From an uncultured bacterium (GTDB lineage Bacteria; Oederibacteriota; Oederibacteriia; Oederibacteriales; Oederibacteriaceae), in assembly GCA_965112635.1 (NCBI GenBank), contig OZ218778.1, forward strand, positions 2,624,001 through 2,688,000: a DNA stretch of 64,000 bases, given 5' to 3'. A program made the position numbers and the translations under genes. Shown here one piece after another: positions 1-64,000 of the stretch (its first letter is position 1; every line of letters starts with the position of its first letter). The notes under the pieces are model-generated. The model had not been told where the DNA came from and did not search any database. It saw nothing but the letters and a program-made list of their open reading frames with translations.

Positions 1-1165
1 CTAAAGCAAGCCCACCAAATATGTAATATATTTTCTTTCCTGTTACAAATGCTTTTAAGAAAAAATAAATCAAAAGGAGTTCAAAAAATATCAGATGCAG
101 ATCTAGAGTAAATCTAGAATAGTAAATATGCATTCGGTATGTTGCAAAAATAAGGGTTGCTAATAAAGCACTTCTAACACTCATAAGAATCTTTGCTATT
201 CTGAAAAAGATGAACACCGATAAGCACCCAAATATTAGATGCACAAGACGCAAACTAAACTCACTGGGCCCAAGAATCTTGATAAATAAAGCGTTGAAAC
301 ATAGTGGCAGCATAAACACATCACCCCAACCTGCCATAAACGGTGATTTTCCCCATCTTCCGTCGAAATTAATCGCAGGCCCTAAACCTGTAACAAGATA
401 ATTGATTTCCTGCCCCAAAATTGATTCGTCCGGAAACAATCCCCAAGGGAAAGAAGTAAATTTATAAATTCGGAACAAGACACCCACACTCAGGATAATG
501 GCCAGAAATATCTGTGTTTTTTTAGGGGAAAGATAATTATCAGGTGATTTCATTTGATTGGTATTTTTATTAAAGAAATACAAGAATATTAGGGCTAAAG
601 AAAATAGAGGTAATCCGTAGGGCAAGCTTCGCTTAAAGTCGTAACCCTTATAAATATAAAATTGACCCCAAAATCCTAAAACTAAAATGAAAATTATTAC
701 AGCAGGAATCATGCCTTTGCGACGCCAGGCCTGAGAAATTTGGGAATGCGACCGCGAATGGCCGAAATAATTGTTGGTAACTGCCTGACTTTTCCAGGGG
801 AATACCCACGAAAAACCGACTATACTTACGATATAACTAAGGACCCCAACCGCGGATATCCAAAAAACACTTAAATATCCTAACAACAAAAATAGGCAAC
901 AAATCAAAAACCAAAACCACTGTTCTTGAAATATATTTCGTTCGGTTCGCTGGAACAACAGATATTCTTTCTTTTGAAAAACAAAATAAACGGAACTAAT
1001 CAAGATTAGATAGGTTAATATAATTAAAGAAGGTTGGTTGGTGAACGAAAATAAAAGGTTCAGTACGATCGCGGCAATAGCTATAAAAACCCCGATTTGC
1101 CAGCCCATAACCGTGATGCTAAATCCGTTTCCCTTTCCAATCTTAACAATATTCTTGAAGTACAA
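1..1165 (-). CDS. GT-C fold glycosyltransferase (PMT_2/ArnT-like, family 39/83), 3'-truncated by window edge
   Basis: Not in the ORF track because it has no stop inside the window. Translated by hand from TTG at 1165 (AAAAGGA upstream); no stop seen in the stretches checked. Multi-TM protein with LFRIYKFTSFPWGLFPDES ... LGPSEFSLRL ... FELLLIYFFLKAFVTGKK, paralogous to the 1047-aa neighbour (FVRIYKLNTFPGGIYQDE ... FGVSEFVMRL ... FELMSFYFLWRGLETQKK). Confidence 0.8.
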   Translation of the reverse strand, partial: MYFKNIVKIGKGNGFSITVMGWQIGVFIAIAAIVLNLLFSFTNQPSLIILTYLILISSVYFVFQKKEYLLFQRTERNIFQEQWFWFLICCLFLLLGYLSVFWISAVGVLSYIVSIVGFSWVFPWKSQAVTNNYFGHSRSHSQISQAWRRKGMIPAVIIFILVLGFWGQFYIYKGYDFKRSLPYGLPLFSLALIFLYFFNKNTNQMKSPDNYLSPKKTQIFLAIILSVGVLFRIYKFTSFPWGLFPDESILGQEINYLVTGLGPAINFDGRWGKSPFMAGWGDVFMLPLCFNALFIKILGPSEFSLRLVHLIFGCLSVFIFFRIAKILMSVRSALLATLIFATYRMHIYYSRFTLDLHLIFFELLLIYFFLKAFVTGKKIYYIFGGLAL

Positions 1166-1185
1166 TGCTTTTCCTTTTGTGATCC

Positions 1186-4100
1186 CTAGTAGTATAGAAC
1201 CTCTGTTGGGACAGCTTCCTTTTGGGTTATATTAGGTGGACACCAGAATAAAGTAAGTCCAAGATAATCCATGTGTATATGAGATTTAATGTGAATAGAA
1301 TGAACGCCGGCATTTAAGAAAGTTGCCCCTTCCCTATAAGACCAATCCCTGCTATCCCCACCATTGTCGACAATTAACTTATTGTCTATATAAACCCAGT
1401 TGCCCTGATTGGAATTCGTTCCAAAAATATAACGACCGGATTTATCGATTTTAATTTTTCCGATCCATTCAACAGAAAAAGGAGGCCATAATATCGGCGG
1501 TAAAGGAGGCTGGGCGCTTGCGGTATTGTAAACTAAAGCAGGAACATTTTCTTCAGCAACAGGTTCTCCAGTCCAATCTTGGCTCTTGTAAAATATCGCC
1601 TTCAAACCATGAGGATACCACTCCTTTGTTAAATAATTCCTAATGATTGGCTCAAATTCCATCTTGGCACCTTGGAATTCTGGTTGTTTCCATTCTAAAA
1701 CAAAAGTTCCCTTCCGGTCTTCAGAACAGGTGATTTTTATCGCATGCCCTCCTCTCGCTAACAATACTTGTCCCTGGGGAATATCGTAAGCCATGCCCGC
1801 ATCATCGGTTTTTCTCATGACTATTTGTTTGTCATCTATCCACAAAGAGGCATGCGACGATCCCAGAAAACGAAAAACATGCACTCCATAGAACTTTGAG
1901 TAGAGGGCACCTTTCCAAACCACAGAAAAAGGCACTTGTATTTTCTGGACGCTCCAGTCGAATTTAAGGTCCTTATCAAGTTGCGTTTTAATCACTTTGC
2001 CGCTTAATTCCTGCCCTTGGTGGTAGGTTCCCATGAGACCTTGCAAAGAATCGACATCTTCCTTCTTAACTTGATAAATAAATCCCCTTAGACCATAGTC
2101 AAAAACTCCGGTCCGCTTAAAGGGATCAGGCAAAGCTTCATACTTTCCATTAGGGTAATAATGCCCCATCAAAGATTTAAGGGGTAAATAGGTGCTACGC
2201 AGAAAATAAACCGCATCCCTGTCCGGGGGGTCATGGACCGGCAAATTGTCAACCGGGTTAAACCAGGAAGGCTGGGTGTTCTTGTGATAACCAAGAAAGT
2301 TTACCGAGGGGTGGCTGAAGTAATCAACAGAAAGATAGGAGCGGCTGGAAGCCCCCAGCTGTGCAACACGTTGAGCTACCAAAGTCCGGTCTCCGGCAAA
2401 AAAATCATATGTGGACGAACTAATGGGTTGCTTGGCGTAATATCCAAAATAAGCTAAATAATTACCCGCGCAAAGTACAACAAAGAAAATAACGAGCAAG
2501 ATACCTATAAGTATTTTCCTTTTTGAAAAATGGACAAGCCACCTTTGTGCTCTTATGACAAACACATCAAGAAAAGCACCCATTAAAAGATATACCGCAG
2601 GTAGGCTGACTATCGCCCTTCTCTCGCACGGCGCTCCCCGAGCAAAAGCACAGGGGATAAGCCCAAGTAAAAACCACCAAAATATAAAATTATATTTTGG
2701 TTCAAACCACCTCGACAAACAGACCCCTAGGCCCAAAACAAAGAATATTCCTCCCAAAAAATCCAACTCCCGTATCCCTATAGGGTTGCTTAAAAGCTCT
2801 TCGTCCCCTCTCCAGTTGTACATAAGAATCGTTTTAGCCCAACTCCCCCAAACAGTAACTCTGCTGTCTTCTTTCATCTGACTGAACACAGTATAGGAGG
2901 ATATGTGGCCGCTGGCTGATCCCCAATGATTGAAAAGCCATAGCCCCATAGGCCCAAAAACCACGCCGCTTACAATTAAAAATAAAAAAACATTTTTTAC
3001 ATAAGTTCTCAAGAAAAGAGGATCGCTCAAGATCAAAAAAAGAAGGAACACGAGAGGAATGAAGGGGATGATCCTTCCAGCGTAATATCCATGCAGACTT
3101 AATGCAAGCGATATACCCGCCAAAACAAATGGAATTTTCTTTTGTGTTTCTAAACCCCTCCATAAAAAATAGAAAGACATCAACTCGAAAGTAACTATTG
3201 GCATGAAAATGGGGATCTTGCTGTTATGGAGATGGACACGAGAGGCTGTCAAAAAAGCCGTTACGGTCAAAGCCACCCAAGGGTGAAAGAACTTTTTAGC
3301 TATAAAATAAAAGAAGGGGATGCAGAGGAGCCCCATGATTATGGGAGGCAAGCGCATGACAAACTCGCTGACGCCAAATATTTTATAGAACAAAGCATCA
3401 AAGAAATATAATCCTAGGGGTATATCACCCCAACCTACCGTAATAGGAGTTGTATATTTTCCATCCAGGATGGCTAACTTGTCTAGGGCAGGCCAACATT
3501 CATCTTGATAGATTCCGCCCGGGAAAGTATTTAACTTATAAATCCTGACAAATGCCCCAAACACGATAAGAACAATCAATAAAATTCCTTCGACTTTGGG
3601 TGTTATGACACCTAGGCTCACCTCTGTGCGCAGCCTGTCCTTTTTCATAAGATTAAAAGAAGAAAAACCTACTAAGACCATGGCTACGAAAAAGAACACT
3701 ATTCCACCTTTTGGTAAGCTCTCCATTTTATCCAGGTCCACTAAATGTTGAGCAAAACAGGCTATAAGGATAGCAATCAATAGAGCAATATCCCTGGGAA
3801 AATCCATGGTTTTGGATATTGCATTGCCAGAATCAATATCGGCTTTAACGTAGTAACCACTGCTAGGAATGAATGACCTTGGATAGCCCCAAACAAATAA
3901 GATGAGACCTAAACCGCAGGTAGGGAAACCAAATAATATCTTTTCAGAAACTACAGCAAAAAATCCGATTATAGTTAATATTATCCCTAGTATTAACGAA
4001 AATATTTTGGCTTTTTGTAAAGCTGCAGCGCTATGGCCTTTTTCAACAATTTCTTTCGGGTGGTCCCCTTTTTGCTGCCCAAGGTTGCCGATAAACCTGG

Positions 4101-4329
4101 AAACCCATTGATAAATGGCAATAAAAGAGAAAGATTTTTTGCCTCCGGCTATGAAATAAAACCCTGCGGCAATCACAAAATAACTTATAATCGGCAACGC
4201 GGCGACTTCGGACCACACTCCGATCAAATTGACCAAGATAGCCAAGGCCACAAGCCCTGCCCCAAAATGCCAATAGGCCAGCGTAAAAGCGCCCCAATTG
4301 AATCTGTTTTTCCTTTGCAGCTTACGCAT
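1186..4329 (-). CDS. GT-C fold glycosyltransferase (PMT_2/ArnT-like) with two C-terminal PA14 domains
   Basis: 1047 aa, many TM helices, first-loop acidic motif GIYQDE and GVSEFVMRLP. The C-terminus has two PA14-like units (GLMGTYHQG...FSVVWKGAL...LWIDDK...LARGGHAIKI; GLKAIFYKS...FSVEWIGKIKIDKSGRYIF...VYIDNKLIVDNGG...LNAGVHSIHI). Confidence 0.85.
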   Translation of the reverse strand: MRKLQRKNRFNWGAFTLAYWHFGAGLVALAILVNLIGVWSEVAALPIISYFVIAAGFYFIAGGKKSFSFIAIYQWVSRFIGNLGQQKGDHPKEIVEKGHSAAALQKAKIFSLILGIILTIIGFFAVVSEKILFGFPTCGLGLILFVWGYPRSFIPSSGYYVKADIDSGNAISKTMDFPRDIALLIAILIACFAQHLVDLDKMESLPKGGIVFFFVAMVLVGFSSFNLMKKDRLRTEVSLGVITPKVEGILLIVLIVFGAFVRIYKLNTFPGGIYQDECWPALDKLAILDGKYTTPITVGWGDIPLGLYFFDALFYKIFGVSEFVMRLPPIIMGLLCIPFFYFIAKKFFHPWVALTVTAFLTASRVHLHNSKIPIFMPIVTFELMSFYFLWRGLETQKKIPFVLAGISLALSLHGYYAGRIIPFIPLVFLLFLILSDPLFLRTYVKNVFLFLIVSGVVFGPMGLWLFNHWGSASGHISSYTVFSQMKEDSRVTVWGSWAKTILMYNWRGDEELLSNPIGIRELDFLGGIFFVLGLGVCLSRWFEPKYNFIFWWFLLGLIPCAFARGAPCERRAIVSLPAVYLLMGAFLDVFVIRAQRWLVHFSKRKILIGILLVIFFVVLCAGNYLAYFGYYAKQPISSSTYDFFAGDRTLVAQRVAQLGASSRSYLSVDYFSHPSVNFLGYHKNTQPSWFNPVDNLPVHDPPDRDAVYFLRSTYLPLKSLMGHYYPNGKYEALPDPFKRTGVFDYGLRGFIYQVKKEDVDSLQGLMGTYHQGQELSGKVIKTQLDKDLKFDWSVQKIQVPFSVVWKGALYSKFYGVHVFRFLGSSHASLWIDDKQIVMRKTDDAGMAYDIPQGQVLLARGGHAIKITCSEDRKGTFVLEWKQPEFQGAKMEFEPIIRNYLTKEWYPHGLKAIFYKSQDWTGEPVAEENVPALVYNTASAQPPLPPILWPPFSVEWIGKIKIDKSGRYIFGTNSNQGNWVYIDNKLIVDNGGDSRDWSYREGATFLNAGVHSIHIKSHIHMDYLGLTLFWCPPNITQKEAVPTEVLYY

Positions 4330-4424
4330 TCGATCAAAAACCCCTTGTTTAAAAGTTTATTAGCTGATGACCCTTCATATTTTTTTAGCGGCAAGACCAT
4401 TGTGCCAAGAAAATCCGCGGACGT

Positions 4425-5423
4425 TTACTCTGACAGAGGCCCAAATTTTAAAATACGGTTATCTCTGTAGTTAGTCAAATAAAGAAAACCGTTCTTATCA
4501 AAAGCTATCCCGGATAAAGCACCTAGCTTTTCTTGCGGGGGATCGATCCACATTTTCAGCGGTTTTAAATCCTTGTTTAAAACCCAAAGCCTGCCGGCCT
4601 CATCAAGGACATAAAGGTTCCCCTGGGGGCTCAAAATATTACGCCGCAAATTAGCCCCAACGTCCTTTGACGGTTTCCAAACCTTTAGAAACTGTCCTTT
4701 GGCGTCGAATTTTTCTATTCTCTGGTTACCCTGGTCCACAACATAAAAATTCTTTTGTTCATCTACGGCAATTCCAGACGGATCAACCATCTGTCCCTTT
4801 TTGCGGCCATTTTGCCCAAACATCGTTGTAAAATCCCCATGGCCGCTAAATTTATGTATATTCGGCCCCCCAGCGTTGGAAACCCATATATTCCCATCTA
4901 AATCAACGGTTATGGAAAATGGCCCGTAAAATCCACCCTGGAATTTACTAACAAAAATTCCATCTTTATTAAATGTTTGGACTCTATTATCGACCCAGTC
5001 AAGAACCAAAATATTATCTGATTTATTTACAGTTAGGCCACATGGTCCTTGAAATTGGCCATCCTTTGTTCCCTGTCCCCCCCATACTTTTAGGAACTTG
5101 CCGTCTGGGTTAAACTTCTGAATTCTGCAGTTTTTAGTATCAGCAACATAAACATTGCCCTCAAAATCACAGGTTATATCCCTGGGTTCATTAAACTGGC
5201 CTGGCTTAGGTCCATAAGAACCCCATCCCTTAATATAAGGAAGCGGAAACTGTGGCGGAGGGGCCTGATTTGAACTTTTAGCCATCCAAAAAAACTGGAA
5301 CGCCCCTATTAAAACAACTACAACGATAGCAATTTTAATAGGGGTAGGCAAACCAGAGGACTTCTGGGTTTTTGGCTTAGTTTTAGCAATATTACGTTTT
5401 TGATGGCTTCTGGCTTTGGGCAT
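4425..5423 (-). CDS. Membrane-anchored NHL-repeat six-bladed beta-propeller protein
   Basis: 332 aa; basic N-terminus, one TM, then NHL repeats (GQFNEPRDITCDFEGNVYVADTKNCRIQKF; GQMVDPSGIAVDEQKNFYVVDQGNQRIEKF). AGGAGG RBS. Confidence 0.88.
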   Translation of the reverse strand: MPKARSHQKRNIAKTKPKTQKSSGLPTPIKIAIVVVVLIGAFQFFWMAKSSNQAPPPQFPLPYIKGWGSYGPKPGQFNEPRDITCDFEGNVYVADTKNCRIQKFNPDGKFLKVWGGQGTKDGQFQGPCGLTVNKSDNILVLDWVDNRVQTFNKDGIFVSKFQGGFYGPFSITVDLDGNIWVSNAGGPNIHKFSGHGDFTTMFGQNGRKKGQMVDPSGIAVDEQKNFYVVDQGNQRIEKFDAKGQFLKVWKPSKDVGANLRRNILSPQGNLYVLDEAGRLWVLNKDLKPLKMWIDPPQEKLGALSGIAFDKNGFLYLTNYRDNRILKFGPLSE

Positions 5424-5474
5424 TATAATGCCTCCTGTTCTTTAGGATAAGTTGACCACCATCATAGCACTTTT

Positions 5475-7946
5475 TTAAGGACCAACTTTGGGCTCATTAT
5501 CCAAATTAGGCTGCCACTTTACCTTACCAAAAGCAGTGCTTTTTTCGGCATCTTCCATAAGGGCTTGAATCCTGTTAGTATCTGTACTTCCCCACCAGTT
5601 AGACCCTGCGTCCAACTCTGCAGTAGCATGATTAGCCAAATTAAGGCTGTTTTCCGAGAAGCTATTATTCTTCAAGGTAATATTTTCAAATCCCTGTATA
5701 AAGGCCCCTATCCGATTATTGGCGATTTTATTATTCGAAACTGTCGCCGAGGAGTCCTTGAACCAGAAAGTAAGGGCTCTTTGATTAGAAGTGATTATAT
5801 TGTTCTCAATAGTGGGATTGGCCGCATGTCCAACCTCGATGCCGCCTCCGTAATCAATAGTACAATGGGAAATTGCGGGAGAAGAATACTGGCAAATGAT
5901 CCTACCTCCGGTAATCTTGCAATAACTCAATTTGGAATCGGATGCACTTCCTTTTGCGAAGTAGATGGCGCCCCACGACTGGCCCTTGCCTGGCTCGAAC
6001 ACGATTGGTTGATCGCTGGTTCCGACCGCTATGATCCTGCCCCGGATGGAGATGTCAGTGTTTTCTGTGTTAGACGAAGTAACTTCTCCTCCCATGGTCT
6101 CATTGACCCTGATCTCTGTTCCTGGCAAGATGGTCAAGGTAGCGCCACTCGCTATAAGAAGGTCGCTATCGATCACATAGGGGCCGTATTGCGGTGACCA
6201 AGTTGTGTCTTGGGTAATGGCGCCGCTCAAAAGGCTGTTGGTCTGGGCTGACAGGATAACAACCTCCACTCTCCGGTTTTTCAACTTGCCTTCGGGCGTA
6301 TCATTGGAGGCTATGGGTTTGGTATCTCCATAACCCTGTGTGCTGACACGGTCAGAGGCGATCCCCTTACTGAAGAAATATTGGGCAACCGTATTGGCGC
6401 GCGCCTGCGAGAGACCGATATTATCCCTGAATTTTCCGCCTGGCAGGATAGGAGTATTATCTGTGTGTCCTTCCAGCAAGAGGTGTGAATCTGGGTATTT
6501 TTCTTTTAGTATCTTTACGCCCTCATCTAGGATCGTCGGAGCCTCTTTGGAAAGAACATCTGAACCCGAGGCGAACAAAAGTTCGCTGGGCAGCTTGATG
6601 ACAATGCCTCTTTTCTCGTGTTCTTCAACAATTGCATGCAGAAGTTCGAGTATTTTTTTCTCGCTTACAATAGTATTCCCCTTCTTATCTGTGACAATGA
6701 GCTGGTAGGAATAATATCCCATCTCCGCAGGTCTATCTCTGTCAAAACGGCCATCCCAAATAACATGGTCTGGCACGACGCGGCCAACTCCCGAAAACTG
6801 CCTTACTAATTCACCAGCGGAATTCTTGATCTCTATGACCCATTTACTTAATGGCTCTGTGATTTTGACTTCGGTATCAAAGGTGACCTGCGGATCAGGC
6901 AGCCATGCTTTTTCAGGGCCCGTAATATCCACAACGTTCTCAGGCGGTAACCAATGCAGGGATAAGGAGAACTGGTTGGTAGTCCCTAGGTCGGTGAAAG
7001 GAGCATAGGCGTAGTCCAAGCGGCACTGGAGGTCGCCCATAGGAAAATAATAACCAAACCCGAAGTTAGCCTGGTCCAGGGCTTGGATATCGGCATTGGC
7101 CCCACCGCCGCATCTAAATGAGAACTGTTGCCCATTCAAACGCAGACTAAGCTCCGTTCCGGCCCTGATCCTCAAAGTATTATCTGACTGGCTGATGCTG
7201 TCTACAGCCACAAGAACCTGTTTATTCAATGCGTATTGCGCAACTCCGATACGCCATTCTAATGGCATTGGACTATCTAACACTGGCGTACCGATATTTC
7301 TAAGGCTAGCGCCAAACCTTGTTTGCAAGTTGGGCAACTCATACAAATAGCCGAGGTCCAACGCTGCGGCATAGGTTTTAGAAATATCTAATTGTTGAAA
7401 AAGCCCCTTGCACGCCACCCCTATGGAAGAATTCTTGAAAAAAGGTGATTCTTCATCAAAATAAATCAATCTTGTTGAATAACTGGCGATAAGCAAGTAC
7501 TCTGCGAACTGGAAATTGCCGCTGGTGCCGGCATAATTGCCAAAAGCGTCTTCCCAAGTACGCGGCTCGGGATCCATACGGAGATTGCCAATGCCTAAAC
7601 CAAAATAACCATAAAATAAAGGATTTTTTTCGCCGTAGGTTAGAAAATCATAGTTCATGCCTTGTAAATACATATGATGGAGCAACGCAATTTCACGGGT
7701 GTCCATCAATGATAATCCAGCGGGATTGTAAAGGATAGCGTATGAATCGTCCGATACGGCTGTATAGGCCCCATCCATAGCAGTGGGCCTGGCTCCTTCA
7801 TTTATTTTAAGAAAATTTGCTCCAGTCGTTCCAGCACTATTTTGTTGGCCAAATGATGGGAATGGATTAGAAATAATAAGGATAAAAAGGAATGAGATGT
7901 ACCACCGGCAACTATTCTTTATGAAGTAATAAAAGAAAGTTCTAAT
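5475..7946 (-). CDS. PorV/PorQ (UPF0164)-family beta-barrel fused to FlgD-Ig, OmpA C-like and right-handed beta-helix domains; probable ATT start
   Basis: The track ORF begins at ATG 7778, but the frame is open for 56 more codons. These encode a signal-like segment and GTTGANFLKINEGARPTA-MDGAYTAVSDD, the PorV-family N-terminal motif. AAGGAG lies 7 nt before ATT at 7946. Other motifs: barrel end DYAYAPFTDLGTTNQFSL; FlgD-like IKNSAGELVR...WDG; OmpA LEGHTDN...LSQARANTV...GYGDTKPIASNDTPEGKLKNRRVEV; beta-helix LSGAITQDTTW...LTILPGT...NWWG. Confidence 0.8.
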   Translation of the reverse strand: MRTFFYYFIKNSCRWYISFLFILIISNPFPSFGQQNSAGTTGANFLKINEGARPTAMDGAYTAVSDDSYAILYNPAGLSLMDTREIALLHHMYLQGMNYDFLTYGEKNPLFYGYFGLGIGNLRMDPEPRTWEDAFGNYAGTSGNFQFAEYLLIASYSTRLIYFDEESPFFKNSSIGVACKGLFQQLDISKTYAAALDLGYLYELPNLQTRFGASLRNIGTPVLDSPMPLEWRIGVAQYALNKQVLVAVDSISQSDNTLRIRAGTELSLRLNGQQFSFRCGGGANADIQALDQANFGFGYYFPMGDLQCRLDYAYAPFTDLGTTNQFSLSLHWLPPENVVDITGPEKAWLPDPQVTFDTEVKITEPLSKWVIEIKNSAGELVRQFSGVGRVVPDHVIWDGRFDRDRPAEMGYYSYQLIVTDKKGNTIVSEKKILELLHAIVEEHEKRGIVIKLPSELLFASGSDVLSKEAPTILDEGVKILKEKYPDSHLLLEGHTDNTPILPGGKFRDNIGLSQARANTVAQYFFSKGIASDRVSTQGYGDTKPIASNDTPEGKLKNRRVEVVILSAQTNSLLSGAITQDTTWSPQYGPYVIDSDLLIASGATLTILPGTEIRVNETMGGEVTSSNTENTDISIRGRIIAVGTSDQPIVFEPGKGQSWGAIYFAKGSASDSKLSYCKITGGRIICQYSSPAISHCTIDYGGGIEVGHAANPTIENNIITSNQRALTFWFKDSSATVSNNKIANNRIGAFIQGFENITLKNNSFSENSLNLANHATAELDAGSNWWGSTDTNRIQALMEDAEKSTAFGKVKWQPNLDNEPKVGP

Positions 7947-8000
7947 AGTTTTTCTCCTTAAATCCCCTATATAAAATAAAAGGCAAAATATATTTATTAA

Positions 8001-8028
8001 ACTATAGCAAAAAAAACATTGAATGCAA
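8001..8028 (-). promoter_or_regulatory. Putative sigma70 promoter for the PorV-OmpA / NHL / GT genes
   Basis: Minus strand TTGCAT-N16-TATAGT with an extended -10 TG (TGcTATAGT), in the AT-rich intergenic region ~55 nt upstream of the ATT start. Confidence 0.5.
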
Positions 8029-8175
8029 TTTTTAGCCCTTAAAAAACAATATAATTTTGTAGGAGTTAGCCCGGAGAAAACACTTATATGGACCTGCTTA
8101 ACTAATATGATAGCCCGGGCAACATCTCTGTCTAATACCTATCGGTATCGCCTATTAAAATCTTACTGTTCCCTA

Positions 8176-11100
8176 TTATTTAATAATAACGACCTTCACC
8201 GCAGTTTTGAAGGTCGGCCCTGCCGCCAATGGCTGGGCCTCAACAGCTGCAATATAAACCCCTGAAGCCACTGCATTCACATCCCATGGCAAAACTTGGG
8301 TCCCCATCCCTCCCGGCGACCTCAAAGTAATGATCAAATTCCCTGCTAGATTATAGATATTGATCCTCAAACTCGCGCTTTGGCTCAGGTCAACCTTGAA
8401 ATATATGGTTTGAGTCCCCCCTGCCCTATAGGGATTAGGATAAGCTTTGGCTCCAAATGGGGCATTGGTCGAGGCTTGCAGTACCGTGACGCTCTTGGCA
8501 AAGGTTACTCTCCCCCCGTGATAGATTTGTTCAGCCTTAATGATAAATTCACCGTTCTGCACCATGTTACCCAAACCGGTGGTTCCGTCCCAGGTGATCC
8601 TGCTGGGTGTCAAACTTCCCCCGCTGTCGGAAAGATACAACCCGCTATCCCCCAAAGCCCCTATCCCCACGGTCCCATTCTGACTGCTACCGGCCAGAAG
8701 TAGGTTGCTGCTCAAAGCTATTCCCGTCAGCTCACCCGAAGTACTGTAGCCCTGGTAGATCACTTTGACCAATTCGCCCGACGGCGTATAAATGGAAATA
8801 CTGAGTTGGTTCCCCAGGCTCGTTACCGTAATACTGTTGAGGAAAACGGTAATGTTGCCGGACTGGTTGACTTCGGACTTCAAAATGTAGGTTCCAAGGG
8901 TAACAGCATTACCCAGGTCGTTAGTTCCATCCCAGCTCACATGCCACTGCCCCTTCTTGGTGGTTAAGATAATATCCAGAGGTACCCCCGAGTTCTCCAC
9001 AAAAGCTCCGCTACCGCCAAGGGTAATGGTAAGGTCGCTTAAATTGCCGAAAACCACTATCGTCCCTAGGGTTTTAACCAGCTCGCCATTATTGGCATAA
9101 ATTCTGAGATTGACACTGATGGCCGGAGGCGTAGGCGTAAAAGTGCCAGAGGAAGTCAGAGTATAGGTGACCGTAAGTGTGCGGGAGGATGTATTCGTGG
9201 GTAAAGGAGTGGTGGTACTGGTGGCCGTCGAGGTGGATGTACCCGTGGCGCTCTGGGTAAAGGTCACGGTCGCGGTTGCTGAATTGGTACTGGTTAAAGT
9301 TATCGTAGAGGTCGGCGAGGTGGTCCAAGTATAGGATTGGGTATTAGTGGGCAGTGGGGTACCCGTCTCGGTGGCTGTACAAGACGAAGTGGCCGTAGAA
9401 GTTTGAGTAAAAGTTATGGTCACGGTCCCAGTATCGGTGCCGGTTAAAGTCGCCGTTGCGGTAGGCGAGGTGGTCAAGGTATTGGACTGGGTATTGGTGG
9501 ATTGCGGGGTCGCCGTCTCGGTCGCCGTACAGGAAGAAGTGGCTGTGGCAGTCTGGGTGAAAGTGATTGACTCGGTGACAGTATTGGTAGCGGTCGCAGT
9601 ATTAGTGAAGGTATTGCTAATGGTAAGGGTATTGGACACTGTATCAGTAAAAGTTGCTGTTGCAGTGGAGGAGGCAGTAACAGTCTCGGTCCCTGTAGAG
9701 GATGGGGTAACGGTCATGCTGGCCGTGAGCGTGGGTGTTGCGGTCGGCGAGGTCGTGGGTGTACTGGTAGCTGTGCCCGTATTGGTGGCTGTTGGTGAAT
9801 CGGTGACCGTGGCCGTTTCGGTCCCCGTAATGGTAGCCGTGGCCGTAGAGGTTACGGAGATCGTATTGGTAGCGGTTGCGGTGACCGTAGCTGTGGACGT
9901 AGCTGTAGCTGTATTGGTAGCGGTAGCCGTAGGGCTGGTGGTAGCCGTGTAAGTGGCTGTGGCCGTTGCCGTGGCGGTTTGGGATTGAGTTAGCGTGCCG
10001 GTGGCTGTGCCCGTGTTACTGGCTGTGGACGTAGCGGTACCTGTGGCAGTGGTAGTAGCGGTAGCTGTGGAAGTAGCCGTACTGGACGGTGAAATCGTAT
10101 CGGTAAACGTGGCCGTGGCCGTAGCTGTGGATGTTGATGTGGCTGAATTGGTAACTGTACCGGTGGCACTGGCCGTGGACGTAGCTGTAGCCGTAGCTGT
10201 GATTGTAGCTGTGGGTGAAGTGGTGAACGTAGCCGTAGCCGTGGCCGTGCTGGTAGCCGTGGCTGTGACCGTGGCTGTGGCTGTGGTCGTGGCGGTCTGG
10301 GATTGGGTCAGCGTACTGGTGGCTGTGGCCGTACTACTGGCTGTGGACGTAATCGTAGCTGTGGCTGTGGTAGTAGCGGTACCTGTGGAAGTGCCCGTAC
10401 TGGTCGGCGAAATCGTATTGGTAAACGTGGCTGTGGCTGTGGACGTGGATGTTGATGTGGCTGAATTGGTAACTGTACTGGTGGCACTGATTGTGGACGT
10501 AGCTGTAGCTGTAGCCGTGATAGTAGCTGTGGGTGAAGTGGTGAACGTAGCTGTAGCCGTGGCCGTGCTCGTGGCCGTGGCTGTGACCGTAGCTGTGGCT
10601 GTGGTCGTGGCGGTCTGGGATTGGGTCAGCGTGCTAGTAGCTGTGCTGGTAGAACTGGCTGTGGACGTAATCGTAGCTGTGGCAGTGGTAGTAGCGGTAG
10701 CTGTGGAAGTGCCCGTACTGGTCGGCGAAATCGTATTGGTAAACGTGGCCGTGGACGTAGCTGTGGATGTTGATGTAGCTGAATTGGTGACCGTACCAGT
10801 GGCACTGGCCGTGGACGTAGCTGTAGCCGTAGCTGTGATTGTAGCTGTGGGTGAAGTGGTGAACGTAGCTGTATCCGTGGCTGTGTTGGTGGCCGTGGCT
10901 GTGACCGTAGCTGTGGCTGTGGTCGTGGCGGTCTGGGATTGGGTCAGCGTACTGGTGGCTGTGGCCGTACTACTGGCTGTGGACGTAATCGTAGCTGTGG
11001 CTGTGGTAGTAGCGGTACCTGTGGAAGTGCCCGTACTGGTCGGCGAAATCGTATTGGTAAACGTGGCTGTGGCTGTGGATGTGGATGTTGATGTGGCTGA

Positions 11101-14100
11101 ATTGGTAACTGTACTGGTGGCACTGATTGTGGACGTAGCTGTAGCTGTAGCCGTGATAGTAGCTGTGGGTGAAGTGGTGAACGTAGCTGTAGCCGTGGCC
11201 GTGCTAGTGGCCGTATTAGTGGAGCTTGCCGTAGGGGTGGCTGTAGCTGTGGGTGAAGTGGTGAGCGTAGCCGTGGCCGTGGCCGTGCTGGTAGCTGTAG
11301 CCGTTGCCGTGGCTGTCTGGGACTGGGTTAGTGTGCTGGTAGCTGTACTGGTAGAACTGGCCGTGGATGTAGCGGTAGCAGTAGCCGTGGCTGTAGCTGT
11401 CGGTGAGGTGGTGAGCGTAGCCGTGGCCGTGGCCGTGCTGGTAGCTGTAGCCGTGGCCGTGGCTGTCTGGGACTGGGTCAGTGTGCTGGTGGCTGTACTG
11501 GTAGAACTGGCCGTGAATGTAGCGGTAGCTGTAGCCGTGGCTGTTGCTGTCGGTGAGGTGGTGAGCGTCGCCGTGGCCGTCGCCGTGCTGGTGGCTGAGG
11601 CCGTTGCCGTGGCTGTCTGGGACTGGGTCAGCGTGCTAGTGGCTGTACTGGTAGAACTGGCCGTTGCTGTGGCTGTAGCTGTCCTTGTGGCAGTCGCTGT
11701 AGTTGTCGCCGTACTTGTTTCGGTAGCCGTTGAAGTGGCATTGGTAGTCGCTGTTTGGGTTGCTGAATTGGTTGCCGTTGCCGTATTTGTTGCTGTTGTG
11801 GTCGCTGTAGCCGTGGCTGAGGGCGTGGCAGTGAGTGTAAATGTCGCCGTGCAGGTGGGAGCGCAGGGGCAGGCTCCTTCTCCGTTGCTTACCTGGAAAT
11901 CAGCGATGCTATCAAAACAGCTATAGAATCCCTCAGTGCATCCCATCGATGCTGTAGCCCCAAAACAAAATAGCGAGTTTCCGCTCCAGGCCGGCGTGAA
12001 AGGCGTATAAAGTGTGGTTTGCACCAAAACATCGTTGAGGTATAAATATAAATTAGTTCCATCCCACATCATTCTTACTTTCAACACAACACCATTTCCA
12101 AACAAGGTATTCTCGGTTCCAGCGGGAACAGTATAAGCTCCGCTGCCGCCAGCCGCCGCATAGGTAAATTCCAAACAAGTTGCGCTACACGCCGTATAAA
12201 TAACAAAATTAAATGGCGAATCACAGGAGGAGGGGTTATCACTTACCTCAAAGACATATTCATAAGCATGACCCAGCCACTGGGCGCTAGCCCAAGTCTG
12301 TCTGGCAGCCCAGCTCATGTTTGACTTCAGGTAGAAAGTAACATCCCCGCCGCAGGTACTGAAAATATTGCCTATTTCCGGGCCCGACCAGCTCCACCAT
12401 CCTGAATTGCCAGTTTGCCCGCCTGCGCCGAACCATACGCCGTCCGTGCCATTCTCAAAAGGACTGAAGTTTACAGAACCCCCTGCATTTAGATTGACCG
12501 TGCCTTGATACCCCTTGGTGGGAAAGACCGGATTACCATTGGCAGTTCCGCTGGGTTCTTCCGCGCTCTTCCCCGCTATATACATCTGCACGCAGGGGGG
12601 GTTAAAGGGCGTAACCGTAGGAGTGCTAGTGTTGGTCACTGCTACGAGACATGAACAGGATGCCGCGGAAGTAATTTGGAAATCAGCGATGCCGTCCATG
12701 GCAGGATGATATTGCGGAAAAGGATTAGCACTGGCCCCCAGGTTAAAGAGATTGCCAGCCCCCCAACTGGGGGCTTTAGGCGCGTAGGCGTGGGAGGCTA
12801 TGAGCTGGTCGTTCCAGTAAAAATAGACGTTCGAACCGTCCCAGTGCAGTCGCACTTTGGCTGCGACATTCAAACCAAAATTAGAATCGTTTAACCCGTT
12901 CACGTAATCACTAAAAACAGTTGAATCGCAGGCATAGTTGAATAGTATCCAACCGCCTCCCGAGCTGATCGAGGAAATATTGAATGTCCATAATTCAGTG
13001 CCGCTATTATCCGTGACATCAAAATACTCGGATTGTCCCCTGTTTCCCGCGTTTGCCCAGCTGTAATTGGATTTGATATAGAACGCGATGTCCCCGCCGC
13101 AAGTGTTGAAAAGATATTGAACCGGATAACTTGACCATTTCCAGGAAGCGCAGTTAGGCCCGCTTCCTGCGAAATCTATCCCATCCGTCGGGCTGCCCGC
13201 AGGCTCAAAAGGATCATAAGTAATGCTTCCCGAGTTCATCACAGTACCCGGGGGACCCGTCTGAGGGTTGACCGTTGAACCCGAAACCTCCGAACTTTTG
13301 CCATCGGCCAAAAATTGAACGCAGGAATAGGTAAAAGGTGTGGCTGTAGGCGTCGGCGTAATCGTTGATGTGGCTGTCTGCGTAGGCGTTGGGGTGCAAG
13401 CAGAACCCGTCAAAGCCAGGTCGTTAAAAAATATGGATACACTGGGCGTATCGCATTCGATTTCCACGCAATCTATCTGACTAAAGTTATTGGGGTTTAG
13501 GATGCCGTTTGTAAACCCGTCGTATCCGGTAGGACTGGCCAGCATTTGCAACTGGACAGTTACTTGAGTCCAGGTTGTTGGTGGAAGGGTCAGCGTACTG
13601 CTGCTAGACCAGGTAAAATTTGAGTTATCGTCCCTTAAACCTATACGATATTGAACCGGTGAGCTGGAGGTTGTATACATCCAAACTGACACAGAAGTAT
13701 AGCAGGACCAATCTTGGGGGACACCTGTGATATCCTCAACTTTTATCTGCAGATCATCACCGGTTGTTGCCGGAAAATCCGCTTCTAAAGATTGGTTACA
13801 GTTACCCGTATCGTAAACATAGGTGGAATTTTTAACAATATTTACAGCACCAGTCGGCAAACAAAAGTAACCGCACGGGTCGCTGTGTATAGAACACCCA
13901 TTCATTCGGTCCAGCATTGGATTCGGGTCAGTATAGGCCCAGCCAATAGAGGGTAGCATCAGGAATCCAATGAGCAGGACAAGCAAAAGGCGGACCCAAA
14001 CAGGGCGGAATTTGGGCGTAGCTCTAGCGTGTAAATGGAAAATTGGCTTTAAATTATCGGTTTTTTTCTTAACAGCATCCTCCGGCATGCCCTTATTCCT

Positions 14101-14142
14101 GTTTGGCCCAAAAAATTTATTCACAGCATTCCCTTTTCTCAA
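8176..14142 (-). CDS. Large secreted Thr-rich surface protein: CBM11-like and two ConA/LamG-like head domains, (Thr-X)n stalk, three FlgD-Ig/T9SS-CTD-like domains
   Basis: 1988 aa, TTG start. Long basic n-region, then h-region VRLLLVLLIGFLMLPSIGWA. Cys/Trp-rich head, a ~900-aa T-X stalk, and a C-terminus AYPNPY...IYNLAGNLI...WD...VASGVYI...KVVIIK matching the type-A T9SS CTD pattern. Confidence 0.8.
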   Translation of the reverse strand: MRKGNAVNKFFGPNRNKGMPEDAVKKKTDNLKPIFHLHARATPKFRPVWVRLLLVLLIGFLMLPSIGWAYTDPNPMLDRMNGCSIHSDPCGYFCLPTGAVNIVKNSTYVYDTGNCNQSLEADFPATTGDDLQIKVEDITGVPQDWSCYTSVSVWMYTTSSSPVQYRIGLRDDNSNFTWSSSSTLTLPPTTWTQVTVQLQMLASPTGYDGFTNGILNPNNFSQIDCVEIECDTPSVSIFFNDLALTGSACTPTPTQTATSTITPTPTATPFTYSCVQFLADGKSSEVSGSTVNPQTGPPGTVMNSGSITYDPFEPAGSPTDGIDFAGSGPNCASWKWSSYPVQYLFNTCGGDIAFYIKSNYSWANAGNRGQSEYFDVTDNSGTELWTFNISSISSGGGWILFNYACDSTVFSDYVNGLNDSNFGLNVAAKVRLHWDGSNVYFYWNDQLIASHAYAPKAPSWGAGNLFNLGASANPFPQYHPAMDGIADFQITSAASCSCLVAVTNTSTPTVTPFNPPCVQMYIAGKSAEEPSGTANGNPVFPTKGYQGTVNLNAGGSVNFSPFENGTDGVWFGAGGQTGNSGWWSWSGPEIGNIFSTCGGDVTFYLKSNMSWAARQTWASAQWLGHAYEYVFEVSDNPSSCDSPFNFVIYTACSATCLEFTYAAAGGSGAYTVPAGTENTLFGNGVVLKVRMMWDGTNLYLYLNDVLVQTTLYTPFTPAWSGNSLFCFGATASMGCTEGFYSCFDSIADFQVSNGEGACPCAPTCTATFTLTATPSATATATTTATNTATATNSATQTATTNATSTATETSTATTTATATRTATATATASSTSTATSTLTQSQTATATASATSTATATATLTTSPTATATATATATFTASSTSTATSTLTQSQTATATATATSTATATATLTTSPTATATATATATSTASSTSTATSTLTQSQTATATATATSTATATATLTTSPTATATPTASSTNTATSTATATATFTTSPTATITATATATSTISATSTVTNSATSTSTSTATATFTNTISPTSTGTSTGTATTTATATITSTASSTATATSTLTQSQTATTTATATVTATATNTATDTATFTTSPTATITATATATSTASATGTVTNSATSTSTATSTATFTNTISPTSTGTSTATATTTATATITSTASSTSTATSTLTQSQTATTTATATVTATATSTATATATFTTSPTATITATATATSTISATSTVTNSATSTSTSTATATFTNTISPTSTGTSTGTATTTATATITSTASSTATATSTLTQSQTATTTATATVTATATSTATATATFTTSPTATITATATATSTASATGTVTNSATSTSTATATATFTDTISPSSTATSTATATTTATGTATSTASNTGTATGTLTQSQTATATATATYTATTSPTATATNTATATSTATVTATATNTISVTSTATATITGTETATVTDSPTATNTGTATSTPTTSPTATPTLTASMTVTPSSTGTETVTASSTATATFTDTVSNTLTISNTFTNTATATNTVTESITFTQTATATSSCTATETATPQSTNTQSNTLTTSPTATATLTGTDTGTVTITFTQTSTATSSCTATETGTPLPTNTQSYTWTTSPTSTITLTSTNSATATVTFTQSATGTSTSTATSTTTPLPTNTSSRTLTVTYTLTSSGTFTPTPPAISVNLRIYANNGELVKTLGTIVVFGNLSDLTITLGGSGAFVENSGVPLDIILTTKKGQWHVSWDGTNDLGNAVTLGTYILKSEVNQSGNITVFLNSITVTSLGNQLSISIYTPSGELVKVIYQGYSTSGELTGIALSSNLLLAGSSQNGTVGIGALGDSGLYLSDSGGSLTPSRITWDGTTGLGNMVQNGEFIIKAEQIYHGGRVTFAKSVTVLQASTNAPFGAKAYPNPYRAGGTQTIYFKVDLSQSASLRINIYNLAGNLIITLRSPGGMGTQVLPWDVNAVASGVYIAAVEAQPLAAGPTFKTAVKVVIIK
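9960..11215 (-). repeat. Four imperfect 318-bp (106-aa) intragenic repeats in ABAB arrangement
   Basis: The marker gattg(a/g)gt (LTQSQT) recurs at 9983, 10301, 10619 and 10937. Units alternate STISATSTVTNSA and STASATGTVTNSA. Confidence 0.8.
11240..11690 (-). repeat. Three imperfect 150-bp (50-aa) intragenic repeats
   Basis: The marker gactgggt recurs at 11321, 11471 and 11621 (ASSTSTATSTLTQSQT...LTTSPT). Confidence 0.75.
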
Positions 14143-14224
14143 TTGTTTCCTAGATACCGTAAAACTCTCCCCTTAAAAAGGTGACCTTACATGCCCTCCG
14201 GACTCATGCCCCGTAGCCCTGCCC

Positions 14225-15967
14225 TTATTTTTGTATCCTGTCTTCCGCGTCCTTCAACAATGCCTTGGTCCTTTCATTGTTCGGGTCAATAGCCAGGGCT
14301 TGCTCATAGTATTTCTTGGCGTTTTGGAAATTCCCGTGGAGATATTCGTCGTATCCCTGCCGGGTCAGGTCTTTGCTCAAAGTCGTGATAGGCTCCTTGT
14401 TGTCCTCCAGCTTGTCTTTGGCATCTTTGCTGTCAGGGTCTAATTTCAGGATCTTGCACCAGTCTTTGGCCGCGTTATAGACATCCCGGTTCTGCATGGC
14501 GATGACAGCCTCCATGTACAGCTTGGTGATCTTGGTTTGGCGTTCCTGCTTGATGGCGGCAATGGCATCCAGGGCCTGCTGGTTACCCGGATGGGCGGCC
14601 AAAACCCATTCCCATTCCATCAGGGCCGCGACATAGTCTTCCTTGCTCAGATCGTCCTGGGCCCTCTTGCTGTACTCATCCACCGTGCCAGCCACTTTTT
14701 TCAGGTAGTTATCCGCGTTGGCGATCCTCCTGTCCACCGAAAGCAGCTTGGGGTTGAGTTCTTTGGCCTTTTTCCATTCCAAGATAGCTTCCACGTATTT
14801 CCCGCTTTGGAACAACTGGTCCCCTGCCGCGACACGCTGGGAGATCTCATCGGACTTCTGCTCTTCTTTGAGTTCAGATTCGGCGGTCGAGATCCAGCGC
14901 TGCACCTTTTTCAATTTTGGCTTGATCTGGAGGATCTTTTTCCAGGTTTCGATGGCGGGCTCCAAAAGACCCTGGTCGTAATAGATCAACCCTTGGGAAT
15001 ACAGGTCGTCGAGAGCTCCCAGTTTCCCGCTCCCCACTTCCAGCTCCCCAAAAGCCATGGTGGCTGAAATGCGCTGGGTTACCCCGAGGTCGCCGTAAGG
15101 AATGTAGGCATAATCGATACGGTAGCTCTCGTATTGAAATCCAACGCCCAGGGTCAGACCGTTGAATGCCCCCAGGGGGGGGCCCCCGATCTTATACCCC
15201 GCCCTCAAAGCGACCATCCTTTCCCACCACCACTCCACCCCGCAATTCAGGTACGTCGTCTCGTCCAGATATTGGATCAGGTCCACCACGTCGATGCCGG
15301 AATCCCATTCATAGGCGACCCCTAACCTCAGCGCCACGGGAAGCATGCTGGCGGTGGAGGACTGGGTAATGGGTGCGCCCAGGTTTAGCAGGGACATCCC
15401 CACATTGACCCCTTGGAGGGATGTTTTGTAGGACCCTCCCAGGTCCATGGCCAGGTAATCATAGGCGCTGACCCCGGAGATGTACAAACCCACCATCTTC
15501 AGGCTTCCTCCCACGAGCATCTGGTCCATCCAGCTGCCCATCGGATACAGATACCCCAGCTTGGTCCCATAGCTGACGGTCGCCGCGAAATCTCCCGAGG
15601 TGACTGAGGCCTCGATCCCGTTCGTGTTGTCAAACTGGGGCACGTTCAGGAACATAAAGCTTCCCGCCACCGCGCCCACCCCCACAGGCTGGGCTAAAGA
15701 CACAGCTTCATAAGTGGTGTCTGCCAGAAAGGCCATATGCATGAACGTGATTTGGGTATAATCCACCAGCCCCAGTCCGGACGGGTTCCACGGAACGCAG
15801 GTCACGTCATCCGAACCTGCGGCAAAAGCTTCTCCCATCCCGCTTGGCCTGGCTCCAACTCCGATGCGTAAAAAGGCCGGGCCCACTGTGCCTGGAGTGA
15901 ACGCAGCTTCAGCGGAAGCAATGGCGAACACAAACAACCCTAATAATATCAACGCTTTTTGTTTCAT
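14225..15967 (-). CDS. PorV/PorQ (UPF0164)-family outer-membrane beta-barrel with C-terminal TPR repeats
   Basis: 580 aa; signal peptide, GTVGPAFLRIGVGARPSGMGEAFAAGSDD...WNPSGL, barrel end IDYAYIPYGDLGVTQRIS, then TPRs (LYSQGLIYYDQGLLEPAIETWKKILQIKP; AKKYYEQALAIDPNN). Starts 25 nt after the giant gene's stop. Confidence 0.85.
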   Translation of the reverse strand: MKQKALILLGLFVFAIASAEAAFTPGTVGPAFLRIGVGARPSGMGEAFAAGSDDVTCVPWNPSGLGLVDYTQITFMHMAFLADTTYEAVSLAQPVGVGAVAGSFMFLNVPQFDNTNGIEASVTSGDFAATVSYGTKLGYLYPMGSWMDQMLVGGSLKMVGLYISGVSAYDYLAMDLGGSYKTSLQGVNVGMSLLNLGAPITQSSTASMLPVALRLGVAYEWDSGIDVVDLIQYLDETTYLNCGVEWWWERMVALRAGYKIGGPPLGAFNGLTLGVGFQYESYRIDYAYIPYGDLGVTQRISATMAFGELEVGSGKLGALDDLYSQGLIYYDQGLLEPAIETWKKILQIKPKLKKVQRWISTAESELKEEQKSDEISQRVAAGDQLFQSGKYVEAILEWKKAKELNPKLLSVDRRIANADNYLKKVAGTVDEYSKRAQDDLSKEDYVAALMEWEWVLAAHPGNQQALDAIAAIKQERQTKITKLYMEAVIAMQNRDVYNAAKDWCKILKLDPDSKDAKDKLEDNKEPITTLSKDLTRQGYDEYLHGNFQNAKKYYEQALAIDPNNERTKALLKDAEDRIQK

Positions 15968-15992
15968 GGGTCCGGCCCCCTCGGATTGTGAC

Positions 15993-18900
15993 TCATTGCT
16001 TTGCTCCTCTGATGACCGCGATCTTCTTGATGATGAGTTTCCTGGAGGTCTTCAACACCACCAGATAAATGTCGTTGGCCACCTCGTCGTTAAAGTTGTT
16101 CCTGCCGTTCCACTTGGTATAGGTCCAGCCGCCGTTGAACATGCCGTCCATCAGGTTGACGACGAGGATATCCCCTGAAAGGTTATAGATATTCAGGGAA
16201 GTCTGTGACGGAGACTCCAAGAAGACCCTGATATTAAGCTGGCCGCCCTGAGTAAAGAGCCTGTTCTTATCCAGGAACAACTGGTCGCCGCCTGGGTTCT
16301 CGTTCAGCGGAATATCCTGGGTCACAATGGTCAGAGGCGGCACAAAGACCGGTATGCTCGTGGGCAGATAACCGGTCTTTGATCCGGTCACCGTGTGATT
16401 TCCCGGTGTGACCTGACCAAAGGTATAGTGGCCCGTGGAATCCGCATAGGTCTGCGACCCGTCCTCCAGCTGGACAAGAGCGCCGGGTATCGGCTGGCCT
16501 GTCTGCGCGTCATAGACAAGCCCGGTCAGGACGCTGAACTGCGGCGTGGGTGTTACCGTCATCGTCTGGGTGATCGTGGCGGTGCCGGTGCTGGTCGTGG
16601 AGGATGTGACCGTGAAGCTCGGGTTCATGGTGGTGGTCGCGGTCATGGTGGCCGTCTGGGTCGCTGTTTCCGTGGCCGTGGTCGTCTGGGTGAAGGTCGG
16701 AGAAACAGTGGGCGTCAAAGTGATGGTCGCGGTCAAAGTCACTGTGCCGCTCTGGGTGCTTGTGGTGGTCACGGTCCCCGTGGCCGTGGCGGTAAAGGTC
16801 CGGCTGCTGGTCGCTGTGGCCGTGGCGGTATAGGTCGCTGTAGCGGTACTGGTGTTGGTATGCGAATTGATCAACGTCACGGTCGCCGTGACGGTGCTAG
16901 TCGCCGTAGCGGTCCTTGTGGCGGTCGCAGTCGCCGTGTTCGTCCTGGTATTGGTGGACGTCGCGGTGACCGTCATAGACAGGGTGTTTGTTGAGGTGCT
17001 GGTCGCCGTGGCGGTCTTTGTGGCGGTCGCCGTGACGGTCGCCGTGTTGGTAGAGGTCGCGGTGGCCGTATAGGTCATGGACATCGTCACCGTAGCCGTA
17101 CTGGTAGCGGTACTCGTGGCCGTAGCGGTGGCGGTCGCGGTGGCCGTGGCGGTAACCGTGGCCGTCCCGGTGGCTGTGGCCGTAGCGGTAGCCGTGCCGG
17201 TGGGGCTTTCCGTAGCCGTCGTGGTTGCCGTCGTTGTGGCGGTCGCCGTGCCGGTGGCCGTCATGGTCTCCGTGGCGGTAGACGTGGCGGTAGATGTGGC
17301 GGTTCCGCAGGACAGGCCAAGGATACTGACATTATCAAAGGTCCCCGTGCTCAAAGCGTTGACATTGCCGCTGTCCACCGCTAATCCCACATACAAGCTT
17401 ATACCCATAGCGATGGTCTGCGGTGAACCGACCATGACCCAGTTGCTGCCGTCTGTGGAAAGATAGCCGGTGAACACGTTGCCCATCCTGGTCAGCTTGA
17501 CCCAGTAGGGCGGCGTCGCCGGTGTGGAGCTCTGGAATGTGCCTGCATTTTCGGCCATGCGGTACTGGAATACGTCCTTCGAGCCTCCCACGCCTCCCTG
17601 GTACAGGGCCATATAGGCGTTGGGAGCGCCGGCATCCAGCGACTCCCTCATCATCACCCCGACCTTGGCTGGAGCGATGCCGGTCACCTCGGCGATGATC
17701 TGGCCGTCTCCGGTCATGATCTGGGACTCAAAGTTGAACGCGTCGGCATTGCCGCCGATGTCGCCGCCCGCGCCGGTCACGGCGAACTGCTGGCAGTAAT
17801 TGTCCGCGGTGCCTGTCAGGCCGACATTGCCGATATCCTGATCTTGCCAGGTGCATGCCCAGGTCAAAGCGCAGGTCGGCGTATCGGTGATGGTGCCGGT
17901 CATGCTCGCGGTGACCGTCAGGGTGATGGTGGCGGTCTCGGTAGCCGTCATGGTAGTAGTGCTGGTCGCGGTCGCTGTGACGGTGAGGGTCACGGTGTCG
18001 GTGTCGGTGGCGGTGGCGGTCTCCGTGTTCGTGTTGGTGATCGTGCTGGTAGCCGTGGAGGTGGCGGTTTCCGTGACCGTTGCAGTGGAGGTGCTGGTGG
18101 CGGTTACCGTAGCGGTCATGGTTTCAGTGGCTGTGCTTGTGGAAGAAGGCGTAGCCGTACTGGTAGCGGTCGCGCTGGCGGTCTGCGTCTCTGTCGCCGT
18201 TCCTGTGGCCGTGGCGGTCGAGGTCATAGTCACGGTCATGGTCTCGGTGCTCGTACTGGTATTCGTGGCTGTATTTGTGGATGTATTGGTAGAGGTAGCC
18301 GTTGTGGTAACGGTGGCCGTATTTGTGGCCGTGCCCGTGGTGGTGTCGGTGGCGGTCTGGGTGTCCGTATTCGTGGCCGTGGCCGTGGCGGTCGAGGTGT
18401 CTGTACTAGTGGCTGTGGCTGTAGTGGTAGCCGTCGCGGTCTGGGTGGCCGTACTCGTGGCCGTACTGGTGTAGGTCAGAGACATGGTCGGCGTACTTGT
18501 AGGGGTAGCAGTCGCCGTAGCGGTCTCCGTATTCGTAGTGGTAGCTGTAGTCGTAGCCGTCGCGGTAGCGGTGGCGGTTTGGGTGTCCGTATTCGTAGCC
18601 GTACCAGTGGATGTTGCTGTATTGGTCGTAGTCCCGGTCATGGTCGCCGTCGCCGTGTTGGTAGCCGTACAGGTCGCGGTGTTGGTGGCGGTCTCCGTGT
18701 CCGTATTCGTGGTCGTGGCCGTGGCCGTCGCGGTGTTGGTATTCGTGGCTGTCGCGGTAGCGGTAGCAGTAGCCGTAGCCGTGGCGGTTGCCGTCGCCGT
18801 AGCCGAGGCTGTATTCGACAAGGTGTCCGTCGCCGTCGTCGTCGCCGTCGCGCTCGCTGTAGCTGTCGCGGAAGCCGTGGCCGTATTGGTGGCGGTCTGG

Positions 18901-21900
18901 GTGCCCGTATTTGTAGCCGTGTCAGTAGTGGTGTCGGTGGCGGTCTGGGTGTCCGTATTCGTAGTCGTAGCCGTCGTTGTCGCTGTGTTGGTACTGGTAG
19001 CCGTGGCCGTAGTCGTGGCTGTAGCAGTAGTCGTGGCGGTTGCCGTCGCCGTCGCCGTGGCCGTATTCGACATCGTATACGTCGCCGTCGTCGTCGCCGT
19101 CGCCGTGGTCGTATTGGTCGCGGTAGCCGTAGCGGTAGCTGTGGCCGTGGCCGTGGCGGTAGTGGTCGCGGTAGCGGTCGCGGTAGCGGTATTGGTCATC
19201 GTCCCTGTTTCCGTATTCGTACCCGTGCTGGTCACTGTCGCAGTCGCCGTATTCGTGGCTGTGGCCGTAGAGGTAGCCGTGGTGGTGTTGGTGGCGGTCT
19301 GGGTGGCCGTATTCGTGGCCGTGCCCGTAGTGGTGTCGGTGGCGGTCTGAGTGGCCGTATTCGTGGTTGTGCCCGTAGCGGTCGCGGTGTTGGTATTCGT
19401 GGCTGTCGCGGTAGCGGTGGCTGTAGCCGTAGTCGTGGCGGTGGCCGTCGCCGTAGTCGTGGCCGTATTGGACAACGTATCCGTCGCCGTCGTCGTCGCC
19501 GTCGCGCTCGCCGTGGAGGTAGCTGTCGCCGTGGCCGTATTGGTGGCGGTCTGGGTGTTCGTATTCGTGACCGTGGCCGTGGCGGTTTCTGTGTTCGTAT
19601 TGGTAGCGGTCGCTGTGGTCGTGGCGGTCGCGGTCGCCGTTGCGGTGGCGGTAACCGTAGCCGTATTTGTAGATGTAAGGGTTGCCGTTGCGGTCGCTGT
19701 AGCGCTCGCCGTAGCCGTGGTGGTGTTAGTGGCGGTCTGAGTGTCAGTATTTGTGGCCGTGGTTGTGGCCGTCGAAGTATTGGTGTTAGTGGCAGTGGTT
19801 GTAGTCGTAGCGGTAGCCGTCGCCGTGGCCGTCGCCGTGGCCGTCGCCGTAGCCGTGTTCGTCATCGTGGTCGTCGCGGTCGCCGTCGTGGTCGCTGTGG
19901 CTGTAGCGGTAGCCGTGGCCGTATTGGTAGCGGTCTGGGTATCCGTATTCGTGGCTGTGGCCGTAGAAGTATTCGTGTTGGAGTTGGTGGCCGTAGCCGT
20001 TGCCGTGGCTGTAGCGGTATTTGTGGCGGTAGCCGTCGCGGTTGCGGTGCTGGTATTTGATAACGTGTTCGTTGCTGTTGCCGTATTTGTAGCGGTAGCC
20101 GTTGCCGTCGCGGTCGCCGTCGCGGTAGCGGTAGCGGTCTGGGTATACGTATTCGTGGCCGTTGCCGTTGCCGTCGCCGTGCTGGTATTGGAGGCCGTCA
20201 CGGTAGCGGTGGCTGTAGCGGTGGCCGTGGCGGTCGCTGTAGCCGTAGCCGTAGCCGTATTGGTAGCGGTCTGGGTGTTCGTGTTCGTGGTTGTGGCTGT
20301 GGCAGTCGCCGTGTTGGTATTGGTGGCCGTGGCCGTAGTCGTCGCTGTGGCGGTATTTGTGGCGGTAGTCGTCGCAGTAGCAGTAGCCGTATTTGACAAC
20401 GTATTCGTAGCCGTAGCCGTAGCCGTCGCGGAAGCCGTAGCCGTATTGGTGGCAGTCTGGGTATTCGTGTTCGTGGTGGTGGCTGTAGCTGTAGCTGTGT
20501 TGGTATTGGTAGCCGTGGCTGTGGCTGTGGCGGTATTTGTGGCGGTAGCCGTAGCTGTAGCCGTCGCTGTGGCCGTGTTCGACAACGTATTTGTCGCTGT
20601 TGCCGTAGAGGTAGCGGTAAACGTAGCTGTATTAGTGGCGGTCTGGGTGTTCGTATTCGTGGTTGTGGCTGTGGCGGTCGCCGTATTGGTATTGGTCGCG
20701 GTAGCGGTGGCTGTAGCCGTAGCCGTCGCGGTAGCCGTCGCCGTAGCGGTAGCTGTAGCTGTGTTCGACATCGTAGTCGTCGCTGTAGCCGTAGAGGTAG
20801 CGGTAAACGTAGCTGTATTAGTGGCGGTCTGGGTATTCGTGTTCGTGGTTGTGGCTGTGGCGGTCGCCGTGTTGGTATTGGTGGCCGTGGCTGTAGCGGT
20901 AGCCGTCGCGGTAGCCGTCGCTGTAGCTGTCGCGGAAGCTGTGGCCGTGTTCGACAAAGTAGCCGTGGATGTAGCTGTAGCTGTAGCCGTCGCTGTCGCC
21001 GTCGCGGTAGCGGTGGCCGTATTGGTAGCGGTCTGGGTGTTCGTGTTCGTGGTTGTGGCTGTGGCGGTCGCCGTGTTGGTATTCGTGGCTGTCGCGGTAG
21101 CGGTAGCTGTGGCGGTATTTGTGGCGGTAGCCGTAGCTGTAGCCGTCGCCGTATTCGACATCGTAGTCGTCGCTGTAGCCGTAGAGGTAGCGGTAAACGT
21201 AGCTGTATTAGTGGCGGTCTGGGTATTCGTGTTCGTGGTTGTGGCTGTGGCGGTCGCCGTGTTGGTATTCGTGGCTGTCGCGGTAGCGGTAGCTGTGGCG
21301 GTATTTGTGGCGGTAGCCGTAGCTGTAGCCGTCGCCGTATTCGACATCGTAGTTGTAGATGTCGACGTCGCGGTTGCCGTCGCTGTGGCTGTCGCGGAAG
21401 CTGTGGCCGTATTGGTAGCGGTCTGGGTATTCGTATTCGTGGTTGTGGCTGTGGCGGTCGCCGTATTGGTATTGGTCGCGGTAGCGGTGGCTGTAGCTGT
21501 AGCCGTCGCGGTAGCCGTCGCCGTAGCGGTAGCCGTGGCTGTGTTCGACATCGTAGTTGTAGATGTCGACGTCGCGGTTGCCGTCGCTGTAGCTGTCGCG
21601 GAAGCTGTGGCCGTATTGGTAGCGGTCTGGGTATTCGTGTTCGTGGTTGTGGCTGTGGCGGTCGCCGTGTTGGTATTGGTAGCCGTGGCCGTGGCTGTCG
21701 CGGTAGCGGTAGCCGTAGCCGTCGCGGTAGCGGTAGCCGTCGCCGTATTCGACATCGTGGTCGTGGATGTCGATGACGCTGTCGCCGTCGCTGTAGCCGT
21801 CGCGGTAGCGGTGGCCGTATTGGTAGCGGTCTGGGTATTCGTGTTCGTGGTTGTGGCTGTGGCGGTCGCCGTATTGGTATTGGTCGCGGTAGCGGTGGCT

Positions 21901-24900
21901 GTAGCTGTAGCCGTCGCAGTAGCCGTCGCCGTAGCGGTAGCCGTCGCCGTATTCGACATCGTGGTCGTGGATGTCGATGTCGCTGTCGCCGTCGCTGTAG
22001 CCGTCGCGGTAGCGGTGGCCGTATTGGTAGCGGTCTGGGTATTCGTGTTCGTGGTTGTGGCTGTGGCGGTCGCCGTATTGGTATTGGTAGCTGTCGCGGT
22101 AGCGGTGGCTGTCGCGGTAGCCGTAGCCGTCGCGGTAGCGGTAGCCGTCGCCGTATTCGACATCGTGGTCGTGGATGTCGCTGTCGCTGTCGCCGTAGCG
22201 GTGGCTGTACTGGTAGCGGTCCGAGTATTCGTATTCGTAGTTGTGGCTGTGGCGGTTGCCGTATTGGTATTGGTTGCTGTCGCGGTAGCGGTAGCTGTGG
22301 CGGTATTTGTGGCGGTAGCCGTAGCTGTAGCCGTCGCCGTATTCGACATCGTGGTCGTCGCTGTCGCCGTTGCGGTTGCCGTCGCTGTAGCTGTCGCGGA
22401 AGCGGTGGCCGTATTGGTAGCGGTCTGGGTGTTCGTGTTCGTGGTTGTGGCCGTGGCAGTAGCCGTATTGGTATTGGTGGCTGTCGCGGTAGCTGTAGCT
22501 GTAGCGGTATTTGTGGCGGTAGCCGTCGCAGTAGCAGTAGCCGTATTTGACATCGTGGTTGTTGATGTCGCTGTGGCTGTCGCGGTAGCGGTAGCTGTAC
22601 TGGTAGCGGTCTGAGTATTCGTATTCGTGGTTGTGGCTGTGGCGGTCGCCGTATTGGTATTGGTCGCGGTAGCGGTGGCTGTAGCTGTAGCGGTAGCTGT
22701 AGCCGTGGCCGTGTTCGACATTGTGGTTGTAGTTGTCGCCGTCGCTGTCGCTGTCGCAGTAGAGGTAGCTGTTGCCGTAGATGTAGCTGTAGCACTCGCC
22801 GTAGCCGTGGCTGTGGCCGTTGCCGTGGCCGTGTTCGACATCGTGGTCGTCGCTGTCGCCGTCGCTGTTGCGGTAGCGGTGGCCGTATTGGTAGCGGTCT
22901 GGGTGTTCGTGTTCGTGGTTGTGGCAGTAGCACTCGCTGTGTTGGTATTAGTGGCTGTCGCGGTAGCGGTAGCTGTAGCGCTCGCTGTTGCTGTAGCCGT
23001 AGCCGTAGCAGTAGCCGTATTTGACATCGTGGTCGTAGATGTCGCCGTGGCTGTTGCGGAAGCGGTAGCTGTGCTGGTAGCGGTTCGAGTATTCGTATTC
23101 GTGGTTGTGGCTGTAGCGGTCGCTGTGTTGGTATTGGTAGCCGTGGCCGTAGCTGTGGCCGTAGCGGTAGCCGTTGCCGTGGCTGTGGCGGTAGCTGTCG
23201 CTGTCATGGACATCGTAGTCGTTGACGTCGCCGTCGCGGTCGCTGTCGCAGTAGAGGTAGCTGTTGCCGTAGATGTAGCTGTAGCACTCGCCGTAGCCGT
23301 AGCTGTAGCCGTCGCCGTGGCAGTGTTAGACATCGTTGTAGTAGTTGTCGATGTCGCAGTCGCTGTCGCAGTAGCCGTGGCCGTTGCTGTGGCCGTATTG
23401 GTAGCGGTCTGGGTATACGTATTCGTGGTTGTGGCTGTAGCGGTCGCTGTGTTGGTATTGGTGGCTGTCGCGGTAGCGGTAGCTGTAGCTGTCGCGGTAG
23501 CCGTCGCGGTAGCGGTAGCCGTCGCCGTATTCGACATCGTGGTCGTGGATGTCGCTGTCGCTGTCGCCGTAGCGGTGGCTGTACTGGTAGCGGTCCGAGT
23601 ATTCGTATTCGTAGTTGTGGCTGTGGCGGTTGCCGTATTGGTATTGGTTGCTGTCGCGGTAGCGGTAGCTGTGGCGGTATTTGTGGCGGTAGCCGTAGCT
23701 GTAGCCGTCGCCGTATTCGACATCGTGGTCGTCGCTGTCGCCGTTGCGGTTGCCGTCGCTGTAGCTGTCGCGGAAGCGGTGGCCGTATTGGTGGCGGTTT
23801 GGGTATACGTATTCGTGGTGGTGGCTGTGGCGGTTGCCGTATTGGTATTGGTGGCTGTCGCGGTAGCGGTAGCTGTAGCGCTCGCCGTAGCTGTCGCTGT
23901 GGCCGTTGCCGTGGCTGTATTCGACAACGTGGTCGTTGATGTCGCTGTGGCTGTCGCAGTGGCCGTAGCTGTACTGGTAGCGGTCCGAGTATTCGTATTC
24001 GTGGCCGTGGCTGTAGCGCTCGCCGTAGCCGTAGCAGTCATGGACATCGTAGTCGTGGACGTCGCTGTCGCGGTCGCGGTCGCAGTAGCCGTGGCTGTAG
24101 CTGTGGCCGTATTGGTAGCGGTCTGGGTGTTCGTATTCGTGGTTGTGGCTGTGGCGGTCGCTGTGTTGGTATTGGTGGCCGTCGCGGTAGTCGTAGCTGT
24201 AGCACTCGCTGTTGCTGTAGCCGTGGCGGTAGCCGTAGCGGTCATAGACATCGTGGTCGTTGTTGTCGCCGTGGCTGTCGCAGTAGCGGTAGCTGTACTG
24301 GTGGCAGTCTGGGTATTCGTATTCGTGGTTGTGGTTGTAGCGGTCGCTGTATTGGTATTGGTGGCTGTCGCAGTAGCGGTAGCTGTAGCGGTATTTGTGG
24401 CGGTAGCCGTAGCTGTAGCCGTGGCCGTGTTCGATAATGTAGTCGTTGTGGTCGCTGTAGCTGTGGCTGTAGCCGAAGCTGTAGCGGTAGCCGTCGCTGT
24501 AGCTGTCGCGGTAGCGGTCGCCGTACTCGTGGCGGTCCGAGTGCTTGTACTCGTGGCTGTGGCGGTCGCTGTGTTGGTATTGGTCGCGGTAACTGTGGCC
24601 GTATTGGTGTTCGTATTCGTGGCCGTGGCTGTAGCCGTATTTGTGGACGTGAATATAGCTGTGGCCGTGGCTGTTGCCGTCGAAGTGGCCGTCGCTGTCG
24701 CCGTGTTCGTAGCGGTCTGACTGTTTGTATTCGTGGTTGTGGCTGTGGCAGTCGCTGTGTTGGTGTTGGTGGCTGTCGCGGTAGCCGTAGCTGTAGCACT
24801 CGCCGTTGCTGTAGCCGTGGCGGTAGCCGTAGCTGTCATAGACATGGTGGTCGTTGAGGTCGCTGTAGACGTAGCTGTGTTGGTATTGGTGGCTGTCGCG

Positions 24901-27900
24901 GTAGCCGTAGCCGTAGCGCTCGCTGTAGCTGTCGCGGTAGCGGTAGCCGTAGCGGTCATGGACAAAGTATTGGTAGCTGTCGCCGTCGCCGTGGCCGTAT
25001 TGGTCGCCGTACTCGTGGCGGTCCGAGTGCTCGTACTCGTGGCTGTGGCGGTCGCTGTGTTGGTATTTGTCGCGGTAGCTGTGGATGTATTGGTGTTCGT
25101 ATTCGTGGCCGTGGCTGTAGCCGTATTTGTGGACGTGAATATAGCCGTGGCCGTGGCTGTAGCCGTCGAAGTGGCTGTCGCTGTAGCCGTGTTCGTAGCT
25201 GTCTGACTGTTCGTATTCGTGGTTGTGGCTGTAGCGGTCGCCGTGTTGGTATTGGTGGCTGTGGCTGTGGCCGTAGCGGTTGCGCTCGCCGTAGCCGTGG
25301 CTGTGGCTGTTGCCGTAGCGGTCATAGACATCGTGGTCGTTGAGGTTGCTGTAGACGTGGCTGTGTTGGTATTGGTGGCCGTGGCGGTAACGGTAGCTGT
25401 AGCACTCGCCGTAGCCGTAGCTGTGGCTGTAGCCGTAGCGGTCATGGACAAAGTATTGGTAGCTGTCGCCGTCGCCGTGGCCGTATTGGTCGCCGTACTC
25501 GTGGCGGTCCGAGTGCTCGTACTCGTGGCTGTGGCGGTCGCTGTGTTGGTATTGGTCGCGGTAGCTGTGGCCGTATTGGTGTTCGTATTTGTGGCCGTGG
25601 CTGTAGCCGTATTTGTGGACGTAAATATAGCCGTGGCCGTGGCTGTTGCCGTCGAAGTGGCTGTCGCTGTCGCCGTATTGGTAGCGCTCTGGGTGTTCGT
25701 ATTTGTGGCCGTGGCTGTAGCCGTATTCGTGGACGTGAATATAGACGTCGACGTCGCTGTCGTGGTGTTGGTGGCCGTCGCTGTCGCCGTGCTCGTAGCG
25801 GTCCGAGTGCTCGTACTTGTAGCTGTAGCGGTCGCCGTGTTGGTATTAGTCGCCGTAGATGTGGCTGTATTGGTATTCGTATTTGTGGCCGTGGCTGTAG
25901 CCGTATTTGTGGACGTAAATATAGCCGTGGCCGTGGCTGTTGCTGTCGAAGTGGCTGTCGCTGTCGCCGTATTGGTAGCGCTCTGGGTGTACGTATTCGT
26001 GGTTGTGGCCGTAGCACTAGCCGTGTTGGTATTGGTCGCGGTAGCCGTAGCTGTAGCCGTAGCGGTGTTGGTATTGGTGGCCGTAGATGTAGCTGTAGCG
26101 GTCATCGACATCGTGGTCGTTGATGTCGCCGTAGACGTTGTTGTATTGGTCGCTGTGCTCGTGGCCGTCTGGGTGCTCGTACTTGTAGCTGTAGCGCTCG
26201 ATGTGTTGGTATTGGTCGCGGTAGCTGTGGATGTGTTGGTGTTCGTATTTGTGGCCGTGGCTGTAGCCGTATTCGTGGACGTGAATATAGACGTCGACGT
26301 CGCTGTCGTGGTGTTGGTGGCCGTCGCTGTCGCCGTGCTCGTAGCGGTCCGAGTGCTCGTACTTGTAGCTGTAGCGGTCGCCGTGTTGGTATTAGTCGCC
26401 GTAGATGTGGCTGTATTGGTATTCGTATTTGTGGCCGTGGCTGTAGCCGTATTTGTGGACGTAAATATAGCCGTGGCCGTGGCTGTTGCTGTCGAAGTGG
26501 CTGTCGCTGTCGCCGTATTGGTAGCGCTCTGGGTGTACGTATTCGTGGTTGTGGCTGTAGCACTAGCCGTGTTGGTATTGGTCGCGGTAGCCGTGGCTGT
26601 AGCCGTAGCTGTAGCACTCGCCGTAGCTGTAGCAGTTGCCGTAGATGTAATAGACATCGTGGTTGTTGATGTCGCCGTAGACGTTGTTGTATTGGTCGCT
26701 GTGCTCGTGGCCGTCTGGGTGCTCGTACTTGTAGCTGTAGCGCTCGATGTGTTGGTATTGGTCGCGGTAGCTGTGGATGTGTTGGTGTTCGTATTTGTGG
26801 CCGTGGCTGTAGCCGTATTCGTGGACGTGAATATAGACGTCGACGTCGCTGTCGTCGTGTTCGTCGCCGTAGCCGTCGCCGTGTTCGTCGGGCTCTGCGT
26901 GTAGGTATACGTGGATGTCGATGTCGCCGTATTTGTATTGGTCGCCGTACTTGTGGCGCTCTGAGTGTTCGTAGCCGTGGCCGTGGCTGTCAACGTGATC
27001 GTATTGGTAGACGTAGATGTGGCTGTATTGCTGTTCGTAGCCGTGGCTGTAGCCGTAGCTGTGCTCGTGGACGTGAATATAGACGTCGACGTCGCTGTCG
27101 TCGTGTTCGTCGCCGTAGCCGTCGCCGTGTTCGTCGGGCTCTGCGTGTAGGTATACGTGGATGTCGATGTCGCCGTATTTGTATTGGTCGCCGTACTTGT
27201 GGCGCTCTGAGTGTTCGTAGCCGTGGCCGTGGCTGTCAACGTGATCGTATTGGTAGACGTAGATGTGGCTGTATTGCTGTTCGTAGCCGTGGCTGTAGCC
27301 GTAGCTGTGCTCGTGGACGTGAATATAGACGTCGACGTCGCTGTCGTCGTGTTCGTCGCCGTAGCCGTCGCCGTGTTCGTCGGGCTCTGCGTGTAGGTAT
27401 ACGTGGATGTCGATGTCGCCGTATTTGTATTGGTCGCCGTACTTGTGGCGCTCTGAGTGTTCGTAGCCGTGGCCGTGGCTGTCAACGTGATCGTATTGGT
27501 AGACGTAGATGTGGCTGTATTGCTGTTCGTAGCCGTGGCTGTAGCCGTAGCTGTGCTCGTGGACGTGAATATAGACGTCGACGTCGCTGTCGTCGTGTTC
27601 GTCGCCGTAGCCGTCGCCGTGTTCGTCGGGCTCTGCGTGTAGGTATACGTGGATGTCGATGTCGCCGTATTTGTATTGGTCGCCGTACTTGTGGCGCTCT
27701 GAGTGTTCGTAGCCGTGGCCGTGGCTGTCAACGTGATCGTATTGGTAGACGTAGATGTGGCTGTATTGCTGTTCGTAGCCGTGGCTGTAGCCGTAGCTGT
27801 GCTCGTGGACGTGAATATAGACGTCGACGTCGCTGTCGTCGTGTTCGTCGCCGTAGCCGTCGCCGTGTTCGTCGGGCTCTGCGTGTAGGTATACGTGGAT

Positions 27901-30900
27901 GTCGATGTCGCCGTATTTGTATTGGTCGCCGTACTTGTGGCGCTCTGAGTGTTCGTAGCCGTGGCCGTGGCTGTCAACGTGATCGTATTGGTAGACGTAG
28001 ATGTGGCTGTATTGCTGTTCGTAGCCGTGGCTGTAGCCGTAGCTGTGCTCGTGGACGTGAATATAGACGTCGACGTCGCTGTCGTCGTGTTCGTCGCCGT
28101 AGCCGTCGCCGTGTTCGTCGGGCTCTGCGTGTAGGTATACGTGGATGTCGATGTCGCCGTATTTGTATTGGTCGCCGTACTTGTGGCGCTCTGAGTGTTC
28201 GTAGCCGTGGCCGTGGCTGTCAACGTGATCGTATTGGTAGACGTAGATGTGGCTGTATTGCTGTTCGTAGCCGTGGCTGTAGCCGTAGCTGTGCTCGTGG
28301 ACGTGAATATAGACGTCGACGTCGCTGTCGTCGTGTTCGTCGCCGTAGCCGTCGCCGTGTTCGTCGGGCTCTGCGTGTAGGTATACGTGGATGTCGATGT
28401 CGCCGTATTTGTATTGGTCGCCGTACTTGTGGCGCTCTGAGTGTTCGTAGCCGTGGCCGTGGCTGTCAACGTGATCGTATTGGTAGACGTAGATGTGGCT
28501 GTATTGCTGTTCGTAGCCGTGGCTGTAGCCGTAGCTGTGCTCGTGGACGTGAATATAGACGTCGACGTCGCTGTCGTCGTGTTCGTCGCCGTAGCCGTCG
28601 CCGTGTTCGTCGGGCTCTGCGTGTAGGTATACGTGGATGTCGATGTCGCCGTATTTGTATTGGTCGCCGTACTTGTGGCGCTCTGAGTGTTCGTAGCCGT
28701 GGCCGTGGCTGTCAACGTGATCGTATTGGTAGACGTAGATGTGGCTGTATTGCTGTTCGTAGCCGTGGCTGTAGCCGTAGCTGTGCTCGTGGACGTGAAT
28801 ATAGACGTCGACGTCGCTGTCGTCGTGTTCGTCGCCGTAGCCGTCGCCGTGTTCGTCGGGCTCTGCGTGTAGGTATACGTGGATGTCGATGTCGCCGTAT
28901 TTGTATTGGTCGCCGTACTTGTGGCGCTCTGAGTGTTCGTAGCCGTGGCCGTGGCTGTCAACGTGATCGTATTGGTAGACGTAGATGTGGCTGTATTGCT
29001 GTTCGTAGCCGTGGCTGTAGCCGTAGCTGTGCTCGTGGACGTGAATATAGACGTCGACGTCGCTGTCGTCGTGTTCGTCGCCGTAGCCGTCGCCGTGTTC
29101 GTCGGGCTCTGCGTGTAGGTATACGTGGATGTCGATGTCGCCGTATTTGTATTGGTCGCCGTACTTGTGGCGCTCTGAGTGTTCGTAGCCGTGGCCGTGG
29201 CTGTCAACGTGATCGTATTGGTAGACGTAGATGTGGCTGTATTGCTGTTCGTAGCCGTGGCTGTAGCCGTAGCTGTGCTCGTGGACGTGAATATAGACGT
29301 CGACGTCGCTGTCGTCGTGTTCGTCGCCGTAGCCGTCGCCGTGTTCGTCGGGCTCTGCGTGTAGGTATACGTGGATGTCGATGTCGCCGTATTTGTATTG
29401 GTCGCCGTACTTGTGGCGCTCTGAGTGTTCGTAGCCGTGGCCGTGGCTGTCAACGTGATCGTATTGGTAGACGTAGATGTGGCTGTATTGCTGTTCGTAG
29501 CCGTGGCTGTAGCCGTAGCTGTGCTCGTGGACGTGAATATAGACGTCGACGTCGCTGTCGTCGTGTTCGTCGCCGTAGCCGTCGCCGTGTTCGTCGGGCT
29601 CTGCGTGTAGGTATACGTGGATGTCGATGTCGCCGTATTTGTATTGGTCGCCGTACTTGTGGCGCTCTGAGTGTTCGTAGCCGTGGCCGTGGCTGTCAAC
29701 GTGATCGTATTGGTAGACGTAGATGTGGCTGTATTGCTGTTCGTAGCCGTGGCTGTAGCCGTAGCTGTGCTCGTGGACGTGAATATAGACGTCGACGTCG
29801 CTGTCGTCGTGTTCGTCGCCGTAGCCGTCGCCGTGTTCGTCGGGCTCTGCGTGTAGGTATACGTGGATGTCGATGTCGCCGTATTTGTATTGGTCGCCGT
29901 ACTTGTGGCGCTCTGAGTGTTCGTAGCCGTGGCCGTGGCTGTCAACGTGATCGTATTGGTAGACGTGGCTGTCGCCGTCGAAGTGGCTGTGGCTGTAATG
30001 CTCGCCGTGTTGCTGCTAGTAGCTGTGGCGGTCGCGGTAACTGTAATAGTCGCCGTGGCTGTCGCGGTAGCGGTGCTCGTATTCATGACCGTGGCCGTGG
30101 CTGTCGCGGTACTCGTATTGGTCGTTGTGCTTGTAGTAGTGGCAGAGGCAGTGCTTGTTGCAGTTCTCGTGGCCGTATTGGTCGCCGTAGCTGTGGCTGT
30201 ATTAGTGCCTGTATTCGTGGCCGTGGCCGTAGCCGTATTCGTGGAAGTGGGTGCAGCCGTGGCCGTGGAGGTCGGGGTTCTGGTAGAGGTCGCGGTATTG
30301 GTGGAGGTTGCCGTAGAAGTGGCTGTCCGGGTATTGGTAAAGGTATTCGTGCAGGTGGGAGCGCAGACGCATGAGCCTTCCCCGGTGCTGATCTGAAAAT
30401 CAGCGATGCTCTGCAGGCTGCTGCTCCAGTACCCTGGATAACCGGCTGCTATCGCCCCCAGGCAGAATAACGAACTACCACCCCAGCTTGCCGCCGTAGG
30501 GGTATAAGCTGTGGTTTGCACCAGGATGTCGTTAAAATATAGATAACAATTCGAGCCATCCCATCTTATCCTAACTTTCATAACAACCCCGTTTCCAATG
30601 TAATTATCCTCAGTTCCAGTGGGAACATAGTATGTACCACCAGCCCCGTCTATTCCGTAGCTAAACATTAAATTCCCATACAGCACGGTAAGTTGAAAAT
30701 TAAATAATGATCGAGAGCCATCATCAGAAACATCAAAGATCGTCTGTGCGGCTCCATGCGAAGTATCGTGATTGCCGAGATCTGCCACCCGGGCTTCATA
30801 ACTTTGCGAAGACTTTAGGTAAAAAGTTATATCCCCGCCGCAAGTATTAAAAATATTTCCTACTTCTGGCCCCGCCCAGCTCCACCAGGCAGAATTACTA

Positions 30901-33900
30901 TTTTGCCACCACCCATTTTGAAAATTCACGCCATCCGTTCCATTCTCAAAGGCATTGAAGTTTGCGGCACCGCTTCCCGTGATATTTTCAGTGCCTTGAT
31001 ACCCTTTGGTCGGAAATATCGGATTGCCATTTCCACTCCCACTGGGCAATTCCGCGCTCTTCCCCGCGATATACATCTGCACGCAGGAGGTATTAAAGGC
31101 CGTGGGCGTGACCGTAGGTGTGGAGGTGGTGCAATTCATGACCTGCACGTCAAAGGAAACTGTGGAAACCTGCGCGTTGCCATAACCGTTGGTCTCGTAC
31201 AGGTCAAACAGGAGATTTTTGAAAGACGCGGCGGTCCATCCTCCGGACGGCGGCTGCAGGATCACGCTATCGGTCTGCTGGGTGTTATTGAGGTCCAGGA
31301 ACCGCTGGTCCACATAGTCATCCGTGGCGCTGCCGCTGGTGCCCCATCCGAACTGGAAGACCGCGACATAATCGCTGTCCTGCCAGGTAACGTGCGCGGT
31401 GACATTGCCAAAAGAAGAATAGTTGGTGACCGGCGTGGTCACATACCACCATCCGGATTGGTTGCCTCCGACAACGGCGGTCGCGGAACCGTTGAGGATA
31501 GGCGTGGCATTGGGCTTGTTACCATTACCCGTTGACCACCATACGCCTCCCCAAGTGTTCCCAAGGAGCGTAAAGGTCGTGCAGGGTGTGGGCTCGGAAC
31601 AGGAGGTCAACAGGTTGACCGTAAACCAGACATGGTCAACCTCCATCCCGTGGGTATTGTTGGGATTGTTGATATCGTACCTCAATGCGTTTATCTGCGC
31701 CTCGGTCCATCCAGATGGCTGCGGCCGGGCCAGGGTGATATTATCTGTCTGCCAGGTATTGTCCGCGAGGGCCGCCAAAGGCTCTTCAACCGTCCCGTTC
31801 GTGGAGCCGTCCACGTTGTAGTCAAAGTAACCTCCCCAACCGGCATTGGCATCTTGCCACTTGATATGGGCGACTACATCCTGGATATTGGCCTGGGTGT
31901 AGGTCCCGCGCAAGGGAATGGTATAGTACCAGCCTGACCCGGTGCCCACCAATTGCATGAACAGTCCCCCATCCGCCTCAGCTCCATCCGTGGCGTTTGG
32001 CTGATTCGAGGAAGTGGCGCTGGACCAGCCTGAGCCTCCATAGCTCCCGGATTGCACGGTCGCTGTGCACGCAACAGTGGGTTCACTGCAGGCTGTATTC
32101 AAGGTGACCACCAAATACATGTAGTCCACGGTTATGTTAAAGTTGTAATACCCCCCGCTCAGACCCGCCCGTATCTGGTTCACCTCGGCCTCTGTCCATC
32201 CGCCGGAGGGCACTGCCAACTGCATACTGTCGGTCTGATAAACACTGCTCCCGGCAGCGGTAAAAGTCGCGGTGGTAGCGGTCCCGGCGTTGGTGGTGCC
32301 GTCAGAGGTGGCGGCAGCATACATATAATTTCCGGCAGTGGCTGCCTCCCATTTGACATATAAGGTCACAGAGGTGATAGACCCGCCGGAGTAAGTACCC
32401 ATCATATTCTCCATAAACCACCAACCGTTATTGCCGCCAAGAGGCACGGTCAAACCATCCCCTGTTGCCCCCAGGCCCGTAGAACTGTTTGGTGCAGACG
32501 AACTCCAACCAAACCCGCCCGTGCCTCCGTACTGCGTCGCGGGCAATGTCAGGGAACAAGCAGGCGTGGGGGTGGGAGTACAGCCGGTTGTGGACAGGCA
32601 GAGGTAATTGTAGGTTACAGTTTCCAGGGTATTATTATGGGAACACACGGCCAGGCCCCAATAGACTGTGGGGTTCATCGTAACAGTGGTCGAACCCAAC
32701 AGTGTCCATGAATTCCCGTCCGAAGAATAATAGCTGGTAAATGTACTCCCGCTCCTCACCAGTTTTAACCAATAGGGCGCCGCGGGTCCCCCATGCCACC
32801 CCACGTCAGAAGAAGCCCCGCCCGCAGTACCCCTCCAGGCGAAATCAACCCCGGACGAATAACCCATTTGCAAACTAACGTTTGCGGCGCCAGCGGTGAG
32901 GTCATTGCGTATCATGAGACACGCTTTAGCATACCCATCACCATCGTTGCTCATGCTAGGGACCAACACCGTCATAGTTCCGTCGCCGCACATAGAGGCG
33001 TAATCAAAGTTGAATGAGTCAGCAGTGCCCCAGATATCCGACCCGCCGCCGTTGACCGTGTAGGTGGGAGCGGAATAACTCGCGCTCCCAGCCTGGCTTG
33101 GGCCGCCGATGTCCAGGTCAGTCAGGGCTGGGGTCGAGCTGCAAGGCGTAGGTGTGGGAGTCGATGTGCTTGCGGGTGTGTATGTGTTTGTGGCTGTGTT
33201 TGTGAATGTGCAGGAAACACCGTTGAGTTGCAGGTCATTGAGCAGAATGGTCGCGTTGTTTGTATAGCACTCAATGGCAAACTTTCTGATGTAGTGGAAG
33301 TCCAGGTCTCCGGCCTCAAAAATGCCGTTCTGAAATCCATTACTGCCGTTGGGATTGGCCTGCCACTGCAGTTGGATGGTCTCCTGGGTCCAGGAGGTCG
33401 GTGCGGTCAGTCCAGAGGAAGAATAATTGTAAGTGTCGTTGCCCCAGTCGTCTTCTATCAGAACACGGTATTGCACCCCTGAAGTGGTCGCACACATCCA
33501 AAAAGAAATGGAAGTGTAGCAATCCCAATTCATGCATGGCCAGCCTCCATCCAGAAGATTGACATCACCGCCGTTTGGCTCACTGCTTCCAAAATCCATC
33601 TCCAAAGAATTACAACAGTCATTGTAACTGCTGGAGTTTTTTGTGAAAGTTACGCTCTGCTGCGCCCCACCTCCCCCAAAAGAAAAATATCCGCAGGAAT
33701 CGTTGTGAATACCCCCACCAGTCATCGCGTCGATCATGTAGGACTGAGCTAATCCAAGGGTTGGCATCATCAACACGAACAACAACAGGGCAACAATTAC
33801 ATAACGCCGATTTGTTCCTTCAAAATGTTTTTGGGACCTGGCCTTCTGATGACCATCATATCCAGCAGACATTGGGAAAGTACTTTTTGGGCAGAATGGA

Positions 33901-34178
33901 AAAAGGGGTTGGAAAAATATTAACCTTTTTAATAGTCCAAAATTTGAAAAGAGAAAGATTTGGCTCTGCCATATATATAACAAAGCCTTTTCATTGTTCA
34001 AAAAAAAGGCAAAACTTTTTCTAATGATGGCGAACGATGAATTTAGGAAATAATGGGCGAGAACTTCAAAAAAAAGTTGCGACTTTGTCTTTAGTTGCGC
34101 AGGGAAACTCAATTTTATTTTTTTTCTCTTCACACAATTGACCATCATCACCGGTATGCCCCTTGTTCCTGATATCAT
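15993..34178 (-). CDS. Giant (6061 aa) Thr-rich secreted surface protein/adhesin with C-terminal FlgD-Ig/T9SS-CTD-like domain
   Basis: One uninterrupted 18.2-kb ORF. Order: h-region YVIVALLLFVLMMPTLGLA; CBM11-like domain; DUF1349/ConA-like domain (DIWGTADSFNF...PYWLKLVRSGSTFTSYYSSDG); three small Trp-rich domains; LamG-like domain; ~4,100-aa (T-X)n stalk; second DUF1349-like domain; short stalk; carboxypeptidase-regulatory-like domain (GLVYDAQTGQPIPGALV); CTD-like end (IYNLSGDILV...WNGRN...VANDIYLV...KKIAVIR). Start uncertain: 34178, or GTG 34151 after AAGGGG. Confidence 0.8.
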   Translation of the reverse strand: MISGTRGIPVMMVNCVKRKKIKLSFPAQLKTKSQLFFEVLAHYFLNSSFAIIRKSFAFFLNNEKALLYIWQSQIFLFSNFGLLKRLIFFQPLFPFCPKSTFPMSAGYDGHQKARSQKHFEGTNRRYVIVALLLFVLMMPTLGLAQSYMIDAMTGGGIHNDSCGYFSFGGGGAQQSVTFTKNSSSYNDCCNSLEMDFGSSEPNGGDVNLLDGGWPCMNWDCYTSISFWMCATTSGVQYRVLIEDDWGNDTYNYSSSGLTAPTSWTQETIQLQWQANPNGSNGFQNGIFEAGDLDFHYIRKFAIECYTNNATILLNDLQLNGVSCTFTNTATNTYTPASTSTPTPTPCSSTPALTDLDIGGPSQAGSASYSAPTYTVNGGGSDIWGTADSFNFDYASMCGDGTMTVLVPSMSNDGDGYAKACLMIRNDLTAGAANVSLQMGYSSGVDFAWRGTAGGASSDVGWHGGPAAPYWLKLVRSGSTFTSYYSSDGNSWTLLGSTTVTMNPTVYWGLAVCSHNNTLETVTYNYLCLSTTGCTPTPTPACSLTLPATQYGGTGGFGWSSSAPNSSTGLGATGDGLTVPLGGNNGWWFMENMMGTYSGGSITSVTLYVKWEAATAGNYMYAAATSDGTTNAGTATTATFTAAGSSVYQTDSMQLAVPSGGWTEAEVNQIRAGLSGGYYNFNITVDYMYLVVTLNTACSEPTVACTATVQSGSYGGSGWSSATSSNQPNATDGAEADGGLFMQLVGTGSGWYYTIPLRGTYTQANIQDVVAHIKWQDANAGWGGYFDYNVDGSTNGTVEEPLAALADNTWQTDNITLARPQPSGWTEAQINALRYDINNPNNTHGMEVDHVWFTVNLLTSCSEPTPCTTFTLLGNTWGGVWWSTGNGNKPNATPILNGSATAVVGGNQSGWWYVTTPVTNYSSFGNVTAHVTWQDSDYVAVFQFGWGTSGSATDDYVDQRFLDLNNTQQTDSVILQPPSGGWTAASFKNLLFDLYETNGYGNAQVSTVSFDVQVMNCTTSTPTVTPTAFNTSCVQMYIAGKSAELPSGSGNGNPIFPTKGYQGTENITGSGAANFNAFENGTDGVNFQNGWWQNSNSAWWSWAGPEVGNIFNTCGGDITFYLKSSQSYEARVADLGNHDTSHGAAQTIFDVSDDGSRSLFNFQLTVLYGNLMFSYGIDGAGGTYYVPTGTEDNYIGNGVVMKVRIRWDGSNCYLYFNDILVQTTAYTPTAASWGGSSLFCLGAIAAGYPGYWSSSLQSIADFQISTGEGSCVCAPTCTNTFTNTRTATSTATSTNTATSTRTPTSTATAAPTSTNTATATATNTGTNTATATATNTATRTATSTASATTTSTTTNTSTATATATVMNTSTATATATATITVTATATATSSNTASITATATSTATATSTNTITLTATATATNTQSATSTATNTNTATSTSTYTYTQSPTNTATATATNTTTATSTSIFTSTSTATATATATNSNTATSTSTNTITLTATATATNTQSATSTATNTNTATSTSTYTYTQSPTNTATATATNTTTATSTSIFTSTSTATATATATNSNTATSTSTNTITLTATATATNTQSATSTATNTNTATSTSTYTYTQSPTNTATATATNTTTATSTSIFTSTSTATATATATNSNTATSTSTNTITLTATATATNTQSATSTATNTNTATSTSTYTYTQSPTNTATATATNTTTATSTSIFTSTSTATATATATNSNTATSTSTNTITLTATATATNTQSATSTATNTNTATSTSTYTYTQSPTNTATATATNTTTATSTSIFTSTSTATATATATNSNTATSTSTNTITLTATATATNTQSATSTATNTNTATSTSTYTYTQSPTNTATATATNTTTATSTSIFTSTSTATATATATNSNTATSTSTNTITLTATATATNTQSATSTATNTNTATSTSTYTYTQSPTNTATATATNTTTATSTSIFTSTSTATATATATNSNTATSTSTNTITLTATATATNTQSATSTATNTNTATSTSTYTYTQSPTNTATATATNTTTATSTSIFTSTSTATATATATNSNTATSTSTNTITLTATATATNTQSATSTATNTNTATSTSTYTYTQSPTNTATATATNTTTATSTSIFTSTSTATATATATNSNTATSTSTNTITLTATATATNTQSATSTATNTNTATSTSTYTYTQSPTNTATATATNTTTATSTSIFTSTSTATATATATNSNTATSTSTNTITLTATATATNTQSATSTATNTNTATSTSTYTYTQSPTNTATATATNTTTATSTSIFTSTSTATATATATNSNTATSTSTNTITLTATATATNTQSATSTATNTNTATSTSTYTYTQSPTNTATATATNTTTATSTSIFTSTSTATATATATNSNTATSTSTNTITLTATATATNTQSATSTATNTNTATSTSTYTYTQSPTNTATATATNTTTATSTSIFTSTNTATATATNTNTNTSTATATNTNTSSATATSTSTQTATSTATNTTTSTATSTTTMSITSTATATATASATATATATATATNTNTASATATTTNTYTQSATNTATATATSTATATATAIFTSTNTATATATNTNTNTATSTATNTNTATATATSTSTRTATSTATATATNTTTATSTSIFTSTNTATATATNTNTNTSTATATNTNTSSATATSTSTQTATSTATNTTTSTATSTTTMSMTATATSTATNTNTATATATATATNTNTASATATTTNTYTQSATNTATATATSTATATATAIFTSTNTATATATNTNTNTATSTATNTNTATATATSTSTRTATSTATATATNTTTATSTSIFTSTNTATATATNTNTQSATNTATATATSTATATATAIFTSTNTATATATNTNTNTATATATNTNTATATATSTSTRTATSTATNTATATATATNTLSMTATATATATATASATATVTATATNTNTATSTATSTTTMSMTATATATATATASATATATATATNTNTATATATTTNTNSQTATNTATATATSTATATATAIFTSTNTATATATNTNTNTSTATATNTNTATATATSTSTRTATSTATNTATATATATNTLSMTATATATATATASATATATATATNTNTATSTATSTTTMSMTATATATATATASATATATATATNTNTATATATTTNTNSQTATNTATATATSTATATATAIFTSTNTATATATNTNTNTATVTATNTNTATATATSTSTRTATSTATATATATATATATASATATATATTTTTLSNTATATATATATNTATATATATATNTNTATATTTTTNTNTQTATSTATATATATATTTTTMSMTATATATATATASATATTTATATNTNTATATATTTNTNTQTATNTATATATATATATATATSTTTMSMTATATASATATATNTNTRTATSTATATATATATSTTTLSNTATATATATATASATATATATATNTNTATATATTTNTYTQTATNTATASATATATATATATATTTMSNTATATATATATNTATATATATATNTNTATATATTTNTNTRTATSTATATATATATSTTTMSNTATATATATATATATATATATATNTNTATATATTTNTYTQTATNTATATATATATATATSTTTTTMSNTATATATATATASATATSTATATSTATATATATSTTTMSMTATATATATATATATATATATATNTNTATATATTTNTNTRTATSTATASATATATSTTTMSNTATATATATATASATATATATATNTNTASATATTTNTNTQTATNTATATATATATATTTMSNTATATATATATASATATSTATATSTATATATATTTTTMSNTATATATATATATATATNTNTATATATTTNTNTQTATSTATATATATATSTTTMSNTATATATATATNTATATATATATNTNTATATATTTNTNTQTATNTATASATATATATATATATTTMSNTATATATATATNTATATATATATNTNTATATATTTNTNTRTATSTATATATATATSTTTMSNTATATATATATATATATATATATNTNTATATATTTNTNTQTATNTATATATATATATATSTSTTTMSNTATATATATATATATATATATATNTNTATATATTTNTNTQTATNTATATATATATATASSTSTTTMSNTATATATATATATATATATATATNTNTATATATTTNTNTQTATNTATASATATATATATSTSTTTMSNTATATATATATATATATATATATNTNTATATATTTNTNTQTATNTATASATATATATATSTSTTTMSNTATATATATATNTATATATATATNTNTATATATTTNTNTQTATNTATFTATSTATATTTMSNTATATATATATNTATATATATATNTNTATATATTTNTNTQTATNTATATATATATATATATSTATLSNTATASATATATATATATATATATNTNTATATATTTNTNTQTATNTATFTATSTATATTTMSNTATATATATATATATATATATATNTNTATATATTTNTNTQTATNTATFTATSTATATNTLSNTATATATATATATNTATATATATNTNTATATATTTNTNTQTATNTATASATATATATNTLSNTATATATTTATNTATATTTATATNTNTATATATTTNTNTQTATNTATATATATATATATATATVTASNTSTATATATATNTYTQTATATATATATATATATNTATATNTLSNTSTATATATATNTATATATATATNSNTNTSTATATNTDTQTATNTATATATATATTTATATTTMTNTATATATATATATATATTTTTATNTNTSTATTTATNTDTQTATNTTTATASATATATATLTSTNTATVTATATATATATTTATATNTNTETATATVTNTNTQTATNTATATATSTASATATTTATDTLSNTATTTATATATTTATATATATATNTNTATATGTTTNTATQTATDTTTGTATNTATQTATNTTTATSTATATNTATATVTSTGTNTETGTMTNTATATATATTTATATATATATATATNTTTATATTTATYTMSNTATATATATATTTATATTTATATSTNTATTTATTTNTDTQTATDTTTDTATNTGTQTATNTATASATATASATATTTATDTLSNTASATATATATATATATATATATNTNTATATATTTNTDTETATNTATCTATNTATATMTGTTTNTATSTGTATNTDTQTATATATATTTATTTNTETATATATPTSTPTMSLTYTSTATSTATQTATATTTATATSTDTSTATATATNTDTQTATDTTTGTATNTATVTTTATSTNTSTNTATNTSTSTETMTVTMTSTATATGTATETQTASATATSTATPSSTSTATETMTATVTATSTSTATVTETATSTATSTITNTNTETATATDTDTVTLTVTATATSTTTMTATETATITLTVTASMTGTITDTPTCALTWACTWQDQDIGNVGLTGTADNYCQQFAVTGAGGDIGGNADAFNFESQIMTGDGQIIAEVTGIAPAKVGVMMRESLDAGAPNAYMALYQGGVGGSKDVFQYRMAENAGTFQSSTPATPPYWVKLTRMGNVFTGYLSTDGSNWVMVGSPQTIAMGISLYVGLAVDSGNVNALSTGTFDNVSILGLSCGTATSTATSTATETMTATGTATATTTATTTATESPTGTATATATATGTATVTATATATATATATSTATSTATVTMSMTYTATATSTNTATVTATATKTATATSTSTNTLSMTVTATSTNTRTNTATATATRTATATSTVTATVTLINSHTNTSTATATYTATATATSSRTFTATATGTVTTTSTQSGTVTLTATITLTPTVSPTFTQTTTATETATQTATMTATTTMNPSFTVTSSTTSTGTATITQTMTVTPTPQFSVLTGLVYDAQTGQPIPGALVQLEDGSQTYADSTGHYTFGQVTPGNHTVTGSKTGYLPTSIPVFVPPLTIVTQDIPLNENPGGDQLFLDKNRLFTQGGQLNIRVFLESPSQTSLNIYNLSGDILVVNLMDGMFNGGWTYTKWNGRNNFNDEVANDIYLVVLKTSRKLIIKKIAVIRGAKQ
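17870..26818 (-). repeat. Degenerate (Thr-X)n coding repeat region with nested ~200-bp and ~546-bp units
   Basis: Plus strand is runs of gtN-gcN hexamers. The ttcgacatcgt marker recurs at ~204-bp spacing near 21340-22160. A ~546-bp duplication lies at ~25740/26290, and a near-identical ~270-bp block occurs at both ~22147 and ~23521. Confidence 0.8.
26819..29966 (-). repeat. About 12.8 apparently identical 246-bp tandem repeats encoding an 82-aa Thr-rich unit
   Basis: Antisense ORF starts recur at exactly 246-bp spacing (26965 to 29917). Unit: NTITLTATATATNTQSATSTATNTNTATSTSTYTYTQSPTNTATATATNTTTATSTSIFTSTSTATATATATNSNTATSTST. Confidence 0.95.
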
Positions 34179-34767
34179 TCCAGGAGGATAGCTCTCCCAC
34201 TCAGGCTTACGCTCTGAGCCAGCTTTTTCGATTGATGATTGTTTCGTCTAATTCCACCCCTAATATTATACTTATAAGAAACATTTGCAAGCATACCTAT
34301 ATCCTTTTTTTGTGATTTTAATCACATATTATTCTTTACTACATTTGTCCTAAGATTTCTAAGTTTATGGATAGGATTTTAATTGATTTTTAAGGAGTTG
34401 CAAGCTAAAAATTTAACTAAACTCTAACATCTTGACTATCTTCATTATTTTCAATAGTTTTTTATTTGCACCAAACAACAAACCCTGCTAAAAAAGCTCT
34501 CGTAATTAAAGAATTATTGCAACGCTTTTCCACATATCCCAAATGATGCTCCGCGTAACAAAGCTACGGGTTATTTTGCATAGGTTAAATAACTTTGGTC
34601 CATCCCTTGAAGTATGAATGGCAAAACTTCTAATAAGTCCGGTAAGTTGGCCGTTGGTCTAATTTAACCAGAAAAATACACTTTGATTTTGCACAGGACC
34701 TCAGGCAGGGAAACATTTTGAGCGTTCACTTTTGAGTCCACACGGTTTCAAGAGGACAAAAGGTGGG

Positions 34768-35808
34768 TTACTTGATGACAATGACCTTCTGGGTCTGGTT
34801 GATGTTATTGGCGATAACGTGGATTATATAAATACCGTTTGCGACAACACTGCTACCGTCATTCAAACCATTCCATTGGTCGGTATAAGTGCCAGCATCT
34901 CTGTTCTGATCGACGAGAACTTTGACCAACTGACCCAGACGGTTGTAGATGGCGATCCTCACATTGCCCGACTGCGCCAGTTGGGTGATGATCTTTACGG
35001 ACTCTCCGTTATTGGGATTAAAAACATTATGAGCCACGGCGACTTGATTGGCAGGTAACAGGGTCGGACTTGGAATTGGTGTAGACTCGTTCCCCAATAC
35101 TCCTGAGGCTTTGGTCGGATTGGTCTTGCCTGGCGCCATGCTTGCGTACTTGGGTCCAGCGCCGACATTCTGTCCGACAGGCTGGGTTCTGCTGGCAGGA
35201 ATTTGGGCCACTTCGTTGCTCGCCGCGGTGGACATCGCGCCGTTATTTGTCAAGGGTCCTGTCACATTTTTTTTCTCAGCAGGATAGTTCACCTTCAAGG
35301 CCAAAGAAGAAGAGAACTGCGTTCCTTTTCCTTTAAATTCAACGCTTTTTTCTTTAGTTAAAATTCCGCCCTTTACTTGTGTGCCTGCAACAACTCGAGT
35401 AGCCACAGTCGTATTGTTGTTCTTAGTCACACTGATATTATTTTCTTTTTGGTTCGGAACAGAAAGAAAAATGATCAAGCCGATGGCCGCGGCGCTTCCC
35501 ACCCATACCAAACGAGGGAACCAAGTCTGGCTAGGCCACCAGTTGAAGCGCTCCTGGCTGGCAACCCTTTTCTCCTCGAAACCGATCCGTCGGTGTATCG
35601 TCTCCAGCATTCCTGGTTGCGGACTGACTTGCGGAAAATTTTGCAGGGTGAAACTGATTTTTTGGGCGCCGATTATTTTCTGAAGGCATCCGGGACAGGA
35701 TTGGAAATGATCCTCAATCTTCCTCTGCTCTTTTTCCTGCAGAGCCCCGTCCACATAACATGAGATTTGTTTTTCACTAAGGTGCTTCATAACCTTTTTC
35801 TCCATCAA
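34768..35808 (-). CDS. Zinc-finger (zf-HC2) anti-sigma factor with TM helix and C-terminal FlgD-Ig/T9SS-CTD-like domain
   Basis: 346 aa; HLSEKQISCYVDGAL...IEDHFQSCPGC (HxxxCxxC), TM LVWVGSAAAIGLIIFLSV, and C-terminal HNVFNP...IAIYNRLGQLVKVLV...WNGLND...VANGIYII...KVIVIK. Overlaps the sigma gene stop by 4 nt. Confidence 0.85.
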   Translation of the reverse strand: MMEKKVMKHLSEKQISCYVDGALQEKEQRKIEDHFQSCPGCLQKIIGAQKISFTLQNFPQVSPQPGMLETIHRRIGFEEKRVASQERFNWWPSQTWFPRLVWVGSAAAIGLIIFLSVPNQKENNISVTKNNNTTVATRVVAGTQVKGGILTKEKSVEFKGKGTQFSSSLALKVNYPAEKKNVTGPLTNNGAMSTAASNEVAQIPASRTQPVGQNVGAGPKYASMAPGKTNPTKASGVLGNESTPIPSPTLLPANQVAVAHNVFNPNNGESVKIITQLAQSGNVRIAIYNRLGQLVKVLVDQNRDAGTYTDQWNGLNDGSSVVANGIYIIHVIANNINQTQKVIVIK

Positions 35809-36395
35809 AGGAACGATTTTAGGTTTTTCTGCAGGATGCCACGTCCCCTGGCGATCCTTGATTTCACTGTCCCTTCACTGATACGCAATATTTTCGCTAT
35901 CTCTTCGTATGACAGTCCATCTATCTCTCTGAGGACCAAGGCCATCCTTTTGTCCTCTTCTAAACCCATGAGAGCGCTCTGGATAGCCTGCATCAGCTCT
36001 CTTTTTTCCGCGTCTTGCTCTGAGTTCTCCTTGGCCGCCACCTCTTCGATAAAGGACTTTCCGTCCTCATTCACAGGATTTGAGGTGATGACCCTTTTCT
36101 GCAAAGCTCTCTGTTTGAACTTGTTCTTGACCAGATTGACCGCTATCCTGTAGAGCCAGGTGAATAAATTCGAGTCACCCCTAAAATTCTTTATAGACTG
36201 GTAACCATTTATAAAAACTTCCTGGCAGATATCTTGGCTTTCGTTCACATCACCAAAGAAATACAGGATCGAGTTAAAGATCCGCTGGTGATATTTGTTA
36301 AAGAGCTCGTCAAAAGCCTCTCTGTCCCCTTCTTTGCATCTTTGGATCAGTTTCCATTCAGCGGCGTCTTTATACACTTTTTTTTTGCCAAACAT
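35805..36395 (-). CDS. ECF RNA polymerase sigma-70 factor (RpoE/SigW-like)
   Basis: 196 aa; GDREAFDELFNKY, region 2 FRGDSNLFTWLYRIAVN, region 4 LREIDGLSYEEIAKILRISEGTVKSRIARGR. Confidence 0.95.
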   Translation of the reverse strand: MFGKKKVYKDAAEWKLIQRCKEGDREAFDELFNKYHQRIFNSILYFFGDVNESQDICQEVFINGYQSIKNFRGDSNLFTWLYRIAVNLVKNKFKQRALQKRVITSNPVNEDGKSFIEEVAAKENSEQDAEKRELMQAIQSALMGLEEDKRMALVLREIDGLSYEEIAKILRISEGTVKSRIARGRGILQKNLKSFL

Positions 36396-36422
36396 AAACC
36401 GTCCTAACGCTCTTCCGATTGA

Positions 36423-36450
36423 TTAGACAACTCACCCACTAAAAAGTTCC
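36423..36450 (-). promoter_or_regulatory. RpoE-type ECF promoter (probably autoregulatory)
   Basis: Minus strand GGAACTT-tttagtgggtgagtt-GTCTAA, matching the sigmaE consensus GGAACTT-N15-GTC(T/A)AA, 27 nt upstream of the sigma ATG. Confidence 0.75.
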
Positions 36451-36459
36451 CCCAAGCTT

Positions 36460-37578
36460 TTAATTTTTTCCAGAACCCGTTTTTTTACCTTCGTTCTGCT
36501 TGGGAAATACCATATTTTCAGTTGATATTAAAGGAATTGCATTGAGTATCCTTCTTGCATCTTCCCCTTGCACTAAATGTGGCTGTCCGTCCGCCAACAT
36601 CACAGGCAACAACTCATACTTCCTCATTCCGTTCTTAGCCAAGTCGATTTTGAGTATCACGCTGTCCCAGGTCTTTTCATTTTGGAGGTCAAAAACAAAG
36701 TTGCCCAGACTGTAAAAGATCCACCCTTTCTTATAATGCTCTATCCCCTGCAGAATATGAGGATGCTGACCCAAAATAATATCAGCCCCCGCATCGATAG
36801 CGGCATGACCGATCTTAACTTGATAGCTGGTCGGAGCCTCTTGGTATTCTTGTCCCCAATGGAATGATACAACAACCAGGTCGCTTTTGCTTTTAGCCTC
36901 CCTGACCCCCTCTCTGACGTCTGGGAGATACGAAGGGGCCACAAAAACTTCGTTATCCTTGCTATAAAACTCCTCTGGCGAAACAGCCGAAAAGCCCAAA
37001 AAAGCTATCTTAATCCCATGGATAGTTAAGATCACAGGAGATTGTATCCTCTGGGTTTTCGGGAACACACCTATAGTGTTGATCTGGAGTTGAGCCAACA
37101 GATCCATGGACTGGATCAAACAAGGGCTCCGAAAATCAAGGCTATGGTTGTTGGCAAGGGAAAGGAGGTTAAAACCCGCATTCTTTAGCGAAGAGGCTGT
37201 TTCCACCGGGGACCGAAATATTACTTCCTTAGTTTTGCTTATTGGTTTTCCAGTATCACAAATTGGAGACTCCAAATTTCCAAAAACAACATCCCCCTGT
37301 TTCAAAATGTCCCGCACCTTGTCGAATGGGTAGTCCATCCCCTTAACTTTCATGGCATCATAGACGCGCCTAGCTAGACTTATATCACCCACAGCCATGA
37401 GAGTAACGCCCGCCTCTTCAGAGATTTGTGGATTACTCGCTGCAATGGGCGTTGGTTGAACTTGCGCATTAGGTTTAATTTTTTCTGGACAACCCATGAG
37501 GATCAATGCCGCAAGGGTCACCACTACTGTTCTTCTCAATATTCCCGCCTTACAAGTCAGACTCACCCTCAGCTTCAC
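36460..37578 (-). CDS. CapA/PGA_cap family metallophosphoesterase-like lipoprotein
   Basis: 372 aa; lipobox-like LILMGC; motifs AVGDI, GNLESP, LANNHSLD, SFHWGQEY, GQHPHILQGIE, YSLGNFVFD. Confidence 0.88.
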   Translation of the reverse strand: MKLRVSLTCKAGILRRTVVVTLAALILMGCPEKIKPNAQVQPTPIAASNPQISEEAGVTLMAVGDISLARRVYDAMKVKGMDYPFDKVRDILKQGDVVFGNLESPICDTGKPISKTKEVIFRSPVETASSLKNAGFNLLSLANNHSLDFRSPCLIQSMDLLAQLQINTIGVFPKTQRIQSPVILTIHGIKIAFLGFSAVSPEEFYSKDNEVFVAPSYLPDVREGVREAKSKSDLVVVSFHWGQEYQEAPTSYQVKIGHAAIDAGADIILGQHPHILQGIEHYKKGWIFYSLGNFVFDLQNEKTWDSVILKIDLAKNGMRKYELLPVMLADGQPHLVQGEDARRILNAIPLISTENMVFPKQNEGKKTGSGKN

Positions 37579-37636
37579 TCACTTAGCGGCAAAGACGCAA
37601 GCCTAAGGTAACCGGCTATCTAATCAAACCAGCACA

Positions 37637-37673
37637 ATAAAGCCGATGGCCAACATAAAACCATCGGCTTTAT
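37637..37673 (-). terminator. Hairpin / probable intrinsic terminator downstream of asmA
   Basis: Perfect 13-bp inverted repeat ATAAAGCCGATGG-N11-CCATCGGCTTTAT, 34 nt after the asmA stop. Confidence 0.6.
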
Positions 37674-37707
37674 ATCATACTGCTATATTGACCTCGGACA
37701 GTATGGA

Positions 37708-40074
37708 TTAATGGAACAACCCTTTAAGAAGATCTTTGGCCTTATCCTGCACTTGTTGCTGGACCTGGCTCTGAACCTTGTTCTTTTCTTCATCGACCTT
37801 TTGCTGCACTTGCTGCTTCACCTCATCGACCTTTTTATTAACCGCCTTTTTTACGGCCTTCTCGAGCTCAACGGTGACTTGGGGGTTGGTCAAAGGGCCT
37901 TTCAAACTCAAATCAACCTCTGCCCATCCTTTCTCATCTTTAAACGCGCTCAAGGAATCAGGGATGCTGACCAATTGGGGATTCAAACGAGTGTTCATGA
38001 CACCATCTGCGTTCTTATCAAAATCAACGTGGCCATCAAACTTTAGCTTGAGCATATTGCTGTCGCCTTCTCCCATGACCAAATTGTGTGTGGTGACCAG
38101 TTGGTTCTTAATGTCAAAGTCTCCCCTTACGACATCAAGGTCCAGGTCCTTCTTAAGCGCGGCGATATTAAGAGTGTCTGCGGCATTCTCCAGGGCTTTA
38201 AGGTGGGAGATCTTGACCTTGGTTATATCTACGTGGCAATTGCCCTTGAGTTTCTCCCTGGCCATCTTAGGTTGTAATCCCTGGCCTGCGACATTGATCT
38301 GGGTATTGACAATCCCAGCGACCATATCCTTGGCTGGGGAGTTCGCGGGATCGTTCCCAAAAAAGAATTTCAGAACATTCGAAGTCAACGAGCTTGACTT
38401 GAACCTTCTTTCCAGGAACGCAGCTAAAATCCGTAACGATCCATTGGAAGACTTATCCAAGTGGAAATCCTTGACCTTAGCTGCGACCGTATAGGTGGGA
38501 TTGGATGTCTTAAAAGATGCCTTTGCAGTCTCATTGACACCACCGTCAAAGATATTAACAAAAAAACTTTGGTCTAAATTTTGCTTGACCAGGTCCGCCT
38601 TGACGGCCAGCTTGGAAAGTTCCAGGTCTTTAAGTGTCACCTTATCAACATTAATTTTTGATTGTACGCTTAGATAAGGCGGTATTTTCTTGCTGAGATC
38701 AGGCACAGCAACCGAAGCCCCTGATGCAGCGCTAGAAGAGTCTGCTTTGGTCGCGTCATAGGGGAGAGCTAAATAAGCATCAAAAAATTTATCCAGATTG
38801 ATCTGCTTACCGGACAACTGCATAGCAACTTTGGCTTTTAATTTTTTCATGCTCTTTAAATCTGACAGGACATAGTTGGAAACTTTAAGGTCCAAATTAA
38901 GCGGTGAATCTCCAACCAAAAAAGTAATTCCCTTGGAAGATACCGCTTTTTCGGTCAGATGAATGGTCCCTTCCAAATCATCAAAAGCAGTAAACCCGGA
39001 ATATTTGACCCCAATTTTTCCAAAGGTTAAATCTCCATTAATCTTCAATTTATCCAAATCCTCGGGGTTGCCTTTCACGCTAGCTTTAAAATCCAGGGAT
39101 CCGGACAATGAAAGCGCTGCAGGAAAATCCACCAGGGAGGGCGGAATAAGATCTGCTGCCAAGGTCTTTAATACCACATCCAACGAAGCATCCACATCCA
39201 GCGTGGGCTTGGTCAGGAATGAACTGACTGACCCACTGACGGAAATGGAAACCGAAGGAGCTTTCACAACAATATTTTCAATTTTTGCTTTTTGTTCGTT
39301 ATAGAACACGGAGGCGGCCCCCTCCACGGTTAGAGGAATGACCTTCTTGTTCAAGACAATCTGCGTCGCAAGAGAGATTTGCATGGGCTTCTTAGAATTT
39401 AAAGAGATGGGCCCAACAGTTAGATTGAAATTGTTGACTTGGGTCCGTAACGGCGTGGCTAAATAATCATCGTTATAAGTGATCTGTCCATTCTTGATGC
39501 TGAGCTCCGAGATCACAATATCCACAGGGATTTTCGTTGGAGCAGAGGACTTGGAGGACACCTTAGAAGCTTTGGCTTTTGACTTACTAGATGACTTACC
39601 GGAAGTCAAGTCGGTGAAGTTGAATATTCCCCTCCTGTTCCTTTCAACCAAAATCTGCGGGTCGACAAGTTGGATTTTTTTGATCACTGCTTTGCCCACA
39701 AAAAGCGGCAAGACATAAAATTTCACAATAAGTTTGTCATCAGCAACAAAAGGTTTATTGGTAAACCCTTTCGCATTACTGATGGAAATCTTGCTCACTT
39801 CTATGGCTATCCCATTGAAAGGATTGAAGAAAATTTTCCCAATGCTAACCTTCCGATTAAGCGTTTTACTGAGCTCCGTCGTCGCCTTATCTTTGACTTT
39901 ATTCCAGGGAATAAAAAGCGACGCTGCCGCAGCGGCCACAATAAAAAATACTACGACCAAAGCGCACCAGAAAATGATCCTCCTGATCAAGCTCTTCTTC
40001 TTGGGAGCACTGCCCCCCGCAACATTTTTCTCCGCAACCTGATTTTCTTTTTTAGCCATTTCCCTCTCCTTCAT
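37708..40074 (-). CDS. AsmA family protein
   Basis: 788 aa; N-terminal TM, TLNRKVSIGKI, LVDPQILVERNRRGIFNFTDL, beta-rich body, C-terminal LSLKGPLTNPQV followed by a helical tail (...KAKDLLKGLF). Confidence 0.8.
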   Translation of the reverse strand: MKEREMAKKENQVAEKNVAGGSAPKKKSLIRRIIFWCALVVVFFIVAAAAASLFIPWNKVKDKATTELSKTLNRKVSIGKIFFNPFNGIAIEVSKISISNAKGFTNKPFVADDKLIVKFYVLPLFVGKAVIKKIQLVDPQILVERNRRGIFNFTDLTSGKSSSKSKAKASKVSSKSSAPTKIPVDIVISELSIKNGQITYNDDYLATPLRTQVNNFNLTVGPISLNSKKPMQISLATQIVLNKKVIPLTVEGAASVFYNEQKAKIENIVVKAPSVSISVSGSVSSFLTKPTLDVDASLDVVLKTLAADLIPPSLVDFPAALSLSGSLDFKASVKGNPEDLDKLKINGDLTFGKIGVKYSGFTAFDDLEGTIHLTEKAVSSKGITFLVGDSPLNLDLKVSNYVLSDLKSMKKLKAKVAMQLSGKQINLDKFFDAYLALPYDATKADSSSAASGASVAVPDLSKKIPPYLSVQSKINVDKVTLKDLELSKLAVKADLVKQNLDQSFFVNIFDGGVNETAKASFKTSNPTYTVAAKVKDFHLDKSSNGSLRILAAFLERRFKSSSLTSNVLKFFFGNDPANSPAKDMVAGIVNTQINVAGQGLQPKMAREKLKGNCHVDITKVKISHLKALENAADTLNIAALKKDLDLDVVRGDFDIKNQLVTTHNLVMGEGDSNMLKLKFDGHVDFDKNADGVMNTRLNPQLVSIPDSLSAFKDEKGWAEVDLSLKGPLTNPQVTVELEKAVKKAVNKKVDEVKQQVQQKVDEEKNKVQSQVQQQVQDKAKDLLKGLFH

Positions 40075-40189
40075 TTTAAATTTAGCGTTTTTATAGCATC
40101 ATCATGTTGTTTTGAAAGTCCCAGAAACTACGAAAAACCATTAGAGCAACAAGAAGCAGACAACCTGATAAAAAAGGATGGCTGTAAAC

Positions 40190-41239
40190 TCATTTCTTTG
40201 GATGACCTTTATCCTCAGGTGTCTTGGCTGAAGAGGCTTTAGGGATAAGGCTGAGATGCTCCTTGATTTTCCGCTCGATTTCAGCGCCAACTTGAGGATT
40301 CTCTTTGAGATATGTCTTAGCACTATCCCTGCCCTGGCCTAACCTTACATTGTTGTAGGTAAACCAAGTGCCGCTCTTTTCCACGATATTGTAGTTAACA
40401 GCCGTATCAATCAGAGAACCATTCTTAGAAATGCCTTCACCATAAATGATTTCAAACTCGGCTTCACGGAAAGGGGGCGCCACCTTGTTTTTAACGACTT
40501 TGACCTTAACCCTGTTACCAACCACAGTGGTCCCCTCTTTAATGGCTTCGATGCGACGGATATCCAGCCTCATGGAGGCATAAAACTTTAAAGCCCTGCC
40601 TCCTGGCGTGGTCTCCGGATTACCGAACATAATGCCCAATTTCTCTCTTATTTGGTTCAAAAAAATGCAGCAGGTATTGGTTTTTCCTATAACAGCGGTC
40701 AATTTTCTCAAAGCCTGGGACATTAATCTGGCCTGTAAGGCCATATGGGCATCACCCATATCTCCCTCTATCTCGGCCTTGGGTACCAAAGCAGCCACCG
40801 AATCAACTACCACGACATCCACCGCCCCACTGCGCACCAGCGTTTCTACAATCTCTAACGCTTGTTCCCCATTATCAGGTTGCGAAAGGACCAGCTTATC
40901 AACATCTACGCCGAGATTTTTGGCATACTGGGGATCAAGAGCGTGCTCGGCATCGATAAAAGCGGCTGTGCCGCCGGCTTTTTGGGCTTCAGCGATGATG
41001 TGAAGGCTCAGCGTGGTCTTACCCGATGAGTCAGGCCCAAAGATCTCGATACAACGGCCCCGCGGCACCCCACCCACCCCCGTGGCAATATCCAAAGCAA
41101 TGGTTCCAGTTGAGATGGCTTTGACATCAAATGCAGGAGCCTCACCCAAAAGCATGATGGCCCCTTTGCCGTACTGTTTTTCTATTTGGGATATGGCTAA
41201 ATCTAATGCTTTTAATTTTTCGCTGTTCTTCTCCACCAA
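40190..41239 (-). CDS. recA: Recombinase RecA
   Basis: [61 protein letters not shown]. Confidence 0.99.
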
Positions 41240-41424
41240 TGGACACCTCCATATTTTCTTTTGAAATCAATACTTCACTATACCATAAAAGGGTTACCAA
41301 AGCCCTCCAACCCAAAACGGTCAAACCAGTATTAACTGCAAAAAATACAACATTTTTTTTAGTTGTGTTATATCATATTAGAAATCTTTGACCTACTTTG
41401 CATTTTTCCTAATTAGGAGGTTCG

Positions 41425-43233
41425 ATGTTCAACAAAAGAGGCCTGGGATCACTTGGGTCAGTTCGAGATCATTCAAAGAAAGGCACCCCTATTGTTGGGT
41501 GGATAATCTTAGGTGTATTCCTCTTATGTGTCATCTGGCTTGCAGCATCAGGAAAATTGATCCTCAACTGGAACTTATATCTCGCCAAATCCTGCACCCT
41601 TGAAGGTCAATACAGCCGAGCCTTGGCCATATTGTCAAAATTGGAAAGCTCTAATTATCATGACCCCCGCATCACCGATGCCACGGGGTTGGTCTATTTG
41701 TACCAGGGCCTGTTCGACCAAGCACAGGAAAAATACGCGGCAGCGACCCGCGAGGGTCTGCGTCCCAGCCGGTTGTTCAATCACCTTTCTTTCGGAAGCA
41801 ACTTCATCGCTATCGGCCGCTACCAGGAGGCCTTAGTTGAATTCAAGCACGCGGTTGAAATTATGCCCAACCACTATAAAGCGCATCGCGGCCTTGCCGA
41901 AGCATACCATGCCCTTTGTGAACTAGAAGCCGCTATTCCCGAATACCAGCAGGCCCTGGCCTTGAACCCCAATGACAACGAATCTCAAAAAGAACTGGAC
42001 AGGGCCCGGCAAGACCGGGATAAAGGTTCTGTGGCCTACATGTTCGACCGTCTTGACCAGCCTTTGGCCAGACGCCAGGTCAGCGAATCAACCGAACCAA
42101 AATCAAATTATCCGTTTTCTCAATATACGGCCCATTTGGTAGGTTATGTAAGTTCCCGCCATGGTTCGGCTGGATTGGAAAAAGTTCTCGCCCAATATTT
42201 CCCTGGCAATAAAGTTACCCTGACCATCGATGCCTCTTTGCAAAGGGCTTGTAGCAAGATCCTGGGGTGGAACAAAGGGGCCATCGTGGCGCTAGACCCA
42301 AAAACCGGGGAAATTATCGTCGCCCTCAGCCAGCCTTTGTTCAACCCTTCACGCATTGATACCGAAGACTGGTATAACAACAGCGACAACCCCAATAAAC
42401 CCTTTAAAAACAGGGCTTTTGAAGAGCTTTATATGCCGGGCTCCATAGCGAAAATCATCACCACAGCGGCGGTTTTAGAAAAAAAGTTAGACCTTTCAAC
42501 GGTCTTCCCGCTGCACTGCAAAGGTTCACTGATCATAGATGGAACGCCTTTTTTGGACTGGAAAAAACACGGAAGGATCAAAAGTCTGGAGGAGGCCTTT
42601 GACAACTCCTGCAACGTAAGTTACGCCAAATTAGGCCGATTGCTAGGCGCCGACGCTCTTTTTGAATACACCAATAAATTCGGCATTCAAAAAGTGCCGC
42701 CGATAGAGCTTCCTGTTCTCGCGGGCAAGACCGCCTATACGGACACTTCTCTTCAAGTAGCCGAATGGGCCAACGGGGTCGGTAAATATTGGATCACGCC
42801 TTTACACGCCGCCATGTTGGCTGCCGCTATTGCTAACGATGGCGTGGTCATGAAACCTTACCTGATCAAAGAAATTAAAAGTTTCCATGAAGATCCCATC
42901 AAAACCAACCATCCCGCCCCCTGGTTTACCGCGATATCCAAAGAAACGGCAAGAAAGATTTCCCAGATGATGCTGGAAGACACGGTCAAGGGAATAGGAA
43001 AAAAAGCATCAGTGATAGGCATTTCCGTAGCTGGAAAAACAGGGACGACCGGAAGCGTCAGTAAAGGAGGTTTGAACGGCTGGTTTATTTGCTTCGCTCC
43101 TGTTGAAAAACCAAAGATTGCTTTAGCCGTTTATATAGAAAATGGCGGAACCGGAATGGATGTCGCGGCACCCATCGCGGGAAAAGTGTTATCAGCATTC
43201 TTCACGGAAAATGAACACAAAGGCGACGAATAG
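41425..43233 (+). CDS. Penicillin-binding transpeptidase (PbpA/class-B-like) with N-terminal TM and TPR repeats
   Basis: 602 aa; AGGAGG RBS, one TM, TPRs (AHRGLAEAYHALCELEAAIPEYQQALALNPND), GAIVALDPKTGEI, and catalytic motifs PGSIAK (SxxK), SCN (SxN), AGKTGT (KTG). Confidence 0.88.
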   Translation: MFNKRGLGSLGSVRDHSKKGTPIVGWIILGVFLLCVIWLAASGKLILNWNLYLAKSCTLEGQYSRALAILSKLESSNYHDPRITDATGLVYLYQGLFDQAQEKYAAATREGLRPSRLFNHLSFGSNFIAIGRYQEALVEFKHAVEIMPNHYKAHRGLAEAYHALCELEAAIPEYQQALALNPNDNESQKELDRARQDRDKGSVAYMFDRLDQPLARRQVSESTEPKSNYPFSQYTAHLVGYVSSRHGSAGLEKVLAQYFPGNKVTLTIDASLQRACSKILGWNKGAIVALDPKTGEIIVALSQPLFNPSRIDTEDWYNNSDNPNKPFKNRAFEELYMPGSIAKIITTAAVLEKKLDLSTVFPLHCKGSLIIDGTPFLDWKKHGRIKSLEEAFDNSCNVSYAKLGRLLGADALFEYTNKFGIQKVPPIELPVLAGKTAYTDTSLQVAEWANGVGKYWITPLHAAMLAAAIANDGVVMKPYLIKEIKSFHEDPIKTNHPAPWFTAISKETARKISQMMLEDTVKGIGKKASVIGISVAGKTGTTGSVSKGGLNGWFICFAPVEKPKIALAVYIENGGTGMDVAAPIAGKVLSAFFTENEHKGDE

Positions 43234-43236
43234 CAT

Positions 43237-43812
43237 TCAACCTTTGAATGCTTGGCTCAATAAGGTGGAATAGACAGCGCCTGTTGGAGTTAAAATACTT
43301 TTCATCAGGTTGACCCCTGTAACTTCTTGCTGACCAAAAGAACAATCGGCTTTTTGTTCCACTAGTTTGACTGCTATTGGGATCAGGGTTGGTTTCAATC
43401 CCTCATTGCCCCTTACTCTGGCAATCGTGAGATGGGGCACAAACTTCCTGCTCTCTCTTGCAATTCCAACCAATTCAAACGATTTCTCGAACTCTTCAGC
43501 CAAATTCTCCAGCCTATTTTCTAATTCTCTGACTCCAACCCATATAACTTTTGGTTTTTTCCAGTTAGGGAAAACCCCTGCTCCCAGCACCTCAATCTTG
43601 AATGGGCGATCAAGCTGACCCGCGTTCTTGATTACATTCACAACAGCCTCATAATTTTCATCCTGGACCTCACCTAAAAACTTTAATGTTAAATGCATTG
43701 CCTCTTCTTTAACAAAAGAAAGCCCTCTCAAGTCCGGTCTTAATTCTTTCTGAAATGCCATGATTTTTTCTTTGATGTCTTGATTTATTGCAAGAGAAAC
43801 AAATAATCTCAT
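43237..43812 (-). CDS. thpR: RNA 2',3'-cyclic phosphodiesterase (2H phosphoesterase)
   Basis: MRLFVSL, two HxT motifs (HLTLKFLG, PHLTIAR), SILTPTGAVY; in the cinA-recA neighbourhood. Confidence 0.92.
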   Translation of the reverse strand: MRLFVSLAINQDIKEKIMAFQKELRPDLRGLSFVKEEAMHLTLKFLGEVQDENYEAVVNVIKNAGQLDRPFKIEVLGAGVFPNWKKPKVIWVGVRELENRLENLAEEFEKSFELVGIARESRKFVPHLTIARVRGNEGLKPTLIPIAVKLVEQKADCSFGQQEVTGVNLMKSILTPTGAVYSTLLSQAFKG

Positions 43813-43854
43813 CGAGGACTCCAGACTCCATGGAGAATTTTACTAATAATTTAA

Positions 43855-44484
43855 CTAATCGGTTTTAAGTAAGGCATCAATTTCTCTTAAACATACCAAG
43901 GACCAGCCTTCTAAATTTAAAGAGGTGTCATTTAGAAGACTATTTGGTTTTGCAAAAAATAACCTGGCTATTTCTTCGCGATGCGCTTTATTGACTTCGA
44001 CTAAAGGCTTATCTAATTCAACTAAATAAATAACTCCAAAATGGACTCTGCCCACCTCATCGGCATCATCATTAAGAACAGCGATCATTTTTCTCTTGGT
44101 TGCTGTTTTAATAACAACCTCTTCGGACAGCTCCCTTTCTAATGCGGCCTCAACAGTTCTTTCTAGGTCCCTCCTGGTGGCAACAGTTCCATCCAAGGGA
44201 TTGATATGGCCCCCAATCCCGATAGATGCCTTATGCATGAGCCTGCTTTCGCCGGAAGTCTTGCTTCGGATATAGGTCAGCACCTCACCCTTATGAACGC
44301 ATAAAACGTAGGGGATGATCTGCTTCAAAGCAAAGTTGCTTTCCGCCTCACTTCTGGGGCAAAAACCACACGTTCCGGACGACAAGATAGCGTCAAAATA
44401 TTTTGAATAATCCAGCGATAATCCCTGAAATGAACCGACTTTATCCAGAATAGCTCTGGGAAAAACAAGAATACTTTCTACCAA
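43855..44484 (-). CDS. Predicted NUDIX-fold phosphoesterase (YmaB/COG4112-like)
   Basis: KQIIPYV, GESRLMHKASIGIGGHINP, RELSEEV, VGRVHFG, LEGWS. Confidence 0.8.
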   Translation of the reverse strand: MVESILVFPRAILDKVGSFQGLSLDYSKYFDAILSSGTCGFCPRSEAESNFALKQIIPYVLCVHKGEVLTYIRSKTSGESRLMHKASIGIGGHINPLDGTVATRRDLERTVEAALERELSEEVVIKTATKRKMIAVLNDDADEVGRVHFGVIYLVELDKPLVEVNKAHREEIARLFFAKPNSLLNDTSLNLEGWSLVCLREIDALLKTD

Positions 44485-44499
44485 AATGACCCCTTCTTC

Positions 44500-45759
44500 T
44501 TAGGTTTTTTGTTGAGCAACCCGAGTTAACAAAAATCTTCTGAGATGGTCTAAAGCGATTTGCGCAGAACGCTCTTTAATGGTAACCCTCTCTCTAAAAG
44601 AAAATCTATGCTCCCACCACATCGAACTGCTTTTAGCATCCAGAGCCATAAAAACCAATCCAACTGGTTTTTTCTTGCTACCGCCTCCTGGTCCGGCAAT
44701 ACCGGTTATCGCAAGCCCAAGGTCTGTTTTACTGATCCTCCGGACACCCCTTGCCATGGCTAAGGCTGCCTGATGGCTTACGGCGCCATATTTCTTCAGT
44801 ATGATAGAGGGAACTCCCAGTAACTGCCTCTTGGACTGATTACTATAGGTAATGACGGCCCGATCAAAATAATCTGAACTTCCAGGTGAATTGGTGATCC
44901 AATTTGCCACCAAGCCACCTGTACAGGATTCTGCTACAGAAAGGACCTGTCTTCTCTTTCTAAGTAGATCCCCCACCACCATAGCCATCGTATGATTGTC
45001 TGTCCCAAAGATATACTGGCCCAGCCTCTTCTTGAGCTCTATTTCGACCTTGTTGATTAATTTCTTGGCCTCAGCTATATTGCCAGCCTTTGCCGTAACC
45101 CTAATTTTAACTTCCATATGGTTGGCCAACAAAGCAAGGGTCGGATTATTTAAAGAAATAAAAAGGTCCTTAATCTTCTCATCCACAGCAGATTCTGTAA
45201 TGCCACAGCACTTTAAGACCCGCGACAAAATGACGCCTCGACTGGATTTTTTCATCAAATAAGGGATAACGCCTCCTTGAAGCATGACTTCCATTTCTCT
45301 GGGAACACCGGGCAGGATAATGCCTGTCTTTCTGCCTTTCTCAAAAATAAACCCTGGCGCCGTTCCCAAAGGGTTCCAAATTACCTGGGCTCCTTTGGGA
45401 ACCCACGCTTGATTCTCATTATTAAGAGGCATTAATGTTTTGCGATGCTTAAAAATACGCTTGATATGTTTCAAAATCCCAGAATTCAAATAAAGAGGCA
45501 TGCGGAAATATTCAGCAAAAGTTTGCTTGGTGAGGTCATCCACTGTTGGGCCAAGCCCTCCAGTGGCCAAAACGAGATCTGCCCTTTTATAAGCATTTCC
45601 AAGAGCGGCCAAGATCCTCTTTCTATTATCACCCACAGCGGTCTTATAATGGACGTCAATGCCTAACTCAGCTAGCCGCTGGCTGATATAAGCGGAATTA
45701 GTATCGACAATCTGCCCTAATAACAATTCTGTCCCGATAGCTAAAATCTCAGCCTTCAT
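44500..45759 (-). CDS. cinA: Competence/damage-inducible protein CinA (NMN deamidase domain)
   Basis: IGTELLLGQIVDTN, GGLGPTVDDLT, LPGVPREM, AESCTGG, GAVS, ITGIAGPGGG. Confidence 0.96.
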   Translation of the reverse strand: MKAEILAIGTELLLGQIVDTNSAYISQRLAELGIDVHYKTAVGDNRKRILAALGNAYKRADLVLATGGLGPTVDDLTKQTFAEYFRMPLYLNSGILKHIKRIFKHRKTLMPLNNENQAWVPKGAQVIWNPLGTAPGFIFEKGRKTGIILPGVPREMEVMLQGGVIPYLMKKSSRGVILSRVLKCCGITESAVDEKIKDLFISLNNPTLALLANHMEVKIRVTAKAGNIAEAKKLINKVEIELKKRLGQYIFGTDNHTMAMVVGDLLRKRRQVLSVAESCTGGLVANWITNSPGSSDYFDRAVITYSNQSKRQLLGVPSIILKKYGAVSHQAALAMARGVRRISKTDLGLAITGIAGPGGGSKKKPVGLVFMALDAKSSSMWWEHRFSFRERVTIKERSAQIALDHLRRFLLTRVAQQKT

Positions 45760-45781
45760 GGCGCCTCAGATTCTTTAAATA

Positions 45782-46234
45782 CTAGAATGGAAACGCTAAA
45801 TGGACTATTTGAAGGATAATATTGGCTAACGCAGCGGATAATAGATCGTCCAGCATCACGCCCCATCCGCCAGGCAGTTTTTGTATTTTCCTTATCCCCA
45901 GGGGTTTGATCACATCAAATAATCGGAACAATAGAAAACCTGCAATAAAATAAAAATATGAAAAAGGAAGACAGAAAACGGCTATCCACATCCCTACGCA
46001 TTCATCAATAACGATCTTGTGGCTGTCCTTCTCTTTATAAATGATCTCTGCCCGCGTGCTTACCCATTCCCCGATGAAAAAACCAACAACAATGATGCAA
46101 GCATCTAGCAAAATGGACCTGTGAAAATAGTAATAAAAAATTAAACCCGCCAATGCTCCAAAAGTGCCTGATGCAAAGGGTATACGGCCTATATAAAAGA
46201 CTGAAGCTACGATCTTCACTAGGTGAGATCTCAC
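45782..46234 (-). CDS. pgpA: Phosphatidylglycerophosphatase A
   Basis: PFASGTFG, IVIDECVG, FRLFDVIKP, GGWGVMLDDLL. Confidence 0.93.
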   Translation of the reverse strand: MRSHLVKIVASVFYIGRIPFASGTFGALAGLIFYYYFHRSILLDACIIVVGFFIGEWVSTRAEIIYKEKDSHKIVIDECVGMWIAVFCLPFSYFYFIAGFLLFRLFDVIKPLGIRKIQKLPGGWGVMLDDLLSAALANIILQIVHLAFPF

Positions 46235-46845
46235 AGAAGTTCCTTATAAAATAGTTTTTTGTTCTTCCAGACAAAATCAACACCGGAAGTTATTGAAAAT
46301 ACGGTTGCTATGAACATCAGCCAATAAGGCCCATATTTAACAAACTCATTCAATGGTGTCGCAAAAATCGAGCCGCTTGCGAACCAAAGGGCTAGGGCAG
46401 GATAATGTTCGGTGGTTGAAGAAATAGCTAATACCAAAAGAGTGCTGATAATGGCTGTCATTTGGGAGATGGTTTTATGCTTACCGGAACGTTCAGCGGC
46501 CAACACCTGATTCTGGGTCAGGGCAAAAAACCTAATGCTCGTAATGAGGAATTCCCTGCTAACAATAATGATCACCATCCAGGGAGGTATAACGTCATAC
46601 ATAACAAAAATAACTAACGCCGAGATGACCAATATTTTATCGGCAACTGGATCAAGGATCTTACCGAAGTTGCTGATTTCCCTAAAACGTCTAGCGATCC
46701 ATCCATCATAATAATCTGTTAGGGCCGCTATAATAAATATCAGAAAAGCCGCCCAATAGGTGATCATTTTATCCTGGATAATGAACCAGATGAATATCGG
46801 CACTAAAAAGATACGGCTCAATGTCAATAAATTGGCAAATCCCAT
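46231..46845 (-). CDS. pgsA: CDP-diacylglycerol--glycerol-3-phosphate 3-phosphatidyltransferase
   Basis: NLLTLSRI and the CDP-alcohol phosphotransferase motif TDYYDGWIARR...GKILDPVADK. Confidence 0.95.
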   Translation of the reverse strand: MGFANLLTLSRIFLVPIFIWFIIQDKMITYWAAFLIFIIAALTDYYDGWIARRFREISNFGKILDPVADKILVISALVIFVMYDVIPPWMVIIIVSREFLITSIRFFALTQNQVLAAERSGKHKTISQMTAIISTLLVLAISSTTEHYPALALWFASGSIFATPLNEFVKYGPYWLMFIATVFSITSGVDFVWKNKKLFYKELL

Positions 46846-46860
46846 AATATGACCTCTATT

Positions 46861-48282
46861 TTAGTAATTTGTTTCATACCGACCTATTAAATCATAGTCC
46901 AAAGCATTAGTAACCCTCACTTGGACAAATTGCCCTGGTTTAATATTTAAAGTTTTCGGAGCGGAGAAGTATACTTCCCCATCTATCTCCGGGGCATCGT
47001 GTTCGCTACGGCCAACCCACCACTGAATAGACCCTTTAGAGGCTTTCTCGTGATTCTTGCGTGTTCTTTTTTTTAATTTATTTCCGACTAGATTTTCAGG
47101 CAAATTCACATCATGCCCGGGATGATCAAGGATAACCCTAACAATATCACCTATTTTTCCTGTTGCTTTCTTCAAAGAAATCCGCCGCTGCAATGTCATG
47201 AGGATATGCTTTCTTTCCTGCTGAATTTCGGGGGCAATGGTCTGGTAAAGCTTGGAGGCTGCGGTATTTTTTTCTGACGAATAACAGAAAACACCCAATT
47301 TGTCGAATTGCACACGCTGTACAAAACGGCACAACTTCTTAAAAGCACCCTCGGTTTCTCCAGGGAAACCAACGATGAATGTAGTCCTAATAGAAACACC
47401 AGGGATTTTCTTCCTGATTGACCAGATAAGGTTTTCAGTTTCCTTCTCAGAACCAGGCCTCTTCATAGTTCTCAATATCCTTTTGTCGATATGCTGCAAC
47501 GGGATATCAACATATTTACATACCTTGGGTTCTTGGCTGATAATCTCAAATATTTCCTTATTGGAAATATCCGGGAATAAATATAACAATCTTATCCATT
47601 CCATCCCCTTGACTCTCGATACAGCTTGAAGCATTTCCGCGGTTTTATGCTTGCCGTAAAGCTCCAATCCATAGCTGGATGTATCCTGGCCCACGAGTTG
47701 GATCTCCTTTACTCCCTGTTCAGCCAGGCTTTTAGCCTCAAGTACGATCGATTCGATCTTGCGGCTCCTCATTCTGCCCCTTAAAAAAGGGATATTGCAG
47801 AACGAACATCGTCGGTTGCACCCTTCTGATATTTTTATGACTGAAGTATGCGGGAGGGTCACCCTGAGACGAGGCGTTAGATGGTGATAAAGATAAGTCG
47901 GCCTGCCTACTCTGATAACCTTTTTACCTGATCCTTTGAGCTTCTCAAATATTTCATAAATCCTGTTAATTTCCCCAGGACCAGCCACAGCGTCTATTTC
48001 CGGAATTTGAGCTAAAAGATTTCCCTGATACTGCTGGGCGAGGCAACCCGTAACGATCAGCAGTTGTTTCTCTTGGATTTTTAAGGCAGCCATCTCATTT
48101 AAAATATTGATGGATTCTTGTCTGGCATCCTGAATAAACGCACACGTGTTGACTAGGATGATATCGGCATTCTGAGGTGAGCCCGTTAAATTAAATCCTT
48201 TCTTTTTTAACAGACCAAGCATGACTTCAGTATCAACAAGATTCTTGGAACACCCCAAACTTGCACAATAAACTCTTGGCAA
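46861..48282 (-). CDS. rimO: Ribosomal protein S12 methylthiotransferase RimO
   Basis: SLGCSKNLVDTE, NTCAFI, radical SAM CNRRCSFC, RTTFIVGFPGET, DAPEIDG, TRAM end YDLIG. Confidence 0.95.
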   Translation of the reverse strand: MPRVYCASLGCSKNLVDTEVMLGLLKKKGFNLTGSPQNADIILVNTCAFIQDARQESINILNEMAALKIQEKQLLIVTGCLAQQYQGNLLAQIPEIDAVAGPGEINRIYEIFEKLKGSGKKVIRVGRPTYLYHHLTPRLRVTLPHTSVIKISEGCNRRCSFCNIPFLRGRMRSRKIESIVLEAKSLAEQGVKEIQLVGQDTSSYGLELYGKHKTAEMLQAVSRVKGMEWIRLLYLFPDISNKEIFEIISQEPKVCKYVDIPLQHIDKRILRTMKRPGSEKETENLIWSIRKKIPGVSIRTTFIVGFPGETEGAFKKLCRFVQRVQFDKLGVFCYSSEKNTAASKLYQTIAPEIQQERKHILMTLQRRISLKKATGKIGDIVRVILDHPGHDVNLPENLVGNKLKKRTRKNHEKASKGSIQWWVGRSEHDAPEIDGEVYFSAPKTLNIKPGQFVQVRVTNALDYDLIGRYETNY

Positions 48283-48444
48283 AAGTTCCCCTTTAAAAAA
48301 TTAATTTATCGACTTCACATTACGGAAATTCTTATCACCATAAGCCAAATAGACACAACTATATCGTGCGCGTAGAACACCTTATCCTTCAGCTTGGCTT
48401 AAAGGTGGTAAAAAAGAAACGATTACAATTGTTTTAAAAGTAAT

Positions 48445-49233
48445 CTATTTCTTTGGGCCTATATTCGCAGTGCCAGTCATGATGCGCGGTTGCGGTTGAG
48501 GTTGAATCCTCGTATTGACTCTAACCGGCGTAGCGGTAGGTGCTGGTTTTGGAGGTTTGGGAGCCTTCATGCTCTTGACGCCATTATCAATGACCAACAA
48601 AGGAATAGCCTCGCCCAGCTTTCCGGTAATTTTGAAGGGTTTACCGTTCATCGTCAGATTCAATCCACCCGCATTCCCGATTTTCAGCACAAAACCTTTT
48701 TGGGCTTCCCAAATCTTTTTATCCCCCTTCTTCAACTGGTAAGTTGCTTCGGTCATAAGGTCGGAACTGACAGAAAGAGACCCGTCCGCCGTGGCCTCTG
48801 CCTCAAGATAGATAAAACCCTGGGACATTTTTTGCTGTTTATAAATGTCGCTCATGATAACGGTATCGATCCTTACCGTCTTTTGTGGCGCGGCTGGATC
48901 GTTGGAAAAGATCGTGACGGTTTTACTGACTGGCCCCATTTTTCCTTGGGGATTGAAGGAAACCTGCATGATCCCGCTGGCCAATGGCGTTATACTCTTA
49001 TAAGTCAGCATCGCCGAGGTGCAGCCGCAAGAGGCCTGTGTTTTATCGATAATAAGCTGCGCATCACCCTGGTTTTCTATGACAAAATTGTGCTGCAACA
49101 TTTCCGCCCCAGTGACATTCCCAAAATCAAAGGAATCCTCAGTAACATGGATCTTTGGCGCGGCAAAGGATAACGCTGCTCCAAATAAAACGACCAAACT
49201 TAACACCATAACACTTGAAACAATCTTCTTCAT
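48445..49233 (-). CDS. Exported protein with DUF1573 (Ig-like, CGC motif) and RodZ C-terminal-like (DUF4115) domains
   Basis: Signal peptide; FDFGNV...NQGDAQLII...ASCGCT...KTVTIFSNDP; then LKIGNAGGLNLTMNGKP, similar to the neighbouring RodZ C-terminus. Confidence 0.75.
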   Translation of the reverse strand: MKKIVSSVMVLSLVVLFGAALSFAAPKIHVTEDSFDFGNVTGAEMLQHNFVIENQGDAQLIIDKTQASCGCTSAMLTYKSITPLASGIMQVSFNPQGKMGPVSKTVTIFSNDPAAPQKTVRIDTVIMSDIYKQQKMSQGFIYLEAEATADGSLSVSSDLMTEATYQLKKGDKKIWEAQKGFVLKIGNAGGLNLTMNGKPFKITGKLGEAIPLLVIDNGVKSMKAPKPPKPAPTATPVRVNTRIQPQPQPRIMTGTANIGPKK

Positions 49234-49289
49234 TGCTACTCCTTTCCTTTATGATTTTTAATAAGGTAGTTCTGGAGAACCTATTTAGT

Positions 49290-49784
49290 TTATCTAAAGT
49301 TCGTAAATTGTAAAGATACCCCCCACTCCCCTCTTTTGAGGATAGCCATAACTTCTTGAAGATCGTCTTTGCTACGGCTTGTAAATCTTATCTGATCTGC
49401 CTGAATTTGCGGCTGAACTTTTAGCTTGGTGTCTTTAATAGCCTTGACGATCTCTTTGGCTTTTTCTTGAGGAATGCCCTGGATTAACTTAACAACCTGC
49501 CTAACGGTTTGGCCAGAAGCTGGTTCCACTTTGTTCCACTCCAGACTTTTCAGAGAAACGCCTCTTTTTACCAGCTTACCTTGAAAAAGGTCAACGACAG
49601 TTTTCAATTTGTAGTCATCATCTGAAATGATCGTCAGTTCATTCTTTTGCTTATCCAGAGTAATTTGACTCTGACTTCCCTTAAAATCAAATCGCTGTAA
49701 TATTTCTTTCATAGCTTGTTGGACCGCATTATCCACCTCTTGGAGATTGACCTTGGATACCGCATCAAAGGAAAAATCTGCCAT
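49290..49784 (-). CDS. yajQ: YajQ family cyclic-di-GMP/nucleotide-binding protein
   Basis: SFDAVSKVNLQEVDNAV, RFDFKGS, KDDLQEV, LQFTNFR. Confidence 0.95.
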   Translation of the reverse strand: MADFSFDAVSKVNLQEVDNAVQQAMKEILQRFDFKGSQSQITLDKQKNELTIISDDDYKLKTVVDLFQGKLVKRGVSLKSLEWNKVEPASGQTVRQVVKLIQGIPQEKAKEIVKAIKDTKLKVQPQIQADQIRFTSRSKDDLQEVMAILKRGEWGVSLQFTNFR

Positions 49785-49825
49785 AGCTTTGCACCCCTCT
49801 TTCTAAATTGGTTATCCTCTTCGTA

Positions 49826-50617
49826 TCAGGGCAAATCAGACTTGGAGGTCACGGTTAGCCCTTGAGCGTTGTTAAAGTGTAAATCACCGTTCGAATCAAT
49901 CATTAAGGAAGAGATCACTTGTCCAGCCTTACCCAGGACGCCAACAGGCTTCTCGTTTAGCTGTAAACGCAAACCGCCTGCGTTGCCGATCTTGAGATAA
50001 AATTTTTTCCGAGCCTTCCAAATATTGGTATCCCCCTTCTTCATCTCATAGGACTTTTCCTGCATTAGGTCTGATCTTACTGAAAGCCAGACATCATCAA
50101 TAGCCATACCAATAAGATAAACATTGTCGTCCTTTATTCCAAGAGCTTTTTTAAATTCCACAAAATTTTTGGCGTAGGGAAACTTGGATACAGCAGGAGC
50201 AGGAACAAAATAGATATATACAAAATACGCCGCCAACAAGGCTACCATCCCCAGCAAAAACCACTTTACCCAAATTTTAACCTTATCCCATTTCAGCGCT
50301 TGCCTGATAAGTCTTAAAAGGTTCGGATTTGGCTTTGCCTCTTCTTCCATTCTTGTCTTTATGGTCTCTTGGAAGACTGCAACCCTTTTGATGGATGCGG
50401 AATATTTTTCCAGAGCTGCATTGGGATCGACCTCTAACGCTTTGGCGTAGGACCTTATAAATCCCTTTAAATAGGTTTCTCCCCTGAAACTATCGAAATG
50501 GTCTGCTTCCAAAGCCTGGAGGAGAGGCAAGGAAATTTTGGTCCTCTTTTGGATTTCCTCTAAAGAAACGCCTTTGCTCTTGCGCAAAGAACTTAAATAG
50601 GCGCCTACTGAATCCAC
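49826..50617 (-). CDS. rodZ: RodZ-like helix-turn-helix membrane protein (HTH_25 + TM + DUF4115)
   Basis: VGAYLSSLRKSKGVSLEEI...TKIS...YLKGFIRSYAKAL, TM, LKIGNAGGLRLQLN. Confidence 0.85.
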   Translation of the reverse strand: MDSVGAYLSSLRKSKGVSLEEIQKRTKISLPLLQALEADHFDSFRGETYLKGFIRSYAKALEVDPNAALEKYSASIKRVAVFQETIKTRMEEEAKPNPNLLRLIRQALKWDKVKIWVKWFLLGMVALLAAYFVYIYFVPAPAVSKFPYAKNFVEFKKALGIKDDNVYLIGMAIDDVWLSVRSDLMQEKSYEMKKGDTNIWKARKKFYLKIGNAGGLRLQLNEKPVGVLGKAGQVISSLMIDSNGDLHFNNAQGLTVTSKSDLP

Positions 50618-50635
50618 GCTGTGCTCCCCTTCGAT

Positions 50636-51328
50636 TTACTTTGTCCCAGTTGGGGCTAAAAGGGCCCCGTCGATGACCTCAACGCCAGAAGGAACTTTAA
50701 AATTGAATTGACCCGCATTAATGGAGGGATTCAACTTGACCCTGTCCAACTTGATCGAGAACATACTTCCGCTTGCAGTATAAATTAAGGTCTGGGTGGG
50801 CATCCATCCCGACTCATTAACCCAAAGCTTCACTTCATGGTAAGTTTTGCTGTTCTTCTTTTTCGGGACTAACTTAAGGATATAGGAATTCCCGTCAGCC
50901 GATCGCTCTTCCCCTAGGACTGATATCTGATAACGCTCCTGTAATTGGCTGACTTCCTGTCCTAGCTGAAAGGCAAATTGCTTTAAAACTTCGGAGGAAT
51001 CAATGTTTTGGCGGATAACCTGGTTTAACTCGGGAGTATAAAGCCATGCGACCTTCCCGTCTGAAACAAATGTCTGTGCGGACGGCTTCCGGAAATTAAT
51101 GAATATTTTATTCGGCCTCTCAATAATGATGCTTCCAACAATCTTTTCCTCTTGCAAACTTTGCCTTAATTTGATGGTCTCAGACAACTCAGCGCTTAGG
51201 GACATGGCCTCGGTCTTGCTAAGATGTCCCAATATCTCTTCTGTCGTTAATGTCTTTGCCCCTAAACTGTTGAGGCTAAAGCCATAAAGGAAAGCAAAGA
51301 AAAATAGAAAATAGGCAAAACGCCTCAC
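50636..51328 (-). CDS. lolA: Outer-membrane lipoprotein carrier LolA family
   Basis: Signal peptide, ERPNK, FVSDGKVAWLYTPELNQV, FNFKVPSGVEVID; directly downstream of ftsK. Confidence 0.88.
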   Translation of the reverse strand: MRRFAYFLFFFAFLYGFSLNSLGAKTLTTEEILGHLSKTEAMSLSAELSETIKLRQSLQEEKIVGSIIIERPNKIFINFRKPSAQTFVSDGKVAWLYTPELNQVIRQNIDSSEVLKQFAFQLGQEVSQLQERYQISVLGEERSADGNSYILKLVPKKKNSKTYHEVKLWVNESGWMPTQTLIYTASGSMFSIKLDRVKLNPSINAGQFNFKVPSGVEVIDGALLAPTGTK

Positions 51329-53682
51329 GATTCCTTCTCCTCTTTATCCCCATCCTTTGAGCGGTCATCATCCTCAACCTTGGCGCTTGCTGATTGCACT
51401 TCATTTATCTCTTGGGTATCAGGCACCTCGGAGATCAATACCTTCCTGGGTTTGTTTCCCTCCTGAGGGGCTACCACTCCCTGTTCTTCCATCATATCCA
51501 CTAACCGCGCAGCCCTGCTGTAACCCAAACCAAGTTTCCTCTGAAGCATGGAAGTAGATATCTGGCCGCTGCGGACAGCCACGCGCACGGCCTCATCGTA
51601 CATTTCATCCTTCTCAACCCTAACCCCTTGATAGGTTCCCGAAGTCTGGTTTTCCAGAAAGGTCTGATCATAATCTGGGACCCCTTGCTTCTTTAAGAAC
51701 TCAACGACCTTTTTAACTTCTATTTCACTGATATACGCGCCTTGGACTCTGATGGGCTTTTGGGCCCCGGGAGGCAGGAAAAGCATGTCCCCTCGCCCTA
51801 GCAGCTTTTCCGCGCCCTGACTATCCAAAATTGTCCTGGAATCGGTCGCCGAGGGAATCTGGAAGGCGATTCTCGCGGGAATATTACTTTTGATGAGCCC
51901 GGTAATTACATCAACGGAGGGACGCTGGGTCGCCAGGATAAGATGGATACCTACGGCTCTTGCTAATTGGGCCAATCGGGTGATGGCATCCTCCACTTTC
52001 TTGCGGTTGGCCATCATCAAATCCGCCAGCTCATCAATGGCCACGACAATGTAGGGAAGGGGCTCAAAACCTTCTTCCCGGGCTGATAAATTATAGCTTT
52101 CCAGGTTTCTTACGCTGACACTAGCCAACAACTTGTATCGGTCCTCCATGACACCTATCAGCCATTCTAATGCCAGCGCGGCCATTTTGGGATCCGTGAT
52201 GATTGGGACCAACAGGTGGGGGATGTCCTGATAGCTGGTCAGCTCGACCATTTTGGGGTCGATCAAAAGCAACCTGACTTCATTTGGAGTATTCCTAAAA
52301 AGAAGGCTGTTCACCAAGGCCGCCACACAGATGCTTTTTCCCGTGTTGGTCGCCCCGCCGATCAATAGATGCGGCATTTTATCGAGTTCGAACACCATAC
52401 AGTCGCCTTGCACGCCCTTGCCCAAAGCGACGGACAGGGGCGAAGAAGACGATTTCATGGCCTGGCTTTCCAATATCTCGCGCAAAGTGACGAGTGCGGA
52501 CTGAGGATTTGGAACTTCGACGCCGATAGTTCCTTTGCCGGGAAGGGGGGCGACTATCCTCACCGCCTGGACCTTTAAAACCAACGCCATGTCATTGCTT
52601 AAATTGGTGATCTGATTGATCTTCACTCCGGGCGCAGGCGCCAATTCATACACGGTAACCACCGGACCCGGCTGAACATGGACGACGCGGGCATCCACGC
52701 CAAAGTTACGCAAACATTGCTCCAGGATCAATGAGCGTTCCTGATGCTCATTGGCGCTCAAGGTCCCGGTTACTGCCTCAGGCAGAGACAATAGATCTAA
52801 GGGAGGCCTTTCAAAAGAGGCGGATTTCGCATTCTTAGATTTTTTTAACCTACGGATCTCAGGATGCTTTTCAACGGTTTGATTTATTATTTCCTTAGGT
52901 AAGCTTTCCTCAGATTCGACCTCGGGTGCAACAGAATCGACCCTTGGAGGCTTCCCGGCAGGTTCTATATTCTCTATCTGGGTCTTCTCTTCAATTTTGT
53001 TTCTTACAGCCAGGTCTCTCCTGAATTGGCGGTTGGCCTTGATGATCCTTATTCTTTCCCTGGTCACGATCCATGTTTTCTTTGTCAAAACGGCCAGAAA
53101 TTCAAACCACACCACTAACTCTTTCCGAAGGTTCGCAAGAAAATCTAACAAGGTCAGTTCGGTTGCTAATACGGCGCTGGCTAAGAAAAGCCCGATGACA
53201 ACCAGAAAGGAACCCGGCTTGCCGATCAATTTCTCAGCGATGGCCGCTAAGCTGTTGCCGACCCGGTTACTATACTTTAAAGACTCTTGAGAATAAGAGG
53301 ATGTGCATAGGCTTATCAAGGTTGGCCACATCAAGAAACCTAGACCAAAACCTATCCATTTAGATAAAACCTTTTCTTCGACTTCATTGACAATCCATTT
53401 CCACCCAAAATTACCAAGTAAAAAAGGGATTAGGAGCGATCCCCACCAGCCGAAGAGATAAATCACAATATGGTTGAACAGGACGCCAATGATCCCCACC
53501 CAATTATGGTAAATGACCTTTTGTGTCTCACCGACAACAGCCTTTGAACCATACAAAAATAAATTATAATCCTCAGGATTGTAGGTTAACAAGCTCAGCA
53601 GGGTTAGAAAGGCCCCCACAAACAGCAAAATACCCACTAAAGTTTGTTTGGTCTTTAAATTCAATCTAAGAACAAAGGCCAT
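51325..53682 (-). CDS. ftsK: DNA translocase FtsK/SpoIIIE
   Basis: 4TM N-domain, GPVVTVYE, MPHLLIGGATNTGKS, IDPKMVEL, DELADLMM, ATQRPSVDVITG, gamma domain LQRKLGLGYSRAARL. Confidence 0.97.
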   Translation of the reverse strand: MAFVLRLNLKTKQTLVGILLFVGAFLTLLSLLTYNPEDYNLFLYGSKAVVGETQKVIYHNWVGIIGVLFNHIVIYLFGWWGSLLIPFLLGNFGWKWIVNEVEEKVLSKWIGFGLGFLMWPTLISLCTSSYSQESLKYSNRVGNSLAAIAEKLIGKPGSFLVVIGLFLASAVLATELTLLDFLANLRKELVVWFEFLAVLTKKTWIVTRERIRIIKANRQFRRDLAVRNKIEEKTQIENIEPAGKPPRVDSVAPEVESEESLPKEIINQTVEKHPEIRRLKKSKNAKSASFERPPLDLLSLPEAVTGTLSANEHQERSLILEQCLRNFGVDARVVHVQPGPVVTVYELAPAPGVKINQITNLSNDMALVLKVQAVRIVAPLPGKGTIGVEVPNPQSALVTLREILESQAMKSSSSPLSVALGKGVQGDCMVFELDKMPHLLIGGATNTGKSICVAALVNSLLFRNTPNEVRLLLIDPKMVELTSYQDIPHLLVPIITDPKMAALALEWLIGVMEDRYKLLASVSVRNLESYNLSAREEGFEPLPYIVVAIDELADLMMANRKKVEDAITRLAQLARAVGIHLILATQRPSVDVITGLIKSNIPARIAFQIPSATDSRTILDSQGAEKLLGRGDMLFLPPGAQKPIRVQGAYISEIEVKKVVEFLKKQGVPDYDQTFLENQTSGTYQGVRVEKDEMYDEAVRVAVRSGQISTSMLQRKLGLGYSRAARLVDMMEEQGVVAPQEGNKPRKVLISEVPDTQEINEVQSASAKVEDDDRSKDGDKEEKES

Positions 53683-53723
53683 GAGCAGCTACTCCCTTTA
53701 GTAACAAAAAAATCAGCACCCCA

Positions 53724-53867
53724 CTATTTTGGAAAAACAAACCTTATAACAAGATAAAGAACCACAAGAAAAATAAGGATGAACCCAAGCGTTTTCAAAT
53801 GCCATTTCCAACTAAAATTTAGTGGGTCTTGGAGTTCTGTCTTTTGATGGTTTTCTTGCGTGTCCAT
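53724..53867 (-). CDS. Small (47 aa) single-pass membrane protein
   Basis: Below the track cutoff. GGGAGGAG RBS, then MDTQENHQKTELQDPLNFSWKWHLKTLGFILIFLVVLYLVIRFVFPK*; fills the dut-ftsK gap. Confidence 0.65.
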   Translation of the reverse strand: MDTQENHQKTELQDPLNFSWKWHLKTLGFILIFLVVLYLVIRFVFPK

Positions 53868-53930
53868 GGCTCCTCCCTCAGGATGATGGATAAAACCCTA
53901 TTATTTCCCTTACTATACCTTGAAAAACAA

Positions 53931-54380
53931 CTATTTTCCTGTGTGGCCAAAACCGCCGTCATGGCGATGACTATCCTCAAGTTCTTCAACTAATTCCCAT
54001 TGTACTTTCTCAACTTTTTGAAAAACTATTTGGGCGATTCGGTCACCCTTTTGAATAGTAAAGGGCTGTGGGCCAAAATTCACCATGATCAGCTTGATCT
54101 CTCCTCGATAATCCGAATCAATGGTCCCGGGTGTATTGACAAGGCTGATCCCATTTTTCAAGGCAAGTCCGCTTCTTGGACGGATCTGGGCTTCAAATCC
54201 CTCGGGAATCTGGACACACAAACCCGTCGGAATCAGTTTTATTTCATTGGGAAGGACCGTAACAGGCTCGGACACCGCTGCATAAAGATCGCATCCTGAG
54301 GCACCCTTGCTCATATACTGCGGAAGCGGTATACCTTCCGCGTGAGATAATCTTTTAACCTTTATTGTCAGGGCAGCCAA
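53931..54380 (-). CDS. dut: dUTP diphosphatase
   Basis: GCDLYA, IRPRSGLALK, NTPGTIDSDYRGEI, GDRIAQ, GGFGHTG. Confidence 0.97.
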   Translation of the reverse strand: MAALTIKVKRLSHAEGIPLPQYMSKGASGCDLYAAVSEPVTVLPNEIKLIPTGLCVQIPEGFEAQIRPRSGLALKNGISLVNTPGTIDSDYRGEIKLIMVNFGPQPFTIQKGDRIAQIVFQKVEKVQWELVEELEDSHRHDGGFGHTGK

Positions 54381-55648
54381 ATTGCCTCCCCCGCCCTCAT
54401 GTTTTTCTCCTCAGGATTAGCTATTGCGCCCAAACAAACCATGGCTAGTTCCTTTGCTTTGAAAAGTTTTTCTGTGATTTGGTCGACATCTCCTAACCGG
54501 ACTTGCTTGATTTCCTCAAGAATATTATCAACTTTTTCAAAATGTTTTAAGTAATTTTCTTCTCTTAATAATTTACTCAACACCCCGCTGGTTCCTTCCA
54601 AGCTCAGGATAAAGGACCCTTTAATGCACTCCTTGGCGTTCTCTAACTCTTTTTTTGTGAATCCACGCCTCCTGGCCTTGATGATTTCATCGATTATAAT
54701 ATCACGCGATTTTATCAAATTCTTCGGGTCAGTAGCTGCATAAGTGATCCATGCACCGGTATTCCGATAGCCATCATGGAAAGAATAAACCGAATAAACG
54801 AGTCCTCGCTTTTCTCTGAGACCCTGGAAGAGCCTGGAACTCATGCCTCCACCGAACATGTTGTTAAACAAGGCCAACGGATAACGCGCCGGGCTGTTAT
54901 AAGGAAATCCTTGGACCCCTAAACAGCAATGGACCTGTTTGACATTTCTCCTTTTTAATTCTGTTCCCGGATAAAAACCGGTGCAAAAAGAATTTTCCAG
55001 GATGGGCGCATCGACTTTATTGATCTTTCCAAAATATTTCTTTGCCAATTTTAGCGCCGCGGAGTGTTTGATCGCTCCAGCTGCGGCAACGATCATGGCT
55101 TGCGGCTTATAGCATTCCTGATAAAAGGATAGGATATCGTTCCGGGTAAGCTTGGAAATGGTATCTTTGGTGCCAAGAATAGGGGAACCGAGCGAATTTT
55201 GTTTCCAGACATGCTGGGCAAAAAGATCATAAATGAACTCTTCCGGGTTATCCTCGACCATCTTGATCTCCTCCAGGATGACCCGTTTTTCTTTCTCAAT
55301 ATCATGGCTTCTGAAAAGCGAATTTAAAAGAATATCGGAGAACACCTCAAAGGCCACTTCAACCTTGCTCGAATTCACTTTGGCGAAATAAACAGTGGAC
55401 TCTTTACCTGTAGAGGCGTCGAAATGGCCACCGACCCGGTCCATTTCCAGGGCAATGGCCTGGGCGGTTCTTTTGCGGGTTCCTTTGAAAATCATGTGCT
55501 CGATGAAATGGCAGATGCCGTTTTCTGCAGCCTTCTCGATACAGGAGCCCACTTCAAAACACAGGCCAAGAGAAACCGACTGGACGCCTGGCATCGTGTC
55601 ACTAATGACCCGGATGCCATTATCTAAAACAGTTTTTTTATAACCCAT
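54368..55648 (-). CDS. M16 (pitrilysin) family zinc peptidase
   Basis: HFIEH (HxxEH) motif, GGGMSSRLFQGLREKRGLVYSV; pnp-M16-dut context. Confidence 0.93.
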   Translation of the reverse strand: MGYKKTVLDNGIRVISDTMPGVQSVSLGLCFEVGSCIEKAAENGICHFIEHMIFKGTRKRTAQAIALEMDRVGGHFDASTGKESTVYFAKVNSSKVEVAFEVFSDILLNSLFRSHDIEKEKRVILEEIKMVEDNPEEFIYDLFAQHVWKQNSLGSPILGTKDTISKLTRNDILSFYQECYKPQAMIVAAAGAIKHSAALKLAKKYFGKINKVDAPILENSFCTGFYPGTELKRRNVKQVHCCLGVQGFPYNSPARYPLALFNNMFGGGMSSRLFQGLREKRGLVYSVYSFHDGYRNTGAWITYAATDPKNLIKSRDIIIDEIIKARRRGFTKKELENAKECIKGSFILSLEGTSGVLSKLLREENYLKHFEKVDNILEEIKQVRLGDVDQITEKLFKAKELAMVCLGAIANPEEKNMRAGEAIWLP

Positions 55649-55745
55649 AGCGTACTCTCGGCTTGAAAAGGTGGTGTTTGCCTTTTAAGGCAGGAATGCG
55701 CAAGAAAAAGAGAACTATCCCTTGATCGCTGAAAAGACCCAGAGT

Positions 55746-57887
55746 TTATCTTCTTTCTCTTCTTGGAGCCGGGGATGATTTCTGGGGATTAATGATTTCT
55801 TTGAACTCTTTGTTTTCAACCAAAGCTTCTTTGCGGCTCAGCCTGATTTTACCTGCAGGATCGATCTCGAGGACCTTGACCACAACCATATCCCCCTCGC
55901 TGACCACATCGTTTACCTGTCCGACTCTTTCCGGCGCAAGCTGGGATATATGGACCAAGCCGTCGGTCCCTGGCAAAACCTCCACAAAGGCCCCGAAATC
56001 CATGATCTTTTGGACTTTGCCCAGGTAGATCTTGCCTATCTCCGGTTCTGCAGTGCATTCTTTGATCATTTTGATGGCTTTTTGGACGGCCTCTTCCTGG
56101 GGCGAGGCAATGAATACCTTGCCTGAATCCTCGATATCCACCTTGGCCCCGCTTTCCTCGACGATCCGCTTGATATTCTTTCCGCCCGGCCCGATCAGGA
56201 TGCCTAGATTCTTCGGATTGACTTGGATGGTCACCAGCCTAGGCGCATAAGCGGAAAGCGAACTCCGGGGAGCCGCCAAAGCCTCCTGCATTTTACCGAG
56301 GATGAACATCCTTCCCTGTTTGGCCTGCTCCAGGGCTTTTCTCATGATCTCCGAGGTGATCCCGGAAATTTTGATATCCATCTGGATGGCCGTGATCCCT
56401 TTGGCGGTTCCAGCCACCTTGAAATCCATGTCGCCAAAATGGTCCTCCAAACCCTGGATATCCGTCAAAACCGTGAACTTGCTATCTTCTTTGATCAAAC
56501 CCATGGCTATCCCTGCCACGGGCGCCTTGATAGGCACGCCGGCGTCCATCAAAGCCAGGGTCGCCCCGCACACACTGGCCATAGATGAGGAACCGTTGGA
56601 TTCAAGGATCTCTGAAACGACCTGGATCACATAGGGGAACTCTTCGGGTTTGGGAAGCACCGGGACAAGGGCGCGTTCGGCCAGCATGCCGTGCCCGATT
56701 TCCCTTCTACCCGGCCCTCGCATAGGTTTGATCTCCCCCACGCTGAAAGGAGGAAAATTATAATGGAGCATATAGGTTTTTTTGGATTCGCCTTCGAGGT
56801 TTTCGATGATTTGCGCGTCATCCCCCGTCCCCAGGGTAGCCACGACCAAAGCTTGGGTCTGCCCCCTGGTAAATAGAGAAGAACCGTGCGTCCTTGGCAG
56901 GACGCCCACTTCGCAGGAAATAGGCCTGACCTCATCGAGGCGCCGGCCGTCCGCTCTTTGACTCAGCCCGCTAATGTTATGCCTGACGATGGAAACTTCC
57001 AGGGCCTCCAGCTCACCCTTGATGTCTTTTTCTTTTTCAGGATACTGCGCCAGCAGGGCTTCTAAGGTTTCTTTGTTGATCTGATTGATATCCTCTTGCC
57101 GCTTTAATTTGTCCGAGCTCTGGTTGGCTTTCCTGAGTTTTTCCAAGGCCATGTCCTTGACCGCATTGGCGACGGCTGCGTCCTTATTTGTCAGCTCGAC
57201 CGCCAGTTTGGGTTTGCCGTTCTTTCTCACGAAATCTGCCAAGGCTCCAACGATCCGGCGTATTTCCTGATGGGCGAATTCAATGGCTTTGAGCACTTCT
57301 TCCTCGCCCAGCTCATTCGACCCGCCCTCGATCATGGTGACCGCCTCATCGGTACCGGCAACCACTAGATCAAGATCGCTCTCTTTTAATTGGGAAAAAG
57401 TGGGGTTGACGATAAACCCGCCATTGACCCTGCCCACGCGTACGGCGGCAACGGGTTTGGCGAAAGGAACAGGGGACAAACATAGGGCTAAAGAAGCGGC
57501 CATAATGGCGAGAATATCCGGGCTATTTTCCTGGTCAGAGGAAAAGGTGGCCCCGATGATCTGGACCTCGTTAAAAAAACCTTCCGGGAAAAGAGGGCGC
57601 AGCGGCCTGTCAATGAGCCGGCTGGTCAGGATCTCCCTATCACGCGGCCTTCCGTCCCTTTTGAAAAAACCGCCCGGGATGCGGCCGGCGGCATAGGTGC
57701 GTTCTCTGTAGTCGACCGTCAAGGGGAAAAAGTCTTGGTCGGCCTCAGCTTCCCTGGCCCCAACCACTGAGACCAGCACCACCGTTCCTCCATATTCAAC
57801 AACAACCGCGCCGTCTGCTTGTTTGGCCAGCTTGCCGGTTTGGAACACTAAATTCTTGCCGCCTACCAAAATCTCAACTTTGTCCAT
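55746..57887 (-). CDS. pnp: Polyribonucleotide nucleotidyltransferase
   Basis: FFPLTVDYRE, RTHGSSLFTRGQTQ, RREIGHG, SNGSSSMASVC, GDMDFKVAGT, KH and S1 domains. Start placed at ATG 57887 (MDKVEI). Confidence 0.98.
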   Translation of the reverse strand: MDKVEILVGGKNLVFQTGKLAKQADGAVVVEYGGTVVLVSVVGAREAEADQDFFPLTVDYRERTYAAGRIPGGFFKRDGRPRDREILTSRLIDRPLRPLFPEGFFNEVQIIGATFSSDQENSPDILAIMAASLALCLSPVPFAKPVAAVRVGRVNGGFIVNPTFSQLKESDLDLVVAGTDEAVTMIEGGSNELGEEEVLKAIEFAHQEIRRIVGALADFVRKNGKPKLAVELTNKDAAVANAVKDMALEKLRKANQSSDKLKRQEDINQINKETLEALLAQYPEKEKDIKGELEALEVSIVRHNISGLSQRADGRRLDEVRPISCEVGVLPRTHGSSLFTRGQTQALVVATLGTGDDAQIIENLEGESKKTYMLHYNFPPFSVGEIKPMRGPGRREIGHGMLAERALVPVLPKPEEFPYVIQVVSEILESNGSSSMASVCGATLALMDAGVPIKAPVAGIAMGLIKEDSKFTVLTDIQGLEDHFGDMDFKVAGTAKGITAIQMDIKISGITSEIMRKALEQAKQGRMFILGKMQEALAAPRSSLSAYAPRLVTIQVNPKNLGILIGPGGKNIKRIVEESGAKVDIEDSGKVFIASPQEEAVQKAIKMIKECTAEPEIGKIYLGKVQKIMDFGAFVEVLPGTDGLVHISQLAPERVGQVNDVVSEGDMVVVKVLEIDPAGKIRLSRKEALVENKEFKEIINPQKSSPAPRRERR

Positions 57888-57935
57888 TATGTTTACCCTT
57901 CCTGCCCACAATTATTTTGAAATTACTGGATGGTC

Positions 57936-58211
57936 TTATTTTCTTAACCCCAGCTTATCAATGACCTTTTTGTAACGGTCCAGATCTTTCTTCTTCAGAT
58001 AGTCCAAAAGCCGCCTTCTCAAACTGACCATTTTCAATAAGCCATGGCGTGAATGGTGGTCCTTCTTGTGGACCTTAAAATGGCCGATGAGCTGATTGAT
58101 TCTTTCGCTTAAAAGGGCAATTTGGACTTCAGAGGAACCCGTATCTTTAGGATGGATTTGAAAACCCTTGATAAGACTCTGTTTCTTGTCCTTTTGTTCT
58201 GTCACCTGCAA
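57936..58211 (-). CDS. rpsO: 30S ribosomal protein S15
   Basis: [40 protein letters not shown]. Confidence 0.98.
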
Positions 58212-58305
58212 TCACCTCTCTCGCCATAAAGTTAGGGAAAGTTTTCCCCACCAAGACCCAGAATGCCGTCGGTGAATCGAGCAAACCGAGAACAAGGTTA
58301 CAGTG
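58212..58305 (-). ncRNA. Putative S15 autoregulatory mRNA leader
   Basis: Minus-strand 5' UTR AACCTTGTTCTCGGTTTGCTCGATTCACCGACGGCATTCTGGGTCTTGGTGGGGA...GAGGTGA. The CGAwTCACCGACG core and downstream GGGGA resemble, from memory, the Firmicutes-type rpsO leader. Confidence 0.5.
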
Positions 58306-58323
58306 AAACCAAAATGCTTCAAA

Positions 58324-58352
58324 AGGATAACAACGATTGCTTCCTTTGTAAA
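58324..58352 (-). promoter_or_regulatory. Putative sigma70 promoter for rpsO-pnp
   Basis: Minus strand TTTACA-N17-TATCCT with extended -10 TG, just upstream of the leader. Confidence 0.5.
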
Positions 58353-58386
58353 GACAAAACTCTTTTTCAACTAATAAATAGGAGCA

Positions 58387-59880
58387 TCATTCTATTATCT
58401 GGCCCGCCTGGATGAGAATTTTCCTGAGTTTAGCAATATCGATTCCCTGGATGATTTTCTTTTGTTCCAGAGCCTGACAGGCGGCCAGCGCACAAGACTG
58501 ACCCAGGATCATGAATACCGGCTCCATACGTATGGAACCATAGGCAATATGGGACGCAGAAAGGCAAACGGGTACCAAAAGGTTCTCGCATTCTTCTTCC
58601 TTGGGAATGACTGTTCGGTAACTGATGCCATAAGGTTCAACTTGAACCTGAACGTCGCCTTCATTACGGACAAAACCATCCTGGACAATGCGCTGGCAAT
58701 TGTGCGAATCCATGTTGTAGGCCCCCATAGCGATAAAGTCTTTCGCCTCCCTAGTCTTTTGGCAATCAGCCTGCGTCATGACGTACAGGCCGACCATACG
58801 CCGGGTTTCACGTACATAGAGCTGGTGTGGCCACCCCTGAGTATCCTGAAATTCGTCCTTACAAAGGCCCCAACTCTGAGCTTCCTCACGTAGGGAGGGA
58901 GGAACGCGCTGGTCCGACTGGAGAAAGTGGAAAAATCCACGAGTGTAATCCATATGGTCCTGCCAGATGGCCTCGCGCTGCAGATAGTTCGCGTCGGGGT
59001 ACTGCCAGTTCGCCCCGATATGATCGGTAGAAAATCCCCCGTAATTGTTAAAATCCGTTTTCCCGTGAGGCATGGGGATAATGCGGAAAAAGTCTTTGAA
59101 CTGCGGGGTCCCGCCAGCATAGCCCGCTTCGAGATATCTCGCCAAAAGTTCGTAACGCCAAGGGTCGTAGTGATGCGGCGAAGCGATGTCCAGGAAATTA
59201 CTTTTATCCTGGGTCAGGCATAGACGGAAATTGTAAGCCTGGACCCTTTTGTCACCCTCGCCAGGTATTCCGCCGTCACCCGGTTGGATACAGGGAATAA
59301 GACCGCTGTCCGGCCGCCCGGATTTCACATAAGGGTCGACATCCAGCTCAAACTGATGTATGGGGGTCTCTCCGCGGATCCCGCTCAAGGATTCCTCGTA
59401 CTGGGCTGTAGATTCCCGGCCTACCGTGTAACTGACCCCTGCAAGGGCCATCACGTCACCCTCATACCCCGCGTCAATGACCATGGACGGCTCGATATGG
59501 GTCCCCTTTTCGGTAATGAGGCCAAGGATGCGGCGTCCTTTTTTTATTATTTGTTTTACCCGTTCTCCTGAAAAAATTTTTACCGGATACGCCAAGACGA
59601 GGTTGCTCAGAACTTGTTCGGCGACTTTTGGCTCGAAGGTCCACTGTTCTTCCACGCCATAAGCGTTGCCAATGAAACGGTAAAAATCACGGGCCATACC
59701 GCCGACGGCCTTCTTGTCACCGATGTCCGTGGCCCCCAAACCGCCGCTAGTCATGCCACCAAGATGGCGGACAGGGTTAACCAGTATGACAGAGCGACCC
59801 TCTTTAGCGGCGGCGACCGCAGCTACCACGCCGGCAGCCGTACCGCCATAAACACAAATATCACTTTTCACTCTAACCAC
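58387..59880 (-). CDS. FAD-dependent oxidoreductase (FAD_oxidored family)
   Basis: Rossmann DICVYGGTAAGVVAAVAAA, HLGGMTSGGL, IDAGYEGD, QAYNFRLC, LYVRETRRM, SASHIAYGSIRMEPVFM. Confidence 0.88.
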   Translation of the reverse strand: MVRVKSDICVYGGTAAGVVAAVAAAKEGRSVILVNPVRHLGGMTSGGLGATDIGDKKAVGGMARDFYRFIGNAYGVEEQWTFEPKVAEQVLSNLVLAYPVKIFSGERVKQIIKKGRRILGLITEKGTHIEPSMVIDAGYEGDVMALAGVSYTVGRESTAQYEESLSGIRGETPIHQFELDVDPYVKSGRPDSGLIPCIQPGDGGIPGEGDKRVQAYNFRLCLTQDKSNFLDIASPHHYDPWRYELLARYLEAGYAGGTPQFKDFFRIIPMPHGKTDFNNYGGFSTDHIGANWQYPDANYLQREAIWQDHMDYTRGFFHFLQSDQRVPPSLREEAQSWGLCKDEFQDTQGWPHQLYVRETRRMVGLYVMTQADCQKTREAKDFIAMGAYNMDSHNCQRIVQDGFVRNEGDVQVQVEPYGISYRTVIPKEEECENLLVPVCLSASHIAYGSIRMEPVFMILGQSCALAACQALEQKKIIQGIDIAKLRKILIQAGQIIE

Positions 59881-59976
59881 CCTCTGCAGAATTTCTCCTA
59901 AAATAAATCATGTGCGTTTCCGCAAAAACAAAATTGCTATTACTTACACTTCAAAGCCCAGGCTCTTATCCGCGTT

Positions 59977-60921
59977 TCACCTGGAATATTTCTTGGCAGA
60001 CAATATTTTTTTTGCCTTAACAACATCTTTCCCTATCTGTCTTTTTAGGGAATCAGCACTCTTGAAGGCTTTTTCGCTTCTTAATTTTTTTACCATCCTG
60101 ACAATGATTCTTTTCCCATATAAATTGCCTTGGAATTTAAAAAAATGCGCCTCTACTAAAGGTTTTATTTCGCTAGTCCCAGCTCCATGTCTTTTATATG
60201 TCGGCCTGATACCCACATTACATACACCGGGATACATTCTGCCCGCAAAAATTCCATAAATAGCATAAACACCTCGGCTAGGTTGAGCTACTCCATGCTC
60301 AGGTTTAAAATTTGCTGTAGGGAACCCTAATTTCCTGCCCCGCCTATCGCCTTTTACGACCCTTCCCTGCAGGCTATAGGGATAACCTAACAACTTACTG
60401 GCCTTTTCAACCCGCCCTTGCTGGACGAGCGCCCTGACCCAGGTGCTGCTGATGACTCGGCGACCTTCCAAACAGGGGCTGAGCACGAGAAGTCTGAAGT
60501 AGTACTTTTTCCCCAACTTCTTAAGCAATCCAATGTCACCCTTGGCGCCTTTGCCGAAGCGTAGACCGCGGCTGACGACAAGTTCTTTAACGTGGAGCTT
60601 TCTTACTAGAAAATTTTCAACGAACTTTTCTGCGGTCACGGATGCGCTTTGCCTGTTGAATGGCATGACCACGACAACCGAGACCCCGAGTTTTTTAAAA
60701 AGTTTTGATTTCATATCGGCATTGGTCAAAGCCAAAGGACATTTGTCAGGAGCCAGGACCTTATTGGGGTGGACATCGAAAGTGATGACCACGCTCTTGC
60801 CTGAAACAGCGCGGGCGCGGCTCACGACTTTTTTGATGATCTTCTGGTGGCCTTTATGGACCCCGTCAAAAACACCCAAGGTTGCCACTATTTTCAAGTT
60901 TTTTCCCGGATACAAGCTCAT
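59977..60921 (-). CDS. ribF: Bifunctional riboflavin kinase/FAD synthetase
   Basis: LGVFDGVHKGHQ, ISSTWVR, GRKLGFPTAN, NVGIRPT, VEAH, LRSEKAF. Confidence 0.96.
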   Translation of the reverse strand: MSLYPGKNLKIVATLGVFDGVHKGHQKIIKKVVSRARAVSGKSVVITFDVHPNKVLAPDKCPLALTNADMKSKLFKKLGVSVVVVMPFNRQSASVTAEKFVENFLVRKLHVKELVVSRGLRFGKGAKGDIGLLKKLGKKYYFRLLVLSPCLEGRRVISSTWVRALVQQGRVEKASKLLGYPYSLQGRVVKGDRRGRKLGFPTANFKPEHGVAQPSRGVYAIYGIFAGRMYPGVCNVGIRPTYKRHGAGTSEIKPLVEAHFFKFQGNLYGKRIIVRMVKKLRSEKAFKSADSLKRQIGKDVVKAKKILSAKKYSR

Positions 60922-60945
60922 GCTCCCAAAGATCGAGGAGTGTCG

Positions 60946-61917
60946 TTAAACATTGGACTTGGCACTATCAATATCGACTAAAAAAACTTTGTCCACTTTA
61001 ACGATCCATCCTTTTATCTTTCTTTTCAGGCTGGCGATGGCAAACAAAGGACCGTCAGGAAGGAATACAGATAAAAATGGCGGGTCAAAATAATCAATAT
61101 TGTTGAGATTTGGATAGTCCTCATCGGCAATGATCAGAGGACGGCCATTCAGAAGCACTTTGGCTTTTTCCGGGACAATGGTTATGGAAGGCAAATGGGC
61201 CGCGGCCTCTTTCATGGAAACAAGGGTCCGCTGGCCCTGGTCAGACAGCCAGTTCTCTTCCCACTGGTCCGGAGTCAGCGCCTGCTGGAGACTAAAGGCA
61301 CCCACTTTCAGCCTCACCAGGGATTGCAGATAGGCTCCGCACCCCAGCTTTTCCCCTATATCGGCCGCTAGAGACCGTATATAGGTTCCGGCGGAGCAGA
61401 GAATAGAAAGCCTGATGACCGGAGAAGTGAAACCCAGCAGATCCAATCGTTTGACATGGACTTCCACGGGTTTCCGCTCGACCTCTTTCCCTTCTCTGGC
61501 GAGCTCATAAAGCCTTTTGCCCTGGTGCCGCTTCGCGGAGACCATGGGCGGGATCTGCTGGATTTTGCCTCTTAATCCCGACAAAACCTTTTCTAGGTCG
61601 TCTTTCGTCAAAGAAGGGACTTCTTTTTCCGCGACAGTGGTCCCTGCGGCATCCAGGGTGTCGGTGGTCCGGCCCAGGCAAACGGCGGCCTCATATTCTT
61701 TTTCGTCATTGAGATATTCGATCAGGCGCGTCGCTTTGCCCACGCATATAATCAGCACCCCGCTGGCTAAAGGGTCCAGGGTCCCGGTATGGCCGACCTG
61801 CTGGATCCTTGATTTGGAACGGATAAAGGACACGATGTCGTGGGAGGTCGGCCCGATCGGCTTGTGGATCACCCACAGACCATTGAGATGAGTGATTTTG
61901 TGCTTGGAAGGTGTCAT
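60946..61917 (-). CDS. truB: tRNA pseudouridine(55) synthase TruB
   Basis: [44 protein letters not shown]. Confidence 0.97.
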
Positions 61918-64000
61918 TGGGCTGGAACAACTTTAAAAGCGAACTCGCTCCCCCGGACTATCACGTTCACGGTGTCTCCTTGTTTGATGCCGTTTTCCAG
62001 TATCAATTCTGAAAGCGGGTCCATGATCCTGGTCTGGATGAGCCGCTTCAGCGGCCTTGCCCCATAAACCGCGTCGTAGCCCTCCAGACTCAAAAGATCT
62101 TTGGCTTCTTCCGAAAGATGGATGGAATAACGCTTCTCCCTGACCATTTCCTCCACTTTCTTGATCTGGATCTCGATGATTTTCTTCAGATGGTCCTTGG
62201 TCAAAGGTCTGAAAAAAACGATCTCGTCCAGTCGGTTCAAAAATTCCGGCCTCAGGGTCCTCTTGAGTTCCTCCATCACTCCCTGGCGCATCTTATTCTC
62301 TTCGTTAAAGAATTCCTGGACCACATGGGAACCGATATTGGAGGTCATGATGATGACGGAGTTGTTAAAACGGACCGTATGGCCGTGGCTGTCGGACAAA
62401 CGTCCCTCGTCCAGAACCTGCATGAACAGGTTAAGGACTTCAGGGTGCGCCTTTTCGACCTCATCCAAAAGGATCACGGCGTAAGGCCTGCGCCTGATCA
62501 ACTCCGTCAGTGCTCCGCCCTGCTCATAACCGATATATCCTGGAGGGGCTCCGATAAGGCGCGCCACCTCGTGCTTTTCCATGTATTCCGACATATCCAG
62601 CCTGACAATGGCCTTTTCGTCGTCGAACAAGAATTCAGCCAGGGCCTTGGAAAGCTCCGTTTTACCCACTCCGGTTGGTCCCAAAAACAAGAAGGACCCA
62701 ATCGGGCGGTTCTGGTCGGACAACCCTGTCCTGGACCTGCGGATGGCCCGGCAAACCGCCGTGACCGCCTGGTCCTGGTTTACCAAACGTTCATGGATCC
62801 TATCTTCCATTTTCAAAAGCTTATTGGACTCTGATTCCATCAGGCGGGTCAGGGGGATCCCCGTCCATTTTGAGACAACTTCCGCGATATCGTCTTCTCC
62901 GACCTCCTCCTTGAGCATTTTCCTGTTTTTTTGGAGGCCCTGCAACTTCGCCTCGAACTCCTGCAGGTCCTTTTGCAGGCTAGGAAGGATCCCGTAGCGT
63001 ATCTCCGCGATCTTACCCAGTATCTGTTCGCGCTCCGCAGCCTGCTCCTGATTTTTGGCGTCTTCGATCTTGGCCTTGAAGTCCTGTATTTTCAGGATAA
63101 TGTCCTTTTCTTTCTGCCAGTGGCTGGTGGCGTCCTCATATTTTGCCTTCAGGACCTTAAGCTCCTCGTCTATCTTCTTGCCCCTTTCCTGGGCCGAGGT
63201 ATCTTTTTCCAGCTTGAGCGCCTCCCGTTCGACCTGCAGCTGGCTGATACGCCTATTAAGCTGGTCCACTTCGATCGGCATGCTGTCGATCTCCATCCTC
63301 AATTTCGCGGCCGCCTCATCCATCAGGTCGATGGCTTTATCCGGCAGGAAACGGTCGGCCAAATACCTTTTGGAAAGCACCGCCGCCGCGACCAACGCAT
63401 TGTCCTGGATACGCACGCCATGGTGCAGCTCGTACCGTTCCTTGATCCCCCGCAGGATAGAGATCGTATCCTCCACCGAAGGCTCCTTTACCAAAACCGG
63501 CTGGAAACGGCGCTCCAGGGCAGCGTCTTTCTCAATATAATTCCTGTATTCGTTCAGGGTGGTGGCACCCACACACCTCAATTCGCCCTTCGCCAAAGCC
63601 GGCTTTAAGAGGTTGGATGCGTCCATGCTCCCGCCTTCTGTGGCCCCGGCCCGGACGATCATATGCAGCTCGTCGATGAACAGTATGACCTTCCCCTGCG
63701 CCTGGCTGATTTCTTTCAAAACAGCCTTGAACCTTTCTTCAAATTCTCCCCTGAATTTGCTTCCCGCCAATAGTGCTCCCAGGTCCAGGGACAAAACCCT
63801 TTTATCTTTGAGCGTGGTCGGCACGTCTCCCCTGACGATTCGCTGGGCCAGCCCTTCCACGATCGCGGTTTTTCCCACTCCCGGCTCGCCGATCAGCACC
63901 GGGTTGTTCTTTGTCCGCCGGGCCAGGACCTGGACAATGCGCCGCACTTCTTCCTCCCTGCCGATGACAGGGTCCATCTTTCCTCTTTTTACGGCGTCCG
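61914..64000 (-). CDS. clpB: ATP-dependent chaperone ClpB (5'-truncated by window edge)
   Basis: Frame continues to the edge ([14 protein letters not shown]). Contains GEPGVGKT, a long coiled-coil middle domain, [21 protein letters not shown] and [11 protein letters not shown]. Confidence 0.95.

Follow-up and report, generated by a model that had tools for sequence, protein, structure and literature searches.

The locus examined here, part of a 64,000-nucleotide stretch of DNA (hereafter, the window), raises the question of whether nine neighbouring genes make up a single system or an assemblage of separable ones. The ORF check of the window placed nine co-oriented, minus-strand ORFs exactly where a first-pass annotation had named them; the order, from an ECF sigma factor to a second GT-C glycosyltransferase, is as described there, and profile-HMM searches returned the same domain assignments for the nine genes (Table 1). 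The annotation had also read them as one new system. The locus divides into three modules, however, and the one-system reading therefore holds only in part. The first module consists of the ECF sigma factor and a zf-HC2 anti-sigma factor ending in a T9SS type-A-like CTD; the second comprises two cargo/barrel pairs, in each of which the gene of a giant (Thr-X)n protein precedes that of a PorV/PorQ-family barrel; the third contains an NHL propeller and two GT-C/PA14 enzymes. The first two modules together are an enlarged paralogue of a cassette common to at least ten relatives of the same phylum. Our best explanation, which we consider somewhat probable, is a three-module composite, not a nine-gene machine, for which we infer a mechanism of export, anchoring and sigma signalling. 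Promoter and terminator scans gave matches at chance level only.

Table 1. Features of the locus, with positions in the window.
Feature	Position	Strand	Domains and remarks
ECF-type promoter motif GGAAC-N17-GTCTAA	36423..36450	-	lies about 27 nt ahead of the start codon of the sigma gene
ECF sigma factor, 196 aa	35805..36395	-	Sigma70_r2, Sigma70_r4_2, Sigma70_ECF; TIGR02937 108 bits (cut-off 42.9)
Anti-sigma factor, 346 aa	34768..35808	-	zf-HC2, membrane helix, low-complexity linker, T9SS type-A-like CTD
Giant cargo B, 6061-aa ORF	15993..34178	-	heads, (Thr-X)n stalk, CarboxypepD_reg domain, divergent CTD
(Thr-X)n region of cargo B, residues 1275-5879	16542..30356	-	broken by one DUF1349-like domain
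PorV/PorQ-family barrel with C-terminal TPR, 580 aa	14225..15967	-	NF033709 129.4 bits (cut-off 90)
Giant cargo A, 1988-aa ORF	8176..14142	-	heads, (Thr-X)n stalk, FlgD-Ig-like repeats, type-A CTD
PorV-family barrel with FlgD-Ig-like, OmpA peptidoglycan-binding and right-handed beta-helix parts	5475..7946	-	
NHL beta-propeller, 332 aa	4425..5423	-	N-terminal membrane anchor; NHL 88.5 bits
GT-C (PMT_2) glycosyltransferase, 1047 aa	1186..4329	-	about 14 hydrophobic segments, C-terminal PA14
Second GT-C (PMT_2)	2..1165	-	cut by the window edge; 991 aa in the genome

Giant proteins, barrels and export

In both giants, Thr occupies every second residue along the stalk. The likely start of cargo B lies at 33872, ahead of a signal-peptide-like segment, and its heads are LamG-like and DUF1349-like; within its (Thr-X)n region, 2187 of 4605 residues are Thr, and the stalk includes a 246-nt unit present in 13.3 copies with 98% identity (26687-29966). 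The heads of cargo A are paralogous to those of cargo B, its main (Thr-X)n array spans about 9385-11265 and its type-A CTD about 8179-8469. In the head model of cargo A, residues ~460-700 have a pLDDT around 90; Foldseek ranks laminin LG, neurexin LNS, galectin and CBM22 highest (E 6e-10 to 1e-6). Both C-termini proved to be CTD-like, as had been claimed: that of cargo A passes TIGR04183 (28.7 bits; cut-off 23), and that of cargo B, which matched none of the public CTD models, is recognised (37.7 bits, E 1.8e-13) by an HMM of our own, made from 26 of this genome's CTD tails, with that of cargo B left out.

Since near-identical 246-nt units are difficult to assemble, the giant ORFs might be artefacts of assembly or annotation. 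We regard this as very improbable, given an 18-kb open frame whose signal-like, head, stalk and CTD parts are correctly ordered, a host genome that is a single contig, and (T-x)20 runs in 81 of 99 genomes of the phylum with controls near zero in most of them; in this genome alone, the (T-x)20 DNA pattern has 1457 matches, against 0 for the reversed control.

A different reading takes the Thr-X arrays as folded beta-solenoid or S-layer-like fibres whose Thr ladders run along one face, forming a surface coat and not flexible glycosylated stalks or adhesins. Beta-strands fit the period-2 pattern, the register is held in all 14 distinct tandem-repeat periods (every one a multiple of 6 bases), and the C-terminal region weakly and partially matches the model of an anammox S-layer glycoprotein (45.9 bits; cut-off 1400). 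Of the five AlphaFold models made for a stretch of 300 residues, one is all-beta, but its mean pLDDT is just 58, with the remaining four at 24-30; moreover, the placing of lectin-like heads distally and of an anchor proximally suits a stalked adhesin, and array lengths vary widely among paralogues. We consider the fibre reading fairly unlikely.

The barrels had been assigned to the PorV family, and this assignment stands for the 580-aa protein, whose gene begins 25 nt past cargo B (Table 1), and for the group in general, as a profile of 29 such barrels matches the solved PorV 6h3i_F (E 2e-38). The second barrel was listed as a 767-aa ORF (5475-7778), whose ATG at 7778 falls within the barrel; translation probably begins at an ATT near 7946, which follows an AAGGAG site and precedes a signal peptide. 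Its PorV_fam score is 62.6 bits as the ATG-started ORF, below the cut-off of 90, 86.8 bits in the genome search and 90.4 bits with in-frame neighbours. As for its description as a PorV-FlgD-OmpA fusion, the OmpA part is clear (71.5 bits), but FlgD_ig stays below cut-off (18.8 bits); a right-handed beta-helix (42.1 bits) had not been listed. The barrels had further been called dedicated. There is indeed one barrel per cargo, but this is a rule of the genome and not a speciality of the locus: the cargo-then-barrel order is found for 21 of the 35 PorV genes of this genome and, in relatives, at 12 of 20 sampled PorV loci from five genomes.

The whole-genome search for type IX parts retrieved a distant SprA-like translocon of 1846 aa (TIGR04189 244 bits, cut-off 200), whose score is spread over five stretches of 23-105 bits, very far from the model; SprA-like ORFs occur in all five phylum genomes tested. 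GldM, GldL and PorU were found in none of five phylum genomes but in both Bacteroidota control genomes. GldK had no match in this genome, in a search run without Bacteroidota controls, and neither had PorP/SprF (PF11751), in one without a positive control.

Each giant has concanavalin/LamG-like heads at its N-terminus and a CTD at its C-terminus, with hundreds to thousands of stalk residues in between, and would cross the inner membrane through Sec and the outer membrane through the SprA-like translocon. As the GldLM motor and the PorU sortase were not found, the CTD is probably retained uncleaved and would stay bound to the dedicated barrel, which would serve as the anchor, as type-B CTD cargo of Bacteroidota is held by PorP/SprF barrels. 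The periplasmic extensions of the barrels (TPR in one, Ig-OmpA-beta-helix in the other) would connect them with periplasm and cell wall.

The CTD-tailed anti-sigma factor and its cassette

A CTD-tagged anti-sigma factor next to the ECF sigma gene, as previously reported, was confirmed, the tail exceeding the cut-offs of both TIGR04183 (32.6 bits; 23) and FlgD_ig (29.7 bits; 27). The zf-HC2 domain scores 28.4 bits (cut-off 22.2); behind it come a single membrane helix (around residues 96-115), ~140 residues of low-complexity linker and, at the protein's periplasmic end, the CTD (residues ~256-346). H34, C38, C41 and the CTD motifs are invariant across 12 aligned anti-sigma-CTD proteins (alignment A1).

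The survey of 29 relatives, at the locus of the best sigma homologue of each genome, revealed in eight of them an ORF of 320-365 aa with an HxxxCxxC motif and a CTD directly after the sigma gene. When these eight loci were extended, a PorV gene was found directly upstream of sigma in all of them, and in five the next gene downstream contains Thr-X runs. Four of these five are CTD-tailed ORFs of 1300-1767 aa in which Thr-X runs account for 206-314 residues; the tail of the fifth was not seen because the ORF runs past the contig end. In the remaining three loci there was no flagged ORF or the downstream sequence was too short. Two further variants (L024 and L027) have the order sigma, anti-sigma-CTD, PorV; overall, PorV directly adjoins the sigma/anti-sigma pair in 10 out of 10 cassettes of relatives. 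A PorV gene directly upstream of sigma is absent at the locus in the window. This genome has a second locus (sigma, anti-sigma-CTD, two CTD cargos, PorV), whose PorV is the best own-genome match for nine of the ten cassette PorVs. Our literature searches found no published description of such a cassette.

The motif GGAAC-N16-18-GTCTAA has 21 matches in the genome, compared with 1 for the reversed control. Twelve of the 20 ORFs downstream of these matches encode CTD-tailed proteins, against a genome background of 77 in 3365; the sigma gene of the window is one of the 20, and the 12 CTD-protein genes are dispersed. The sigma factor would accordingly be auto-regulated, driving its own operon and the dispersed CTD-protein genes. 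The motif scan of the genome and window found no match upstream of either giant, so that for control of the giants by this sigma factor there is co-orientation alone.

In the proposed mechanism, the anti-sigma CTD would engage a PorV-type barrel or the translocon, and this contact would inform the sigma factor about export or the occupancy of the anchor. A precedent is the PorA CTD of P. gingivalis, which binds PorV and feeds the PorXY-SigP pathway (PMC7712824). When the anti-sigma CTD was modelled with the barrel of the 580-aa protein, the predicted complex scored 0.56, against 0.00 for the best of three controls, with contact agreement of at least 80% between runs and partner pLDDT of at least 79. 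Of 80 solved complexes, 58 passed the mark, as did 2 of 110 mismatched pairs; passing scores of 0.60 or lower belong to just seven of the solved complexes and to both passing mismatches. The prediction thus lends weak support to binding, and the pass may stem from likeness, as PorV-cargo complexes have already been solved. The anti-sigma CTDs resemble each other across genomes and differ from the CTDs of their own cargo: in similarity to the anti-sigma CTD, the two giants rank 22 and 27 of 74, and the cassette cargos of relatives 45-61 of 61-67. These ranks leave a simple competition of identical tags for the same site without sequence support.

The same separateness of the anti-sigma CTDs as a conserved family, together with the weak complex prediction, would fit a generic Ig-like periplasmic sensor serving an ordinary envelope-stress sigma factor with no physical link to PorV or secretion; FlgD-Ig/CTD-like folds are widespread beta-sandwiches, and the sigma factor is similar to RpoE/SigW-type factors. 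We judge this unlikely: the tails of the two anti-sigma factors of this genome are its best two TIGR04183 matches (36.6 and 37.6 bits), and both the constant adjacency of PorV in the relatives and the share of CTD proteins among motif-associated genes argue for a link with secretion.

The NHL/GT-C genes and the glycosylation question

According to the first-pass annotation, the nine genes would form one dedicated system, with the GT-C/PA14 enzymes adding O-linked glycans to the Thr-X stalks in the periplasm, ahead of export by the CTD/PorV route. The enzymes match PMT_2 (46.7 and 41.9 bits) and PA14 (76 bits), the second having a PA14-like end beyond the window. The genes are co-oriented, with gaps of 51, 95 and 20 nt from the barrel gene through NHL to the second GT-C, and the carbohydrate-binding-type PA14 sits past the last membrane segment, which suggests that the glycan-transferring side would face the periplasm. 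PMT_2 genes and Thr-X runs are both plentiful in the phylum (11-29 PMT_2 genes per genome; 28 in this one), and PMC12041528 provides a precedent in streptococcal GT-Cs, which glycosylate extracytoplasmic Ser/Thr-rich regions from Und-P-sugars.

The distribution of the genes points the other way. Six of the 28 PMT_2 genes of this genome have a PorV gene within 10 kb, where 5.96 would be expected (p = 0.52); in five relatives 15 of 91 do, with 15.8 expected. Dedicated glycosylation is therefore not supported, and the role of the GT-Cs as a dedicated part was not borne out. A third Thr-X giant of this genome (4518-aa ORF) has no GT-C inside 70 kb, and NHL + GT-C pairs recur, with neither giants nor adjacent barrels, at 1.111 Mb and 2.169 Mb. 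The association of genes in relatives is conserved for sigma, anti-sigma-CTD, PorV and Thr-X cargo, but no GT-C gene was seen in the 11 conserved cassette loci examined. Furthermore, a UbiA/GT2/GT-C/NHL set 12-24 kb away resembles envelope-glycan synthesis, and sequence alone does not give the acceptor of a PMT_2-family enzyme. We find glycosylation by a dedicated nine-gene system improbable; from their distribution, the NHL/GT-C genes, of which the propeller gene is the first, look like a separate, merely adjacent module.

Comparison with known systems

The locus had been proposed as a counterpart of the serine-rich repeat (SRR) glycoproteins of Gram-positive cocci. The likeness of form stands, in that a period-2 hydroxy-amino-acid stalk joins a binding head to a cell anchor, and GT-Cs such as streptococcal GtrB/PgtC2 can glycosylate Ser/Thr-rich regions outside the cytoplasm (PMC12041528). 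However, no conserved link with glycosyltransferase genes was found, which limits the analogy to form; the residue is Thr instead of Ser, the host is a diderm, and the predicted anchor is a CTD with a barrel in place of sortase.

With the T9SS of Bacteroidota the locus shares CTD tails that pass TIGR04183, barrels that pass the PorV/PorQ family model and have a solved PorV as best PDB relative, and a SprA-like protein that passes TIGR04189. It differs in the Gld and PorU components not found, in the number of PorV-family genes (~35 per genome, where T9SS genomes have a few), in the pairing of most barrels with one cargo gene, in their fusion to TPR or OmpA modules, and in a host lineage that, as first proposed, lies outside the Bacteroidota. 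The SprB-SprF type-B cargos (PMC9143113) are likewise giant adhesins whose gene is followed by that of their own surface-holding outer-membrane barrel; here, the barrels are PorV/PorQ and not PorP/SprF, and the tag is type-A-like.

In the PorA-PorV-PorXY-SigP pathway of Porphyromonas gingivalis, as is proposed here, a PorV-binding CTD informs an ECF sigma factor that governs genes related to secretion. In the present locus the CTD is fused to the anti-sigma factor itself, and the wiring would be direct, in a cassette without a two-component system. Finally, Dma and FecR are anti-sigma factors that, as proposed for the one here, connect the inner membrane with a barrel in the outer membrane in controlling an ECF sigma factor. 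In Dma the barrel is a domain of the protein itself, and FecR touches a TonB-dependent transducer, whereas in the present locus the contact would fall to a secretion-tag domain and a separate barrel of PorV type.

Sorting tags, barrels and the translocon

The ORF listing confirmed nine co-oriented ORFs on the minus strand of the window, which the first-pass annotation had read as one new system, a threonine-based, diderm counterpart of the serine-rich repeat loci with dedicated GT-C glycosyltransferases. A part of this reading stands: the sorting tag, the barrel, the sigma factor and the Thr-X cargo (with Thr at every second residue) belong together and are conserved, whereas a partnership with the GT-C genes is not supported, their adjacency being at chance level.

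The C-termini are CTD-like (T9SS-type C-terminal sorting domain), as had been proposed: on TIGR04183, the type-A model, the anti-sigma factor scores 32.6 bits and the 1988-aa protein 28.7 bits (cut-off 23). The last ~90 residues of the anti-sigma factor also match FlgD_ig in the profile search. The tail of the 6061-aa protein did not match any of the public CTD models; it does match an in-house CTD HMM (37.7 bits, E 1.8e-13), made from 26 CTD tails of the genome that do not include its own. The assignment of the barrels to the PorV family is likewise borne out, the 580-aa protein reaching 129.4 bits on NF033709 (cut-off 90) and the fused barrel 86.8 bits (90.4 if its in-frame neighbours are included); moreover, a profile of PorV-family barrels retrieves the solved PorV 6h3i_F (E 2.1e-38). 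Scores on the equivalog models for PorV and PorQ stayed below the cut-offs (68 and 69 bits vs. 250 and 220, respectively).

Profile searches also revealed TPR repeats in the 580-aa barrel protein, and in the second one a FlgD-Ig-like domain, an OmpA domain and a beta-helix following the PorV-family barrel, the beta-helix being absent from the first-pass annotation. The other parts are an NHL propeller, a PMT_2 GT-C with a PA14 domain and another PMT_2 GT-C truncated at the window edge, whose full-length copy in the genome also ends PA14-like. The ECF sigma factor possesses regions 2 and 4; the zf-HC2 anti-sigma factor adjoining it has the zinc-binding pattern HxxxCxxC and a single membrane helix. 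The genes upstream of the sigma gene are ordinary core genes, with no PorV barrel among them (Table).

The genome is a single contig of 2.88 Mb, and none of 98 other species representatives is related to this lineage more closely than at phylum level. Profile searches retrieved 37 PorV-family and 41 TIGR04183 matches from it, and 77 CTD-tailed ORFs were found with the in-house HMM. The whole-genome check for sprA, gldK, gldL, gldM and porU was positive for the translocon only: a 1846-aa SprA/Sov-like protein encoded outside the window scores 244 bits on TIGR04189 (cut-off 200) over five collinear stretches, being far more distant than the Bacteroidota controls (~2600 bits). A distant SprA-like ORF of 1851–2177 aa is present in all five phylum genomes probed (this one and four relatives). 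GldL, GldM and full PorU were found in none of these five and in both Bacteroidota genomes used as positive controls; in this genome the PorU model matches at its CTD end only (positions ~970–1095), and no match was retrieved for GldK, nor for PorP/SprF in a search without a positive control. On the side away from the Agl23-like GT-C (Table), the SprA-like gene is flanked by genes for RNase R and a PilW-like TPR protein. If sorting by CTD, PorV and SprA works in a candidate phylum without the GldLM motor and PorU, this would bear on the minimal T9SS-type system and on its power source.

Cargo and barrel genes follow a recurrent order. A same-strand CTD-tailed ORF ends at most 1 kb upstream of 21 out of 35 PorV genes in this genome, and the same arrangement was found at 12 of 20 PorV loci from five relatives, taking the four best-scoring loci of each; these relatives have 17–39 PorV-family matches each. 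First-look PorV candidates number 10–64 per genome in all 99 genomes, a rough proxy rather than true counts.

Coordinates of the features discussed (plain numbers, window positions; G000:C1, contig of this genome; L014 and L016, loci within it)
Feature	Coordinates	Strand	Observation
PA14 end of the GT-C	1186-2049		best solved relative, PA14 sensor domain of the clostridial anti-sigma factor RsgI3 (6qe7, E 6e-11)
Stretch before the listed start of the PorV-Ig-OmpA gene	7779-8175	minus	120 open codons without ATG, GTG or TTG; encodes a signal peptide
Likely start codon of the PorV-Ig-OmpA gene	near 7946		ATT, seven bases after an AAGGAG site
ECF-type promoter motif	36423-36450		GGAAC-N17-GTCTAA, just upstream of the sigma gene
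Genes upstream of the sigma gene	36460-43233		PGA_cap (CapA-like), AsmA/DUF748, recA, penicillin-binding transpeptidase with N-terminal TPR repeats
Biggest cargo of the genome	G000:C1:29362-54426		8355-aa ORF with CTD tail, then a PorV gene
Agl23-like GT-C	L014:15049-17217 (G000:C1 ~123 kb)	opposite to the SprA-like gene	TIGR03663 277 bits (cut-off 126); ~2.5 kb from the SprA-like gene
Third Thr-X giant	G000:C1:1840224-1854229		4518-aa ORF, 48% Thr; CTD in a separate 131-aa ORF just before a PorV gene
NHL paralogues directly beside GT-C genes	1.111 Mb and 2.169 Mb of the genome		
NHL paralogue beside a GT-C/DUF2298 set	2.60 Mb of the genome		
Locus before the window start	L016 (G000:C1:2604100-2624000)		UbiA prenyltransferase, 1502-aa PMT_2/DUF2298 protein and GT2, flanked by a membrane protein and three NHL paralogues; 520-aa PorV-TPR barrel alone, without a CTD gene upstream
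Other promoter motif sites (examples)	1240965, 2058454, 2468804 of the genome		GGAAC-N16-18-GTCTAA

Threonine stalks and their glycosyltransferase neighbours

The Thr-X bias is extreme and beyond chance. In the stalk region of the larger giant, 2187 of 4605 residues are Thr, and a (T-x)20 DNA pattern has 1457 matches in this genome, compared to 0 for the reversed control. Each of the 14 distinct tandem-repeat periods is a multiple of 6 nt; therefore, duplications preserve the dipeptide register. One unit of 246 nt is present in 13.3 copies of 98% identity, which reads as a sign of recent expansion. Thr-X giants number three in the genome, and shorter Thr-X linkers occur in about 20 proteins; the split between stalk and tag in the third giant (Table) may reflect a frame break or an intervening stop. 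Runs of (T-x)20 occur in 81 of 99 phylum genomes. The 18 genomes without any run belong to families f3, f4, f11, f14 and f16, in which first-look PorV candidates are also numerous, and the remaining 80 relatives all have runs. The stalks represent an uncharacterised protein material spread over most of the phylum genomes.

The N-termini of the two giants in the window are signal-like. Their heads are paralogous and shared with 18 places in this genome; head domains were found in none of the 60 relatives searched, so that orthology of the giants is not traceable. In a fold search, the region of the head model predicted with confidence (pLDDT ~90) matched laminin-G, neurexin LNS, galectin and CBM22 folds. 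Distal binding heads, a long stalk and a proximal anchor tag fit a stalked adhesin. For a 300-residue Thr-X stretch, the best predicted model had a pLDDT of 58 and the other four of 24–30.

The first-pass annotation had regarded the GT-C genes as a dedicated part of the locus, a claim that the counts do not support: 6 of the 28 PMT_2 genes in the genome have a PorV gene at a distance of 10 kb or less vs. 5.96 expected from circular shifts (p = 0.52), in five relatives the figures are 15 of 91 vs. 15.8 expected, and no GT-C was seen in the conserved cassettes examined. The GT-C genes can be described as neighbours of the giants, a partnership being suggested by adjacency in one locus only. NHL paralogues keep company with GT-C genes (Table), 3 of 8 NHL matches lying within 3 kb of a PMT_2 match vs. 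0.42 expected; given this recurrence elsewhere, NHL and GT-C/PA14 form a recurring unit in their own right.

Beyond the window edge there are a GT9, a Mur ligase, a PorV-TPR barrel, UbiA, the 1502-aa PMT_2/DUF2298 protein and a GT2; the UbiA/GT2/PMT_2 set looks like a polyprenyl-phosphate-sugar module for an envelope glycan. The two GT-Cs of the window score 46.7 and 41.9 bits on PMT_2 (cut-off 26.1), their sole NCBIfam hit is Agl23-like and under its cut-off, and phmmer retrieved no solved GT-C relative. Glycosylation of the Thr-X stalks is plausible by analogy, since in Tannerella T9SS cargo is known to be O-glycosylated in the periplasm (PMC4175972, PMC8550257) and streptococci have GT-C enzymes that glycosylate Ser/Thr-rich regions (PMC12041528); the null result for the GT-C link keeps this glyco-adhesin analogy from being taken as fact.

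A conserved sigma, anti-sigma-CTD and PorV cassette

The synteny looked for in related genomes was recovered for the sigma, anti-sigma and PorV genes and, in part, for a Thr-X cargo gene. The comparison set out from PorV loci and, in 29 relatives, from the locus of the best sigma homologue; in 8 of these 29 a 320–365-aa ORF with HxxxCxxC and a CTD directly follows the sigma gene. In all eight extended loci a PorV gene lies directly upstream of the sigma gene, and in five the next gene downstream has Thr-X runs: four of these are ORFs of 1300–1767 aa with 206–314 residues in Thr-X runs and a CTD, and the fifth is cut by the contig end; at the other three loci no downstream ORF was flagged or the available sequence was too short. 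Two further genomes show the variant order sigma, anti-sigma-CTD, PorV. In the alignment of twelve anti-sigma proteins H34, C38 and C41 are invariant; a membrane helix is followed by a linker that varies and by a CTD that is well conserved. The whole anti-sigma sequence as query matched only itself and one short CTD protein; its N-terminal 130 residues, probed against the phylum, retrieved other anti-sigma families, and 11 relatives' loci so found lacked a CTD. Only the PorV and sigma queries led to the cassette.

This genome harbors a second locus, in which the sigma and anti-sigma-CTD genes are followed by two CTD cargos and PorV. Since its barrel is the best own-genome match for 9 of 10 cassette barrels, the second locus is the orthologue of the cassette, and the window, where there are two giants and two extended barrels, holds an enlarged paralogue.

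The ECF-type promoter motif upstream of the window sigma gene, with a spacer of 16–18 nt, has 21 sites in the genome vs. 1 for the reversed control. At 20 of these sites the downstream ORF was assigned: 12 encode CTD-tailed secreted proteins, against a background of 77 CTD-tailed among 3365 ORFs of at least 150 aa, and one is this sigma gene. A PorV gene follows the motif-linked CTD gene in only 3 of the 12 cases. The motif precedes no other sigma gene of this genome, and a search in front of the relatives' cassette sigma genes did not find it. Since autoregulation is usual among ECF sigma factors, the window sigma factor probably controls its own operon together with tagged surface proteins encoded at dispersed sites. 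Neither giant has the motif upstream, and only co-orientation points to their control by the sigma factor. Scans for sigma-70 promoters and terminators gave results at chance level.

The whole appears to be a T9SS-type sorting system joined to ECF signalling, which we did not find described: the literature search, which did not extend to supplementary gene lists, retrieved no description of the cassette or the Thr-X giants, and term searches in the one in-depth paper on Goldbacteria (PMC7031533) gave nothing on secretion.

Proposed anchoring and sensing, and known counterparts

Because no PorU was found, the CTD of the giants would stay uncleaved and be held by a dedicated barrel, whose TPR or Ig-OmpA-beta-helix extension would fix it in the envelope. 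If so, one wall-tied barrel per cargo would be a general way of anchoring very long fibrils in a diderm envelope. The anti-sigma linker, of ~140 residues, could span the periplasm and bring the CTD to a barrel. When this CTD was modelled in complex with the barrel domain of the 580-aa protein, the score was 0.56 vs. 0.00 for the best of three controls, with at least 80% of contacts shared between runs and a partner pLDDT of at least 79. This gives weak support: of 80 solved complexes 58 reached the mark, as did 2 of 110 mismatched pairs, and only 7 of the 80 but both passing mismatches did so at 0.60 or below; moreover, the pass may be due to likeness to PorV-cargo complexes, since such complexes are solved.

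A tentative and rather doubtful model is that of a motor-less T9SS relative in which the anti-sigma factor would be tethered to a PorV-type barrel by its secretion-tag domain, the occupancy of barrel or translocon by cargo setting sigma activity and, through it, a dispersed regulon of tagged proteins that includes kilobase-long Thr-stalk adhesins. The idea that the anti-sigma factor copies the tag of its own cargo was rejected, as similarity ranks place the anti-sigma CTDs closest to each other and not to the tags of their own cargo; this also speaks against a simple competition. If the tethering model were true, it would represent a new kind of cell-surface signalling, in which cargo recognition by a secretion system serves as the sensor; an anti-sigma factor ending in a secretion tag offers a directly testable model for matching surface-protein synthesis to export capacity.

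The system shares with the Bacteroidota T9SS the type-A CTD cargo, the PorV/PorQ-family barrel and the SprA/Sov-like translocon, and differs from it in the absence of GldL, GldM, PorU and GldK at the scopes reported here. The proposed anchoring of the giants by barrels resembles the type-B CTD with its PorP/SprF anchor barrel (PMC9143113), and the barrel extensions resemble the PorE domain set (PMC5053529, PMC7192894). The serine-rich repeat loci differ in two respects: their glycosyltransferase genes are conserved beside the repeat gene, and their adhesins carry an LPXTG anchor, whereas both giants end in CTDs. For the proposed sensing by the anti-sigma CTD there are two precedents. The second is that of the Dma anti-sigma factors, which span both membranes (PMC10927553) and have a C-terminal outer-membrane barrel of their own, where the protein described here has a CTD of ~90 residues. 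The closest is the PorA protein of P. gingivalis, which binds PorV through its CTD and provides input to the PorXY-SigP pathway (PMC7712824).
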